Shown in pieces: positions 1 to 64,000 of a stretch of DNA of 64,000 nucleotides. This DNA is from Psilocybe cubensis (taxonomy: Eukaryota). The number at the start of each line of letters is the position of its first letter. Position 1 is the first letter of the stretch. The DNA is taken from the NCBI GenBank assembly GCA_017499595.2, contig CM039001.1:3348001-3412000 (forward strand), read 5' to 3'. A model generated the notes under the pieces. It had not been told where the DNA came from and ran no database searches. It worked only from the letters and a program-made list of their open reading frames with translations. The position numbers and the translations under genes were made by a program.

Positions 1-773
1 TGGTGTGATTTAAATAATTGTGATCCTTTTGATGATCTTCAAGGGCCTACAATCACTTGATCATAAACTTGCAACGGAGGTTCTGTACTATCCTCGACTT
101 CTTCAAATAGGTCACCATGGTACGAGATTGTCCTTAAGAAGGTTACCATAAAGTTTCCAGCTTCAAACCACCGGTTACGGTTGAAGTATGAGGGTTAGTG
201 AACGCCAAGCAGTAGGCCGGACGGACCGCGGATATCAAAATGACTTATAAGGCAGGCATCATGCATGGATGGTCGAGTAAGCGCCTGTGTTGCATATATC
301 CGAATTTGAGTCTCAAACAAGACAATTAAAAAGCGAATCCTTGAACTTATAGAAAAAAAACGAACTCACCCTAGAGACATTGGAAAGGTAGGACATCCAA
401 ACGTCTGAAGCTACTCCGGACAGGGTTTCGCCATTTTTTGCGTGTTCCTCCGTTGGAAAAGCTTCGAGTTACATGGGAGTGTGTTCAAGTATATAAGAAA
501 AGATGAGCGGCCTTGTCGATAACCCCATACCCCCCAGAGTTTTTTTAACCACCAAATATCATGGGCCGCTGCCTCCGCAAAGTCTAACGATATAGTGCTT
601 ACTTATCGGCCACACTCAACCCCACAAGCAAGACTGAGTCAAATGACTGCATGTAAATTGATCCAGATTCGAGAGTCGTACTGACCCGATTTCTTGCGTC
701 TATAAATCCAATGCGGCCGGAGTGCGGCCGTTTAATTATTTGGTACCACACAACACAGTTAGATTGCAGGCTC

Positions 774-2758
774 TTATGTTCGTTTTACCTGGTATTTTTC
801 CCATCCGACTTCTTTGAGTATTTCAACCTTTCCTAGGACCTCCGCTTCCATTGCTTTCATGTATTGGTCCATTGCTTCAATGAGGCCTGGGATACCGGCG
901 GACAGGATACGCACAGCAAGAAGTCCTGCGTTCATGCCGTTGTTTATGGCCACTGTAGCGACGGGTATACCACGCTAGTTTTTATTCAGGAAGATAGTTA
1001 GTAAAGAGAACCCAAAATTATTTTAAACTTATCGACGTACAGGCATTTGCACAATGCTATGCAAGGAGTCGACACCGTCGAGCGTGCTACCTTTGACAGG
1101 GACGCCAATAACGGGTAGCGCAGTCATAGCTGCTACCATCCCTGGCAGATGAGCAGCGCCGCCGGCTCCCGCAATGATTGTCCGCAGGCCGCGAGTCGAT
1201 GCCGAGCGAGCATAATCGACGAGTCGATCAGGCGTCCGATGCGCCGAGACAATTGTGAGCTCGTATGGGATTTTGAATTGGTCGAGAACGCGCGCGGCGG
1301 GTAGCATGACTGGTAGATCGGAGTCTGAGCCCATAATGATACCCACTAGTGGGTTAGGGTCCGAAAATCCAGAGCCTGGAGTAGCGACAATCGGCGCGTA
1401 ACGATCCACTTCCTCTGAAGTACTTTCAGGTAATGATTCGAGAAGGGGCCGCAGACGGCTTCTCAGCTGTGCATCCGAGTCGGCTACAATGGTGATATGG
1501 CCCATTTTACGTCCCTTTCGGCATTCTGATTTCCCATAGAGATGCACTGAGACACCAGGGATAGTCAAAGCGACATCTACAGTTTTCTGAATTTCTTGCA
1601 TTGACGACGAATATCCTATCAGATTCAGCATCGCAGCTGATGGGACTTTAAGTGCTGTGGAGCCAAGGGGCAACGAGAGAATTGCGCGGAGATGGTTTTC
1701 ATATTGAGATGTTTCACAGGCTTCAATCGTGTAATGGCCGGAGTTATGAGGTCGAGGGGCAATTTCATTGATGAAAATCTTTCCTAAAGAATTGTCACGT
1801 CATCAGGGTTAAGAGGACGGCGAGCAAAACAAAACTAACGCACCATCTTCCATCAAGAACATTTCAACACCAAAGACACCAGCGCCGGAGAAAGACTTAA
1901 CGGCGGTTTCGGCAATGGCTCTTGCTCGTTGTGATAGCGAAGGATCGCGACTGCGAAGCGGTGCGAAAACAAGATGACAGATGTTGTCCTTGTGAACGGT
2001 TTCCACGACGGGGTACGACTGAACTTGCCCATCAACCGCTCTTACTACCATGACCGCAATTTCCTGTTTGAAAGGAACCCATCTTTCAGCGTATAAGGGC
2101 CGGTTATTGAGGAAAGTGATTGCTTCTTGCGCCTGTCCAAGCTCCCGGAGGACAAAGTTGCCACGTCCGTCGTATGCCAACGTACGGCTTTTCAGCATCA
2201 GGGGTAGCCCTAGCTTTCCTGCGACATCGGAGATGGATTCTACGGACGACTCTACAGCCACGAAATCTGATATTGGGAGGCCATGCGAAGATAGATGGAC
2301 CTTTTGTCGATATTTATCTTGAATGATTTCAACAGTCGAAGGGTGGGGATGGACAACCAGTTCCTTATGCTGAAAGGCGGACTGAACTTCTTGGAGCGTT
2401 GCCGTATTTACGTGTTCAATCTCTATTGTAAGAATATCCACTTTGTTGGCTAATTCGCGTATTTTTTCTGGGTTAGCAAAGGATCCGTCGACATGGGACA
2501 GATGAAGTGCGGTAGGCGCAACGATACGTTTAGCGGGTCCGTGATGTCCATCGTCCAGAATAACAACATTCACATTCAAAAGTGAAGCAGATGCTGCCAG
2601 CATTCGACCAAGCTGGCCTCCCCCTATTGAAAATGTTGGTTCTCACATAACCTCAAACGATGAAATCCTGGATAAATGATCGCTATTCAGTACGAATTGA
2701 CTAGAAAAACACAAGTGGACTCACGCGCACCAAGTATTCCAACTACCTTGTCAGACAT
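774..2758 (-). CDS. ADE2: Phosphoribosylaminoimidazole carboxylase (PurK-PurE fusion), multi-exon, copy A
   Basis: Start [10 protein letters not shown] spliced to [11 protein letters not shown]-grasp motifs LAYDGRGN and [11 protein letters not shown]. PurE motifs [18 protein letters not shown] and [13 protein letters not shown]. Last exon ends [10 protein letters not shown] at 774. Confidence 0.96.
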
Positions 2759-4567
2759 TATCGGTTCGAGATGGTGATTAAAAGAGAGATAGCAAATTTT
2801 TGTGGCATTCGTCCATCTAACCCTGATCTAAGGTCACAATTATTTTTAAATTATTAACCCGAAGTGTTGCCGAATCCGAACCTTTACCTTCGTTCAACGT
2901 CATTCATACTGTAGCATATATTTAATGTCCATAGAGAAGAAAGATGGAACTGAAAGGAAAAGTATCCGTTGAAAGAATGGCCTGGTATGATTGCAACATT
3001 TACTTTGCTTGACGTCATCACTGATGTTGAAAACCACTGCTCAGCCTAAAATTGCCTGGAGGCTAACACCAATGGGAGTCTTCCCAAAGCCCTAGGGCAC
3101 ACCCTTGCTCAAAAGCTTCCTAGAACTCCTTGCTTCCTAGAACTCCTTGAAGGCTCTTAATTGACTCTCCTTGGCACTCTTGCCGCATCTTGTTCTCGTT
3201 CATTCACCGTTTCTACTGGCAGTGGAAATATAAGAAGGAAGGGAAGCAATCACTTCATACCGCGAATTCTCAGGTATACGTCCCAGATCAAAATCTCTCC
3301 CTTTTCGGAGAACCTGGACATATTTGCAGTAACAACACCTAAAATGGCTCACAAAATCGTCTCGCGTGTGTTAATTTTCCGTTTTTCGAGAACTAGAGCC
3401 CGGAGGAGGGAGATAAAGCAAAAGAGAACGAGACACTAGAGCCTCCCGATACGAGGTCTGCTGGTACATAACGGTAATGAATCAACAACCCGATTTTCAG
3501 TCAAAAATGATGCTTCGCTTGCGGGACATACATGTTCTAGTTCTTTGTGGATGATTTTACCGCTGAGAGCCGCTGAGGATGTTGCAGAACTCTTCGTGGC
3601 CTGCTAATCCGGATAAATCGGAAAATAAAAGGTCAAGGGGTATCCGAACATCTCAACCAATTGCTCATCGGCGATGTCGAAGCCCAACGTTGGCAGTCAG
3701 GCCGATTCTCCATGTGCAAGAGTAAATTTTCTATCTCCACACCAAAGAAGCGACCGGTTTTCAAGCCTATGAAGTAAATGCTAATTCAACACAAACCGAC
3801 GTATACGAGTTCTTACGTGCTCCGATCGTACCTCATGTTGTGTAGACTAAGAAAAAGCCAATTGTTACTGGCTATGAACACACGCCGGTGATATACGAAA
3901 TTCAAAGGAACCTACTGACCACGCATATGATCTCTGGGCATTAAACGGGTAGACATCTCCTACTATTCCTATACAGCCTGTAATACCTTAAAGGATACCC
4001 GCCTTAAACTCAGCAAGATAGATTTTCCTTCTTCCGAATCCGTTGATAATTATCGCGAATGGCCGGAATCCTCGCAGTGAACATCAGTGAACATTTTCCG
4101 AGGAAAATTTACTGTTTCAACGTGCGCCACCATTTTTTTTAAAAAAGATACCCATGAGCTAATCGGCATCTTGTTTTAGATTGGATGCCCATTGTATTTC
4201 ACCCTTGAAGAGGATACACTGTGACGAGGTTTAACGGTGCCGGTTGTGCCCGTGAGTACTCATGTCCGAATGTCAGCTACTTGGCAACGTAAACATGATA
4301 CATTGCGACAATAAGCTACTCTATTCCGTTGACTTCAAATATCACTATGACTTGGACTCATGAGTGTCTTTTAAGTTGTCACCCAGCCCCTGAACGATGA
4401 CGATGACGCGCGCTTGGTGTGCTAAAAGTCACGTCAAAATCATAAATCACGTGAACATTAATATAATTTGAATTTCAGACTCCGAAAAATCAATCAGCGT
4501 TAGTATGCGATAACGAGTCTTCGTCGTCTCAGAATCCATTCGAACCCTGTTTATTCACTAGTTCATA

Positions 4568-6511
4568 ATGTCGCATCCCATCGCCTTTACACGTCCAGAG
4601 TATGATTGTCAAACGATAGATTCGTCTGGCAGTGCGCAAAACTGGACTTTAGTCAAGGAGCGACTACGTATTTTAAATTGCGGAAAGGACGCGCACGGAT
4701 ACAGCGAATTTTCTGGATTTGGATGTCCTCCTTTAACCCTTGGGAAGAGCGGCGACATTTACCTTGATCTTGACCCTGCATCCATCAATTTGTATGGCCG
4801 CTATACAGACGAATGGAAACTTTGGCCGGGACCTCATTCCCGTGATGACGTTTTGTTACATCCAATCTACCAAAATCGTTGTCTATGGTGCTCTGAGACG
4901 ATTGGGTGGCAAGCTCTCAACCGTGTACAACTTCATCAGGGTGAGAATAAAAAGCTGCTCCCAGTCTATTCTTATCATAACTTCCCCAGATAAGTCTCGA
5001 CAGATTGTCATCGCCAATTCTGCTACGTATGAAGAACATCAGAAATATGTAAAGAAAAGACAAATTCTGGAAACTAATGGTCCAAATCCAAAAAGGTCCA
5101 AGACCACAAAGAGCCCAAATCAATCACAGGCCTCCTCGTCTTGCCAACGTATACCAAAAAATTCTAGTATGTTGTAATTTTATCATATTATACAAACTGA
5201 GAGCGATGGTCCCGAATCGAGCTGTATCATCTCATAGCCAACATCTAGGGCCGACGACCAACTCTCCATCCCGATTTGTTTCAAGTGGCGGTCAACTCAC
5301 CACCGCATCTGTCCGAGTACACATGGCATTTGGTTCTCAAGTCATTGCGAACACATCTGCCGGGCTCCGAAGTCCTATAGCGGAGGGAAACGGCATGGGA
5401 ACCGGAGAAGAACCTAGCAATCTGGTTGCTGACTTTGAAAAACTAAAAGATGTTGCAAACACTGCGGTGTATGGGTTACAGATCGCTCAGCAACAAATTG
5501 ATCGTTTGAAACAAGAAAATGATTTTTTGAGATCAACGCTGGCGCAACTTTCTCAAAATGATAGAAGTCGTGTTCATCACACGCCCCGGGTGGAATCGGC
5601 CCTGACTAGCTTGGATCGCGGTGAGCTTACTAGTGTGGTTAATTTTGCTTGGAGCAAGGGTTTGACGCCATCTCGAAACTTGTTTAATAATCCATTGCCT
5701 TCAGGAACTGAACGTTTGACTGGACAAACACCGGATGTGAACACCGAAGTTCCACCAAACGGTATTTAAAAATCAAAAATTTTCATTTGTATTAATTGAT
5801 TATTGATTAAGATAATGTGCAGGGATACCAGATGATGCAGACTTCCTTAGCGTTAACTCTTCAAGAATATCAGGGAATTGGATTCCAAATGACAGCCTAG
5901 TCCAAATGCAAACATCAGGCGCCCATGCTGTTGAATCAGACCTAGACCATCCACCAAGCTCGCTTCGAGTTGCCGATTCCATGCCTATCGATATTGGCTG
6001 CACAGCTCAGTCTCAAGCTCTCGTCAACGACAAGGAAGCTGCGGATCTACCAATGCCTCCGAGTTCCGTGCACTCTCTGCATAGTTATCGAGTAGAGTCG
6101 GAAACGGAAGACGCACCTGCCGGTGCCGGTATCGGTAAGGTCTAATCTAAGCGCCATCTGGAACACGTGTCAGGAACTTAAAATCGTTATCTAAATTACC
6201 AGAAGCACCTTTGCAGCTGAAGCTGAAGCTTGAACAGGCACATATGTCCATTCTCTATGGACAAGTGGATGATTTTATCGCTTGTAGACTTTGCAGGTGA
6301 GTCAAAAATAATGACTACGTAAACGGAACACATTTATAACAGTTTGTGTCTTAGAGCGCAAGGTAGCCCGATTTTCGAAATAAAAGCAGCCACACAAGAC
6401 TCGAGGAAAGCTATGGAACGACATCTCATTGAAGAGCATCCGGTTGAAGTTGAGACGATGTGTTGTCTGAAGTACGATGATCTCCAACAGCTAAAAGACG
6501 TGATGCTGTGA
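4568..6511 (+). CDS. Hypothetical multi-exon protein with a central coiled-coil-like stretch and a C-terminal CxxC...HxxxxH putative zinc finger, copy A
   Basis: ORFs 4568-4993, 5077-5769 and 5906-6145 can be linked by GT-AG introns. The spliced 3' end reads CRLCRAQGSPIFEIKAATQDSRKAMERHLIEEHP...DVML* (TGA 6509-6511). Internal exon boundaries are approximate. Confidence 0.6.
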
Positions 6512-9500
6512 TTTTCGTTCTGAAATCATACTTGTCCTCCGAATTGATTCTGATTATTTTGATGGGTATAAACGTGGATTTTGACCCTTTGAAATGATTG
6601 TGGGGCTGTGTATACGTGAGATCTTATCAGTTAGTTTTTTACTTGCGCAATCTGTAAGTTTTTAATCTTGGTTCCTACAATATACTGTTATCTGTAAGCA
6701 GTGGGGTCACTTTGCGAATTGAGAGGATATACAAGTGCACGATCTAAAAATACAGTGTCGGGGTGTAAGTCGATAACTCCTCTATGTCGATGGTAGAATG
6801 GCCTCAAGCACAATGATATGATTTCTTCAAATGTATCTGTACTCTGCTCGGGATGGCCAAGAGAAAATCTTGTGGTCGCAAAATTCACGATATCAGAATA
6901 TTTCTATTTTAATTCTATAACAAATGGATCTGGCCAAGATTCCCATCTATCATATTCGCAAACTCGGCCAGATGACCTTGAAGGTGGACGGCCACGATAT
7001 GTCACCACATATCGGTCCGATTCGCGCGGGCAACACACCTTGTCGTCGTTTCCTAAATGTTGAAGTCCGAATGAGGAGGGATTGCTTCATTAGGAACAAA
7101 AGGCCTCAAAGCAGTATAGCGACTATGATGTTATCGTCGGTGGATTAAATGGCTTTAGATGTCCACCGTTGAGTCGGTTTTGATAAGTTTCCATTGTCGG
7201 AACATCTTTTTTTCAATACTCCAAGTAGGTATCTTTGGAGATATACTCTTACAGGGTGCTAACTTTTGCACCCCATGCCGTGCTTCTGTAAATGCTTGAA
7301 TTCTTAATGACAAAAGTAACGGTAGCTAGTTTACAAACCTGTGTATTGAGTTGATGTTTAACAGGAAACGTACCATACAGTTCAGACGGAATATACAGTG
7401 GACGGGGATCAAATGTCGGACATTGTAGAAATCTTTAGGTGTTAAATGACGGCTAATACGAAGATGATAGGTGTCAACATAGAGTTACAGCAAGATATAT
7501 ACATTTTCCTTGTCATAGTTCAATTGTATTTCTTACCTTCAGTTATCAACTACTTGCACAGCCATTTTGTAAATGTTATACCCAAGCACAGATGCCAGAC
7601 CCTCTTCGCAAGCGATTTTTTGTTCGGGACAGCTCTCTTAATCGGTATGGCCTACGGAGGGCACGAAAAATATTCCCAGCTTTATAAATGCCCGTTTAGT
7701 TAGAAATTAATTGCATACAGCCTGTCTGAAAGGCTCAAGCGCCCATTAATATGCTTAGGCCCAGAACTGGGCGCCAAAAGTAGTTTTATTCATTAAAAAT
7801 GTGGAATATCACAAGTAAGTTTGAAAGCTAATCCATAAAGATGGGAAACTATGAGAGGTTACAGGTTACCTTTAGTCATTTTCTGTCGCTGCGGTTAGCT
7901 TCAATCCTACACAATTTTGAAGATGACAACGGGTCATCGACAGATATTGTGACATAGCATCAATTACAGATTTACGATAAAACGGACAACAACTAGGGCG
8001 ACTACCGGAGATATACCTTGAGAACTATTGGAAGAAAAACAGGACTGCGTAGCAATCTCTCAGACGCACAGTTCTGTCATCATCCAACGCTCGCGAATAA
8101 CAAGGGCATATTCCCACGTAAGCCGTGCACTTGGACATTGTGGTATGTTTTGTCTCTAAAAGCACCGTAGTAATCGCTACATTCACTGAAAGGTTAGACA
8201 ACTATCGTATGGGCGAATATGTACCGACCAATTTGACAGCCGATACCAACTTCATGGAGCTTACTGCTTAGAATAGTTTAGTACCTCAGTGGGTTTATCT
8301 CTGTTATCAAGACGCTTTCAAGCAAGTTCTCTGTTAGCTGTCCAGTGTATTTACTAATTGGCGGCGGCAGAACATGCCCTGTCAGCAAAAAGATGAGAAG
8401 TAGTCTGGGAGCCATTCCATACACCTTGCTCTCCAAACACGAAACAACTGCATACCCATATCATTTGGCATGACTATGACAGAGGAGGCTCTAGACCGAG
8501 TCGTGTTCTGGTGTCGAGATTGAAACTAGCGCCACCGCTACAACGACGACTCATTGTAAAGAATGCTCACTTCAGATATGATAAAGACAATTCATAGATC
8601 TAATAGTAGGTAGATACTAGATAAAGAACGAACCAGCTTATTTCAACATGGTTTGCTATTCATATCACTCAGGTTGGCTTGAACATGGTAGAAATATTTA
8701 ATTTATTACTGACACACGGGGCACTGAACTGTGTTTTCTGTAGTCCAGTTTAATTGGTATTTAATTCTGAAAAATTCTGGAGTGCGCTGTTTGCTTAAGC
8801 AGATTGAATTGCTAAGCGCTTGCCGGTGGCCGCGGAAGCACAGATGTAACGCTCTGGCGGTCATCGATCGGAGAAGGTAAGAAAACGGCAAGCAACGGCA
8901 CCGCATGGCACAACAATTGGATCGAGATTGCGGCATCCAGAATTTGAAAAACCCCTGGTACCTCATATGATACCAGCGTGATCGTGCAGACTTGTACATA
9001 CTGGCATTGGCAAGGACGATAGATTCAGAGAGCCGGGGATGAAACCGAATAATGGTGAGGACTTCCGACACTAACATGAATCGGTTATCCGCCATGACCT
9101 ACGGGTACATACTGCTATTGAATATTCAGCAAAGAAATGATACATACATATCTCAGTGCGCTTCCCCTTCCTCCCACACTTGGGAACTAGAGATATAGAT
9201 CAGCTATGGTGGATCACTAGAGTGGTCCACTCACAGCCTAGAAGACCAAACTAGCCTAGTAGCCTACCTACCTAACCTCGCCGGACATATTGTATGATAT
9301 TGGGCATTAGTCAAGCTTCAACGTTCAAAACCAACTATTACTTCAAATTCTACATTTTATGAGAGGATTCACGAAGCTTCGGTGATACACCAAAAAGTGA
9401 GACTATTACCACGAAGCGTACTCCTTTGTCATGATTTAATTTGTAGTAATGACCAGAAATATTATGATGACCCTTGGGCGACCCTGGCTAATAATGATGT

Positions 9501-10556
9501 TTTGATAGAGTCGGTGATTTACAATATAGAATGCAATGTGATCACCCAGTCCGCTGAATAAAAAGCCTAATTTCTGATGTCAATTGTTATCATGATGCAG
9601 CATGATGGCAAAGAAAGGCTATCATTGTTAATCGCTTTAGTGGAGTAGCCAACGAGTGTCAACTTGAAAAAGAGAATCCTTCAGTAAAGTTTACCGTGCC
9701 AGTGAGTTGTGTTTTACCTCGAACTTCTATCTTCAACGGCAGTTTCATGATTTGGGATGTGTATGTAATAATGGTTGATAAATTGAGGTTTTCGCGTAAG
9801 AGGTAACACTAGCATCGCGATATCCAATGAGCGTCTCAGGAATCAGGATCCTTCGATTTGACACTTGTTTCCCGACATCGAATATGTATTATTATTCAAG
9901 CTGTAAAAATCGTCTCGAATAGACAAGAGGCTTTTAAGCGATGTGCATCTAAACACTGCAAGAATGGGGCATGAATTCATTGAATACCGTATTATGGGCA
10001 ACTATCGAGCTGTCACATGGTCCTTATTCGATTCAGTCACCAATTGGCTTTGAGGCGCTAGCGAAAAAAATGATCAAAACGTGTTTAAACCTATAAAGAA
10101 GGTTTATCCCGACTCAAGGGACCAGCCAATGGTTACCCCACACCGCTCAGTTGGCTGTTGACATCGCTATCCGGGAGAATCCGCAGACCTTGTCCAAAAC
10201 GTAGCACCCATTGACTATACACACAATACGTAAGTTAAGAAGGCTGTTCTCTCGCTTCTTCGTATTTCCAGTGGGTGGTATTACATTCGTTGCTGTGGCT
10301 GCAGGGCAAAAATTCAAGCGATTTTTAAATCAAATAAATGGATAGTACAAGTGGAAGGGTCAGACGACGTTGTTCGCGATAAACAATAAAGGCGCGCTAC
10401 AGTGGGTCTGGGTCCAATTTGAATTATTTGACGGAAAACTTTCAGGGCAGTGCCAAAGGCGCATCTGAGAGGTTATGGCGCGCTAAATAAGCCAGAAGTT
10501 ATAAGCGAGTACTTTGAACAATTGTTTGAATGTGATAATACCTTACGCCACCATAT

Positions 10557-11974
10557 TCACCAGTCGGAGAAACCCTGAAATTTACCATCCCAGCTCCACC
10601 ATATCATTTCATCATCTTCCAGATCGAGGCCAGTAGACGACACTGATAATGACTCTCGAAGAAATGCTGAGGGCTGTATACCTTGACGAGTCGTGATCCA
10701 GACCCCTTCTACTTTGGTCTTCTTGGTATGTTTAGGACGATTGATGGATTGGTTTTCAGCAGTCTGCAATCCGGAGTTGTTGAGAAAATCGTGTAAAGAT
10801 GTATCAAGTGAATTGGAGACATTTTGCTGAGGAAGCCAAGCAGGATGACTAAACCGCCTAGGTGCGCGAATAAGAACGTGTGTTTGAGTTGGGGCTAGAA
10901 AATATAGTCAATAAAATGATGACTGTCAAGTAAGAAACGATAAAGATACCATACCCAGTTCAGAACTTATCCCACATCCTTCCGCATCCGCTGCTGCAAG
11001 GGTACGAGAAAGAAGACGTTCGGCTTTCTGTAAAAATTGTAATTCTTCCGCGCGAGATACATAGAGTGGAGGTGGCGGATCTTCTCCGATAGATTTATCG
11101 CCGTTTTCCTCTTCTTCGCTTTCGCTTTCGCTTTCTTCTTCGCTACTGGTTTCTTCACTATCGTCATCCTCACTGTCCTCGGGTATGTCGTCGCTTTCAT
11201 CATTATCTTCAACACTGTCGCCTTCATCTGATTTATCAGCTTGGACATCTTCTCTTTCATCCTCGGCAATTTCGGCGTGATCCCGGGAGATTGTTCGTTC
11301 GTCCCTAACGCCCCAGATACTTTGTTCTAACCCATCAATCCCAAGAAATAATCTAGATTTTGCTGTTGTTACGCTCGGCCCCACGAGAATGGCCAAATGA
11401 ACTTGTGCCAACTTGGAATTCTGGCCAGCACATCGCGCAAGTGCCGTAGATAATGCAGAGAAGGTGGTATCAAGATGGGATGATATAGTGTCGTATGAGG
11501 CCAGTAATTCGGTACGTTGCTTGGCTGCGCGTGTGTTCATCTAGAAACCAAGTCAAGGAAGGTAGTAATATCATATTGGAGATTAACAGACCTTGCCACC
11601 CGGAAGCCTTCCTAATTGCATCACAGGACTAAAAAAGAGAAATCGTTTTATCAATGAAGAGAAATTGTGAAAATAAGTCTTGAAGCTTACAACGGGACCT
11701 GATTCTTCAGGAAGAGTACGTGTCCTAACAAACTTGTAGCCAATCTCCCAGCAGTGGCATCGTTGATTTTTTCAACTTCCAACTTCACTAGAGGGTAGCT
11801 TGAGGACTTTATAGACTCCAACTCTCCCGTATCAATGAGAATACTTTTCTCTGGCACTGGGCACGCTGTTATAGCTGGAACTTCCTGAGCATCGCTCGTC
11901 TTGCATTCGTTGACCGTAATTGATGATTCCACAGTGCCCGTAGAAGGGCCGCTCTTTGGTGTAAGATAAGGCAT
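10557..11974 (-). CDS. Conserved hypothetical protein resembling p31comet/MAD2L1BP (HORMA family) with an acidic insertion, copy A
   Basis: Four exons can be assembled: LATSLLGHVLFLKNQVP / PVMQLGRLPGGK / ...AILVGPSVTTAK...acidic tract / TQTHVLIRAPRRFSHPAWLPQQN...EMIWWSWDGKFQGFSDW*. The gene itself is well supported; the family call is from recalled motif similarity only. Confidence 0.7.
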
Positions 11975-12583
11975 CTCAACGTGAACCTTTCAAGAATTAG
12001 ACACCTGCGGCGATGGAATATATAGTTGTGGGTTGTGCTGAGAGTGCTTCCAGAAATCAACCACTGTCGGCGTTAGTGTCACGTCGCGTCATCACAACAA
12101 ATTTATATCACGTGTCCGTGGTTGTGAATCGATTTTGGTTGATGAAACCTTCATGAATAAACATTGTTTTCAAACCACGAAGTCGTAAAGCAAGACATCG
12201 ACCTAGCAGTCAGTAAATATCCACGTATTCCAATTTTTTTATCGATTTAAACCTCTTAATAGTGTGCATGCATCTCGAAACCCGAGACGACCTCATTGCC
12301 CCTATTTTCATGGAATACCAAACGTATCATTGCTATCACAAAATGAATATGCCGTGTGCGCTTCATCTTGACTTGCGATTTGCGTTTCGCTTAGGCCTTC
12401 GGTCTTGACGGTTGAATACAGGCCTCAGGTCAGCTCTCCGCGCTCACAAATTTTACAACTATGTTGTTTATTCTATTCCTCGTACTTAAGTCCTCGTCTT
12501 TCCCACATGATTGTCCCCATAGAATTGAACATCAAGGCGGACTATATTTTACTAAGTTTCTGATTCTGTCTTCATTAAACCTA

Positions 12584-13175
12584 AGATTGGGCTCATCAGG
12601 AACCAGCACCCCCTTAGGTAAGCAAAAGTTGGCTTACCTCCGAACCTTTTCAACCCTTCTGCACTCACACTATTCTACATTTTTGAACCACAGATATGTA
12701 GGTTATGCTTCTTTGAACACATCTGTGGTTTTTTTTTTCAAAAAAATTTTGATCTCAAGAAGTTATAAAGATTTTAATTTTTTTCCTTTTTTTTTAGTCT
12801 AACACGTCAGAAATGGTGTTTTCTCGAGTTTGGGAGATTTTCGAAAATTTGACAATGTTCTTTTGGCCGCTTATATAATGGTACACGTGACCACACGTGA
12901 CAATAAGTCACGCCTAAGTAATACCTCTCAGACTCATTATGGACTTCCAGAGACTACAATTTGACCTCTGAGGTGTAATTCTATTATTGTGGGCATAAAG
13001 GCTAGTAGTAAGGATTGTATATGCACATTTATGAATTTTTTTTTTTTAAACTTTTTGTCTGAAACCATTTTCCGTCAACATAACTTTTGATTTTTTTTTC
13101 GAGCTGGATTTTGGCCGCTCTTGGCGCCAAGCCCATTGATTACGTAAGGGTGCTGGTTTCTGATGAGCCCAATCT
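12584..13175. mobile_element. 592-bp non-autonomous MITE with TA target-site duplication (Tc1/mariner-like target rule)
   Basis: 28-bp TIR AGATTGGGCTCATCAG(G/A)AACCAGCACCC at 12584-12611 and 13148-13175, one mismatch. TA at 12582-83 and 13176-77. Copy B has a single TA at 54623-24. AT-rich interior with no convincing coding capacity. Confidence 0.95.
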
Positions 13176-14936
13176 TACTGATGTTGTACGCGGCCCATCT
13201 TGAAACAGGACAACGATTTTCAAAAAATACTTGATCAAATTCTAATATATTGGTATGATGCGATTTGATTAAGTTGACAAGGTATGATACTTTCGGATTC
13301 GATTATGCTGCATCAGCACGCTAATCCTAAGTGCTCCTAGATATTGCTTCAAGAAAATTAAATCAAGTGACGTAGCAATAGGCGGGGCTCCCCCACCCCA
13401 GACCATTTATCGTGCATACCCCGCGGCGGAAGTGTTCCGACATCGGAGGATGACAATTGATATAGTTCACTTTTACGGGTTTGTTTAACATCGTGTGCGA
13501 TTTTTCTAATTCTTATGGCGTCTACTTTTCTGGGTATAGAACACATCATGCCATAGACACATTATTATGATGTCCCGAATGTGTGTTATCGTCGAGTAAC
13601 GATAGCATTGCTGTTCCAAACGGCAGGCCTATCTCAAGCCACACTGCCGCATACATCGGATTGTACCTGCTAGCCGCTAGAACGCCACGAGGAGTTATTC
13701 AAGCGGCTGTCCCCTCGGTCAATGATGTGCAAGGCTGGTGGTTGGCTGGTAGTACCCATTTCCTCCAAAAGGTAGGAGTCATACTCTGTGAATTTTTACT
13801 GCGAGCAGGTAAACCCAGCTATAGCATCTTAGCAAATATCCAAAGCGCATACCTTTCAGTAACGAAGCGTTTAGGCTATCATCGCTGCCGCCTTCTGCCG
13901 CATTGAAGTGTGGGTTGCCGTATTAGTATTGTACCTGGAAAGGAGAATCTGCCATTCGATTTGTTGTTTATTGTGGACCAAACGCTGGTAAGTATGAGCA
14001 GAATTTTATGATCGGCTTGTGTGTACAACCTCCACCGTTTTATGTCAGGTGTATACCCACATCAGTCTTAGGAAGCGATTCCATTACTTCCCACTACAAT
14101 TGCAAGGCGTGCGTGACACACCTCCAAGATTCAATTTCACTATTGTCAACATTCATTGGCTCATTATGCTTTTAAAGGACAATGGATCAACGGTGGATAT
14201 ATCTAGCTGGCAATGATTGGACGGAAATAGCTGATGTTGTCAGACCCATGTGCACGGCCAGACATGGTCAATGATCAAACATAGTTCAGAGCTGTCCACA
14301 AACATTGACACTGTGGTCCTCCCTGTGAGTTCCGAGTAGAGGCTAGCCCTCGTCATAACGCGATATGTCATAGCGGACAACTGTGGAAACCGCCGTCTGG
14401 TATCGCCCCTTTTCCCATATTCAATCATCCTTTTCCGAGAGAAGCATCCAACGAAGTGGTCATATCATCATTCAGACAAAGTTGCCCAGACATCAGCTTC
14501 TTTCTAATCTCGTCTTTGATCAAGCCCCATCAAATCAGGTCTGAATGGATCTGCAATGTGCACCTTTTTCGTCGACCACTAAGTTTAGTCACGTTCCGCG
14601 ACATACCCCCGAGAGGCTACAGCATCATAGGGACGGCTTCTTTCTCTCAAGTTTCCGGTGGCACACATGAGCATCCCCACGCCCTGTATGTTACGTAGGG
14701 ATACCGAGATCTCAGATTTTGTGGCTAATCTTTTCTGTGTTTTTTTATCGCGAACCTTACCGATCGCTTTTCAAATAGGTCCACATTCGTCTTACGGATG
14801 AGTGCCCCCGATTGACCCAACTGGATTGTTCCCATAAATGTCCTAGGGACAAACTCGTGGCTTTTCTCTTAAGAGCTTGACGAGACCAGCCAATGTGGTC
14901 GCCAACCTCCAATTTTCTACCCTCCTCCAATCCCCC

Positions 14937-16030
14937 ATGCCTTCTCCTCTCCTCTCTCGCCTAGGCAGCTCGATGCAGGCCACATCGTCAAGGCTAGGAT
15001 ACCATGCCTACACTATCTTCCTTTTCACTAAGTCGGACATCAAGACAACATTGATTCCCGTGGTATGCGCGTCTCTTTTATTTTATTCCTCATTGATTTA
15101 CCATTGATGGTTCAATTTTAGGGCTGCTTTGCTCTCGGTGCCGCCCCGCTCTCCCCCACTAATTCATTATCCCACGCCGTGCAAGCCATATTTTGGCTAT
15201 GGCTACACCTCCTTCATTTCAATCTTGCGAATCAAGTACATGATCCAGAGGAGGACATGATCAACAAGCCATGGCGACCCATTCCCACCGGTCGTATCAC
15301 TCTTGCACAGGCAACCGTTCTCCGATATCTTGCGCCATTCGTATGCATGGCAGTCTCGTTACTCTATAGCCGTGCAGTGTTCTATGCTGCATTAATCTTT
15401 GCTATTCTCGTCCCCATTTACCATGAAGCGAAGGGTGACTCCCACTGGCTCTCTCGCAACTTCATGAATGCCTTTGGATATGCATGTTTCTCGACAGGCT
15501 CAACTTTGATTGCATGTTAGAGTCTTTCATCAAACTTTGTTTATTTTCGTCATCGCTAACTTTCTCTCCTTTTAGCACCAAACAGAGCGCAGCTCGATGT
15601 TCCGGGGGCGCTGTCAATATTTACCATTACAGCTATCCTAGCTACGACTATTCAGGCCCAAGACTTCCAGGATGTCATCGGCGACATTAAAACAGGAAGA
15701 TTGACATTGCCGATAGCCTTTCCCAATTTTTCTCGATATACTCCTATGGTGTCCCTTCTTCTCTGGGTACCTTATTTGACTTCTGTCTGGGAGATCGGCA
15801 CTGTTGGAACCATTGCCTTCACGGTTCTGACCATTATCGTTGGTCTGAGGTATCTCCTTCTCAGATCAACGAAGGACGATCAATTATCTTACGTCTGGTA
15901 CAATGTGAGTAGACAATTTTTATTCCATTCTTGTTCTCGATGTTGAACCTTTTGATTCAAGGTTTGGCTTGCCATTGCATTCTCCATGCCTGGATACTGG
16001 CGTTACTACAAGGAATCCGCTGCCCTGTAA
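14937..16030 (+). CDS. UbiA-superfamily membrane prenyltransferase / candidate UbiA-type terpene cyclase, 4 exons, copy A
   Basis: Motifs FLFTKSDIKT, NLANQVHDPEEDMINKPWRPIPTGRI and QAQDFQDVIGDIKTGRLTLPI. Several hydrophobic segments and three short GT-AG introns. Ends YYKESAAL* at 16030. Confidence 0.88.
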
Positions 16031-16636
16031 TCCATGATCATGAGGCATCCAATGTCTACCACCCTTTGTAATTGTCCATAGCGTGTACTGTACCAGTTCC
16101 TATCAGTTCCTCCTCGCCTGTTGAAGTTACCCATCCAACATCATCCTAACTACACCGACTATAACCTGCTATAAATCGACACGTCACCAGCAACAACCAC
16201 CTGTATTCTTCCATCACGACCCACTACGATAACCCACCGCCTCACGCTGACGATTTCCGATTGACTCCGCAAACTTTCTTGTGCTTTGTACAATTTTCAC
16301 AATTTCCAACCTTTCCAACCTTTTTCAACTCAGCATCATTATTTGTCCAGTAATTTGTAATTGTACACCCCAACCTTTTGATCTCAGTCCAAATGCTTTA
16401 TCACATTTTCCCCGCAGCATCCTATCGCCCTGACTCCTGATATTCTGTGCAATGCTTTTTACGTCGCTGTCCGCTGTACTTACTTATCTACAGTAGTTTA
16501 TGATCTAACTTGTACCGTATGTAACGAATCCCAGAACACCTGTTCCCGTTGATGACTTCACAATCTTGCTACGATTCCACGCACCGTCGGGCTAGAAGGA
16601 CATCAAATATTTAAATATTCAATAATGTACAATGGG

Positions 16637-17839
16637 AGGACCCCTGACAATAGGCCCAGAGGACGTTCCCGAAAAAGGTCGATTTTTGGGTTTTTTGTCC
16701 GTCGCGATTTTCAAAATTTCTGTCCGGATATAGAACGACCTACCAATTTTTTCAAAAATTTGTCCGGAAATCGGGAACAACCCTCGGGAGGCCCAATTTG
16801 TGTCCGGACAGGCCTAAAAATCGATTTTTTCGCCGCTGCGCGCGTTCAGCTGAGTTCAGTCGCAAATGGGACGCTTCAGAACAATGTTAAGAATCACTGT
16901 AATAAAAAAAAAACCTGCCTAGTACAATACAAAACCATAAAACGAGTATGCGATGCAAAAAAAGCTATGTACTACTATCTAGGTTTCGCTTTGCAAACAT
17001 TTTCATCGCTTTTTTGATGCTCCCTACTCCCTCAACCAATGTCTTGTAAAGCGAAATATCTTGCGCATGAACTTCAAAACCTGCTGCAGTGACAGACAAG
17101 GGTTTATGATAGAGGAGGGTGAGTAACTTGCAGGAAGGCAGGTGTGCAAATTCAGATACATTGAGCAAGGCAGTTTTGGTGGGTCTTGCAGTGAAGTAGA
17201 GGCCATGACTGTGCTCGAAGACTTGAAAAGATGCTTTTGAAAGGGCACAGACATTGGTAGTAGTCGCAACCGGCTGGTTTCGTGAGTGCTTTCCGTTTGG
17301 TTTCTCACTCAAAGCAATGACTAAAGTACGGCGTGATCATTAGTCACTACATCGAAACAGCTCCAACTGATAGTCCACTTTACCTTTGCCAATCTGAATC
17401 CTATCATCAAGAAAAAGGAACTACAATTGAATGTGTGATGCAGAAAATCTATGTAATAATATCTAAATTTCGCTTTGCAAACATTTTCATTGCCTTTTTT
17501 ATTCTCTTGAACTATGGGTTTACTAAGGGCAAAATACTAAAAAGGCGATATTGAGATTAGAAACAACGACGTAGTATCACAATACGAAGGGCGGGAGCGA
17601 CTACACGCTCAGCCTCTATACTAACCGATGACTTATATTTTGAGGGTCGTTGATCACGATATATGTCCGGTTTTTGGATCGACCTCGGCGGTCCTGCAAC
17701 TTTTCTGTCCGGATTTTTGGAACGACATTTTGCTCAAAATCTGGGATTTCTGTCCGGTTTCGGAACGTCCGAAGGGGTCGATTTTCAAAATTTTTGTCCG
17801 TCCGACGGAACGTCCTCTGGGCCTATTGTCAGGGGTCCT
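16637..17839. mobile_element. 1203-bp non-autonomous TIR DNA transposon with 8-bp TSD, copy A
   Basis: Perfect 33-bp TIR AGGACCCCTGACAATAGGCCCAGAGGACGTTCC. TSD ACAATGGG at 16629-36 and 17840-47. Subterminal TGTCCG motifs at both ends. Internal 115-aa minus-strand ORF fragment at 16965-17312. Confidence 0.93.
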
Positions 17840-18040
17840 ACAATGGGCTTGTCGTAGCACGTCAATTATCAGCTGATTCCGGCGCTATTTAATTTTGGCC
17901 ATGCAATTGAAAATAACAGGCTATGAAATGCTTATATACAAATGGTATCAATTAAGAAGGATTCTAAAGGAATAGAAGTAAAATAGGGCGCCAGTAGCCT
18001 CCAAGAATACAATACATGTAAAAGAAATTTGAAGGGAAAA

Positions 18041-19873
18041 TTACTTCTTGACAGGGGCTTTCTTCTTCTTTGGCGCTTTGATAAGAGAGTCTTTGGTTAT
18101 ATCTTCATCTAGGTCCTTGTTCTTCTCATCCTCTGAAACGTCATCTATCACATCATCAACCTATAATGACAACGTGGCCAGTCAGAAACGTGGAATCATG
18201 CATGTTCTATAACCTACGAAGGCCTCTTCCAGGTCTGGGGCTGGGCCACCGGCAAGTTTCTTCGGAACCTTTCCTAAGTCTTGCGCTTTATGGAACGGTA
18301 TAGGATGTTCGGAGGCGTTGTACCTTTATTAGATCACCAATTAGTCATCGAAAAAAATTAGCGCCCCTTGGTACACACTTTCGCGTCAAGGCTGTCTTTG
18401 TGGCCGTCGAAATTTTCTTCATGATAACATCGTCTTTCTTTTCGTCAACGCCCAGTTCGATAATAGTATCCCAGTCTTCTTTCGAAATGTAATATTCATC
18501 CATACGCTCAATGACTTCATCGACAGCACTCTGCCAGGATGTGGTTAACTGTTGACCTTTTTTTTTTTTGGGAGGATAGACTAAAGACGAGATACTCACA
18601 ACACCTTCGTCCATGAGTGGTTTGACCATGTATGGGAACAAGGATGGAATATATGATTGTCTGATCTCGGTTTTATCGCCTGATACTTTCAGTCGCATTC
18701 GGATTTGAACGTCGCCTAGTTGTCGGGCGAGTTTGTTCTGTTTCGAATTTTGGCCAAGCCACCTAATTAATAATTAAGCGCCTTGCACAACCAACACATC
18801 AGGAAAACGATTGAAAACATACTGAGGGAATGACATCGCATTTGGGCCTCCATAACCTGCACCGTTTCCGTATAGGTTATATGTAGGGGTGACGGTAGAG
18901 CAAATCGCATGCAACGGCATCAGTCCCCAATGTTGTTCAGGCCTGAGTGAATATCGACGATTACATCAGTTATTAAGCATTCACTTGCCTCGTGTTAAGA
19001 AGAGTAAAATGCACGCACCCGTGAATCAATGCGTCCACAAGATCTCCGTCTGAGATGGACGAAGCGGCGCGATCCATTAGCTGAAGTTCTCTCAAAATTT
19101 TCTCTGGCCCTTCAAGATTACGAATCCGAGCAGGTTCTGTTTTCAGATAATTTTCCTACCGATCCGTGAATACACCTCCGCGGATAACGTACGACGAATA
19201 CTTCATACCTGGATGAATAAAGGAACAAATGAATGATCCTGGAAATAATAATCCATTTTGTCTCCCAAAGTTTCTCGTGAAGTCGGTGAGTAGACATATG
19301 GGCCTAATAGTTTTGAGGTGATGTCAAAAGGACTTAAAATAGAGTACTTCTGATTCATCTTGGCACTAAAACGGGGACGCATGACAGTCTTGCTTTGTAG
19401 TGATAAGCGCACGGCGGAATAGAGTTACTCACAGGTCTTTTCCCTCGTCGAAGTCCATGGTGTCACTCGACAATTTCCATGTTGAGAGCATGTTGAGTAC
19501 TTGGCGAATATCTGATTGTGCCCCATTGATGAGTTGGTCAATAACGTTGGCGGGTATTTTCATCTTCTCCCTTCGGAAGAATAAGAATCAAGCCATGAGG
19601 TAATTGATGACTTGTCACTTACTTGAAAGCGATGGTAAGAATTCTTGATCGTATCGATTGCGCGGGAGGCCTTGAAACGAGTAATACTCAGTGATACATA
19701 AGCGTTTAATTATATTTTCAGACATACTTGTGAAAGGGGAGGCTAAAGGTCGTAGCCATCAAGGGCTTTAGCTTTTGCGCCTGGCGATCATTGGCAATGC
19801 AGATGATAGGAATCTGCTAGAAAATTAAGTCCGCTGACCTAAGAATTAGGCAACGGTGCGGACCTTGGTTTTC
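18041..19873 (-). CDS. RFC1: Replication factor C large subunit, 3' portion only; cut by the assembly gap
   Basis: Identical to the 3' part of the full gene at 59488-63555 (KSDIRQVLNML-type region, DYYFQDHSFVPLFIQ, MDEYYISKEDWDTI). Confidence 0.92.
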
Positions 19874-19973
19874 NNNNNNNNNNNNNNNNNNNNNNNNNNN
19901 NNNNNNNNNNNNNNNNNNNNNNNNNNNNNNNNNNNNNNNNNNNNNNNNNNNNNNNNNNNNNNNNNNNNNNNNN
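19874..19973. other. Assembly gap of exactly 100 N
   Basis: A run of 100 N. The round size suggests a placeholder for a join of unknown length. Confidence 0.99.
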
Positions 19974-20172
19974 TAACCCTAAACCCTAAACCCTAAACCC
20001 TAAACCCTAAACCCTAAACCCTAAACCCTAAACCCTAAACCCTAAACCCTAAACCCTAAACCCTAAACCCTAAACCCTAAACCCTAAACCCTAAAACCCT
20101 AAACCCTAAACCCTAAACCCTAAACCCTAAACCCTAAACCCTAAACCCTAAACCCTAAACCCTAAACCCTAA
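19974..20172 (+). repeat. Telomeric array (CCCTAAA)n = TTTAGGG type, about 28 units, oriented as a left chromosome end
   Basis: Nearly perfect tandem heptamer at the start of the contig. One CCCTAAAA variant near 20091-20100, and TTAGGG-like 6-mer units at both extremities. Confidence 0.96.
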
Positions 20173-21513
20173 CCAACCCACACTCGAGGGTCGTAAACTT
20201 TCTTGTTGGGCTTGTCAGCACCCTCAGGGTTACCGACCTGAGTTTGGAGATAATCCTTCTTTTTGAAAATGAAGTCCCGGATACCGACGAGATACGCAAA
20301 TTGGGTATCGGTGTCGACATTCATCTTGACAACACCATGTCCAACAGCGGTGGAAATTTCCTCCTTTGTTGAACCAGAACCACCGTGGAAGACGAGATAG
20401 AGTGGCTTGGTATCCTTCTTGCCTATCTGCTCAGCGGTATATGCCTGATGGTTGCCCAAAATCTCGGGTTGAAGCTTGACATTTCCTGGCTTGTAAACAC
20501 CGTGGACGTTGCCGAAGGCGGCGGCGATGCTGAAGTTAGGTCCGATGGCGCTCAAAGCCTTGTAGACATCGTAGATGTCATTGGGTTGTGTGTACAGGCT
20601 TGCGTTATCGACGCCAGTGTTGTCAACACCGTCTTCCTCTCCACCTGTAATACCGATTTCCATCTCGAGCCAGAGCCCGAGGGGAGCCATCCGCTTGAAG
20701 TATTTGACACAGGTGGCGATGTTTTGCTCTTTGGGTTCTTCGGAGAGATCGAGCATGTGGGACGAGAACAAAGGTTCCTGGTGCTCCTTGAAGTAAGCTT
20801 CATCAGCCTCAAGCATTCCATCGAACCAGGGGAGGAGCTTCTCCGCGCAGTGGTCGCTGTGCATGACGACGGGACTGGATAGAGCATGAGGGCTTGTTGC
20901 CATACCCCAAAAATATGGTACTTACACGCCGTAAGCCTTCGCCATCAGGCGGACATGGTGAGCAGCGCTGATAGCGCCCAAAATCGACGCCTGCTGCTTG
21001 TCATTGGCAAGGCCCTTGCCTGCAAAGTAGGCAGCACCGCCCTGGGAGACTTGGATGATGATGGGAGATTTGATGTCACTATCATCAAGATAAGATAAGA
21101 ATAGACAGGAAACTTCGGCTATTTGACTCTGGTCACTCACCGAGCGGCTTCGAGAACTGCATTGGCTACCGATGTGGAGGTGACATTCTGCGGGTAAAAC
21201 CGGTCAGAAAATGCAACGAAGATGATATGTAGACAACTCACGATGGCCTACAGAAGCTCAGATCAAAGTTAGGGGCTATCCATTTCAGAACTTACTGGGA
21301 TTGCAAACTGCATACGTCAAGTCAGAAAAAGCAACATAAAAATCCCCAGTCAAATCACGTACCTTGTGTTCTTTGGCATAATCGAAGAGTTTGCGAACAT
21401 TGTCGCCAGTCAAAACACCTGCCTGATGACGTAGACAACGATCCAAAGATGATCAGTCATATCGCCCAGAGCAACAGGATATGACCTACAGGTACGACGT
21501 CGAGGACACCCAT
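20169..21513 (-). CDS. FBA1: Fructose-bisphosphate aldolase class II, 3'-truncated by the telomere array
   Basis: MGVLDVVPAGVLTGD start. Motifs HSDHC, FSSHMLDLSEE, EMEIGITGGEEDGVDN, FGNVHGVYKPG, VFHGGSGS and KMNVDTD. Ends NKKVYDPRVWVG* where homologues continue with about 20-25 more residues (VREGEK...). Confidence 0.95.
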
Positions 21514-23029
21514 ATTTGAGAATTGGTCGTGGAGGTTCGGGATAAAGCAATGGAAGGTACGCGGCGGGGGGCTTTTATAGCAACGCAGATGCGATGTCTG
21601 AAATCGATGTCATCTGCGATCATGTGATCTGACCCATCGGTGAGCCGCGCCCCTTTCTGGGCAGCGGTTCACATCGTTCGTAAGAGATTTCGCATGGTAA
21701 TCAATGGTACTAGGTAAGTCATATCCGTTATCTGTCGGACCAGAGCTGCCCAGGGTCTATAGCTTGGTTTGGGGCAATTTAACGGAGTTCATTGGGATAC
21801 AGGTTAGGGACGCCCGTTTAGGCGCGAGTACGTGAGTACTCCGTGTTATTAAAGCCGAATCAAAGCCGATTCATCGCGGAGATAATATCATGGCCAGTTA
21901 GTCCTCTATCAATGGGAAAGAGCCAATCAGAGACCTTATTTTGCATTCGAGCCTATAATATATGCTTGAATGGGACTAGTCCTTTACCATTTACCTGCAT
22001 ATCAAGTAATCCCGACAAAATCACAGCATAGAAATATCTGTTCTCTGTAACACAATGAAGTGAATAATAACACATTCTTCCCTTGCTACTTTTGTATTTA
22101 TAAGCACGTTTAAACAGTATCTATTCAGTGTACTTATCACCAATCAAACCTAGAGGAAGATAAATAGGGAATAAGTGGATTACCTCCAATGATTGAGCAA
22201 TTATTCTGAAGTTCTTGACTCATTTCAGATTTACTACTCCCAGGATTGCACAACCGGAATGTTGAATTAAAAAAATTAAGTTAAAACCGCGAACATTATT
22301 GATTCGTATCATTACATGCGTGCTAGGATAATTTGATACTAGTCGAATGACAAACGCTGAACATACACCTACTGGGATACACTAAAGCTCTAGGTAACTC
22401 AGATTACCAAGTGATTTTGGAGTGATTCGGTACTTTTATCTTGTAGCATCTTTGCTGCAAGTTTTTAGTAATGAAATTTATTGAAGTTCACCACACTTCT
22501 TTAAGCGTCTGCGATCCTGAAAGGCTATCAAGTAAGAAAATAACAAAGAATCTAAACAGTTCAATGCCAGTAGAATAAAAAATAGAGTATGCCTTGATAT
22601 TGCTTCAAACTTGCACTGCTTAACATGCCTAACATAGGTGCTATGTGAGAAAATCATAAATGCGTTTGATATAGCCACTATACCCTAAATCTCATGGTTT
22701 TAAAAATCACACGAACGGGAACAATATATTTATTTACGGAGACGGATCGCGGAGAGCCCTTTGACAATTGTTTGTCCTCTTTCCATAGATAGAAGTAGCG
22801 TCACACATCATCTGACCATCACATCATGCTTATTGTCACACGCTGCTTTAGATTTCGCCAGCGCAATGGACACGTCGTTGGTTTATTCTCCACAAAGACG
22901 CTTGGAATCCGTTCCTTCAAATCCCCTCCTTTTCTCTGTCTGACATCGATACGTAACTTAATATTTGTAACCTTCGAAGGCCCGCAATCCCACAGCAACC
23001 TGGTCGCCAAACACTAAAATCTAGCCACA

Positions 23030-25605
23030 ATGGCTACATACGAATACGATGAGGCCGGAGTCATGGCCGCGTACTTTATTATCACATTCCTTGCCATGGT
23101 CCTAGTACCTCTCACCATCTCCTCACTCACAAAGATATCCGGTGCGTTGGTACTCTTCTAAATACTTTAATGGCATACATTAATGCAGAGGCAACCACTT
23201 CAGCCAAGGGAATTACCGATGGATGCCAGTGCACACCATGCGTCGAACAGCGCGAAGCTATTAGCAAGCAAGAGCGGGGGTCGTTATTGAATCCTAAAAT
23301 CAGCAGGAGGTGCGCATCCGTCTGTACTAATGGAATCTCAACTTGACAATCTTGTTTTTCAGGACCTATTTCCTACTTGGAGGGTGGTCGTTATTCGCGT
23401 TTGTTTGCTACAGAGTGTCACTATTGAAAGTGGAGAATAAAATCTATAATCCTTTTGAGATTCTTGGTATCTCTACAGTACGTCCCATATCGTTAGTCCA
23501 ACAAAATCATTCTAACTTATGTGGCAGAGTATGCCGGAGAAGGACATCAAGTCACACTTCAAAAAGCTCTCAAAACAATTGTACGTGGCATTCCATGAGG
23601 CTATATGCGCTTTATAATCTAACACGCCTCCAAAGCCATCCTGACAAAGTTAAAGCTACCGCAAACATGACAATTGAGGCTATCCAGGACCGCTTCGTAG
23701 AGATCACCAAAGCCTACAAATCGTTAGTCACCTTTCTTCATATGTCGGAAATGAAAGTTAATTACAGATCCCACGCCCAAACAGCTTAACAGACGAACGC
23801 ATCAAAGAGAACTGGATTAAATACAACCATCCTGATGGTCCCCAGAGCACGTCAATGGGTATCGCTCTGCCTAAATGGATTATTGAAGGCAAGAATAGAA
23901 TTTGGGTTATGGCTGCCTACGGTCTTGTCTTCGGCGGTGCTCTCCCAGCTCTTGTTGTACGTCTAGCTTGCATGTATATATGCGCGTGATATGTCTTGTT
24001 CAACACATTTTTGACAGGGACGATGGTGGTTCGGCAACAGGCAAAAGACGAAGGATGGAATTCATGCCCAGTCAGCAGCAGCGTTCTTCAAGACTATCAA
24101 GGAGGAATCTTCTATGGAGGAGGTGGTGGGTGCTCTTGGGAAAGCATATCAGTGGGAACTCCCAGTTGGCAAGTCCAAGTCCAGTGCAGAAATCGATGCT
24201 TTGGAGAAGACTATCAAAGAGGAAGTTGGTGCCAAATGGACGGAGGTGCGGAAAATTGCTCAGGACTTCAACGGAGAGCTCCACGAGTCAAGAAGACAAG
24301 CTCTTGTCCTTATTTATGCGCATTTGTTGAGATTGGAAGTCAAAGATGCAGGGCTTAAGAAAAGTAAGTGGAGTCGAGATTGTATTATTATTGCAACTGC
24401 TTATCCTGCATGGCGAACTTAGAACAACAACAAGTTCTCCTCCAAACTCCAATGCTCCTTAATGCCCTTCTCAACGTATCAGTTGCTCGCACTTGGCTGC
24501 TTCCAACCCTGTCGATCATGCGTCTATACGGATACCTTGCACAAGCCATTCCCACCAACGCCTCGCAACGCCTTAGGTTGACACAACTTCCACACATCAA
24601 GCAAGAAGATATTACACCGCTACCTGTTAAGGCAAATGATATGAGTGATGTCCTTGCCTCCCTGGAGGAGAAAGATGATCCCAGAACAAAGGATGTGAAG
24701 AAGGCTTTGGAAAAATGGGGACGTGTGGATATTGTTAGCGCTACTTTCAAAGGTGAGTTTTGCACTCGAGTTGTATATTAATCACGATTCTCTGTGCATT
24801 CTGACTTTGAGCACAGTTATTGGTGAACGTATTGTTACTCCATCGTCTATCATATACCTTCTTGTCAAGCTCCGCATTACTCCACCCGGAAGTACACCCA
24901 GCACGCCAGTAGAGTTGACTGTCGACGAGACCAAGAAGGCTGTTCAGCTTGAGGAAGAAATCGACGAAAAGTTCTTGGCTTCGCGGTTAGATGCCGAGGA
25001 ACTTCCATCCTCTAAAACTAACGGTGGTGCAGCCCATGCGCCTTTCTGGCCTGGGGTGAGTATATATGCTCATGCTTAAATACTTGAACTGACTGTAAGC
25101 CCGTTTCTTTTGTTCAGACCCGCAAACCTTCGTGGTGGATTGTTCTCGCCGATGACAAATCCAACCGCGTTGTTGTCCCACCAATGAAAATCACCGACAT
25201 TCCTTACTCGCAGCCGGGCTCGGATAGGGATTATCGCTCGTATAAGATCCAATTCCAAGGCCCACCGAATACGGGTCTGTTTACATGGAAAGTCTACATT
25301 GTCAGCGACACATTCGTCGGTGAAGAAGCGACTACCGAGATCTCTGTGAGTACCGCCGAACACTTTAGGTAACTGTTACTGATTTTTTTTTTGTACAGCT
25401 CAAGATCGAGGACCCACCTGCTGCTGAAGAAGCGCCTTCAGATGAAGACATTTCTGAGCCCGATGAAGACACTATTGCAGGTCAGATGGCAATGATGCGC
25501 GGCGGTAAAGTTAAGAAACGCGTCGAAGAGGAGAGCGAGGATGAGAGCAGTGGAACTGATGACGATAAGAACGACACTGATAGCAGCGACAGTGATAGTG
25601 ATTGA
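23030..25605 (+). CDS. SEC63: ER translocon J-domain protein Sec63, multi-exon
   Basis: MATYEYDEAG start and N-terminal TM segments. J domain YNPFEILGI...HPDK...FVEITKAYKSL, then PDGPQSTSMGIALP. Brl/Sec63 region HAPFWP...KPSWW and SDTFVGEE, followed by an acidic C-terminal tail. Confidence 0.95.
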
Positions 25606-26416
25606 TGCTGATTGCTTGCTTGAGGTTATCCACTTCGCATCTTTGACATAGCTTTGTTCATGTCTTTAAATTGTTTGAAGACATTGTGTGTTTTATTCTA
25701 TTGGTACTCTTGGTGCCGTGTGTTTTTTTGGTATCGACATACTTACAACCTAAATGCTACTATCCTATCATTCAGACCTTCAGGATACTTGACACTATGA
25801 ACGAATCACCTTGCAAGAAAGCCCTGGGGTTTGATCATACCATGCGAGCGGCGGCGGCCATCCATTGAACCATTAGAATTCTTCTGTGAGATAAGATTGC
25901 CTCTTAAATGCACTGCATATATAGCGCTCGTCATTAACTGCAATTCTAACTCGTTAAGCTGCTTGAATGCTCGAAAACGAGACAGGGGCCAACTCTCCTT
26001 TAGTCATGAAAATCTGTCATGATCTCTGGCAAATCATATCTGTGTTAGAGTTTTAGTGATGATTTTAACCAAAAATAGAGGCACATATTAAATCTGATTC
26101 CGGAAACGGACGAAATCTGGGAGTTTTTTTTTTTTCACTTTGCCCCCTTTGTGGGTTCTTTTCTTCATTGCGTTTCAAGACTTGAATGTGGGGCTGCCGC
26201 CCGCCCATATGTGCAATGAATAATGACCTACCTATAACCACAAGACTCAAGCTCTCGGCTGAAACACTATGCGGTCATCTCGGCGCTACGAATACAAGTC
26301 GCCTCTAGCTTATCATAAATAAGCTGGGTTCATTTCGTCGAAAAGCCTTTTCTCTTGCTTTTCTAGAAGATCTTGGACTCGAGCACACCTGGGATACTAT
26401 CTGTATTTTTTCTGCC

Positions 26417-28936
26417 ATGGAGCTGCCACCAGGTATCATCTTTCTTACTCAAAGAGCGCCTAAGATCACTTTGCCCCCTTTGCTCACATATCTCGCTGCG
26501 CGGGTACTGGGTTCGGACTCGCTGTATGGATATCAGCCATCGTGGTGGGCATTGGGCGTTGCGATGCTTGCCAGTCTGCCTCTTGCATTTACCGCTGCAA
26601 TTGTCTGGGATGAAGTGTACATTAGGCTGGACGCCGCTCGCAAGGGTGCAGTTTTGCCTCCTCGCATCGGGGATTGGACTCCAGGAAACATACTCACGCT
26701 CATTAGACAAGTCAAGAGCTTTGAAAGGGGATATCCAGGTATCTATCTTTGTCACTCATCAAGCCATTTGGATTCAATATTTTGCATTAGGAGAGTTTTT
26801 GGAGGATATATGCGCTCAAGTTAAAGCAGGCGTATTCAATAATCGTATATTTTTTGAGAATAGGGTATGTATGCTTCTGGTCGCTGAGATCAAAACTCAA
26901 ACTTATGAAGACATTCAGCTTGTTACAACTGAACCCGAGCATCTGAAGGCCATGTTGGGAACGCAATTCGATCAATTTGAGAAAGGTTTGTCGGCTTTGT
27001 TGGCGCTATTGAATGCTGATTGTCGAGTTAGGTTCTGAAACAAGAACGCTCGTATACCCATTGCTTGGGACAGGTGTATTTGCCGCTGACGGCAAGTTGT
27101 TATCATTCTTACCAAAATTGTGCTCTGACGCGTCCATTATCTCTTTTTCAGGCGATCTATGGAAGTGGGTATCGTTGATAAGTGCAGTTACGAACCAACT
27201 AAAGCCTTTGAATCCATAGATTTCATCGTTCAATGACACGTCCTTATTTCACAAAAGAGCGCATCAGCGATTTTGAAAATTTTGACAGGCATGCGGAGGA
27301 TGCAATTTCCCAACTCAAGGGCCGTCTGCGTGCAGGTTATCCTGTTGATTTTCAGGTAAATATTGACTGAATGGGGTAGAAAAGCTACTGACGCGAACGT
27401 GCTGAGCAGGATCTTGTAGCTCGATTCACCCTCGATTCTGCAACCGTGTTTTTGTTCGGAAACGATGTTAAGTCATTGGCCGGAGTACTCCCATATCCTC
27501 ATTATATCACCGACATACCTTCAACCGAAAGGCAAACGGAAGAACACCCAGCGTTACGCTTCGTCAACGCCTTTGCAGAAGCACAGACAATCATGGCCTG
27601 GCGCCTGCGCTACGGATACATGTGGCCGCTCGCCGAGTTCTGGCACGATAGGATAAAGGGCCCAATGAAGGTTGTGCATGATTTTGTTGACCCAATTGTA
27701 GCGGAAGCTATCAAGAAGAAAAGAGAAGGACATGGAAACGTGAAAGAAAAGGAGGAAGAAACCCTCTTGGAGAATTTGGTCAATTCGACAGAAGACCATA
27801 TAACATTGCGAGATGAGATAATGTCTTTGCTGGTTGCCGGACGTGATACGGTAAGTTCATGATTCGATGTATTTAAAGAAGATTTTTCATTTTCTACGGC
27901 AGACCGCCAGTGGATTAACATTCGTGGTCTATATGCTTGCGGAGTATCCCGAAGTACTTCGTCGTCTACGTGCAGAAGTTCTGGAGAAGGTTGGCCGTCA
28001 TAGAACGCCAACGTATGACGACTTTAGGGAAATGAAGTATATGAAGGCTGTGATCAATGGTAAGTAATGCTTCTTGTCTTTACAATTAAGTATCTTCTTA
28101 TGCTATAGTGGCGCAGAAACGATGCGCCTATATCCTGCTGTGTGAGCACGACTTTTCCGCTTTCCGATTATGATCTTACTGTGGAGCATGATTCATGAAT
28201 AGGCCGTTTAATGTTAGGGCGTCCAAATGCGCAACAGTTCTTCCCAGTAAGCCAGGTTCTCAGGATAGACCGATGTATGTCCCCGCCAATACAAGGTGCG
28301 TTTTGTGTTGATTGTCAAATCTTGGAACTCTCGCTTATCACAAATCAAGGCTGCCATACGCTACTTTTGTCATGCACAGGAGGACAGACCTATGGGGACC
28401 AGATGGTTAGTCCGAATATCGTACGCGTCATGTCAAGGGATATGGCATAAACCAGACTATACACAGCTCGCGAGTTCGACCCAGATCGCTTCTTGGACGA
28501 CAGGCTGCATAAATATCTCATCCCGAATCCGTTCATATTCATTCCTTTCAACGCCGGACCAAGGATATGTCTTGGCCAACAGGTACGCCGAAACTGTTCG
28601 GTTAAGTTTTTTTTTCGAGCAGAGCCTCAAACGTCAGGTGGTATGGTCTAGTTCGCCTATCACGAGATGTCCTTTTTCCTGGTCAAGCTTCTGCAGCAGT
28701 TTTCTGGCATCTCGCTCGCAAGTGATGCCCAGCCCCCGCAATCGCGCCCGCCATCGGAATGGGCGGAGGATACGAGCTACCCAAGGAAACAGAAAGAAAA
28801 GATCAGGCCTAAATCGCATTTGACCATGTATATCGAGGTTCGCCTTTTTTCTCCGAACCGACTTCATGGTTGTTAAATAATTTCACAGGGAGGGCTATGG
28901 GTGACGATGGAGGAAGCTAAAGACATAGATTTTTAA
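26417..28936 (+). CDS. Cytochrome P450, CYP63-like (CYP52 clan), multi-exon
   Basis: MELPPG start; [20 protein letters not shown]-helix [21 protein letters not shown]; heme motif [13 protein letters not shown]-terminal HLTMYIEGGLWV. Confidence 0.93.
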
Positions 28937-29099
28937 TTTCCACGCGGAGTTTAACTCTTTGATGCGATTTGGAAAATTATCGAAGGCAGTTGGGGGGTAT
29001 CAAAGTCCGATGTCTTTCTGCCTAGCTCCACTATAGTATGGGCGCTTCTACGTACTACTAATAATATGTCTAGCAAAGTCATTAACAATCATTCACTAC

Positions 29100-30874
29100 T
29101 TACACAGCAGTGGGCTCGTTCATCTCCGATATCTTATCCATCCGACTTCGGTCGTCCGACGAGCGACGTTTTCCTAATCGGTCATCGCTCTTGTCCGCGT
29201 CACTCATGTCCTCAATGGTAGACAGGGCCCTTTCGCCTCGGATGCGCATTCCGCTCAGGCTGAAGCTCTGGTTCCCGGGTGCTGTCGATGGTACTGCCCA
29301 CATGTCTGTGGTAATCTGTATATCCATGAAGTGACGACTAGTTAATTTACTGATATTGACACTTGGAGAGTAATTCGGTCATCACCTCGCCACTGCCTTG
29401 AATGTCTTTAATTTCCTTTTCTCGGTCTTGAAGAATTCCGAGGAAAGACTGTATATGAGTTCAGCCGAAGCGGGGAAGCTGTTAGCTTCTGATACAAGAC
29501 GAGAGAAACAAAGCCTACATTGGTATATAGTCTTCCTAGAGGAAGCAGAAACACAATGTAAACACTAGTCTGTTTTGATGCTAAAAACAGAATTAAAACA
29601 GCTATTGAAAACACGGCGCTGAAGGATCCTGTCCGCATGAGCTTTCCGGTGATGTGGCTGCTGCGTGACCCAGAATATGGTCGCTTGACTTTTTCAGGGT
29701 TGCTTGGAAAAGCGGGGTATAGTATTAGGCTCGCTAGGGATGAAACGGTTCATATGTTAGGCTAATAGAAAGTTATAATTAGGAATGACACTGACTTGCT
29801 ATCAATATGTCCGCAAGCGTCTGCGCTGCAATCCAAACTGTAACCAGACTGCGATACGTTGAATGGCTGGATAAAACGACCGTTGACGATGTGCGTTTTC
29901 GACGGAGTTGTGGAGAGTGGCTCACTGATTGAACATAGATATCCCAAGCGCGTCTCCATAGATACCAGAGCTCAGCGCCATGACTCCAGCAACTGCACTG
30001 ATGACCATTACACAAATCGAAAGGAATTGTGGAGATTTAGAGGAGTATTTAATTCTATTGTGCTTCGTATAAACCCGGGTGGTACATGAAAGGGTCGAAG
30101 GAAATCGCACCTGAATGCCATATAAAAATGCACTATCAGCCCTGAAATGGCGCTGCACACTGATATTACTGCGTATGTCCATAATTCCACTGTGGCGGTC
30201 ACATTTAGTTACCGCGTCGGTTTGGAAGTGGGGTCGGGGGGAAATACAACTAACCACGACCCATGGCAGTGATATCTGTGTAATTCGTGACACTGCAGTA
30301 GATTAATTACACCCCACAGGTATTAGATTTAGTATTATCACACATACCAGTAAACCCAAATCATATAGATAGCGCTAAATCAAGAGGAATGGGTTCATTA
30401 ACAGAGATAAAGGGAAGCGCAGCGACAAAGGGTGCTTACACCATTGTCTGAAAAGAGTCGACAGAAAACAATGTCCAAACACAGAGTCTAGTAAACCACC
30501 ATCAAGTTTCAGATTCCTGTACATGGAGAAAATATGATGACATACTTCAATATCCATGAATCTTTCCATTCTGACCAAACGTGTTCAACGAATCAGCTAC
30601 GATGTCGAAGTGGATTGGCAGGTGAAATGAAAGGACTGACTGCTATTTCGATACGTCAAGTATTGAAATCCGATGACCCCAGACAAGTATGTGTTGACTA
30701 ATTATAACCATTCAATTTAATATCCAATGACACGAAAATGCAGAGTTGTAGGCGAGTTACCGAATACCGACAGTACCAGAGGACCTGCAGGGAGAGAGAC
30801 GACCAGTCGTTAACCCCAATCTTGCTCATTTAGTAGCAGTAGTTTTTACCAAGGACCTTGTCGTATTCACCCAT
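29100..30874 (-). CDS. Multi-pass membrane protein, DUF6534-like basidiomycete family
   Basis: Spliced start MGEYDKVLGPLVLSVF...VNTYLSGVIGFQY. Also VWIAAQTLADILIA, RTGSFSAVFSIAVLILF and LPLGRLYTN, with a polar C-terminal tail ending 29100. Confidence 0.75.
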
Positions 30875-33570
30875 TATCCCAACATATAACACTCACAGAG
30901 CGCAGACGTAGAAACCTCTACAGGGTAAACTGAATGGGCTTGACTAAAGATTGGGGAGTGGCAGTAGAGGTGGGGGATGCCAGCAAGCGCAACAGCATTC
31001 AAGAACCCGTCTTTTGTATCCACTTCCAAGGGCTGCGTGGATATTCGACTTCTCATTTCCGAACCAATCAGCATATTGTCGAGAATCCAAAAGTTTGAAC
31101 AGAAGGAGAAAGAATATCGCAAATGGAGCGTCCGTGCCGAAGGAGCGAAAAAGTCGGTTGACAGACATCTGGAGAAGCTGAGAATTTAGTTTCAGGGTCG
31201 TCGGCGCCAATTGCCAATTTGACGGCCAGATTTTCGGTGTCCGCCATATCACGGTTGATGTTCCTCCTAAGCCTGTTGCTCTAGACTTTTGAATACGTGA
31301 TGAATGAAGGTGAAAGGGTATGTAGTATTGAACAAAGACACCAGTTGGTCGCTCTAAGCACGATAATTATGGTATTTCATATCCCAAGACGAACAGTTGG
31401 CAGACCACCCACCTAGTGGAATTGGCTGAACCGGCCACCCGGATATATCACCGACTCCGTGGATCTATGCAAGGGTACGGACGATATCCCTTCCTAGTGT
31501 CCTTAATGCTTCTTCATCATCTTGACTTTGTATATCAGTTGAGCCTCGAGTAACAATTCAGAGTGGATTCTAGCCTGAAGTTCCATCAGACATCATACCC
31601 AGCCATCTTCTTAATCAAATGCAGGCGTATGGTGGATATTCTGCCCATGATCTTTCCCTTGGTTGTAATATGTAGCCTTTCTGGCATCCTAAGCCATGAT
31701 TCTGCTAGGTAAGAACTCTGGTTTCCTGTAATGGCTTTGGTGGAAAAGAGCTACAGGCCAGATATTGAGCCAATGTTGAAAATTTAAAGCACTCGAGGCC
31801 TGACCGTCGTCAAAGGAACGCTTCATGGTCGTCATAGTGTTGTACTTAAGCAGACTGCGAAAGCTTTTAAGCATTATAGGAATTGAGCTAGGTCCTTCTG
31901 AGTCACCATGATCAGTAAAGTTTGCGTCGATTCCACCGTACTTGCATTGAGTTTCCTTCAAATCCAATTTTCGAGCATGGCTATACTTGGTCCTCCAGAG
32001 ACACAATTAAACAACTTTCAGACATACCTTCACTTGCTCAAGCTTGGATGTTATCATGAGAGATAATGTTGGGGGAACTGATGGTAGAAGAGAGAATTAC
32101 GACGTACATTTGCGAGTGACAACCTGCAAATGCGATACTGCTGACGTCGGGAGGTTGCGCCGCCCCTGCGGTGGTGGTAGGTAAGTTAGATGAAACCAGT
32201 GAAGGACTGTGTGCGTATTGAGTTTTAAGGTTTCTCTGCAATGTGATTTCTGGACATCTTCTGAAACTATAGGCGATGAGCCAATGCGACGCTTCTGATC
32301 CACGCCGGCGCGATTGGAGACGTAAGGCATTCAACCCTTCACCCGAGGTCCCGATTTTGTGCATCTTTTCTTTTAGAACCTGTTCAGAGAGAAAATTAAA
32401 GCGAGAGTCAGAGCTATCATGAATGTACCATCTTCCATAACTGACTGATGCGTGCAGTGGGAGGCGAGGACAGTCAAGTCATCATAAAATTGGCAACGAT
32501 GTAGAACTCCTCGTCATCTATCAGCCCTCTGAGAGTCTTCGCTTACAATAGCCGAAGGATCCCTCAATCTCTGAAGCGCCTAGGATGTCGAGTGGACGTT
32601 ACAGAGATGATATTGGAGGTACTGTGGGCAGCTCCAATCGAGATTGCGGGAGATTATCGATAGGTACCACACAGGTATTTGACGCAGATGACCAAAGGTG
32701 CAACAAAGGAGGGCTGAATAAAAGACAGATGACAGGCAGCATGCAGGAGTCGCAGGATTTTTCCAGTGGATTTAAATTTGAATGTAGACCCCTGGATAAT
32801 TCAGTTAGTTGGCAGCGCGCGTATTGCGGGGGATTGCAGGTTCATTGCGTCCTAATCGTGCCAAAAAATCCAGACTGAGATGTCTTCGTGTAGAGTACAA
32901 CTTGAATGTATGCATATATTGCAGATAAAGAGGTTGCGTGTATATACCGATGAAGGGCACATCTATGCCTGTTAAGATATTGCGGTTTTCTTCACTCGTA
33001 AGATGCAGCTACAGCACCACTCCGAAACGTGTGAAGCATTCAAAGTTCCTTCGACAAACAAAATTTTCGTCAGAAAAAACATGCTTCACCTTTTGATCTG
33101 CTATCGCGGCACTCACAATTTATGCACCCCGATGAATCCCATCTTGTCTACGTGCTTTAGAACATAAACTCCTCCGATCTACGTTGAAAGTGATGTATAA
33201 ATCTGGCAATTCTGCGGACGATTATAAGCGAGAATATGCGCTCTGATAGCGTGCCTTTCTCGCGGTAATTTACAGAAGCTTTTGGTTGTTCGGTCGCCAA
33301 AAGAGGTTCCTCTTGTAGCCCCTGTATTGTGGCATAGACTCTGAATTTGTCCAATGCTATACCATCCATCGACGACTGATAAGGAGCTGAGATATTATAC
33401 ACCAGGGTGTACACGGTATCGCATTCGCCAAGACATGGTGATAGTCAGGAAGGAAGAGAATGAAAGGGCAATCAGTCGCTTTTGGCAGGTTGCATGTGGT
33501 GCGGCCAACATTGATCAGACCTGTTGCACACGACCACGGCCACAACTTGACAAGTATACTCTGAGCAACC

Positions 33571-34804
<1,234 letters not shown>

Positions 34805-34916
34805 GGGTTTTAGGGGCACATACGACAACATTGTATTTCCATCATATACCAATCGAACATTTATAGCATTTCAGACATCCTTTGGCCAAAACAATTTAGG
34901 AAACCGTGTGTTTTTC

Positions 34917-37476
34917 TCAAAGCTCCTTCATATGGACCCACAGGCCGCCCTACATCAAAGTAAATATCCCGAACCCTTTCATCATCAGTAATCAATCATC
35001 ACTGACCTTGACATACATCGTCAGGTGAGACATTGGGTGAATTTGCTCTCTTGATTTCCATCTATCAGCAGAAGCCCAGTGATCCGGTGGGGGGATGTTG
35101 GCCGATTTGTCAAGAGTAAATCCGGTAAACTGTTGCAAGAGCCGGACTAGGTAAAACGACGCCTCGTTATACGCCAGCTATCCGCCGAGTCAGCGAGCAC
35201 AGTCAGATTGGCTGTAATGTTTTGCCCTTACTTGTTGACCGAGGCATATTCTGGGCCCTGCGTTGAAGGGGCAAAAGATGAACGGGTTTGGTAAGAAATA
35301 CTTCTGCAGTCTCTCGTCCAGGAACCTATCGGGGTCGAATTCAAGTGCTTAAAGTAACCGTCAGATGAGGTTGTGTACCCTTGACGTCTGATGTGATTTG
35401 TAGTGCTCACCATCAGGTCCCCATAGGTCTGTCCGCCGATGGAGGTTTATGACTGTGTACATGCAACTGCTCATAGCCGTAAATTTCTGGGTCGTTACAG
35501 ATATTTGGGAACTTACGAGGTGTTCGCTGGCACATAAATCGGCTTTTCATCAGGTGTAGTAGGGGGCAGCACGACCGGTTTCACGTTTGTCCTGGAGAAT
35601 GGCATGTCAGACGCCGAGGTTTTTCTTGCATTGACATTTGGTCGTGACGACGTGCCTGAAATTGATAGGGCTGCACAGGAAAAAAACGCGTTAATGGTCA
35701 CTGAGGCCTAAGGTTTCAGTGGGAATTTGCTCATTGCTTACACAGGAGGATAGAACCTGAGGACCTCTGCAGATAGGAGTTAATGAACCAAATCCTATTG
35801 GATAAAGTATGCCGCCGACTAACCGTTCAGGAATGCTCTCATATATCTTAAATCACGAATTTGGTCGTAAGTCGGATTACCATTTGGTCCAACGTGGGTG
35901 TATATCTCCTCGCGCAGACGCCTCTCTATATCTGGGTATCTGGAAAGCATGTATACAGAGAATGTTAACAGGCACATGGTCTGTCAAACCTGGATCAGCG
36001 ATTCATCAACCGCTGAAAAGTAGTAGAAATCGTACAGTATCCCGCCCAGCCACAAGAAGGTTGATGAGTTCGTCTTTGATTAATCTCTCGTCTGAAATTG
36101 CTAACGTTAACTTGAAATTGTATGAGGGGCGTTTTTTATAAGATGGGACCCTGCAGACCTTGTGTATTCTTCACAAGGTATCCGATAAGAGTTTCGTCAT
36201 CCATGGTTTCCTTGATTTCTGATGTACCAATCATTTCCTCACGTCCCCCGTTTGTTTAATGCAGCTTGCATTAGCGGTTCTGTGAATTGGTCCATAATTT
36301 CTCGCAACGGCGCCACAACGTCCTTCCAAAACTCGCTGAGAGGCCATTGGTTGCCTCTAATCAGTCGTAGTGCAGTATAACCCATACCTTTAGTAAAAGC
36401 ATCGACAAATGTAGTTGAAGGGTGATTGTAAAATTCGGGAGGATTTTCCCTCGAGGAAGATGGTGGATACGGCAGACCACCAAGGATGGATCCTACGGAG
36501 CCTCCAAATAGAAACTCAGTGCTTGAATCAAGGGTAAATCGCGAGACAAGATCCTGAATGTCAATTGAGTATCCTTCTGAAAGCCTATTCTTTGCTGTGG
36601 CTAGGGACATGTCACAAGTCCTCGCAAATAGATCAAAATGACTGATCCTGTCCTTTGTAAAGAATGGTCTTGTCATAGCACGATGGAATCTGATAATAGG
36701 CGTGAACATGGTTTCGTTCAAGAAGAGTTGCAAAGATACGGACTTCCACATTTCACCTAAATATCATATTAAATGCATTTTCTGCCAAAAACAAACCCAG
36801 ACGCTTACCATCAGCATTAAACACCCCTGTGCCAAAGAATGATTCGAGCTGCGAATATAGCATAGGTCCTTTCTCGAACGATTCGAATTGACTAGAAAGA
36901 ATGGCCTACATTTCACGATTTTAATAATAACCACATCTTCACGTAGGGTGCTGACTGACCTTGACATGACCAGGTTCATCTGTGGACATCTTTCAAATTT
37001 ATTAGTGTCGGGTGATAAAAGGTTTGTATGCCCCCAGCCAGGACGCACTATCGTATTGTTAAGAAAAGTGAATCGAATTGTATGCCCATATAAACTAAAC
37101 CAACGAAGCATGGCATCACCTTCAGAGAATAGGGTAAGATATTTTCCTAGGGTAATAAATAAAAAATACCTGGATAGCCAGTCAAAATTGATTCCGTGAA
37201 CTCAGTGACCAGAGAAAGAGATGATTCTGGGCAGCGTGTCGCCAATTTGGCACCATGTTGGGCAGCAGCGCGTTCATTGAGCCACTCTGAAACATAGTTT
37301 TCAAGCACAAATAGGCACGGTCGTGCAAATATGGACAGCATGATGATCATCCATTGTGGGATAGACAACTTTACATGCTGCCGCAATAGACTTAGTGAAA
37401 AGTAGACGATCACAGATGGTTTGGCAAAGAAGGGTATTAGACTGAGTAGGTACTTCGGCCCTGGAGGAACCTTCAT
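34917..37476 (-). CDS. Cytochrome P450, CYP63-like, multi-exon
   Basis: MKVPPG start; [43 protein letters not shown]; heme motif [15 protein letters not shown]; ends [10 protein letters not shown]. Confidence 0.92.
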
Positions 37477-38419
37477 AGTATGAGAGAATAATGAGTAAGA
37501 GTAGAGAGTGAAAGCAATTTGCCTGGGAAACTATCACGTCCTGAACCGACAGATTAAGTGGGAATAAAACCAAGGGACAATCATGATCTCACTAGTTGCC
37601 CTATCATCGAATGTTGAGTAACACATGCATCTATTACTGCCTGGGATTCAGGAATACAACGCATCAGCTGACACAAGATAAGTCTGAAATAATTTATCTG
37701 GTTATCGAAGTCCTTGGTGATATGTGGAGTTCCTGGGTATTGGTAAGTAACAATCTCGGCCCCGGATGTCGGGAGACTTCCAGCGGAGAACAAACCGGGT
37801 CAAATTTCTTGAGGATGCTGCAAGCCGTGGCAAAAATCACACACTCTCTTCCCCATCAAATTTATCATGGATTTTTCTGCCCGCGACGTATGTACATTTA
37901 GATTAAAATTGTCAACACACCTGCTTAAAGTAACCCTGCTCTGACAATGGATGAGTACGAAACTGAGAAAAGTAAGGGATTTTGCCGAGAGTTTATTGTC
38001 GGAGATTCAACTTTAGAGTTCAGTATTCTCACGACCCGGTGACCCAAAAACTTGAGAAATATTACCCATACTGCACTTTTGTTATGTGCTGATCGAGGAT
38101 CTTCGAGAATGAATTGAATAAAAGGTTGGAATTAAGTAGAGCATTAATCTATATTTTATGCATCCTAAAGTTTAGAAAATCTGTGCTCTATCACAGTCAG
38201 GTACTACTAAGTTGGTCCCACTCAGGGGCTTCGCGACGACGCCTGAACTTGATAGAAAGATTCGAACGATTTGCATTAAACATTACAGAATACCAGAGCA
38301 TAATATCACATTTAAATTAAAGATACACTATCTGAAAAGATGTGGAGATCATAGATTTACATCACAAAGATGACACTACTGTTGCCTGTTGACCCTAACA
38401 GTAAAATATCTTACTTTCT

Positions 38420-41144
38420 TCACATTCCTTTGAGTTCTTTCATACGTATCCACAAGCCTCCCTATAGAGATACTTCCGATGAGAGCAGCTATACACAGTA
38501 GTTGTAGAATTGAATACCTTGATGTACATGGTTACATGCGCCATGGGAAAGATCTTTTCTGTCCCTTTCAGGTTGTCTCCAAATTTCCACTCAGCGGGAG
38601 GAGGAGTGTTGGCAGATTGATCCAAAGAAAATTCCGTAAATTGTTGTAAGAGGCGAACGAGGTAGAACGTTGCTTCATGATAGGCAAACTTACGTTTTTA
38701 TAAGTAAGGTGAATAGAATAAGGCGAGTCAGAACTCACTTGTTGACCAATACAAATTCTAGGACCGGCATTGAAGGGGCAAAAGATAAATGGATTTGGAG
38801 TGAAGTACTTCTTGAGCCTCTCATCTATGAACCTGTCAGGGTCGAATTTTAAGGCTGTGGGTATATCTAAGTAAGTAACGTTTCATATTGTAAACCGCTT
38901 GAAGCAACGCACCATCTGGACCCCAGAGATCCTCCCTGCGGTGTATGTTGGTTACCGAATACAGTACACTTTACAAGAGTCAGTAAATTAGAATAATGCA
39001 GGAAGTATGTGCAAAAGCATCTACGTCGTATTGGCTGGTACGTAAATCGGCTTTCCTCCAGCTTTTTTAGAGGGCAACACAGTTGCCTTAGTGCTGATTC
39101 TACATGAGAACATTAGCTTTCAGACAACATGGACCATTGTCATAGCTACCTTGAGTCAGCAGGTCTTGAGGGGAAGATATAAATTAGCGTCGGACGATAT
39201 GGTACAGAAAAAGTCATACACAGGGGGGTAGAGCCGGAGAACCTCTGTAGTGGGCGAATGTAAGAATCATACAGTGTCACTAAATGTTACCACAAACCAT
39301 TTAAGAATGCCCTCATGTACTTCATCTCTCGCATCTGGTCGTATGTCGGAGTCTCATTTGCACCCACCTTTTCCAAGATCTCATTACGAAGACGCGTTTC
39401 GATATCTGGATGCTCTGCAAGCATATATACGGCAAAGCTTAGAAGACACATAGTCTTACGTGCAGCATCTGTCAGCGCCGGGGGAGTTGAGGGAATATAA
39501 TCCTACGTACTGTATCACGTCCAGCAAGAAGAAGATTGATGAGCTTTGAAAATCATATCTGTCAGCAAGAGAGTCAAACTGAAGATCTAAGGAGCTTACT
39601 TCATCCTTGATAACTTTGGGATCTAAAATGGAAGATAGCGTATTAGCGCCTGTAGTGGCTAGGCTTGAGTAATATGGCTCCGTTACCTTGAGTATGCTTT
39701 ACCAGATGCGAAATAAATGTTTCCTCCTCTTCTTCGTCCGGGGATTTATCGTTAAGTAACTGCTGCTCTCTTTTGTCTAGGGCTTTTTTCATTAGAGGGT
39801 CTATGAACACGTCCATAGCCTTCCGGAAAGGAAGCACTCTATCACTCATGAGCTCATCCAGTGGCCACGCATCACCCATTCTAATTCGCATGACAGTGTG
39901 ATGTAATCCTTCCATGAACGAATCGGCAAAAATGCTGGCTGGATGATCATGAAGTGATGAATTCTCTTTCGAGGATTCTTGACCAGGGTATGGCATTCCA
40001 GCAGAGAGCGATTCGACACTCCCTCCAAAAAGAAACTCAGCAGCCGAATCAAGAGTAAATCGAGCAATAAGATCCTGTTTGATATAAATGATAGTTAGAT
40101 ATATAGTAGATCGAGCACAGCTAGCTTATCTGATGACCTGAAAGTCAATGGAATATCCTTCAGCCAACCTCTTCTTGGCCATCTGCAGCGATATTGTTGC
40201 ATTACGGTCATAAATGTGGAAATCGCTTATTCGCTCTCGACTGAAGAAAGGCCTAGACATTGCACGGTGAAATCTAAACAGAAGATGTTGAGCAAGTTTG
40301 GCAAGATAACATGAACTCACGCACTTCCACATGTCACCTGTAAGTATGTTGATGTATCAGCAGTTGTGGTTACAGTCGCAATTAAAATCATATACGTACC
40401 GTCTGAGTTGAAAACCCCTGTTCCCAACAATGAATCCAGCTGAGAAATCAAAGTCGGTCCTAATAAACGGTCATTTTTTCTCCAGGCTTGTAAGATGGTC
40501 TGTAGACACGCCTTTGTCAAAGTTATCGAATTGGGTAGCTAGTACTGCCTATCAGTGAAAATGACGTCAAAAAGGTAAAATAAGAATCGTAAATCACTAC
40601 TGATCTCGTACCTTGACATGGTCGGGCTCGAGAGTAGCGATCTTCGATCGGTATCCATTTTGGTCAGCATGAAATTATCCACAATAGCAGCCAGCTTCTT
40701 ACAAATTTGGTACTGAAAAGATTAAACCTGAATGTGTTTCCGTATTTTTTGGACCACTGGAAGTAGATATCGGCTAACATTGAGGAGATAGTCGATTGTT
40801 AGTTGAGTCGACCGATAGCATCTTGAAAAATACGCACCAGGATAACCGCCTTGGAAGGATTCTGCAAACTTGGAGACGACTGAGAGTAGCGGTTCTTGTA
40901 CCTTTGGAACAATGATAGCGCCATGTACAGCAGCCGCTTTGTTATCCGCCCATTCGGAGTAGTAGAGGTTGTAGAAAAAGAGAACCGGTCTTGCTAAAAG
41001 AGACAAGAAAACGATAACTGGGGTAGGCAATGCCGTGTCTGTTTGACGCAGTAGAACCTTGAGCGTGGCATAAGTCACAGCCGAAGGAACTGCGAAATAA
41101 GGTAAAGTTCTCAAAAGGTACGCTAGGCCTGGGGATAAACCCAT
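38420..41144 (-). CDS. Cytochrome P450, CYP63-like, multi-exon; tandem paralogue of the adjacent gene
   Basis: MGLSPG start; [36 protein letters not shown]; heme motif [13 protein letters not shown]; ends [13 protein letters not shown]. Confidence 0.92.
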
Positions 41145-42814
41145 GTTGATCGATGGAGGTGGGCCGGGGTAGTATTGGGTTGTAGCTAGCTGATGGAGAT
41201 TGTTCAAACCGGCCCACGATGCTCACCACTCTTTTTAAAGCCCCAGAGGTCTGCGATCTCACGCCTGTAATACCGTTGTGCATACCCATTGGACAGGAAC
41301 GTTCTCCCAATAGTCTTCGATAGACCAATGAGAAAGTTTCCAAGAGACGTTTTCCTTCGGCTTGACTATCTAGAGCGGGTAGCACCTTTCGGAAAGTAGG
41401 TGTCCTCTGACCTTCTGTGTCTCGTGTGCTGCCTCCACCCCTCCGCTTAAGCTATATGCCAAGTTATGTCTTCTAAAAATATAGAGAGCGACCACCGAAG
41501 ATGACCAGCTGAGCTCTATTAAAAGGCCGATTTAAGCCAATTGTTTTTTGATCTCGTAGTAACAAATGCCCTGTTCGATCGTTGCCAGCATTGGGTTTAC
41601 TGGCAGGGTACCGACTCCTGGAGAATGGGAATACAATAACTTTGGTTACACAAATTTACAAAGTAAACCATCTCTGACACTTCGTTGGATGTATCCGGAA
41701 GACATTCCATACCCAAGACCAAATGCATCGGTCTCGGGCATAAAGATGATGGCCTTAGGTCACTGCAGTCAGGTCATGTTTATTTTCATCCAATGGACGA
41801 CATCGAAAGCCCTAATATTGCACCAGAATGTGTCAAAGTACGTGGGATGCAGTGAGACCTAGTCATCTTGAATGACCGACATCATAATTCTCTTAGCCAG
41901 CAGGACGATAAAGCAACGGGGCGCTATATGGGTACCATCCCTATATTTAGAAGAGGCGAGTACGAGATTTCAACGTAAATAGATTGCCTTCTACCCGAGC
42001 CCTCTGGTAAATTGGGAGTTGGCGGCGGTCTGCTATCATTTTGGTGTGATTTAAATAATTGTGATCCTTTTGATGATCTTCAAGGGCCTACAATCACTTG
42101 ATCATAAACTTGCAACGGAGGTTCTGTACTATCCTCGACTTCTTCAAATAGGTCACCATGGTACGAGATTGTCCTTAAGAAGGTTACCATAAAGTTTCCA
42201 GCTTCAAACCACCGGTTACGGTTGAAGTATGAGGGTTAGTGAACGCCAAGCAGTAGGCCGGACGGACCGCGGATATCAAAATGACTTATAAGGCAGGCAT
42301 CATGCATGGATGGTCGAGTAAGCGCCTGTGTTGCATATATCCGAATTTGAGTCTCAAACAAGACAATTAAAAAGCGAATCCTTGAACTTATAGAAAAAAA
42401 ACGAACTCACCCTAGAGACATTGGAAAGGTAGGACATCCAAACGTCTGAAGCTACTCCGGACAGGGTTTCGCCATTTTTTGCGTGTTCCTCCGTTGGAAA
42501 AGCTTCGAGTTACATGGGAGTGTGTTCAAGTATATAAGAAAAGATGAGCGGCCTTGTCGATAACCCCATACCCCCCAGAGTTTTTTTAACCACCAAATAT
42601 CATGGGCCGCTGCCTCCGCAAAGTCTAACGATATAGTGCTTACTTATCGGCCACACTCAACCCCACAAGCAAGACTGAGTCAAATGACTGCATGTAAATT
42701 GATCCAGATTCGAGAGTCGTACTGACCCGATTTCTTGCGTCTATAAATCCAATGCGGCCGGAGTGCGGCCGTTTAATTATTTGGTACCACACAACACAGT
42801 TAGATTGCAGGCTC

Positions 42815-44799
42815 TTATGTTCGTTTTACCTGGTATTTTTCCCATCCGACTTCTTTGAGTATTTCAACCTTTCCTAGGACCTCCGCTTCCATTGCTTTCA
42901 TGTATTGGTCCATTGCTTCAATGAGGCCTGGGATACCGGCGGACAGGATACGCACAGCAAGAAGTCCTGCGTTCATGCCGTTGTTTATGGCCACTGTAGC
43001 GACGGGTATACCACGCTAGTTTTTATTCAGGAAGATAGTTAGTAAAGAGAACCCAAAATTATTTTAAACTTATCGACGTACAGGCATTTGCACAATGCTA
43101 TGCAAGGAGTCGACACCGTCGAGCGTGCTACCTTTGACAGGGACGCCAATAACGGGTAGCGCAGTCATAGCTGCTACCATCCCTGGCAGATGAGCAGCGC
43201 CGCCGGCTCCCGCAATGATTGTCCGCAGGCCGCGAGTCGATGCCGAGCGAGCATAATCGACGAGTCGATCAGGCGTCCGATGCGCCGAGACAATTGTGAG
43301 CTCGTATGGGATTTTGAATTGGTCGAGAACGCGCGCGGCGGGTAGCATGACTGGTAGATCGGAGTCTGAGCCCATAATGATACCCACTAGTGGGTTAGGG
43401 TCCGAAAATCCAGAGCCTGGAGTAGCGACAATCGGCGCGTAACGATCCACTTCCTCTGAAGTACTTTCAGGTAATGATTCGAGAAGGGGCCGCAGACGGC
43501 TTCTCAGCTGTGCATCCGAGTCGGCTACAATGGTGATATGGCCCATTTTACGTCCCTTTCGGCATTCTGATTTCCCATAGAGATGCACTGAGACACCAGG
43601 GATAGTCAAAGCGACATCTACAGTTTTCTGAATTTCTTGCATTGACGACGAATATCCTATCAGATTCAGCATCGCAGCTGATGGGACTTTAAGTGCTGTG
43701 GAGCCAAGGGGCAACGAGAGAATTGCGCGGAGATGGTTTTCATATTGAGATGTTTCACAGGCTTCAATCGTGTAATGGCCGGAGTTATGAGGTCGAGGGG
43801 CAATTTCATTGATGAAAATCTTTCCTAAAGAATTGTCACGTCATCAGGGTTAAGAGGACGGCGAGCAAAACAAAACTAACGCACCATCTTCCATCAAGAA
43901 CATTTCAACACCAAAGACACCAGCGCCGGAGAAAGACTTAACGGCGGTTTCGGCAATGGCTCTTGCTCGTTGTGATAGCGAAGGATCGCGACTGCGAAGC
44001 GGTGCGAAAACAAGATGACAGATGTTGTCCTTGTGAACGGTTTCCACGACGGGGTACGACTGAACTTGCCCATCAACCGCTCTTACTACCATGACCGCAA
44101 TTTCCTGTTTGAAAGGAACCCATCTTTCAGCGTATAAGGGCCGGTTATTGAGGAAAGTGATTGCTTCTTGCGCCTGTCCAAGCTCCCGGAGGACAAAGTT
44201 GCCACGTCCGTCGTATGCCAACGTACGGCTTTTCAGCATCAGGGGTAGCCCTAGCTTTCCTGCGACATCGGAGATGGATTCTACGGACGACTCTACAGCC
44301 ACGAAATCTGATATTGGGAGGCCATGCGAAGATAGATGGACCTTTTGTCGATATTTATCTTGAATGATTTCAACAGTCGAAGGGTGGGGATGGACAACCA
44401 GTTCCTTATGCTGAAAGGCGGACTGAACTTCTTGGAGCGTTGCCGTATTTACGTGTTCAATCTCTATTGTAAGAATATCCACTTTGTTGGCTAATTCGCG
44501 TATTTTTTCTGGGTTAGCAAAGGATCCGTCGACATGGGACAGATGAAGTGCGGTAGGCGCAACGATACGTTTAGCGGGTCCGTGATGTCCATCGTCCAGA
44601 ATAACAACATTCACATTCAAAAGTGAAGCAGATGCTGCCAGCATTCGACCAAGCTGGCCTCCCCCTATTGAAAATGTTGGTTCTCACATAACCTCAAACG
44701 ATGAAATCCTGGATAAATGATCGCTATTCAGTACGAATTGACTAGAAAAACACAAGTGGACTCACGCGCACCAAGTATTCCAACTACCTTGTCAGACAT
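42815..44799 (-). CDS. ADE2: Phosphoribosylaminoimidazole carboxylase, copy B
   Basis: Same sequence and ORFs as 774-2758. Confidence 0.96.
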
Positions 44800-46608
44800 T
44801 ATCGGTTCGAGATGGTGATTAAAAGAGAGATAGCAAATTTTTGTGGCATTCGTCCATCTAACCCTGATCTAAGGTCACAATTATTTTTAAATTATTAACC
44901 CGAAGTGTTGCCGAATCCGAACCTTTACCTTCGTTCAACGTCATTCATACTGTAGCATATATTTAATGTCCATAGAGAAGAAAGATGGAACTGAAAGGAA
45001 AAGTATCCGTTGAAAGAATGGCCTGGTATGATTGCAACATTTACTTTGCTTGACGTCATCACTGATGTTGAAAACCACTGCTCAGCCTAAAATTGCCTGG
45101 AGGCTAACACCAATGGGAGTCTTCCCAAAGCCCTAGGGCACACCCTTGCTCAAAAGCTTCCTAGAACTCCTTGCTTCCTAGAACTCCTTGAAGGCTCTTA
45201 ATTGACTCTCCTTGGCACTCTTGCCGCATCTTGTTCTCGTTCATTCACCGTTTCTACTGGCAGTGGAAATATAAGAAGGAAGGGAAGCAATCACTTCATA
45301 CCGCGAATTCTCAGGTATACGTCCCAGATCAAAATCTCTCCCTTTTCGGAGAACCTGGACATATTTGCAGTAACAACACCTAAAATGGCTCACAAAATCG
45401 TCTCGCGTGTGTTAATTTTCCGTTTTTCGAGAACTAGAGCCCGGAGGAGGGAGATAAAGCAAAAGAGAACGAGACACTAGAGCCTCCCGATACGAGGTCT
45501 GCTGGTACATAACGGTAATGAATCAACAACCCGATTTTCAGTCAAAAATGATGCTTCGCTTGCGGGACATACATGTTCTAGTTCTTTGTGGATGATTTTA
45601 CCGCTGAGAGCCGCTGAGGATGTTGCAGAACTCTTCGTGGCCTGCTAATCCGGATAAATCGGAAAATAAAAGGTCAAGGGGTATCCGAACATCTCAACCA
45701 ATTGCTCATCGGCGATGTCGAAGCCCAACGTTGGCAGTCAGGCCGATTCTCCATGTGCAAGAGTAAATTTTCTATCTCCACACCAAAGAAGCGACCGGTT
45801 TTCAAGCCTATGAAGTAAATGCTAATTCAACACAAACCGACGTATACGAGTTCTTACGTGCTCCGATCGTACCTCATGTTGTGTAGACTAAGAAAAAGCC
45901 AATTGTTACTGGCTATGAACACACGCCGGTGATATACGAAATTCAAAGGAACCTACTGACCACGCATATGATCTCTGGGCATTAAACGGGTAGACATCTC
46001 CTACTATTCCTATACAGCCTGTAATACCTTAAAGGATACCCGCCTTAAACTCAGCAAGATAGATTTTCCTTCTTCCGAATCCGTTGATAATTATCGCGAA
46101 TGGCCGGAATCCTCGCAGTGAACATCAGTGAACATTTTCCGAGGAAAATTTACTGTTTCAACGTGCGCCACCATTTTTTTTAAAAAAGATACCCATGAGC
46201 TAATCGGCATCTTGTTTTAGATTGGATGCCCATTGTATTTCACCCTTGAAGAGGATACACTGTGACGAGGTTTAACGGTGCCGGTTGTGCCCGTGAGTAC
46301 TCATGTCCGAATGTCAGCTACTTGGCAACGTAAACATGATACATTGCGACAATAAGCTACTCTATTCCGTTGACTTCAAATATCACTATGACTTGGACTC
46401 ATGAGTGTCTTTTAAGTTGTCACCCAGCCCCTGAACGATGACGATGACGCGCGCTTGGTGTGCTAAAAGTCACGTCAAAATCATAAATCACGTGAACATT
46501 AATATAATTTGAATTTCAGACTCCGAAAAATCAATCAGCGTTAGTATGCGATAACGAGTCTTCGTCGTCTCAGAATCCATTCGAACCCTGTTTATTCACT
46601 AGTTCATA

Positions 46609-48552
46609 ATGTCGCATCCCATCGCCTTTACACGTCCAGAGTATGATTGTCAAACGATAGATTCGTCTGGCAGTGCGCAAAACTGGACTTTAGTCAAGGA
46701 GCGACTACGTATTTTAAATTGCGGAAAGGACGCGCACGGATACAGCGAATTTTCTGGATTTGGATGTCCTCCTTTAACCCTTGGGAAGAGCGGCGACATT
46801 TACCTTGATCTTGACCCTGCATCCATCAATTTGTATGGCCGCTATACAGACGAATGGAAACTTTGGCCGGGACCTCATTCCCGTGATGACGTTTTGTTAC
46901 ATCCAATCTACCAAAATCGTTGTCTATGGTGCTCTGAGACGATTGGGTGGCAAGCTCTCAACCGTGTACAACTTCATCAGGGTGAGAATAAAAAGCTGCT
47001 CCCAGTCTATTCTTATCATAACTTCCCCAGATAAGTCTCGACAGATTGTCATCGCCAATTCTGCTACGTATGAAGAACATCAGAAATATGTAAAGAAAAG
47101 ACAAATTCTGGAAACTAATGGTCCAAATCCAAAAAGGTCCAAGACCACAAAGAGCCCAAATCAATCACAGGCCTCCTCGTCTTGCCAACGTATACCAAAA
47201 AATTCTAGTATGTTGTAATTTTATCATATTATACAAACTGAGAGCGATGGTCCCGAATCGAGCTGTATCATCTCATAGCCAACATCTAGGGCCGACGACC
47301 AACTCTCCATCCCGATTTGTTTCAAGTGGCGGTCAACTCACCACCGCATCTGTCCGAGTACACATGGCATTTGGTTCTCAAGTCATTGCGAACACATCTG
47401 CCGGGCTCCGAAGTCCTATAGCGGAGGGAAACGGCATGGGAACCGGAGAAGAACCTAGCAATCTGGTTGCTGACTTTGAAAAACTAAAAGATGTTGCAAA
47501 CACTGCGGTGTATGGGTTACAGATCGCTCAGCAACAAATTGATCGTTTGAAACAAGAAAATGATTTTTTGAGATCAACGCTGGCGCAACTTTCTCAAAAT
47601 GATAGAAGTCGTGTTCATCACACGCCCCGGGTGGAATCGGCCCTGACTAGCTTGGATCGCGGTGAGCTTACTAGTGTGGTTAATTTTGCTTGGAGCAAGG
47701 GTTTGACGCCATCTCGAAACTTGTTTAATAATCCATTGCCTTCAGGAACTGAACGTTTGACTGGACAAACACCGGATGTGAACACCGAAGTTCCACCAAA
47801 CGGTATTTAAAAATCAAAAATTTTCATTTGTATTAATTGATTATTGATTAAGATAATGTGCAGGGATACCAGATGATGCAGACTTCCTTAGCGTTAACTC
47901 TTCAAGAATATCAGGGAATTGGATTCCAAATGACAGCCTAGTCCAAATGCAAACATCAGGCGCCCATGCTGTTGAATCAGACCTAGACCATCCACCAAGC
48001 TCGCTTCGAGTTGCCGATTCCATGCCTATCGATATTGGCTGCACAGCTCAGTCTCAAGCTCTCGTCAACGACAAGGAAGCTGCGGATCTACCAATGCCTC
48101 CGAGTTCCGTGCACTCTCTGCATAGTTATCGAGTAGAGTCGGAAACGGAAGACGCACCTGCCGGTGCCGGTATCGGTAAGGTCTAATCTAAGCGCCATCT
48201 GGAACACGTGTCAGGAACTTAAAATCGTTATCTAAATTACCAGAAGCACCTTTGCAGCTGAAGCTGAAGCTTGAACAGGCACATATGTCCATTCTCTATG
48301 GACAAGTGGATGATTTTATCGCTTGTAGACTTTGCAGGTGAGTCAAAAATAATGACTACGTAAACGGAACACATTTATAACAGTTTGTGTCTTAGAGCGC
48401 AAGGTAGCCCGATTTTCGAAATAAAAGCAGCCACACAAGACTCGAGGAAAGCTATGGAACGACATCTCATTGAAGAGCATCCGGTTGAAGTTGAGACGAT
48501 GTGTTGTCTGAAGTACGATGATCTCCAACAGCTAAAAGACGTGATGCTGTGA
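46609..48552 (+). CDS. Hypothetical protein with putative C-terminal zinc finger, copy B
   Basis: Same as 4568-6511. Confidence 0.6.
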
Positions 48553-51500
48553 TTTTCGTTCTGAAATCATACTTGTCCTCCGAATTGATTCTGATTATTT
48601 TGATGGGTATAAACGTGGATTTTGACCCTTTGAAATGATTGTGGGGCTGTGTATACGTGAGATCTTATCAGTTAGTTTTTTACTTGCGCAATCTGTAAGT
48701 TTTTAATCTTGGTTCCTACAATATACTGTTATCTGTAAGCAGTGGGGTCACTTTGCGAATTGAGAGGATATACAAGTGCACGATCTAAAAATACAGTGTC
48801 GGGGTGTAAGTCGATAACTCCTCTATGTCGATGGTAGAATGGCCTCAAGCACAATGATATGATTTCTTCAAATGTATCTGTACTCTGCTCGGGATGGCCA
48901 AGAGAAAATCTTGTGGTCGCAAAATTCACGATATCAGAATATTTCTATTTTAATTCTATAACAAATGGATCTGGCCAAGATTCCCATCTATCATATTCGC
49001 AAACTCGGCCAGATGACCTTGAAGGTGGACGGCCACGATATGTCACCACATATCGGTCCGATTCGCGCGGGCAACACACCTTGTCGTCGTTTCCTAAATG
49101 TTGAAGTCCGAATGAGGAGGGATTGCTTCATTAGGAACAAAAGGCCTCAAAGCAGTATAGCGACTATGATGTTATCGTCGGTGGATTAAATGGCTTTAGA
49201 TGTCCACCGTTGAGTCGGTTTTGATAAGTTTCCATTGTCGGAACATCTTTTTTTCAATACTCCAAGTAGGTATCTTTGGAGATATACTCTTACAGGGTGC
49301 TAACTTTTGCACCCCATGCCGTGCTTCTGTAAATGCTTGAATTCTTAATGACAAAAGTAACGGTAGCTAGTTTACAAACCTGTGTATTGAGTTGATGTTT
49401 AACAGGAAACGTACCATACAGTTCAGACGGAATATACAGTGGACGGGGATCAAATGTCGGACATTGTAGAAATCTTTAGGTGTTAAATGACGGCTAATAC
49501 GAAGATGATAGGTGTCAACATAGAGTTACAGCAAGATATATACATTTTCCTTGTCATAGTTCAATTGTATTTCTTACCTTCAGTTATCAACTACTTGCAC
49601 AGCCATTTTGTAAATGTTATACCCAAGCACAGATGCCAGACCCTCTTCGCAAGCGATTTTTTGTTCGGGACAGCTCTCTTAATCGGTATGGCCTACGGAG
49701 GGCACGAAAAATATTCCCAGCTTTATAAATGCCCGTTTAGTTAGAAATTAATTGCATACAGCCTGTCTGAAAGGCTCAAGCGCCCATTAATATGCTTAGG
49801 CCCAGAACTGGGCGCCAAAAGTAGTTTTATTCATTAAAAATGTGGAATATCACAAGTAAGTTTGAAAGCTAATCCATAAAGATGGGAAACTATGAGAGGT
49901 TACAGGTTACCTTTAGTCATTTTCTGTCGCTGCGGTTAGCTTCAATCCTACACAATTTTGAAGATGACAACGGGTCATCGACAGATATTGTGACATAGCA
50001 TCAATTACAGATTTACGATAAAACGGACAACAACTAGGGCGACTACCGGAGATATACCTTGAGAACTATTGGAAGAAAAACAGGACTGCGTAGCAATCTC
50101 TCAGACGCACAGTTCTGTCATCATCCAACGCTCGCGAATAACAAGGGCATATTCCCACGTAAGCCGTGCACTTGGACATTGTGGTATGTTTTGTCTCTAA
50201 AAGCACCGTAGTAATCGCTACATTCACTGAAAGGTTAGACAACTATCGTATGGGCGAATATGTACCGACCAATTTGACAGCCGATACCAACTTCATGGAG
50301 CTTACTGCTTAGAATAGTTTAGTACCTCAGTGGGTTTATCTCTGTTATCAAGACGCTTTCAAGCAAGTTCTCTGTTAGCTGTCCAGTGTATTTACTAATT
50401 GGCGGCGGCAGAACATGCCCTGTCAGCAAAAAGATGAGAAGTAGTCTGGGAGCCATTCCATACACCTTGCTCTCCAAACACGAAACAACTGCATACCCAT
50501 ATCATTTGGCATGACTATGACAGAGGAGGCTCTAGACCGAGTCGTGTTCTGGTGTCGAGATTGAAACTAGCGCCACCGCTACAACGACGACTCATTGTAA
50601 AGAATGCTCACTTCAGATATGATAAAGACAATTCATAGATCTAATAGTAGGTAGATACTAGATAAAGAACGAACCAGCTTATTTCAACATGGTTTGCTAT
50701 TCATATCACTCAGGTTGGCTTGAACATGGTAGAAATATTTAATTTATTACTGACACACGGGGCACTGAACTGTGTTTTCTGTAGTCCAGTTTAATTGGTA
50801 TTTAATTCTGAAAAATTCTGGAGTGCGCTGTTTGCTTAAGCAGATTGAATTGCTAAGCGCTTGCCGGTGGCCGCGGAAGCACAGATGTAACGCTCTGGCG
50901 GTCATCGATCGGAGAAGGTAAGAAAACGGCAAGCAACGGCACCGCATGGCACAACAATTGGATCGAGATTGCGGCATCCAGAATTTGAAAAACCCCTGGT
51001 ACCTCATATGATACCAGCGTGATCGTGCAGACTTGTACATACTGGCATTGGCAAGGACGATAGATTCAGAGAGCCGGGGATGAAACCGAATAATGGTGAG
51101 GACTTCCGACACTAACATGAATCGGTTATCCGCCATGACCTACGGGTACATACTGCTATTGAATATTCAGCAAAGAAATGATACATACATATCTCAGTGC
51201 GCTTCCCCTTCCTCCCACACTTGGGAACTAGAGATATAGATCAGCTATGGTGGATCACTAGAGTGGTCCACTCACAGCCTAGAAGACCAAACTAGCCTAG
51301 TAGCCTACCTACCTAACCTCGCCGGACATATTGTATGATATTGGGCATTAGTCAAGCTTCAACGTTCAAAACCAACTATTACTTCAAATTCTACATTTTA
51401 TGAGAGGATTCACGAAGCTTCGGTGATACACCAAAAAGTGAGACTATTACCACGAAGCGTACTCCTTTGTCATGATTTAATTTGTAGTAATGACCAGAAA

Positions 51501-52597
51501 TATTATGATGACCCTTGGGCGACCCTGGCTAATAATGATGTTTTGATAGAGTCGGTGATTTACAATATAGAATGCAATGTGATCACCCAGTCCGCTGAAT
51601 AAAAAGCCTAATTTCTGATGTCAATTGTTATCATGATGCAGCATGATGGCAAAGAAAGGCTATCATTGTTAATCGCTTTAGTGGAGTAGCCAACGAGTGT
51701 CAACTTGAAAAAGAGAATCCTTCAGTAAAGTTTACCGTGCCAGTGAGTTGTGTTTTACCTCGAACTTCTATCTTCAACGGCAGTTTCATGATTTGGGATG
51801 TGTATGTAATAATGGTTGATAAATTGAGGTTTTCGCGTAAGAGGTAACACTAGCATCGCGATATCCAATGAGCGTCTCAGGAATCAGGATCCTTCGATTT
51901 GACACTTGTTTCCCGACATCGAATATGTATTATTATTCAAGCTGTAAAAATCGTCTCGAATAGACAAGAGGCTTTTAAGCGATGTGCATCTAAACACTGC
52001 AAGAATGGGGCATGAATTCATTGAATACCGTATTATGGGCAACTATCGAGCTGTCACATGGTCCTTATTCGATTCAGTCACCAATTGGCTTTGAGGCGCT
52101 AGCGAAAAAAATGATCAAAACGTGTTTAAACCTATAAAGAAGGTTTATCCCGACTCAAGGGACCAGCCAATGGTTACCCCACACCGCTCAGTTGGCTGTT
52201 GACATCGCTATCCGGGAGAATCCGCAGACCTTGTCCAAAACGTAGCACCCATTGACTATACACACAATACGTAAGTTAAGAAGGCTGTTCTCTCGCTTCT
52301 TCGTATTTCCAGTGGGTGGTATTACATTCGTTGCTGTGGCTGCAGGGCAAAAATTCAAGCGATTTTTAAATCAAATAAATGGATAGTACAAGTGGAAGGG
52401 TCAGACGACGTTGTTCGCGATAAACAATAAAGGCGCGCTACAGTGGGTCTGGGTCCAATTTGAATTATTTGACGGAAAACTTTCAGGGCAGTGCCAAAGG
52501 CGCATCTGAGAGGTTATGGCGCGCTAAATAAGCCAGAAGTTATAAGCGAGTACTTTGAACAATTGTTTGAATGTGATAATACCTTACGCCACCATAT

Positions 52598-54015
52598 TCA
52601 CCAGTCGGAGAAACCCTGAAATTTACCATCCCAGCTCCACCATATCATTTCATCATCTTCCAGATCGAGGCCAGTAGACGACACTGATAATGACTCTCGA
52701 AGAAATGCTGAGGGCTGTATACCTTGACGAGTCGTGATCCAGACCCCTTCTACTTTGGTCTTCTTGGTATGTTTAGGACGATTGATGGATTGGTTTTCAG
52801 CAGTCTGCAATCCGGAGTTGTTGAGAAAATCGTGTAAAGATGTATCAAGTGAATTGGAGACATTTTGCTGAGGAAGCCAAGCAGGATGACTAAACCGCCT
52901 AGGTGCGCGAATAAGAACGTGTGTTTGAGTTGGGGCTAGAAAATATAGTCAATAAAATGATGACTGTCAAGTAAGAAACGATAAAGATACCATACCCAGT
53001 TCAGAACTTATCCCACATCCTTCCGCATCCGCTGCTGCAAGGGTACGAGAAAGAAGACGTTCGGCTTTCTGTAAAAATTGTAATTCTTCCGCGCGAGATA
53101 CATAGAGTGGAGGTGGCGGATCTTCTCCGATAGATTTATCGCCGTTTTCCTCTTCTTCGCTTTCGCTTTCGCTTTCTTCTTCGCTACTGGTTTCTTCACT
53201 ATCGTCATCCTCACTGTCCTCGGGTATGTCGTCGCTTTCATCATTATCTTCAACACTGTCGCCTTCATCTGATTTATCAGCTTGGACATCTTCTCTTTCA
53301 TCCTCGGCAATTTCGGCGTGATCCCGGGAGATTGTTCGTTCGTCCCTAACGCCCCAGATACTTTGTTCTAACCCATCAATCCCAAGAAATAATCTAGATT
53401 TTGCTGTTGTTACGCTCGGCCCCACGAGAATGGCCAAATGAACTTGTGCCAACTTGGAATTCTGGCCAGCACATCGCGCAAGTGCCGTAGATAATGCAGA
53501 GAAGGTGGTATCAAGATGGGATGATATAGTGTCGTATGAGGCCAGTAATTCGGTACGTTGCTTGGCTGCGCGTGTGTTCATCTAGAAACCAAGTCAAGGA
53601 AGGTAGTAATATCATATTGGAGATTAACAGACCTTGCCACCCGGAAGCCTTCCTAATTGCATCACAGGACTAAAAAAGAGAAATCGTTTTATCAATGAAG
53701 AGAAATTGTGAAAATAAGTCTTGAAGCTTACAACGGGACCTGATTCTTCAGGAAGAGTACGTGTCCTAACAAACTTGTAGCCAATCTCCCAGCAGTGGCA
53801 TCGTTGATTTTTTCAACTTCCAACTTCACTAGAGGGTAGCTTGAGGACTTTATAGACTCCAACTCTCCCGTATCAATGAGAATACTTTTCTCTGGCACTG
53901 GGCACGCTGTTATAGCTGGAACTTCCTGAGCATCGCTCGTCTTGCATTCGTTGACCGTAATTGATGATTCCACAGTGCCCGTAGAAGGGCCGCTCTTTGG
54001 TGTAAGATAAGGCAT
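52598..54015 (-). CDS. p31comet/MAD2L1BP-like hypothetical protein, copy B
   Basis: Same as 10557-11974. Confidence 0.7.
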
Positions 54016-54622
54016 CTCAACGTGAACCTTTCAAGAATTAGACACCTGCGGCGATGGAATATATAGTTGTGGGTTGTGCTGAGAGTGCTTCCAGAAATCA
54101 ACCACTGTCGGCGTTAGTGTCACGTCGCGTCATCACAACAAATTTATATCACGTGTCCGTGGTTGTGAATCGATTTTGGTTGATGAAACCTTCATGAATA
54201 AACATTGTTTTCAAACCACGAAGTCGTAAAGCAAGACATCGACCTAGCAGTCAGTAAATATCCACGTATTCCAATTTTTTTATCGATTTAAACCTCTTAA
54301 TAGTGTGCATGCATCTCGAAACCCGAGACGACCTCATTGCCCCTATTTTCATGGAATACCAAACGTATCATTGCTATCACAAAATGAATATGCCGTGTGC
54401 GCTTCATCTTGACTTGCGATTTGCGTTTCGCTTAGGCCTTCGGTCTTGACGGTTGAATACAGGCCTCAGGTCAGCTCTCCGCGCTCACAAATTTTACAAC
54501 TATGTTGTTTATTCTATTCCTCGTACTTAAGTCCTCGTCTTTCCCACATGATTGTCCCCATAGAATTGAACATCAAGGCGGACTATATTTTACTAAGTTT
54601 CTGATTCTGTCTTCATTAAACC

Positions 54623-54624
54623 TA
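54623..54624. other. Empty TA target site of the MITE
   Basis: Reads ttcattaaaccTActgatgttg, versus TA-[592 bp]-TA in copy A. Confidence 0.95.
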
Positions 54625-56383
54625 CTGATGTTGTACGCGGCCCATCTTGAAACAGGACAACGATTTTCAAAAAATACTTGATCAAATTCTAATATATTGG
54701 TATGATGCGATTTGATTAAGTTGACAAGGTATGATACTTTCGGATTCGATTATGCTGCATCAGCACGCTAATCCTAAGTGCTCCTAGATATTGCTTCAAG
54801 AAAATTAAATCAAGTGACGTAGCAATAGGCGGGGCTCCCCCACCCCAGACCATTTATCGTGCATACCCCGCGGCGGAAGTGTTCCGACATCGGAGGATGA
54901 CAATTGATATAGTTCACTTTTACGGGTTTGTTTAACATCGTGTGCGATTTTTCTAATTCTTATGGCGTCTACTTTTCTGGGTATAGAACACATCATGCCA
55001 TAGACACATTATTATGATGTCCCGAATGTGTGTTATCGTCGAGTAACGATAGCATTGCTGTTCCAAACGGCAGGCCTATCTCAAGCCACACTGCCGCATA
55101 CATCGGATTGTACCTGCTAGCCGCTAGAACGCCACGAGGAGTTATTCAAGCGGCTGTCCCCTCGGTCAATGATGTGCAAGGCTGGTGGTTGGCTGGTAGT
55201 ACCCATTTCCTCCAAAAGGTAGGAGTCATACTCTGTGAATTTTTACTGCGAGCAGGTAAACCCAGCTATAGCATCTTAGCAAATATCCAAAGCGCATACC
55301 TTTCAGTAACGAAGCGTTTAGGCTATCATCGCTGCCGCCTTCTGCCGCATTGAAGTGTGGGTTGCCGTATTAGTATTGTACCTGGAAAGGAGAATCTGCC
55401 ATTCGATTTGTTGTTTATTGTGGACCAAACGCTGGTAAGTATGAGCAGAATTTTATGATCGGCTTGTGTGTACAACCTCCACCGTTTTATGTCAGGTGTA
55501 TACCCACATCAGTCTTAGGAAGCGATTCCATTACTTCCCACTACAATTGCAAGGCGTGCGTGACACACCTCCAAGATTCAATTTCACTATTGTCAACATT
55601 CATTGGCTCATTATGCTTTTAAAGGACAATGGATCAACGGTGGATATATCTAGCTGGCAATGATTGGACGGAAATAGCTGATGTTGTCAGACCCATGTGC
55701 ACGGCCAGACATGGTCAATGATCAAACATAGTTCAGAGCTGTCCACAAACATTGACACTGTGGTCCTCCCTGTGAGTTCCGAGTAGAGGCTAGCCCTCGT
55801 CATAACGCGATATGTCATAGCGGACAACTGTGGAAACCGCCGTCTGGTATCGCCCCTTTTCCCATATTCAATCATCCTTTTCCGAGAGAAGCATCCAACG
55901 AAGTGGTCATATCATCATTCAGACAAAGTTGCCCAGACATCAGCTTCTTTCTAATCTCGTCTTTGATCAAGCCCCATCAAATCAGGTCTGAATGGATCTG
56001 CAATGTGCACCTTTTTCGTCGACCACTAAGTTTAGTCACGTTCCGCGACATACCCCCGAGAGGCTACAGCATCATAGGGACGGCTTCTTTCTCTCAAGTT
56101 TCCGGTGGCACACATGAGCATCCCCACGCCCTGTATGTTACGTAGGGATACCGAGATCTCAGATTTTGTGGCTAATCTTTTCTGTGTTTTTTTATCGCGA
56201 ACCTTACCGATCGCTTTTCAAATAGGTCCACATTCGTCTTACGGATGAGTGCCCCCGATTGACCCAACTGGATTGTTCCCATAAATGTCCTAGGGACAAA
56301 CTCGTGGCTTTTCTCTTAAGAGCTTGACGAGACCAGCCAATGTGGTCGCCAACCTCCAATTTTCTACCCTCCTCCAATCCCCC

Positions 56384-57477
56384 ATGCCTTCTCCTCTCCT
56401 CTCTCGCCTAGGCAGCTCGATGCAGGCCACATCGTCAAGGCTAGGATACCATGCCTACACTATCTTCCTTTTCACTAAGTCGGACATCAAGACAACATTG
56501 ATTCCCGTGGTATGCGCGTCTCTTTTATTTTATTCCTCATTGATTTACCATTGATGGTTCAATTTTAGGGCTGCTTTGCTCTCGGTGCCGCCCCGCTCTC
56601 CCCCACTAATTCATTATCCCACGCCGTGCAAGCCATATTTTGGCTATGGCTACACCTCCTTCATTTCAATCTTGCGAATCAAGTACATGATCCAGAGGAG
56701 GACATGATCAACAAGCCATGGCGACCCATTCCCACCGGTCGTATCACTCTTGCACAGGCAACCGTTCTCCGATATCTTGCGCCATTCGTATGCATGGCAG
56801 TCTCGTTACTCTATAGCCGTGCAGTGTTCTATGCTGCATTAATCTTTGCTATTCTCGTCCCCATTTACCATGAAGCGAAGGGTGACTCCCACTGGCTCTC
56901 TCGCAACTTCATGAATGCCTTTGGATATGCATGTTTCTCGACAGGCTCAACTTTGATTGCATGTTAGAGTCTTTCATCAAACTTTGTTTATTTTCGTCAT
57001 CGCTAACTTTCTCTCCTTTTAGCACCAAACAGAGCGCAGCTCGATGTTCCGGGGGCGCTGTCAATATTTACCATTACAGCTATCCTAGCTACGACTATTC
57101 AGGCCCAAGACTTCCAGGATGTCATCGGCGACATTAAAACAGGAAGATTGACATTGCCGATAGCCTTTCCCAATTTTTCTCGATATACTCCTATGGTGTC
57201 CCTTCTTCTCTGGGTACCTTATTTGACTTCTGTCTGGGAGATCGGCACTGTTGGAACCATTGCCTTCACGGTTCTGACCATTATCGTTGGTCTGAGGTAT
57301 CTCCTTCTCAGATCAACGAAGGACGATCAATTATCTTACGTCTGGTACAATGTGAGTAGACAATTTTTATTCCATTCTTGTTCTCGATGTTGAACCTTTT
57401 GATTCAAGGTTTGGCTTGCCATTGCATTCTCCATGCCTGGATACTGGCGTTACTACAAGGAATCCGCTGCCCTGTAA
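56384..57477 (+). CDS. UbiA-superfamily prenyltransferase / candidate terpene cyclase, copy B
   Basis: Same as 14937-16030. Confidence 0.88.
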
Positions 57478-58083
57478 TCCATGATCATGAGGCATCCAAT
57501 GTCTACCACCCTTTGTAATTGTCCATAGCGTGTACTGTACCAGTTCCTATCAGTTCCTCCTCGCCTGTTGAAGTTACCCATCCAACATCATCCTAACTAC
57601 ACCGACTATAACCTGCTATAAATCGACACGTCACCAGCAACAACCACCTGTATTCTTCCATCACGACCCACTACGATAACCCACCGCCTCACGCTGACGA
57701 TTTCCGATTGACTCCGCAAACTTTCTTGTGCTTTGTACAATTTTCACAATTTCCAACCTTTCCAACCTTTTTCAACTCAGCATCATTATTTGTCCAGTAA
57801 TTTGTAATTGTACACCCCAACCTTTTGATCTCAGTCCAAATGCTTTATCACATTTTCCCCGCAGCATCCTATCGCCCTGACTCCTGATATTCTGTGCAAT
57901 GCTTTTTACGTCGCTGTCCGCTGTACTTACTTATCTACAGTAGTTTATGATCTAACTTGTACCGTATGTAACGAATCCCAGAACACCTGTTCCCGTTGAT
58001 GACTTCACAATCTTGCTACGATTCCACGCACCGTCGGGCTAGAAGGACATCAAATATTTAAATATTCAATAATGTACAATGGG

Positions 58084-59286
58084 AGGACCCCTGACAATAG
58101 GCCCAGAGGACGTTCCCGAAAAAGGTCGATTTTTGGGTTTTTTGTCCGTCGCGATTTTCAAAATTTCTGTCCGGATATAGAACGACCTACCAATTTTTTC
58201 AAAAATTTGTCCGGAAATCGGGAACAACCCTCGGGAGGCCCAATTTGTGTCCGGACAGGCCTAAAAATCGATTTTTTCGCCGCTGCGCGCGTTCAGCTGA
58301 GTTCAGTCGCAAATGGGACGCTTCAGAACAATGTTAAGAATCACTGTAATAAAAAAAAAACCTGCCTAGTACAATACAAAACCATAAAACGAGTATGCGA
58401 TGCAAAAAAAGCTATGTACTACTATCTAGGTTTCGCTTTGCAAACATTTTCATCGCTTTTTTGATGCTCCCTACTCCCTCAACCAATGTCTTGTAAAGCG
58501 AAATATCTTGCGCATGAACTTCAAAACCTGCTGCAGTGACAGACAAGGGTTTATGATAGAGGAGGGTGAGTAACTTGCAGGAAGGCAGGTGTGCAAATTC
58601 AGATACATTGAGCAAGGCAGTTTTGGTGGGTCTTGCAGTGAAGTAGAGGCCATGACTGTGCTCGAAGACTTGAAAAGATGCTTTTGAAAGGGCACAGACA
58701 TTGGTAGTAGTCGCAACCGGCTGGTTTCGTGAGTGCTTTCCGTTTGGTTTCTCACTCAAAGCAATGACTAAAGTACGGCGTGATCATTAGTCACTACATC
58801 GAAACAGCTCCAACTGATAGTCCACTTTACCTTTGCCAATCTGAATCCTATCATCAAGAAAAAGGAACTACAATTGAATGTGTGATGCAGAAAATCTATG
58901 TAATAATATCTAAATTTCGCTTTGCAAACATTTTCATTGCCTTTTTTATTCTCTTGAACTATGGGTTTACTAAGGGCAAAATACTAAAAAGGCGATATTG
59001 AGATTAGAAACAACGACGTAGTATCACAATACGAAGGGCGGGAGCGACTACACGCTCAGCCTCTATACTAACCGATGACTTATATTTTGAGGGTCGTTGA
59101 TCACGATATATGTCCGGTTTTTGGATCGACCTCGGCGGTCCTGCAACTTTTCTGTCCGGATTTTTGGAACGACATTTTGCTCAAAATCTGGGATTTCTGT
59201 CCGGTTTCGGAACGTCCGAAGGGGTCGATTTTCAAAATTTTTGTCCGTCCGACGGAACGTCCTCTGGGCCTATTGTCAGGGGTCCT
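58084..59286. mobile_element. 1203-bp TIR element with 8-bp TSD, copy B
   Basis: Same TIRs and ACAATGGG TSD as 16637-17839. Confidence 0.93.
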
Positions 59287-59487
59287 ACAATGGGCTTGTC
59301 GTAGCACGTCAATTATCAGCTGATTCCGGCGCTATTTAATTTTGGCCATGCAATTGAAAATAACAGGCTATGAAATGCTTATATACAAATGGTATCAATT
59401 AAGAAGGATTCTAAAGGAATAGAAGTAAAATAGGGCGCCAGTAGCCTCCAAGAATACAATACATGTAAAAGAAATTTGAAGGGAAAA

Positions 59488-62400
59488 TTACTTCTTGACA
59501 GGGGCTTTCTTCTTCTTTGGCGCTTTGATAAGAGAGTCTTTGGTTATATCTTCATCTAGGTCCTTGTTCTTCTCATCCTCTGAAACGTCATCTATCACAT
59601 CATCAACCTATAATGACAACGTGGCCAGTCAGAAACGTGGAATCATGCATGTTCTATAACCTACGAAGGCCTCTTCCAGGTCTGGGGCTGGGCCACCGGC
59701 AAGTTTCTTCGGAACCTTTCCTAAGTCTTGCGCTTTATGGAACGGTATAGGATGTTCGGAGGCGTTGTACCTTTATTAGATCACCAATTAGTCATCGAAA
59801 AAAATTAGCGCCCCTTGGTACACACTTTCGCGTCAAGGCTGTCTTTGTGGCCGTCGAAATTTTCTTCATGATAACATCGTCTTTCTTTTCGTCAACGCCC
59901 AGTTCGATAATAGTATCCCAGTCTTCTTTCGAAATGTAATATTCATCCATACGCTCAATGACTTCATCGACAGCACTCTGCCAGGATGTGGTTAACTGTT
60001 GACCTTTTTTTTTTTTGGGAGGATAGACTAAAGACGAGATACTCACAACACCTTCGTCCATGAGTGGTTTGACCATGTATGGGAACAAGGATGGAATATA
60101 TGATTGTCTGATCTCGGTTTTATCGCCTGATACTTTCAGTCGCATTCGGATTTGAACGTCGCCTAGTTGTCGGGCGAGTTTGTTCTGTTTCGAATTTTGG
60201 CCAAGCCACCTAATTAATAATTAAGCGCCTTGCACAACCAACACATCAGGAAAACGATTGAAAACATACTGAGGGAATGACATCGCATTTGGGCCTCCAT
60301 AACCTGCACCGTTTCCGTATAGGTTATATGTAGGGGTGACGGTAGAGCAAATCGCATGCAACGGCATCAGTCCCCAATGTTGTTCAGGCCTGAGTGAATA
60401 TCGACGATTACATCAGTTATTAAGCATTCACTTGCCTCGTGTTAAGAAGAGTAAAATGCACGCACCCGTGAATCAATGCGTCCACAAGATCTCCGTCTGA
60501 GATGGACGAAGCGGCGCGATCCATTAGCTGAAGTTCTCTCAAAATTTTCTCTGGCCCTTCAAGATTACGAATCCGAGCAGGTTCTGTTTTCAGATAATTT
60601 TCCTACCGATCCGTGAATACACCTCCGCGGATAACGTACGACGAATACTTCATACCTGGATGAATAAAGGAACAAATGAATGATCCTGGAAATAATAATC
60701 CATTTTGTCTCCCAAAGTTTCTCGTGAAGTCGGTGAGTAGACATATGGGCCTAATAGTTTTGAGGTGATGTCAAAAGGACTTAAAATAGAGTACTTCTGA
60801 TTCATCTTGGCACTAAAACGGGGACGCATGACAGTCTTGCTTTGTAGTGATAAGCGCACGGCGGAATAGAGTTACTCACAGGTCTTTTCCCTCGTCGAAG
60901 TCCATGGTGTCACTCGACAATTTCCATGTTGAGAGCATGTTGAGTACTTGGCGAATATCTGATTGTGCCCCATTGATGAGTTGGTCAATAACGTTGGCGG
61001 GTATTTTCATCTTCTCCCTTCGGAAGAATAAGAATCAAGCCATGAGGTAATTGATGACTTGTCACTTACTTGAAAGCGATGGTAAGAATTCTTGATCGTA
61101 TCGATTGCGCGGGAGGCCTTGAAACGAGTAATACTCAGTGATACATAAGCGTTTAATTATATTTTCAGACATACTTGTGAAAGGGGAGGCTAAAGGTCGT
61201 AGCCATCAAGGGCTTTAGCTTTTGCGCCTGGCGATCATTGGCAATGCAGATGATAGGAATCTGCTAGAAAATTAAGTCCGCTGACCTAAGAATTAGGCAA
61301 CGGTGCGGACCTTGGTTTTCTTAATCAAAGCGTTCAATGCCCCGACACCTCCACGGTCTCCAGCAGACATTCCGTCAACTTCGTCCATGATGAGACAAGA
61401 TTTGTCTGTAATCAAGACACCTAGGGAATTGGTTTCCTTAATGGAAAGATAAGCAACTGCAACTTCAAGAAAAATTGGCCGAGTTTACCGAAGCTCCTTT
61501 TACGAATCCGTCAAGCGATGTGTTGTTGATGTTCATGCCATTCTGTCGTCACGAGTCAGCTTGTTCGATTGACCTGTTGCGGTATAAAGCCTTACCTCGA
61601 CAAGCTTCTTACTGCGTGTATCGCTGGCATTCATTTCGATTGGGGTGAAGCCCTCAAGCTTCGCGCACAAGTGGGCACTAGTAGTCTTCCCGATTCCAGG
61701 GGGTCCCGTTATGAGAACCGCCCGATATAGATTCAAACCGTTCTTTCCAGGCTTCTTAAAACCACACTTTAAACTTGTGGGCCTGTGAAGATAACCATGT
61801 GAGTGAATGATGATGTTGTGGAGCGGGAAAAAAAATCCGTACCAGTCGTGCAGCCATTGCTGCAACTTTTCGACCTGGCCCTTGTTCCCACAAATGTCCT
61901 TCAGATTTTGAGGTGCATACCTGACAGTCCACAACTGTGTTTTGGGATCCACAACCCTCCCGCTCTGAGCCTCTGCCCGCTCCTTCTTTTCTCTCGACTC
62001 CATTTCCTTAGCTGCCCTCTTGATGTCCTCTTGTTCTTTTTCCAGTTTCTTTTTCGTTTTCTCGTCCACTTTGCCGTTGCCGAGCCCCTTGCGCGTTCCG
62101 ATCATATGCAAGAACTCATCTTCGTTAAGGGTTTTGATTCCGTGCTTCTTGATGGCATTAAGTTTGCTCGGACCTGCATTGTCGCCTAGCACAACATAAT
62201 CCGTTTTACTGGAGGGTTGCATTACAACGCGACTGGGTCATTCAAGACATTAGCAATATATCTTGAGGGAGAAAGGACGATCACTCACGCGCCAAAGCGC
62301 TTTCCCAAATCAATGGCTTCTTCGCGGGAGAAGCTACTCAATTCTCCGGTGAAAACAAGGGATAGCCCTGCGAGCGCATCGGGCGCGCCATCAGGGACCT

Positions 62401-63555
62401 CTTTAGAGCCATGAGCCGCAGGTCCGGCCAATTGAGCGGCTTTCTTCGCTGCCCAACTATTTTGTAGGTGACATGTTAATGTGTCAAATCTTCTGAGACA
62501 AATTACGGACTCACTTGAATTTCTTTGGCGCCTGCTGTGATGTCTGAGAATGAGAATCATCATGAACTTTTGTAGAAGATGCGTGTTCCGCTTTCGCTTT
62601 CGAGGCGCTGGCGACGGGATGTTTCTTGACCGGCGTTTTGCGTTGAGATGGTTTGGCGTCGAAATCGTCATCTTCCACAACAAAATTATCATCGTCATCA
62701 TCACTCTCCCCTGGGGATTCCGCATCATAGTCATCATCTTGAAACGCTTTTTTTGACTTAAGTTTGCTGGCGGTAGCTTTGGGTGTGGATTTAGAAGGTT
62801 TCGAGGAGGGGGTGGAAAGTTTCTTTCTAGGAGGTGTGTCTTCATCGTCACTGGCGAATAGTGTGGTGGACTTCTTGCGTTTCAAAGTGGTTTGCTGCTG
62901 CCTTCTAAAAAATGATTAATATAAAGCAATGCCAGGTAGATATAGTAACTAACGGTGTTGGTTTCTTCTCCTCCTCTGAAAATGATGATAAGACATGAGC
63001 TCGTTGAATAGCCTTGAAGAACTCACCTTCATCACTTGAAATTATCATGGTATGCTGTTTTGATTTGGCCGCGGAAGATTTCTTCACGGGCAATAATGGT
63101 TCATCATCACTATCCTCGATCACCAAAGGGGTTTGACTCTTCTGGGACCTGATCCAAATCTATGAACGAGGGAACGAGAAATGTAAAGGCACATACTCGA
63201 GGAGTGTTTTCTGACTTCCCCTTGGATTTCAAATGTAAGGTTCGACGCGTCATAGTGCACAAATGAGACAGCATACTTTGCTTTTGCTAACATATAACAT
63301 TGATTACTTCAGTGAAATCGGAACCTATCAACACGACTTACAAGATAGCCCAGAATTACTGTTTTGTGAAGCCACTGTCGAGGTCTGCGACACGTAATTT
63401 GTAATCTTTGCACTGTCTGAAAAGTAGAGGCATACCTGAGACGGCATACTCTTCGCTACAGGTTTTGGTTGCCCTCCTCCGGGTCCGAAAAACATTCGCA
63501 GATCGTTCCCTGACTTTGCGCCTTTTGCAGGCTTTGCCAGCTTTGGTGGTGCCAT
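59488..63555 (-). CDS. RFC1: Replication factor C subunit 1 (large subunit), complete, multi-exon
   Basis: Low-complexity N-terminus. BRCT domain (LAGLSLVFTGEL...PSSKTDYVVLGDNAGPSKL), LWTVRYAP, Walker A GPPGIGKTT, EMNASDTRSKK and Walker B IMDEVDGMSAGDRGG, then the RFC1 C-terminal domain. Confidence 0.96.
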
Positions 63556-63627
63556 TGCAATGAGTGTTGAGTGCGAGTGTGAAACCTTACCATCACGCTT
63601 TCTGTAAGTGTAACGCGATGTGACGGA

Positions 63628-63643
63628 ACGCGTATTCACGTGA
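63628..63643 (-). promoter_or_regulatory. Candidate MCB element (ACGCGT) and palindromic TCACGTGA box about 75-90 bp upstream of the RFC1 start
   Basis: ACGCGT at 63628-33 and TCACGTGA at 63636-43, with further CGCG cores and a second TCACGTGA (near 63813) close by. MCB elements are typical of fungal G1/S replication genes; function here is untested. Confidence 0.45.
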
Positions 63644-64000
63644 TATTAGATACGCCAAGCTTTCGCGTTGGGACCGAAATTGCAAAATGTAGTTCGTTAT
63701 TTCAGTTATCTACGCAGAGGGGACACATAATGCACGTCTATATACTTAATATGAACTTTAGCAGACTTTAGCTTCGCTGAATTTATGCTGGAAAAAGACC
63801 AAAGTGAATAAGTCACGTGATAAAATAACAACATGTGACAGTCATTACTGTGATGGTGGTGACTCGGTGGCACAATTATTTTCCCAGTGTCTCTTGACCT
63901 CAGTACAAAGCATCGTCAGTCCATCCTGACAACATGTTGCGTTTGTATAGGGCTTACTTGCACCCAAACTCTTTTCTTTAGAATACCTGGATGTTTTTTC

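What the first reader, a model, noticed from the sequence alone, without database searches (positions are those of the whole stretch)
1..61320. Two near-identical copies of one chromosome segment, one telomere-capped: candidate linear chromosome fragment, nucleus-specific fission or haplotig
Seen: 1-19873 equals 42042-61320 apart from one MITE. The contig holding copy B begins with a telomere, yet it is scaffolded behind copy A across a 100-N gap. A telomere in this orientation cannot be internal, so the tandem arrangement is probably a scaffolding join of two alternative molecules. The MITE difference argues that both molecules exist. The lack of visible SNPs argues against two diverged dikaryon haplotypes and for recent clonal or somatic divergence. 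Inference: the mycelium may carry an intact chromosome plus a broken-and-healed version starting in FBA1. If telomere-capped gene-internal ends recur across the genome, that would indicate an undescribed fragmentation or linear-amplicon system; one case cannot show this.
Basis: partly seen in the sequence, partly recalled or inferred. Interest (0 to 1): 0.8.

Follow-up and report, generated by a model that had tools for sequence, protein, structure and literature searches.

The report
Folded-back chromosome arm with new telomere
The apparent side-by-side duplication is an assembly layout, but it probably marks a real accident in this mushroom strain: a chromosome tip fused to its own copy, broke inside a core sugar-metabolism gene and got a new telomere, leaving about 0.76 million bases doubled back on themselves.

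Summary
Observation confirmed. Copies A and B overlap by 41 kb (A starts 21.9 kb left of the window, with intact FBA1). They have no SNPs, differing by one active MITE and five homopolymer indels that look like consensus errors. B's telomere joins FBA1 coding sequence directly.

The tandem layout is a scaffold join. New evidence changes the interpretation. The probable centromere lies left of the break, so B alone would be acentric. The scaffold's right end lacks a telomere and folds back on itself: gap-free junction, 24-kb mirror arms, the only such end of 22 surveyed.

One event explains all three: end-to-end fusion, dicentric bridge, break in FBA1, telomere healing. That gives one chromosome with a ~757-kb terminal inverted duplication, mostly collapsed by the assembler (confidence 0.55).

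Read depth and junction reads were not available. Four public runs cross the site with intact FBA1 and show no junction. No second gene-internal capped end was found, so a fragmentation system is unsupported. The mechanism (breakage-fusion-bridge plus healing) is known. The scan earlier noted a similar capped gene beside a gap in Naegleria, without a fold-back.

The parts
1..19873 (+). In-window part of copy A. The whole copy is C4:3326136-3367873, starting 21.9 kb left of the window, continuous with the left of the chromosome, FBA1 intact. It ends as a plain contig end inside RFC1. The candidate centromere lies further left, outside the window (C4:2819580-2941157).
   Evidence: centromere proxy 14 of 22 C4 hits
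12584..13175 (.). MITE, 592 bp, TA target duplication, 28-bp terminal inverted repeat (27 of 28 match), longest stop-free frame 72 aa; present in A only
   Evidence: all 40 scored candidates (of 75) gave a full-length copy listed at 100% identity, on 12 of C1-C13
19874..19973 (.). 100-N scaffold gap; the only gap in C4:3258001-3522000
19974..20175 (+). Telomere, about 28 CCCTAAA units, in chromosome-start orientation, joined to FBA1 with no subtelomeric retroelement between. G-strand junction reads native GTGTGGGT, then TGG TTAGGG, then regular repeats.
20176..21515 (-). Truncated class II fructose-bisphosphate aldolase (FBA1): reads DPRVWVG-stop and lacks the last 24 codons present in A (gene start approximate, read from the sequence)
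20176..61320 (+). Copy B (C4:3368176-3409320). It continues rightwards as single-copy assembly towards the fold-back at the scaffold's right end, outside the window (C4:4101634-4150895: mirror arms about 24 kb each, 1.2-kb spacer, gap-free blunt junction at 4126876/7 inside a telomeric retroelement repeat, no telomere).
   Evidence: fold-back
33074..36245 (.). Five single-base homopolymer indels between A and B. The one at 36245 frameshifts a P450-like exon in B. Short-read contigs match neither copy throughout, so these are read as consensus errors.
54623..54624 (.). Empty TA site of the MITE in B

Best explanation
One breakage-fusion-bridge round, ended by telomere healing. (1) The right end of C4 lost its cap inside its stack of telomeric Penelope-like retroelements (inferred). 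(2) It fused end to end with its sister chromatid, or an identical homolog, leaving a fold-back with a 1.2-kb spacer (fold shown in the assembly; cause inferred). (3) The dicentric broke in FBA1, about 0.4 Mb distal to the second centromere (inferred). (4) Telomere repeats were added at a GGGT/TGAGGGT seed (junction shown; enzyme inferred). The surviving chromosome reads: left telomere, centromere, intact FBA1 (A), 759 kb outward, fold, 757 kb back, cut FBA1 (B), new telomere; about 4.84 Mb. The window's telomere is then C4's missing right telomere. It keeps every gene, so it is viable. The assembler collapsed about 692 kb of the identical arms, left forks of 41 kb here and 24 kb at the fold, and the scaffolder put the two contigs in tandem. 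One MITE inserted into one arm, or one sub-clone, afterwards.
For: A and B have 0 SNPs in 41 kb. FBA1 occurs twice only, intact and cut, with no reciprocal left piece. The candidate centromere is left of the break, so a free B would be acentric. C4 has no long telomere array at its right end. That end is mirrored: three element pairs share one mirror sum, as do a 300-bp probe at 100% and a 6.4-kb exact stretch; a Copia fragment with only these two near-identical copies fits within 5 bases. Of 22 chromosome ends in the 100 listed of 142 matches, only C4-right has both orientations. The inner arms differ by 8 substitutions and 8 gap bases, and 80 of 162 right-arm-specific 21-mers occur in other element copies, unlike a single folded read. 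A seed of 4 or more bases occurs at 2.4% of sites and an in-register 6/7 repeat at 0.6%; both together at 0.024%, a post hoc test. The predicted product matches the description in PMC3463808 (passages).
Against: No read depth and no junction-spanning read were seen. In 4 of 4 runs laid, one contig crosses the break with intact FBA1 and no telomeric loose end; two of those match A exactly over 10 kb. Contigs drop rare variants, so this is weak, but it is no support. Continuity from B to the fold is unchecked: C4:3522001-4101633 was not read and may hold gaps. The mirror was sampled, not aligned end to end. The centromere is a transposon-cluster proxy only. Unplaced contigs C14, C15, C16, C18 and C19 carry element stacks, four with long telomeres; one could be a normal C4 right end. 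Both copies carry consensus errors in one 3-kb stretch, which suggests thin read support. The three junction bases TGG are neither native nor canonical repeat.
Confidence: 0.55

Rival explanations
1. Rare healed molecules from a small sector of the culture seeded contig B. The 41-kb overlap is an ordinary false duplication at a contig boundary, helped by a mosaic MITE. The fold-back is real or artefactual but unrelated.
For: Errors in both copies. No junction in 4 of 4 runs. De novo telomeres seen in a few raw reads of cultured fungi are described (PMC8381367 passages). False duplications at contig boundaries are common (PMC8081667 passages).
Against: Needs two rare anomalies on the same one of 26 arms, in compatible orientation. 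The telomere caps the centromere-less side. B has no difference from A over the first 12.9 kb.
Confidence: 0.2
2. A separate telomere-capped, centromere-less piece (0.78 Mb linear, or a 1.5-Mb palindrome closed by the fold) lives beside an intact chromosome in some or all nuclei. This is closest to the first reader's idea.
For: Same sequence evidence as the best explanation. Telomere-capped chromosomes without centromeres are reported in the basidiomycete Tremella fuciformis (PMC10696834 passages). Unplaced telomere-bearing contigs could hold the normal right end.
Against: Acentric pieces are usually lost (established knowledge). No normal C4 right end was identified: the Copia fragment next to the stack has no copy on C14-C21. 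It needs more events.
Confidence: 0.15
3. Pure artefact: a chimeric read joined a telomere to FBA1, and another made the fold.
For: No junction in 4 of 4 runs. The odd TGG TTAGGG junction occurs at only 2 other places, both element-telomere joins on C3 (3 matches in all).
Against: The join sits at a telomere-like seed in register with the array. The fold has a spacer and variant inner arms. Two independent chimeras on one arm are unlikely.
Confidence: 0.07
4. A true tandem duplication with an interstitial telomere, or a programmed fragmentation or linear-amplicon system.
For: Long interstitial arrays exist in fungi (PMC8381367 passages) and once in this assembly, at C7:3093390.
Against: The A-telomere join is a 100-N gap and A stops mid-RFC1 exactly where B runs on. 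No second gene-internal capped contig start among 176 of 180 placed matches.
Confidence: 0.03

Closest known systems
Breakage-fusion-bridge after sister-chromatid fusion, ended by a new telomere (McClintock; PMC3463808, passages seen)
   Same: Telomere loss, fold-back inverted repeat at the end, break elsewhere on the arm, stabilisation by a new telomere.
   Different: Here the fusion lies inside a telomeric retroelement repeat and the cap is added directly inside a housekeeping gene. Copy number and continuity are not shown.
De novo telomere healing in fungi: Cryptococcus hybrids (PMC7846113), Zymoseptoria tritici (bioRxiv 10.1101/304915), Pyricularia (PMC8381367); passages seen
   Same: Repeats added at an internal break; tolerated when another copy covers the lost genes.
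   Different: In the passages read, caps mostly end a shortened chromosome. Here the cap faces away from the probable centromere and is paired with a distal fold-back.
Zymoseptoria tritici chromosome 17 inverted duplications (PMC12962880, passages seen)
   Same: Enlarged fungal chromosome with an inverted second copy of an arm and one centromere.
   Different: Attributed there to ectopic recombination between transposons on an accessory chromosome. Here it is a gene-dense core arm with a blunt end-to-end junction and a new telomere.
False duplications at contig boundaries (VGP, PMC8081667, passages seen)
   Same: Two overlapping contig ends laid end to end across a gap, with differing consensus errors.
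   Different: One of the ends is telomere-capped inside a gene, which overlap alone does not produce.
MoTeR-driven telomere destabilisation in Magnaporthe (PMC7367193, listing and start of abstract only)
   Same: Telomere-resident retroelements associated with unstable ends.
   Different: Different element class; a causal role of the Coprina-like elements here is untested.

Membership tests
BFB terminal inverted duplication | Native telomere missing at the end that fused | tested here: met
   No array of 16 or more units at C4-right; last 1.5 kb has none; no repeats at the fold junction
BFB terminal inverted duplication | Fold-back inverted repeat with a short spacer | tested here: met
   Mirror exact over 4118429-4124861, near-exact to 4125660, spacer 1.2 kb, no gap; sampled out to the scaffold end
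BFB terminal inverted duplication | Single centromere outside the duplicated arm | tested here: inconclusive
   Proxy only: 14 of 22 C4 LTR-RT hits at 2.82-2.94 Mb, left of the break; Copia-rich centromeres reported in Ganoderma (PMC10817607 passages)
BFB terminal inverted duplication | New telomere capping the returning arm, in the matching orientation | tested here: met
   CCCTAAA array precedes B on the + strand
BFB terminal inverted duplication | Doubled copy number across the whole arm | not testable with these tools
   Only contig-level depth, one figure per contig
BFB terminal inverted duplication | Fold and new telomere on the same molecule as the centromere | not testable with these tools
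   Needs Hi-C, ultra-long reads or a pulsed-field gel; C4:3522001-4101633 not read
De novo telomere addition | Repeats joined directly to unique DNA at a short G/T-rich seed, no subtelomere | tested here: met
   three junction bases are non-canonical
De novo telomere addition | Several independent reads carry the junction | tested here: inconclusive
   0 of 4 runs show it, but they are contigs and may not be the source DNA
False duplication at a contig boundary | End-to-end overlap across a scaffold gap with consensus-quality differences | tested here: met
False duplication at a contig boundary | Combined depth of the two copies equals single-copy depth | not testable with these tools
   no raw reads of the source DNA
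Programmed fragmentation / linear amplicon system | Recurrent telomere-capped internal ends | tested here: not met
   1 case; 176 of 180 matches placed, arrays under 16 perfect units not surveyed
MITE (Tc1/mariner-type target, label recalled) | Short, non-coding, terminal inverted repeats, TA duplication, many copies | tested here: met

The most novel reading that the evidence does not exclude
The Coprina-like retroelement stacks that build this mushroom's chromosome ends make them fusion-prone and drive a recurring fuse-break-heal cycle. The C4 fold inside an element repeat and the C7 element-plus-telomere joined to an ABC-family gene would be two products in one genome. FBA1's 3' end would be a preferred break site (two runs switch haplotype within 3 kb of it), and the strain would stably carry a 757-kb inverted duplication of a core arm.
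Probability: 0.2. Interest if true: 0.7.

Novelty: new member of a known kind. Interest (0 to 1): 0.42.

Why it matters
If right, both junctions of one breakage-fusion-bridge event are preserved at base resolution in a gilled mushroom; my four searches nearest the topic listed no such case in Agaricomycetes, though the library lacks most subscription journals and I saw only listings. The sequenced strain would carry a hidden double dose of about 757 kb, which bears on expression, crosses and spore viability. Either way the assembly needs correcting: 41 kb of genes are annotated twice, one FBA1 is spuriously or truly truncated, and the telomere is misplaced. The case also gives a general check: an orphan internal telomere should be read together with the same arm's far end.

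Tried and rejected
A 19.8-kb genome search listed neither the self-match nor copy A, so it was not used; a 1-kb query was used for copy number. Contig depth is one figure per contig and cannot show a step. The five indels were first read as errors in B only; anchor offsets in three runs show a mix, with at least one error in A and two in B. A C4 right-end centromere was considered and rejected: the end is subtelomeric and the LTR cluster lies at 2.82-2.94 Mb. An element-made inverted pLTR (PMC8557442 passages) was rejected as the sole cause of the fold, because the mirror spans several elements and a Copia fragment over 24 kb. A single folded read was judged unlikely because of the spacer and variant inner arms. 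Retroelement-templated healing was considered from the TGG TTAGGG match to C3; it rests on 3 bases with no flanking homology and is left open. Two paper searches on homozygosity in the species named by earlier scan notes gave nothing relevant, so an inbred dikaryon with identical nuclei is neither shown nor excluded. The 1187-aa element ORF had no Pfam hit. The whole genome and most of the arm could not be read, which leaves gaps and arm continuity open. No supplements were read; they may hold further fungal healing cases.
Full report
Observation. The window is G000:C4:3348001-3412000 (header); C4 is 4,150,895 bp. Self-alignment gives two exact blocks, 1-12583 = 42042-54624 and 13176-19873 = 54623-61320, and one 100-N gap at 19874-19973. 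A (CCCTAAA)x28 array follows the gap. With 90 kb fetched to the left and 110 kb to the right, the overlap extends 21.9 kb left of the window: A is 41,738 bp and B 41,145 bp. There is no other gap in those 264 kb. A stops inside RFC1 exactly where B continues, so the tandem order comes from the scaffold join.

Differences between the copies. There are no SNPs in 41 kb. The MITE is 592 bp with a TA duplication and a 28-bp inverted repeat; B has a clean empty site. All 40 scored candidates, of 75, gave a full-length copy listed at 100% identity, so the family is young. Contigs of runs X1, X2 and X4 run 3.1-3.5 kb past the site, which implies an empty allele there (inference, since short-read contigs should not cross a high-copy element). 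Five homopolymer indels lie within 3.17 kb (chance about 1.7e-4 if uniform). One frameshifts a P450-like exon in B (family read from motifs, no Pfam hit). Anchor offsets in three runs equal A after the first two indels and are one base shorter after all five, which fits only the short allele at the last three: one error in A and two in B. They are therefore not haplotype markers, and the MITE is not phased with the telomere 34.4 kb away.

The junction. B cuts the class II aldolase after DPRVWV and loses 24 codons, most of which align with solved aldolases. FBA1 has two copies in the assembly, intact and cut. On the G strand the native sequence ends in GGGT, and three bases later has TGAGGGT in register with the array. 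Such seeds occur at 2.4% and 0.6% of 148,302 sampled sites, and together at 0.024% (post hoc). This fits homology-guided addition better than blunt ligation. The bases TGG are unexplained; the same motif occurs at 2 other places, both on C3 at element-telomere joins.

Independent runs. Nine runs from three studies hold the stretch. I laid 4 of 12 listed runs, all from one study and all possibly the source, on the 10 kb around the intact site. In 4 of 4, one contig crosses it with intact FBA1 and no telomeric loose end. This shows that the intact allele exists; the tool warns that contigs do not show absence.

Centromere. Gypsy RNase H (138 matches) and Copia RT (152 matches, 150 listed) profiles show, by eye, one main cluster on each of C1-C13 (weak on C6). 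On C4, 14 of 22 hits lie at 2.82-2.94 Mb, about 0.4 Mb left of the break. Copia-rich centromeres are reported for Ganoderma (PMC10817607, passages). By this proxy the telomere caps the centromere-less side.

The far end. C4 has a left telomere but none on the right. Its last 49 kb is a fold-back. Three pairs of element copies share the mirror sum 8,252,529 (40 of 227 candidates scored). A 300-bp probe matches its mirror at 100%. The mirror is exact over 4118429-4124861 and near-exact to 4125660, followed by a 1.2-kb spacer and a gap-free junction at 4126876/7 with no telomere repeats and no microhomology. The scaffold ends 24 kb into the returning arm. The inner arms differ by 8 substitutions and 8 gap bases; 80 of 162 right-specific 21-mers occur in other copies held. 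In an orientation survey (100 of 142 matches listed), 21 of 22 chromosome ends have one orientation and only C4-right has both. The stack's ORF carries a YIDD reverse-transcriptase motif; the Coprina-like label comes from earlier scan notes and the clade description in PMC8557442 (passages), not from a tree.

Model. Sister fusion after telomere loss gives inverted repeats at the end of one daughter chromosome and a deletion in the other, until a new telomere is gained (PMC3463808, passages). Applied here, A and B are the two arms of a 757-kb inverted duplication and the window's telomere is C4's right telomere. The chromosome would be about 4.84 Mb, with about 692 kb collapsed in the assembly. 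The reciprocal product would lack FBA1's front part, ADE2-like and RFC1 genes and is absent. Shown: both junctions, the identity, the missing telomere. Inferred: that they belong to one molecule, the centromere position, the order of events and the share of nuclei. A fresh MITE insertion in culture has a precedent in Marasmius monokaryons, where transposons were active and insertions mosaic (PMC9674265, passages).

Recurrence. The 16-unit search gave 180 matches (100 listed); the 20-unit search gave 90, all listed. Together they place 176 of the 180; four on C10-C21 are unplaced. Non-terminal arrays are this one, C6:7399 (subtelomeric) and C7:3093396 (interstitial, no gap). A fragmentation system is not supported.

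Known cases. De novo telomeres at internal breaks: Cryptococcus (PMC7846113), Zymoseptoria (10.1101/304915), Pyricularia (PMC8381367). Inverted arm duplication: Zymoseptoria (PMC12962880). Acentric capped chromosomes: Tremella (PMC10696834). False duplications: PMC8081667. All were seen as search passages only, without supplements; PMC7367193 only as a listing. Earlier scan notes name this genome Psilocybe cubensis; I did not check that.

Verdict. It is a new member of a known kind. Interest 0.42: a clean, cheaply testable case with consequences for this reference, but no new mechanism shown.

Noticed in passing
L061:890-1021 (G000:C7:3093390-3093521): About 19 TTTAGGG units lie 430 kb inside C7, between a truncated telomeric retroelement RT (296 of 296 aa identical to the C4 element) and the 3' flank of an ABC-family gene, with no gap in the 1.8 kb read. 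It looks like a chromosome end joined to unique DNA, or a misjoin.
   Followed up: partly
L015:5218-8136 (G000:C4:3323218-3326136): Runs X2 and X4 differ from A by 110 substitutions and 11 indels in this 10-kb locus (last indel at 5218) but hold 0.99 of the words right of the break and show no net indel against X1 over the next 18 kb. Their haplotype seems to switch within 3 kb of the break; the last variant site was not shown.
   Followed up: partly
window 12584-13175: A very young MITE family: 40 of 40 scored candidates full length and listed at 100% identity, all flanked by TA. Its transposase was not sought.
   Followed up: partly
G000:C14, C15, C16, C18, C19: Five unplaced contigs carry telomeric retroelement stacks, four with long telomere arrays; they may be missing or alternative chromosome ends.
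   Followed up: no
G000:C2:2200959-2253546 and C4:2865987-2880155: Copia RT copies recur at regular 4.7-kb (C2) and 4.5-kb (C4) spacing inside the candidate centromeres: tandem retrotransposon arrays.
   Followed up: no
G000:C6:7399-7524: An 18-unit telomere array 7.4 kb from the contig start.
   Followed up: no
window 20166-20185; L062:113-130; L063:112-130: The non-canonical junction TGG TTAGGG equals the element-telomere join on C3. The true join may instead be at native TGAGGGT, which has the same length and register.
   Followed up: partly

Follow-up and report, generated by a model that had tools for sequence, protein, structure and literature searches.

A telomere array joined directly to a truncated class II fructose-bisphosphate aldolase gene in a Psilocybe cubensis assembly: a candidate healed chromosome break

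In this work, we have used computational approaches to analyse a stretch of 64,000 nucleotides (64 kb, referred to throughout as the window) from a Psilocybe cubensis assembly, in which an array of telomere-type repeats meets a class II fructose-bisphosphate aldolase (FBA) gene of the FBA1 type. The features of the locus are collected in Table 1. Since the array abuts a run of Ns, it marks where a contig begins within a scaffold, and the deposited record does not end here. We call contig A the sequence to the left of this gap and contig B the telomere-bearing sequence to its right. The genes that lie behind the telomere are FBA, UPRTase, P450, ADE2, UbiA and RFC1, that is, a housekeeping set, and there is no subtelomeric DNA among them. 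The Pfam scan gave matches on 9 of the 73 ORFs scanned, and most of the other ORFs of at least 90 aa located between 22 and 42 kb had no Pfam match at 1e-5.

Table 1. Features of the 64-kb window and their coordinates.
Feature	Position	Strand	Remarks
Contig A, left of the gap	1-19873		redundant copy of 42042-61320
Non-autonomous TIR element (MITE-like), 592 bp	12584-13175		30-nt TIRs, 97% complementary; TA duplication
Scaffold gap	19874-19973		exactly 100 N, touching the telomere array
Telomere array	19974-20172	minus, (TTTAGGG)n	TRF and sequence reading
Junction	20173-20179	minus	gene-derived GGGTT at 20179-20175, then two G at 20174-20173
Truncated class II fructose-bisphosphate aldolase gene (FBA1 type)	20169-21513	minus	335 codons and a TAG borrowed from the telomere
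Aldolase exons	21513-21490, 21422-21363, 21307-21296, 21247-21242, 21187-21141, 21078-20926, 20874-20172	minus	
Uracil phosphoribosyltransferase gene	33565-33975	+	Pfam; between FBA1 and ADE2
Cytochrome P450 fragment	38571-38882	minus	Pfam; between FBA1 and ADE2
Interior of contig B duplicated by contig A	42042-61320		contig B continues through the whole of RFC1 to at least 64000

Between 19975 and 20172 TRF delimits 28.1 tandem copies of a 7-bp unit, AACCCTA on the plus strand, with matches of 98%; base 19974 also belongs to the array, which brings its total length to 199 nt, or about 28 units. On the minus strand the array reads (TTTAGGG)n, and on the plus strand it consists of CCCTAAA-type units. 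One internal unit is an 8-mer variant, the unit nearest to the gene is a 6-mer (20172-20167), and the canonical 7-mers begin at 20166 on the minus strand. From the start of the contig the C-rich strand reads 5΄ to 3΄, as at the left end of a chromosome, and these terminally oriented repeats are joined directly to unique, non-subtelomeric sequence. A search of the 64 kb for further telomere-type dimers (two units of TTAGGG or of TTTAGGG, on either strand) gave none. An earlier inspection of the same DNA, which we call here the sequence-only reading, had held that some 28 telomere units run straight into the aldolase gene with no subtelomeric DNA in between, and both TRF and our own reading of the sequence confirm it: between the array and the gene there is no DNA that is neither telomeric nor genic.

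The length of 199 nt falls within the range reported for fungal telomeres. Telomeres of about 20-30 repeats have been described in Pyricularia (PMC8381367), and TTTAGGG telomeres of ~100 bp in the agaric Stropharia rugosoannulata (PMC8874372). For a related agaric, Agrocybe chaxingu, the repeat reported is TTAGGG (PMC11433599), and in the P. cubensis draft genome paper the string 'telomer' appears nowhere (PMC8220353). Our literature search found no statement on the telomere repeat of Psilocybe, and no agaric with TTTAGGG besides S. rugosoannulata. The ADE2 exon of the window (43853-44683, minus strand) shows 98% identity to ADE2 of P. cubensis, the next match being that of Flammula alnicola with 77%, and the family of Psilocybe is close to that of Stropharia; TTTAGGG is therefore plausibly the native telomere repeat of the source organism. 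Plant contamination as the origin of this plant-type repeat was also considered, and is unlikely in view of the fungal telomere length, the terminal orientation, the fungal contig and the occurrence of TTTAGGG in an agaric.

The aldolase gene starts with an ATG at 21513 on the minus strand and is made of 7 exons separated by 6 introns of 48-67 nt, all of them with GT[AG]NGT donors and YAG acceptors. Its 333 codons up to the Trp codon W333 (20180-20178) contain neither a stop nor a gap, and their product is 90% identical to residues 1-333 of a full-length homologue, P0004. The gene model was computed to 20178, that is, to codon W333, and the last two codons (V and G) and the TAG were read straight from the sequence. 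The last exon matches PF01116 (E value 3e-55, 188 bits with a cut-off of 25.5), and its 233 residues align with chain residues of about 102-335 of solved class II (type A) aldolases with E values from 4e-114 to 4e-85, the best structure matches being 7rgn_A (4.1e-114) and 7yva_A from Candida albicans (7e-111). In the protein search with this exon, 7,979 of the 8,000 scored proteins had E values of 1e-60 or less; among the 120 listed, the exon matches agaricomycete aldolases with identities of up to 89%. The window protein shares its family with the class II aldolase structures 7rgn, 7yva/6lnk (C. albicans) and 1b57/1dos (E. coli). By descent the gene belongs to the class II fructose-bisphosphate aldolases, although it is not complete.

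What is missing from it is the C-terminal tail. The structure alignments end at chain residues 333 of 357 (7rgn_A) and 335 of 359 (7yva_A), that with P0004 ends at residue 334 of 358, and the window protein stops 24 residues short of the C-termini of the solved class II aldolases. Six full-length homologues compared by tblastn align up to residues 333-338 in their own numbering, which correspond to the Val of DPRVWV, at 20175. After the DPRxWV motif, all of the 120 listed homologues have at least 23 further residues, and 110 of them have exactly 24; among these 110 tails, the REGEK residues and several positions after them vary little or not at all. In the AlphaFold model of P0004 (36-sequence alignment, mean pLDDT 83) a terminal helix spans residues 331-351, and the window protein retains just the first four of them. 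The statement in the sequence-only reading that class II aldolases go on past DPRVWV into a long C-terminal helix is supported by the 120 listed homologues and by the P0004 model; this helix may contribute to the dimer interface, as was proposed there. The missing tail, sought with the six full homologues by tblastn and with the last 30 residues of the 120 homologues, is not encoded in the 64 kb: the only match is the stub YDPRVWV at 20195-20175, the others being noise with E values of 0.049 or worse. The earlier suspicion that a last exon of the REGEK type is lacking holds as far as these 64 kb extend, on both sides of the array, and neither is there a second FBA gene in the window. Since the truncated product lacks the 24 conserved residues and most of the terminal helix, and the gene lacks its 3΄ UTR and polyadenylation signals, this is probably a null or crippled allele.

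At the junction, the minus-strand frame reads D-P-R-V-W-V, with the last V codon at 20177-20175, followed by GGT (20174-20172) and TAG (20171-20169). The stop codon had been said to arise in the first repeat, and it is indeed built from the first, 6-nt unit of the array. The description of the junction as GT-rich and telomere-like was also correct; the GGGTT found there corresponds to the repeat, permuted, over 5 nt. Seed-type 5-mers of this kind end at 241 (0.55%) of the 43,821 positions of this strand in the telomere-bearing contig. The G at 20174 is the first base to depart from the expected gene sequence; the relatives have C in this place, and an Arg codon would begin with it. The two G that separate GGGTT from the array belong neither to the expected gene sequence nor to the repeat register, and the 8 nt that follow the seed (GG and the 6-mer unit) are out of register with GGGTT.

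On the other side of the gap, positions 1-12583 are 100% identical to 42042-54624, and positions 13176-19873 are 100% identical to 54623-61320. The duplicated block, of 19.3 kb, carries ADE2, the UbiA prenyltransferase gene and the 3΄ part of RFC1, all of which are normally single-copy genes; contig A stops in the middle of RFC1, at the gap, and contig B passes through it. Contig A reads as a redundant variant contig (a haplotig or a bubble) that was scaffolded beside the telomere end. Since it is a redundant variant copy of DNA situated 22-41 kb inside contig B, the scaffold join has no meaning, and the scaffold context is almost certainly artefactual. The sequence-only reading had described the array and the gene correctly and had overlooked both the gap and the duplicated contig. 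The identity between the copies begins at the first base of the window, so contig A may extend further to the left; it is either only 19.9 kb long or continues leftward, possibly through an intact FBA1. A real tandem duplication of 42 kb was considered as well, and is unlikely in view of the 100% identity of the copies, of the gap beside a telomere that forms the join, and of the end of the copy midway through RFC1. Users of this assembly should be aware that gene counts and coverage are inflated here, with ADE2, UbiA and part of RFC1 doubled by the 19.9-kb contig A, and that it contains a telomere buried in a scaffold, a redundant contig, and a truncated FBA1 whose gene model would pass for complete in an annotation.

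The sole difference between contig A and its copy in contig B is the 592-bp element, for which contig B has a clean empty site at 54623/54624. A MITE seems to have inserted here very recently, presumably one of the Tc1/mariner type, a class that we take from the TA duplication alone. Because the two contigs differ by a transposon insertion, at least two structural versions of the region must be present in the sequenced DNA, and this makes a haplotype-specific or sub-clonal truncation of FBA1 credible.

We lean towards the view that the junction is a recent terminal deletion healed by telomerase, in an allele that is probably not the sole one. A double-strand break would have occurred in the last exon of FBA1, and the chromosome arm distal to codon 334 would have been lost. 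The G-rich 3΄ end (...GGGTT) would then have been the seed for the organism's own telomerase, which would have made an irregular start (GG, then the 6-mer unit) before adding ~27 canonical TTTAGGG units, the array being maintained thereafter at normal telomere length. The product would be a 335-residue aldolase without the 24 conserved residues, and the truncated allele would exist beside an intact copy, either in the other nucleus of a dikaryon, or on the other haplotype, or in an unbroken majority of the culture. We favour this healed break because the repeats are in terminal orientation, the array has a natural length, there is no subtelomeric DNA, housekeeping genes adjoin it, a seed is present and the gene is undecayed; as the 333 codons show no decay up to the break, the event would be recent. 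The sequence-only reading had proposed the same event, in an allele tolerable only if an intact copy exists elsewhere. The truncation point, the conserved tail, the terminal orientation, the seed and the intact rest of the gene fit its proposal, and the intact copy is something that we infer, as are the action of telomerase, its recency and the allele fraction. Class II FBA is essential in yeasts and the 64 kb contain no second FBA gene; fixation of the truncation would hardly be tolerated. Also counting against a healed break are the 8 nt that are out of register after the seed, the position of the array inside the deposited scaffold, the TTAGGG repeat reported for A. chaxingu, and the presence of a single telomere in the window.

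The next explanation, an assembly artefact, we judge unlikely. One or a few chimeric or mis-joined reads, or a step of telomere extension or polishing, would have created the junction, and the real chromosome would continue through an intact FBA1. Few reads underlie contig ends, and the local assembly is visibly imperfect, with a telomere placed inside a scaffold by a 100-N gap and 19.3 kb present twice at 100%; also in favour of an artefact are that an essential single-copy gene is the one struck and that the first repeats are irregular. However, the orientation of the array, its terminal position and its natural length suit a real telomere, no subtelomeric DNA came attached to it, and a 5-nt seed is expected by chance at only 0.55% of positions. 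A random ligation chimera would rarely combine all these features, and such a chimera would require a fragment of telomere alone whose break fell precisely at the proximal edge, which is unlikely. In addition, contig B is at least 44 kb long, so it does not consist of one odd read.

An improbable alternative is that telomeric repeats were inserted interstitially at a repaired break in FBA1, in which case the rest of the exon would lie past the array and the assembler would have broken in the repeat. The array has unique DNA on one side and, on the other, the 100-N gap followed by an unrelated duplicate contig. That a gap and not the record end follows the array is compatible with such an insertion, and the neighbour in the scaffold is uninformative, since the join is arbitrary. 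Nevertheless, an array of 199 nt should not break a long-read assembly, and the 28 resolved units with their internal variant suggest that the reads were long. Moreover, the missing tail is found on neither side within the 64 kb, what lies across the gap is mid-RFC1 sequence, and FBA1 would be disrupted under an interstitial insertion as well.

Still less probable is that we are dealing with an old and fixed chromosome end, bearing either a shortened functional aldolase or a long-standing pseudogene. The intact frame closed by a stop would agree with the former, but a dispensable tail is difficult to reconcile with its retention in 120 of the 120 listed homologues, many of its positions being invariant. 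A pseudogene of some age should have decayed, and neither the 333 modelled codons nor the 6 introns have done so; nor does this end have any subtelomeric structure.

Lastly, the sequence-only reading had suggested that GTTGGT after DPRVW could be a splice donor, in which case the repeats would be intronic and the last exon would lie past the gap; this is contradicted by our data and can be taken as effectively refuted. Formally, GTTGGT is donor-like, as it fits GTNNGT, and in relatives an intron does occur in this region of the gene. However, all 6 real donors of the aldolase gene have A or G at +3 and none has T, the introns of this gene measure 48-67 nt, and GTT codes for the conserved Val, V334 being invariant in the 36-sequence alignment. 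Six relatives' loci were compared and three of them, from metagenomes (L065, L018 and L017), were read base by base. These three read TGG-GTx/ATC-CGx-GAG-GGT-GAG-AAG without interruption (W-V/I-R-E-G-E-K), and in all three the intron is 8 codons upstream, after KPNKK, with none after DPRVW or DPRVWV. That upstream intron is lost from the window gene, and no tail exon was found within the window.

De novo telomere addition has been described in several systems with which the healed break that we favour can be compared. In Magnaporthe/Pyricularia oryzae, rDNA and MoTeR truncations are reported to have been healed by de novo telomere addition (PMC7367193, PMC8381367), and 19 of the 24 de novo telomeres reported in Magnaporthe were extended from seeds of 1-4 nt (PMC7367193). 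Candidate de novo telomeres arising in culture have been seen in raw reads of other fungi, for example Pyricularia (PMC8381367), and chromosome breakage in Zymoseptoria tritici offers a comparable case (PMC6510446, 10.1101/304915). As in these filamentous fungi, in the window the repeats sit on unique internal sequence without subtelomeric DNA, there is a short seed, and the array has a normal length. In contrast to them, the break cuts a housekeeping gene of the essential type in an agaric, the 7-mer TTTAGGG forms the array, and the first units are out of register. Sub-clonal events of this kind can be detected in long-read data from cultures; the case in the window is known from the assembly sequence. 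Telomere healing of subtelomeric breaks has also been reported for Plasmodium falciparum in culture (PMC5550746). As described there, a broken gene is capped directly by telomere repeats, which is the arrangement seen here, although P. falciparum is a haploid parasite that loses non-essential subtelomeric genes and the gene of the window belongs to the core of glycolysis. Healing of this type is well documented in fungi, and the window would add a new instance, from an agaric and in a core metabolic gene.

What would a healed break at this locus mean? If it is real, it would be a nucleotide-resolved example from an agaric in which a core glycolytic gene was knocked out, it would bear on how much recessive structural damage can be tolerated in a dikaryon or in a long-propagated culture, and it would provide one data point on the use of seeds by a telomerase that makes TTTAGGG. 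As a tentative scenario, possible in our opinion and to be taken as such, one nucleus of a dikaryon (or of a heterogeneous strain) may have suffered the recent deletion that cut FBA1 and acquired the new telomere, a lesion that would otherwise be lethal being sheltered by the second nucleus, in the same lineage that shows a fresh TA-targeting MITE. If this were true, the deletion and the MITE together would point to ongoing structural mutation in cultivated or clonally propagated mycelium.

Some further features of the aldolase gene deserve mention. Two consecutive micro-exons, of 12 nt (21307-21296, coding for FAIP) and 6 nt (21247-21242, coding for AI), are present on the minus strand, and both are confirmed by the gap-free alignment, with 90% identity, of the spliced product to its homologue. 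The best 120 aldolase matches (the first having 89% identity) include none from Psilocybe, although ADE2 matches P. cubensis at 98%; a 90%-identity cluster may conceal the Psilocybe aldolase, or the P. cubensis genome may lack its annotation. The intron after KPNKK is a phase-0 intron common to the relatives (L065:1002-1047, L018 at about 1545-1592, and L017 at about 3435-3483), and the lineage of the window gene has lost it.
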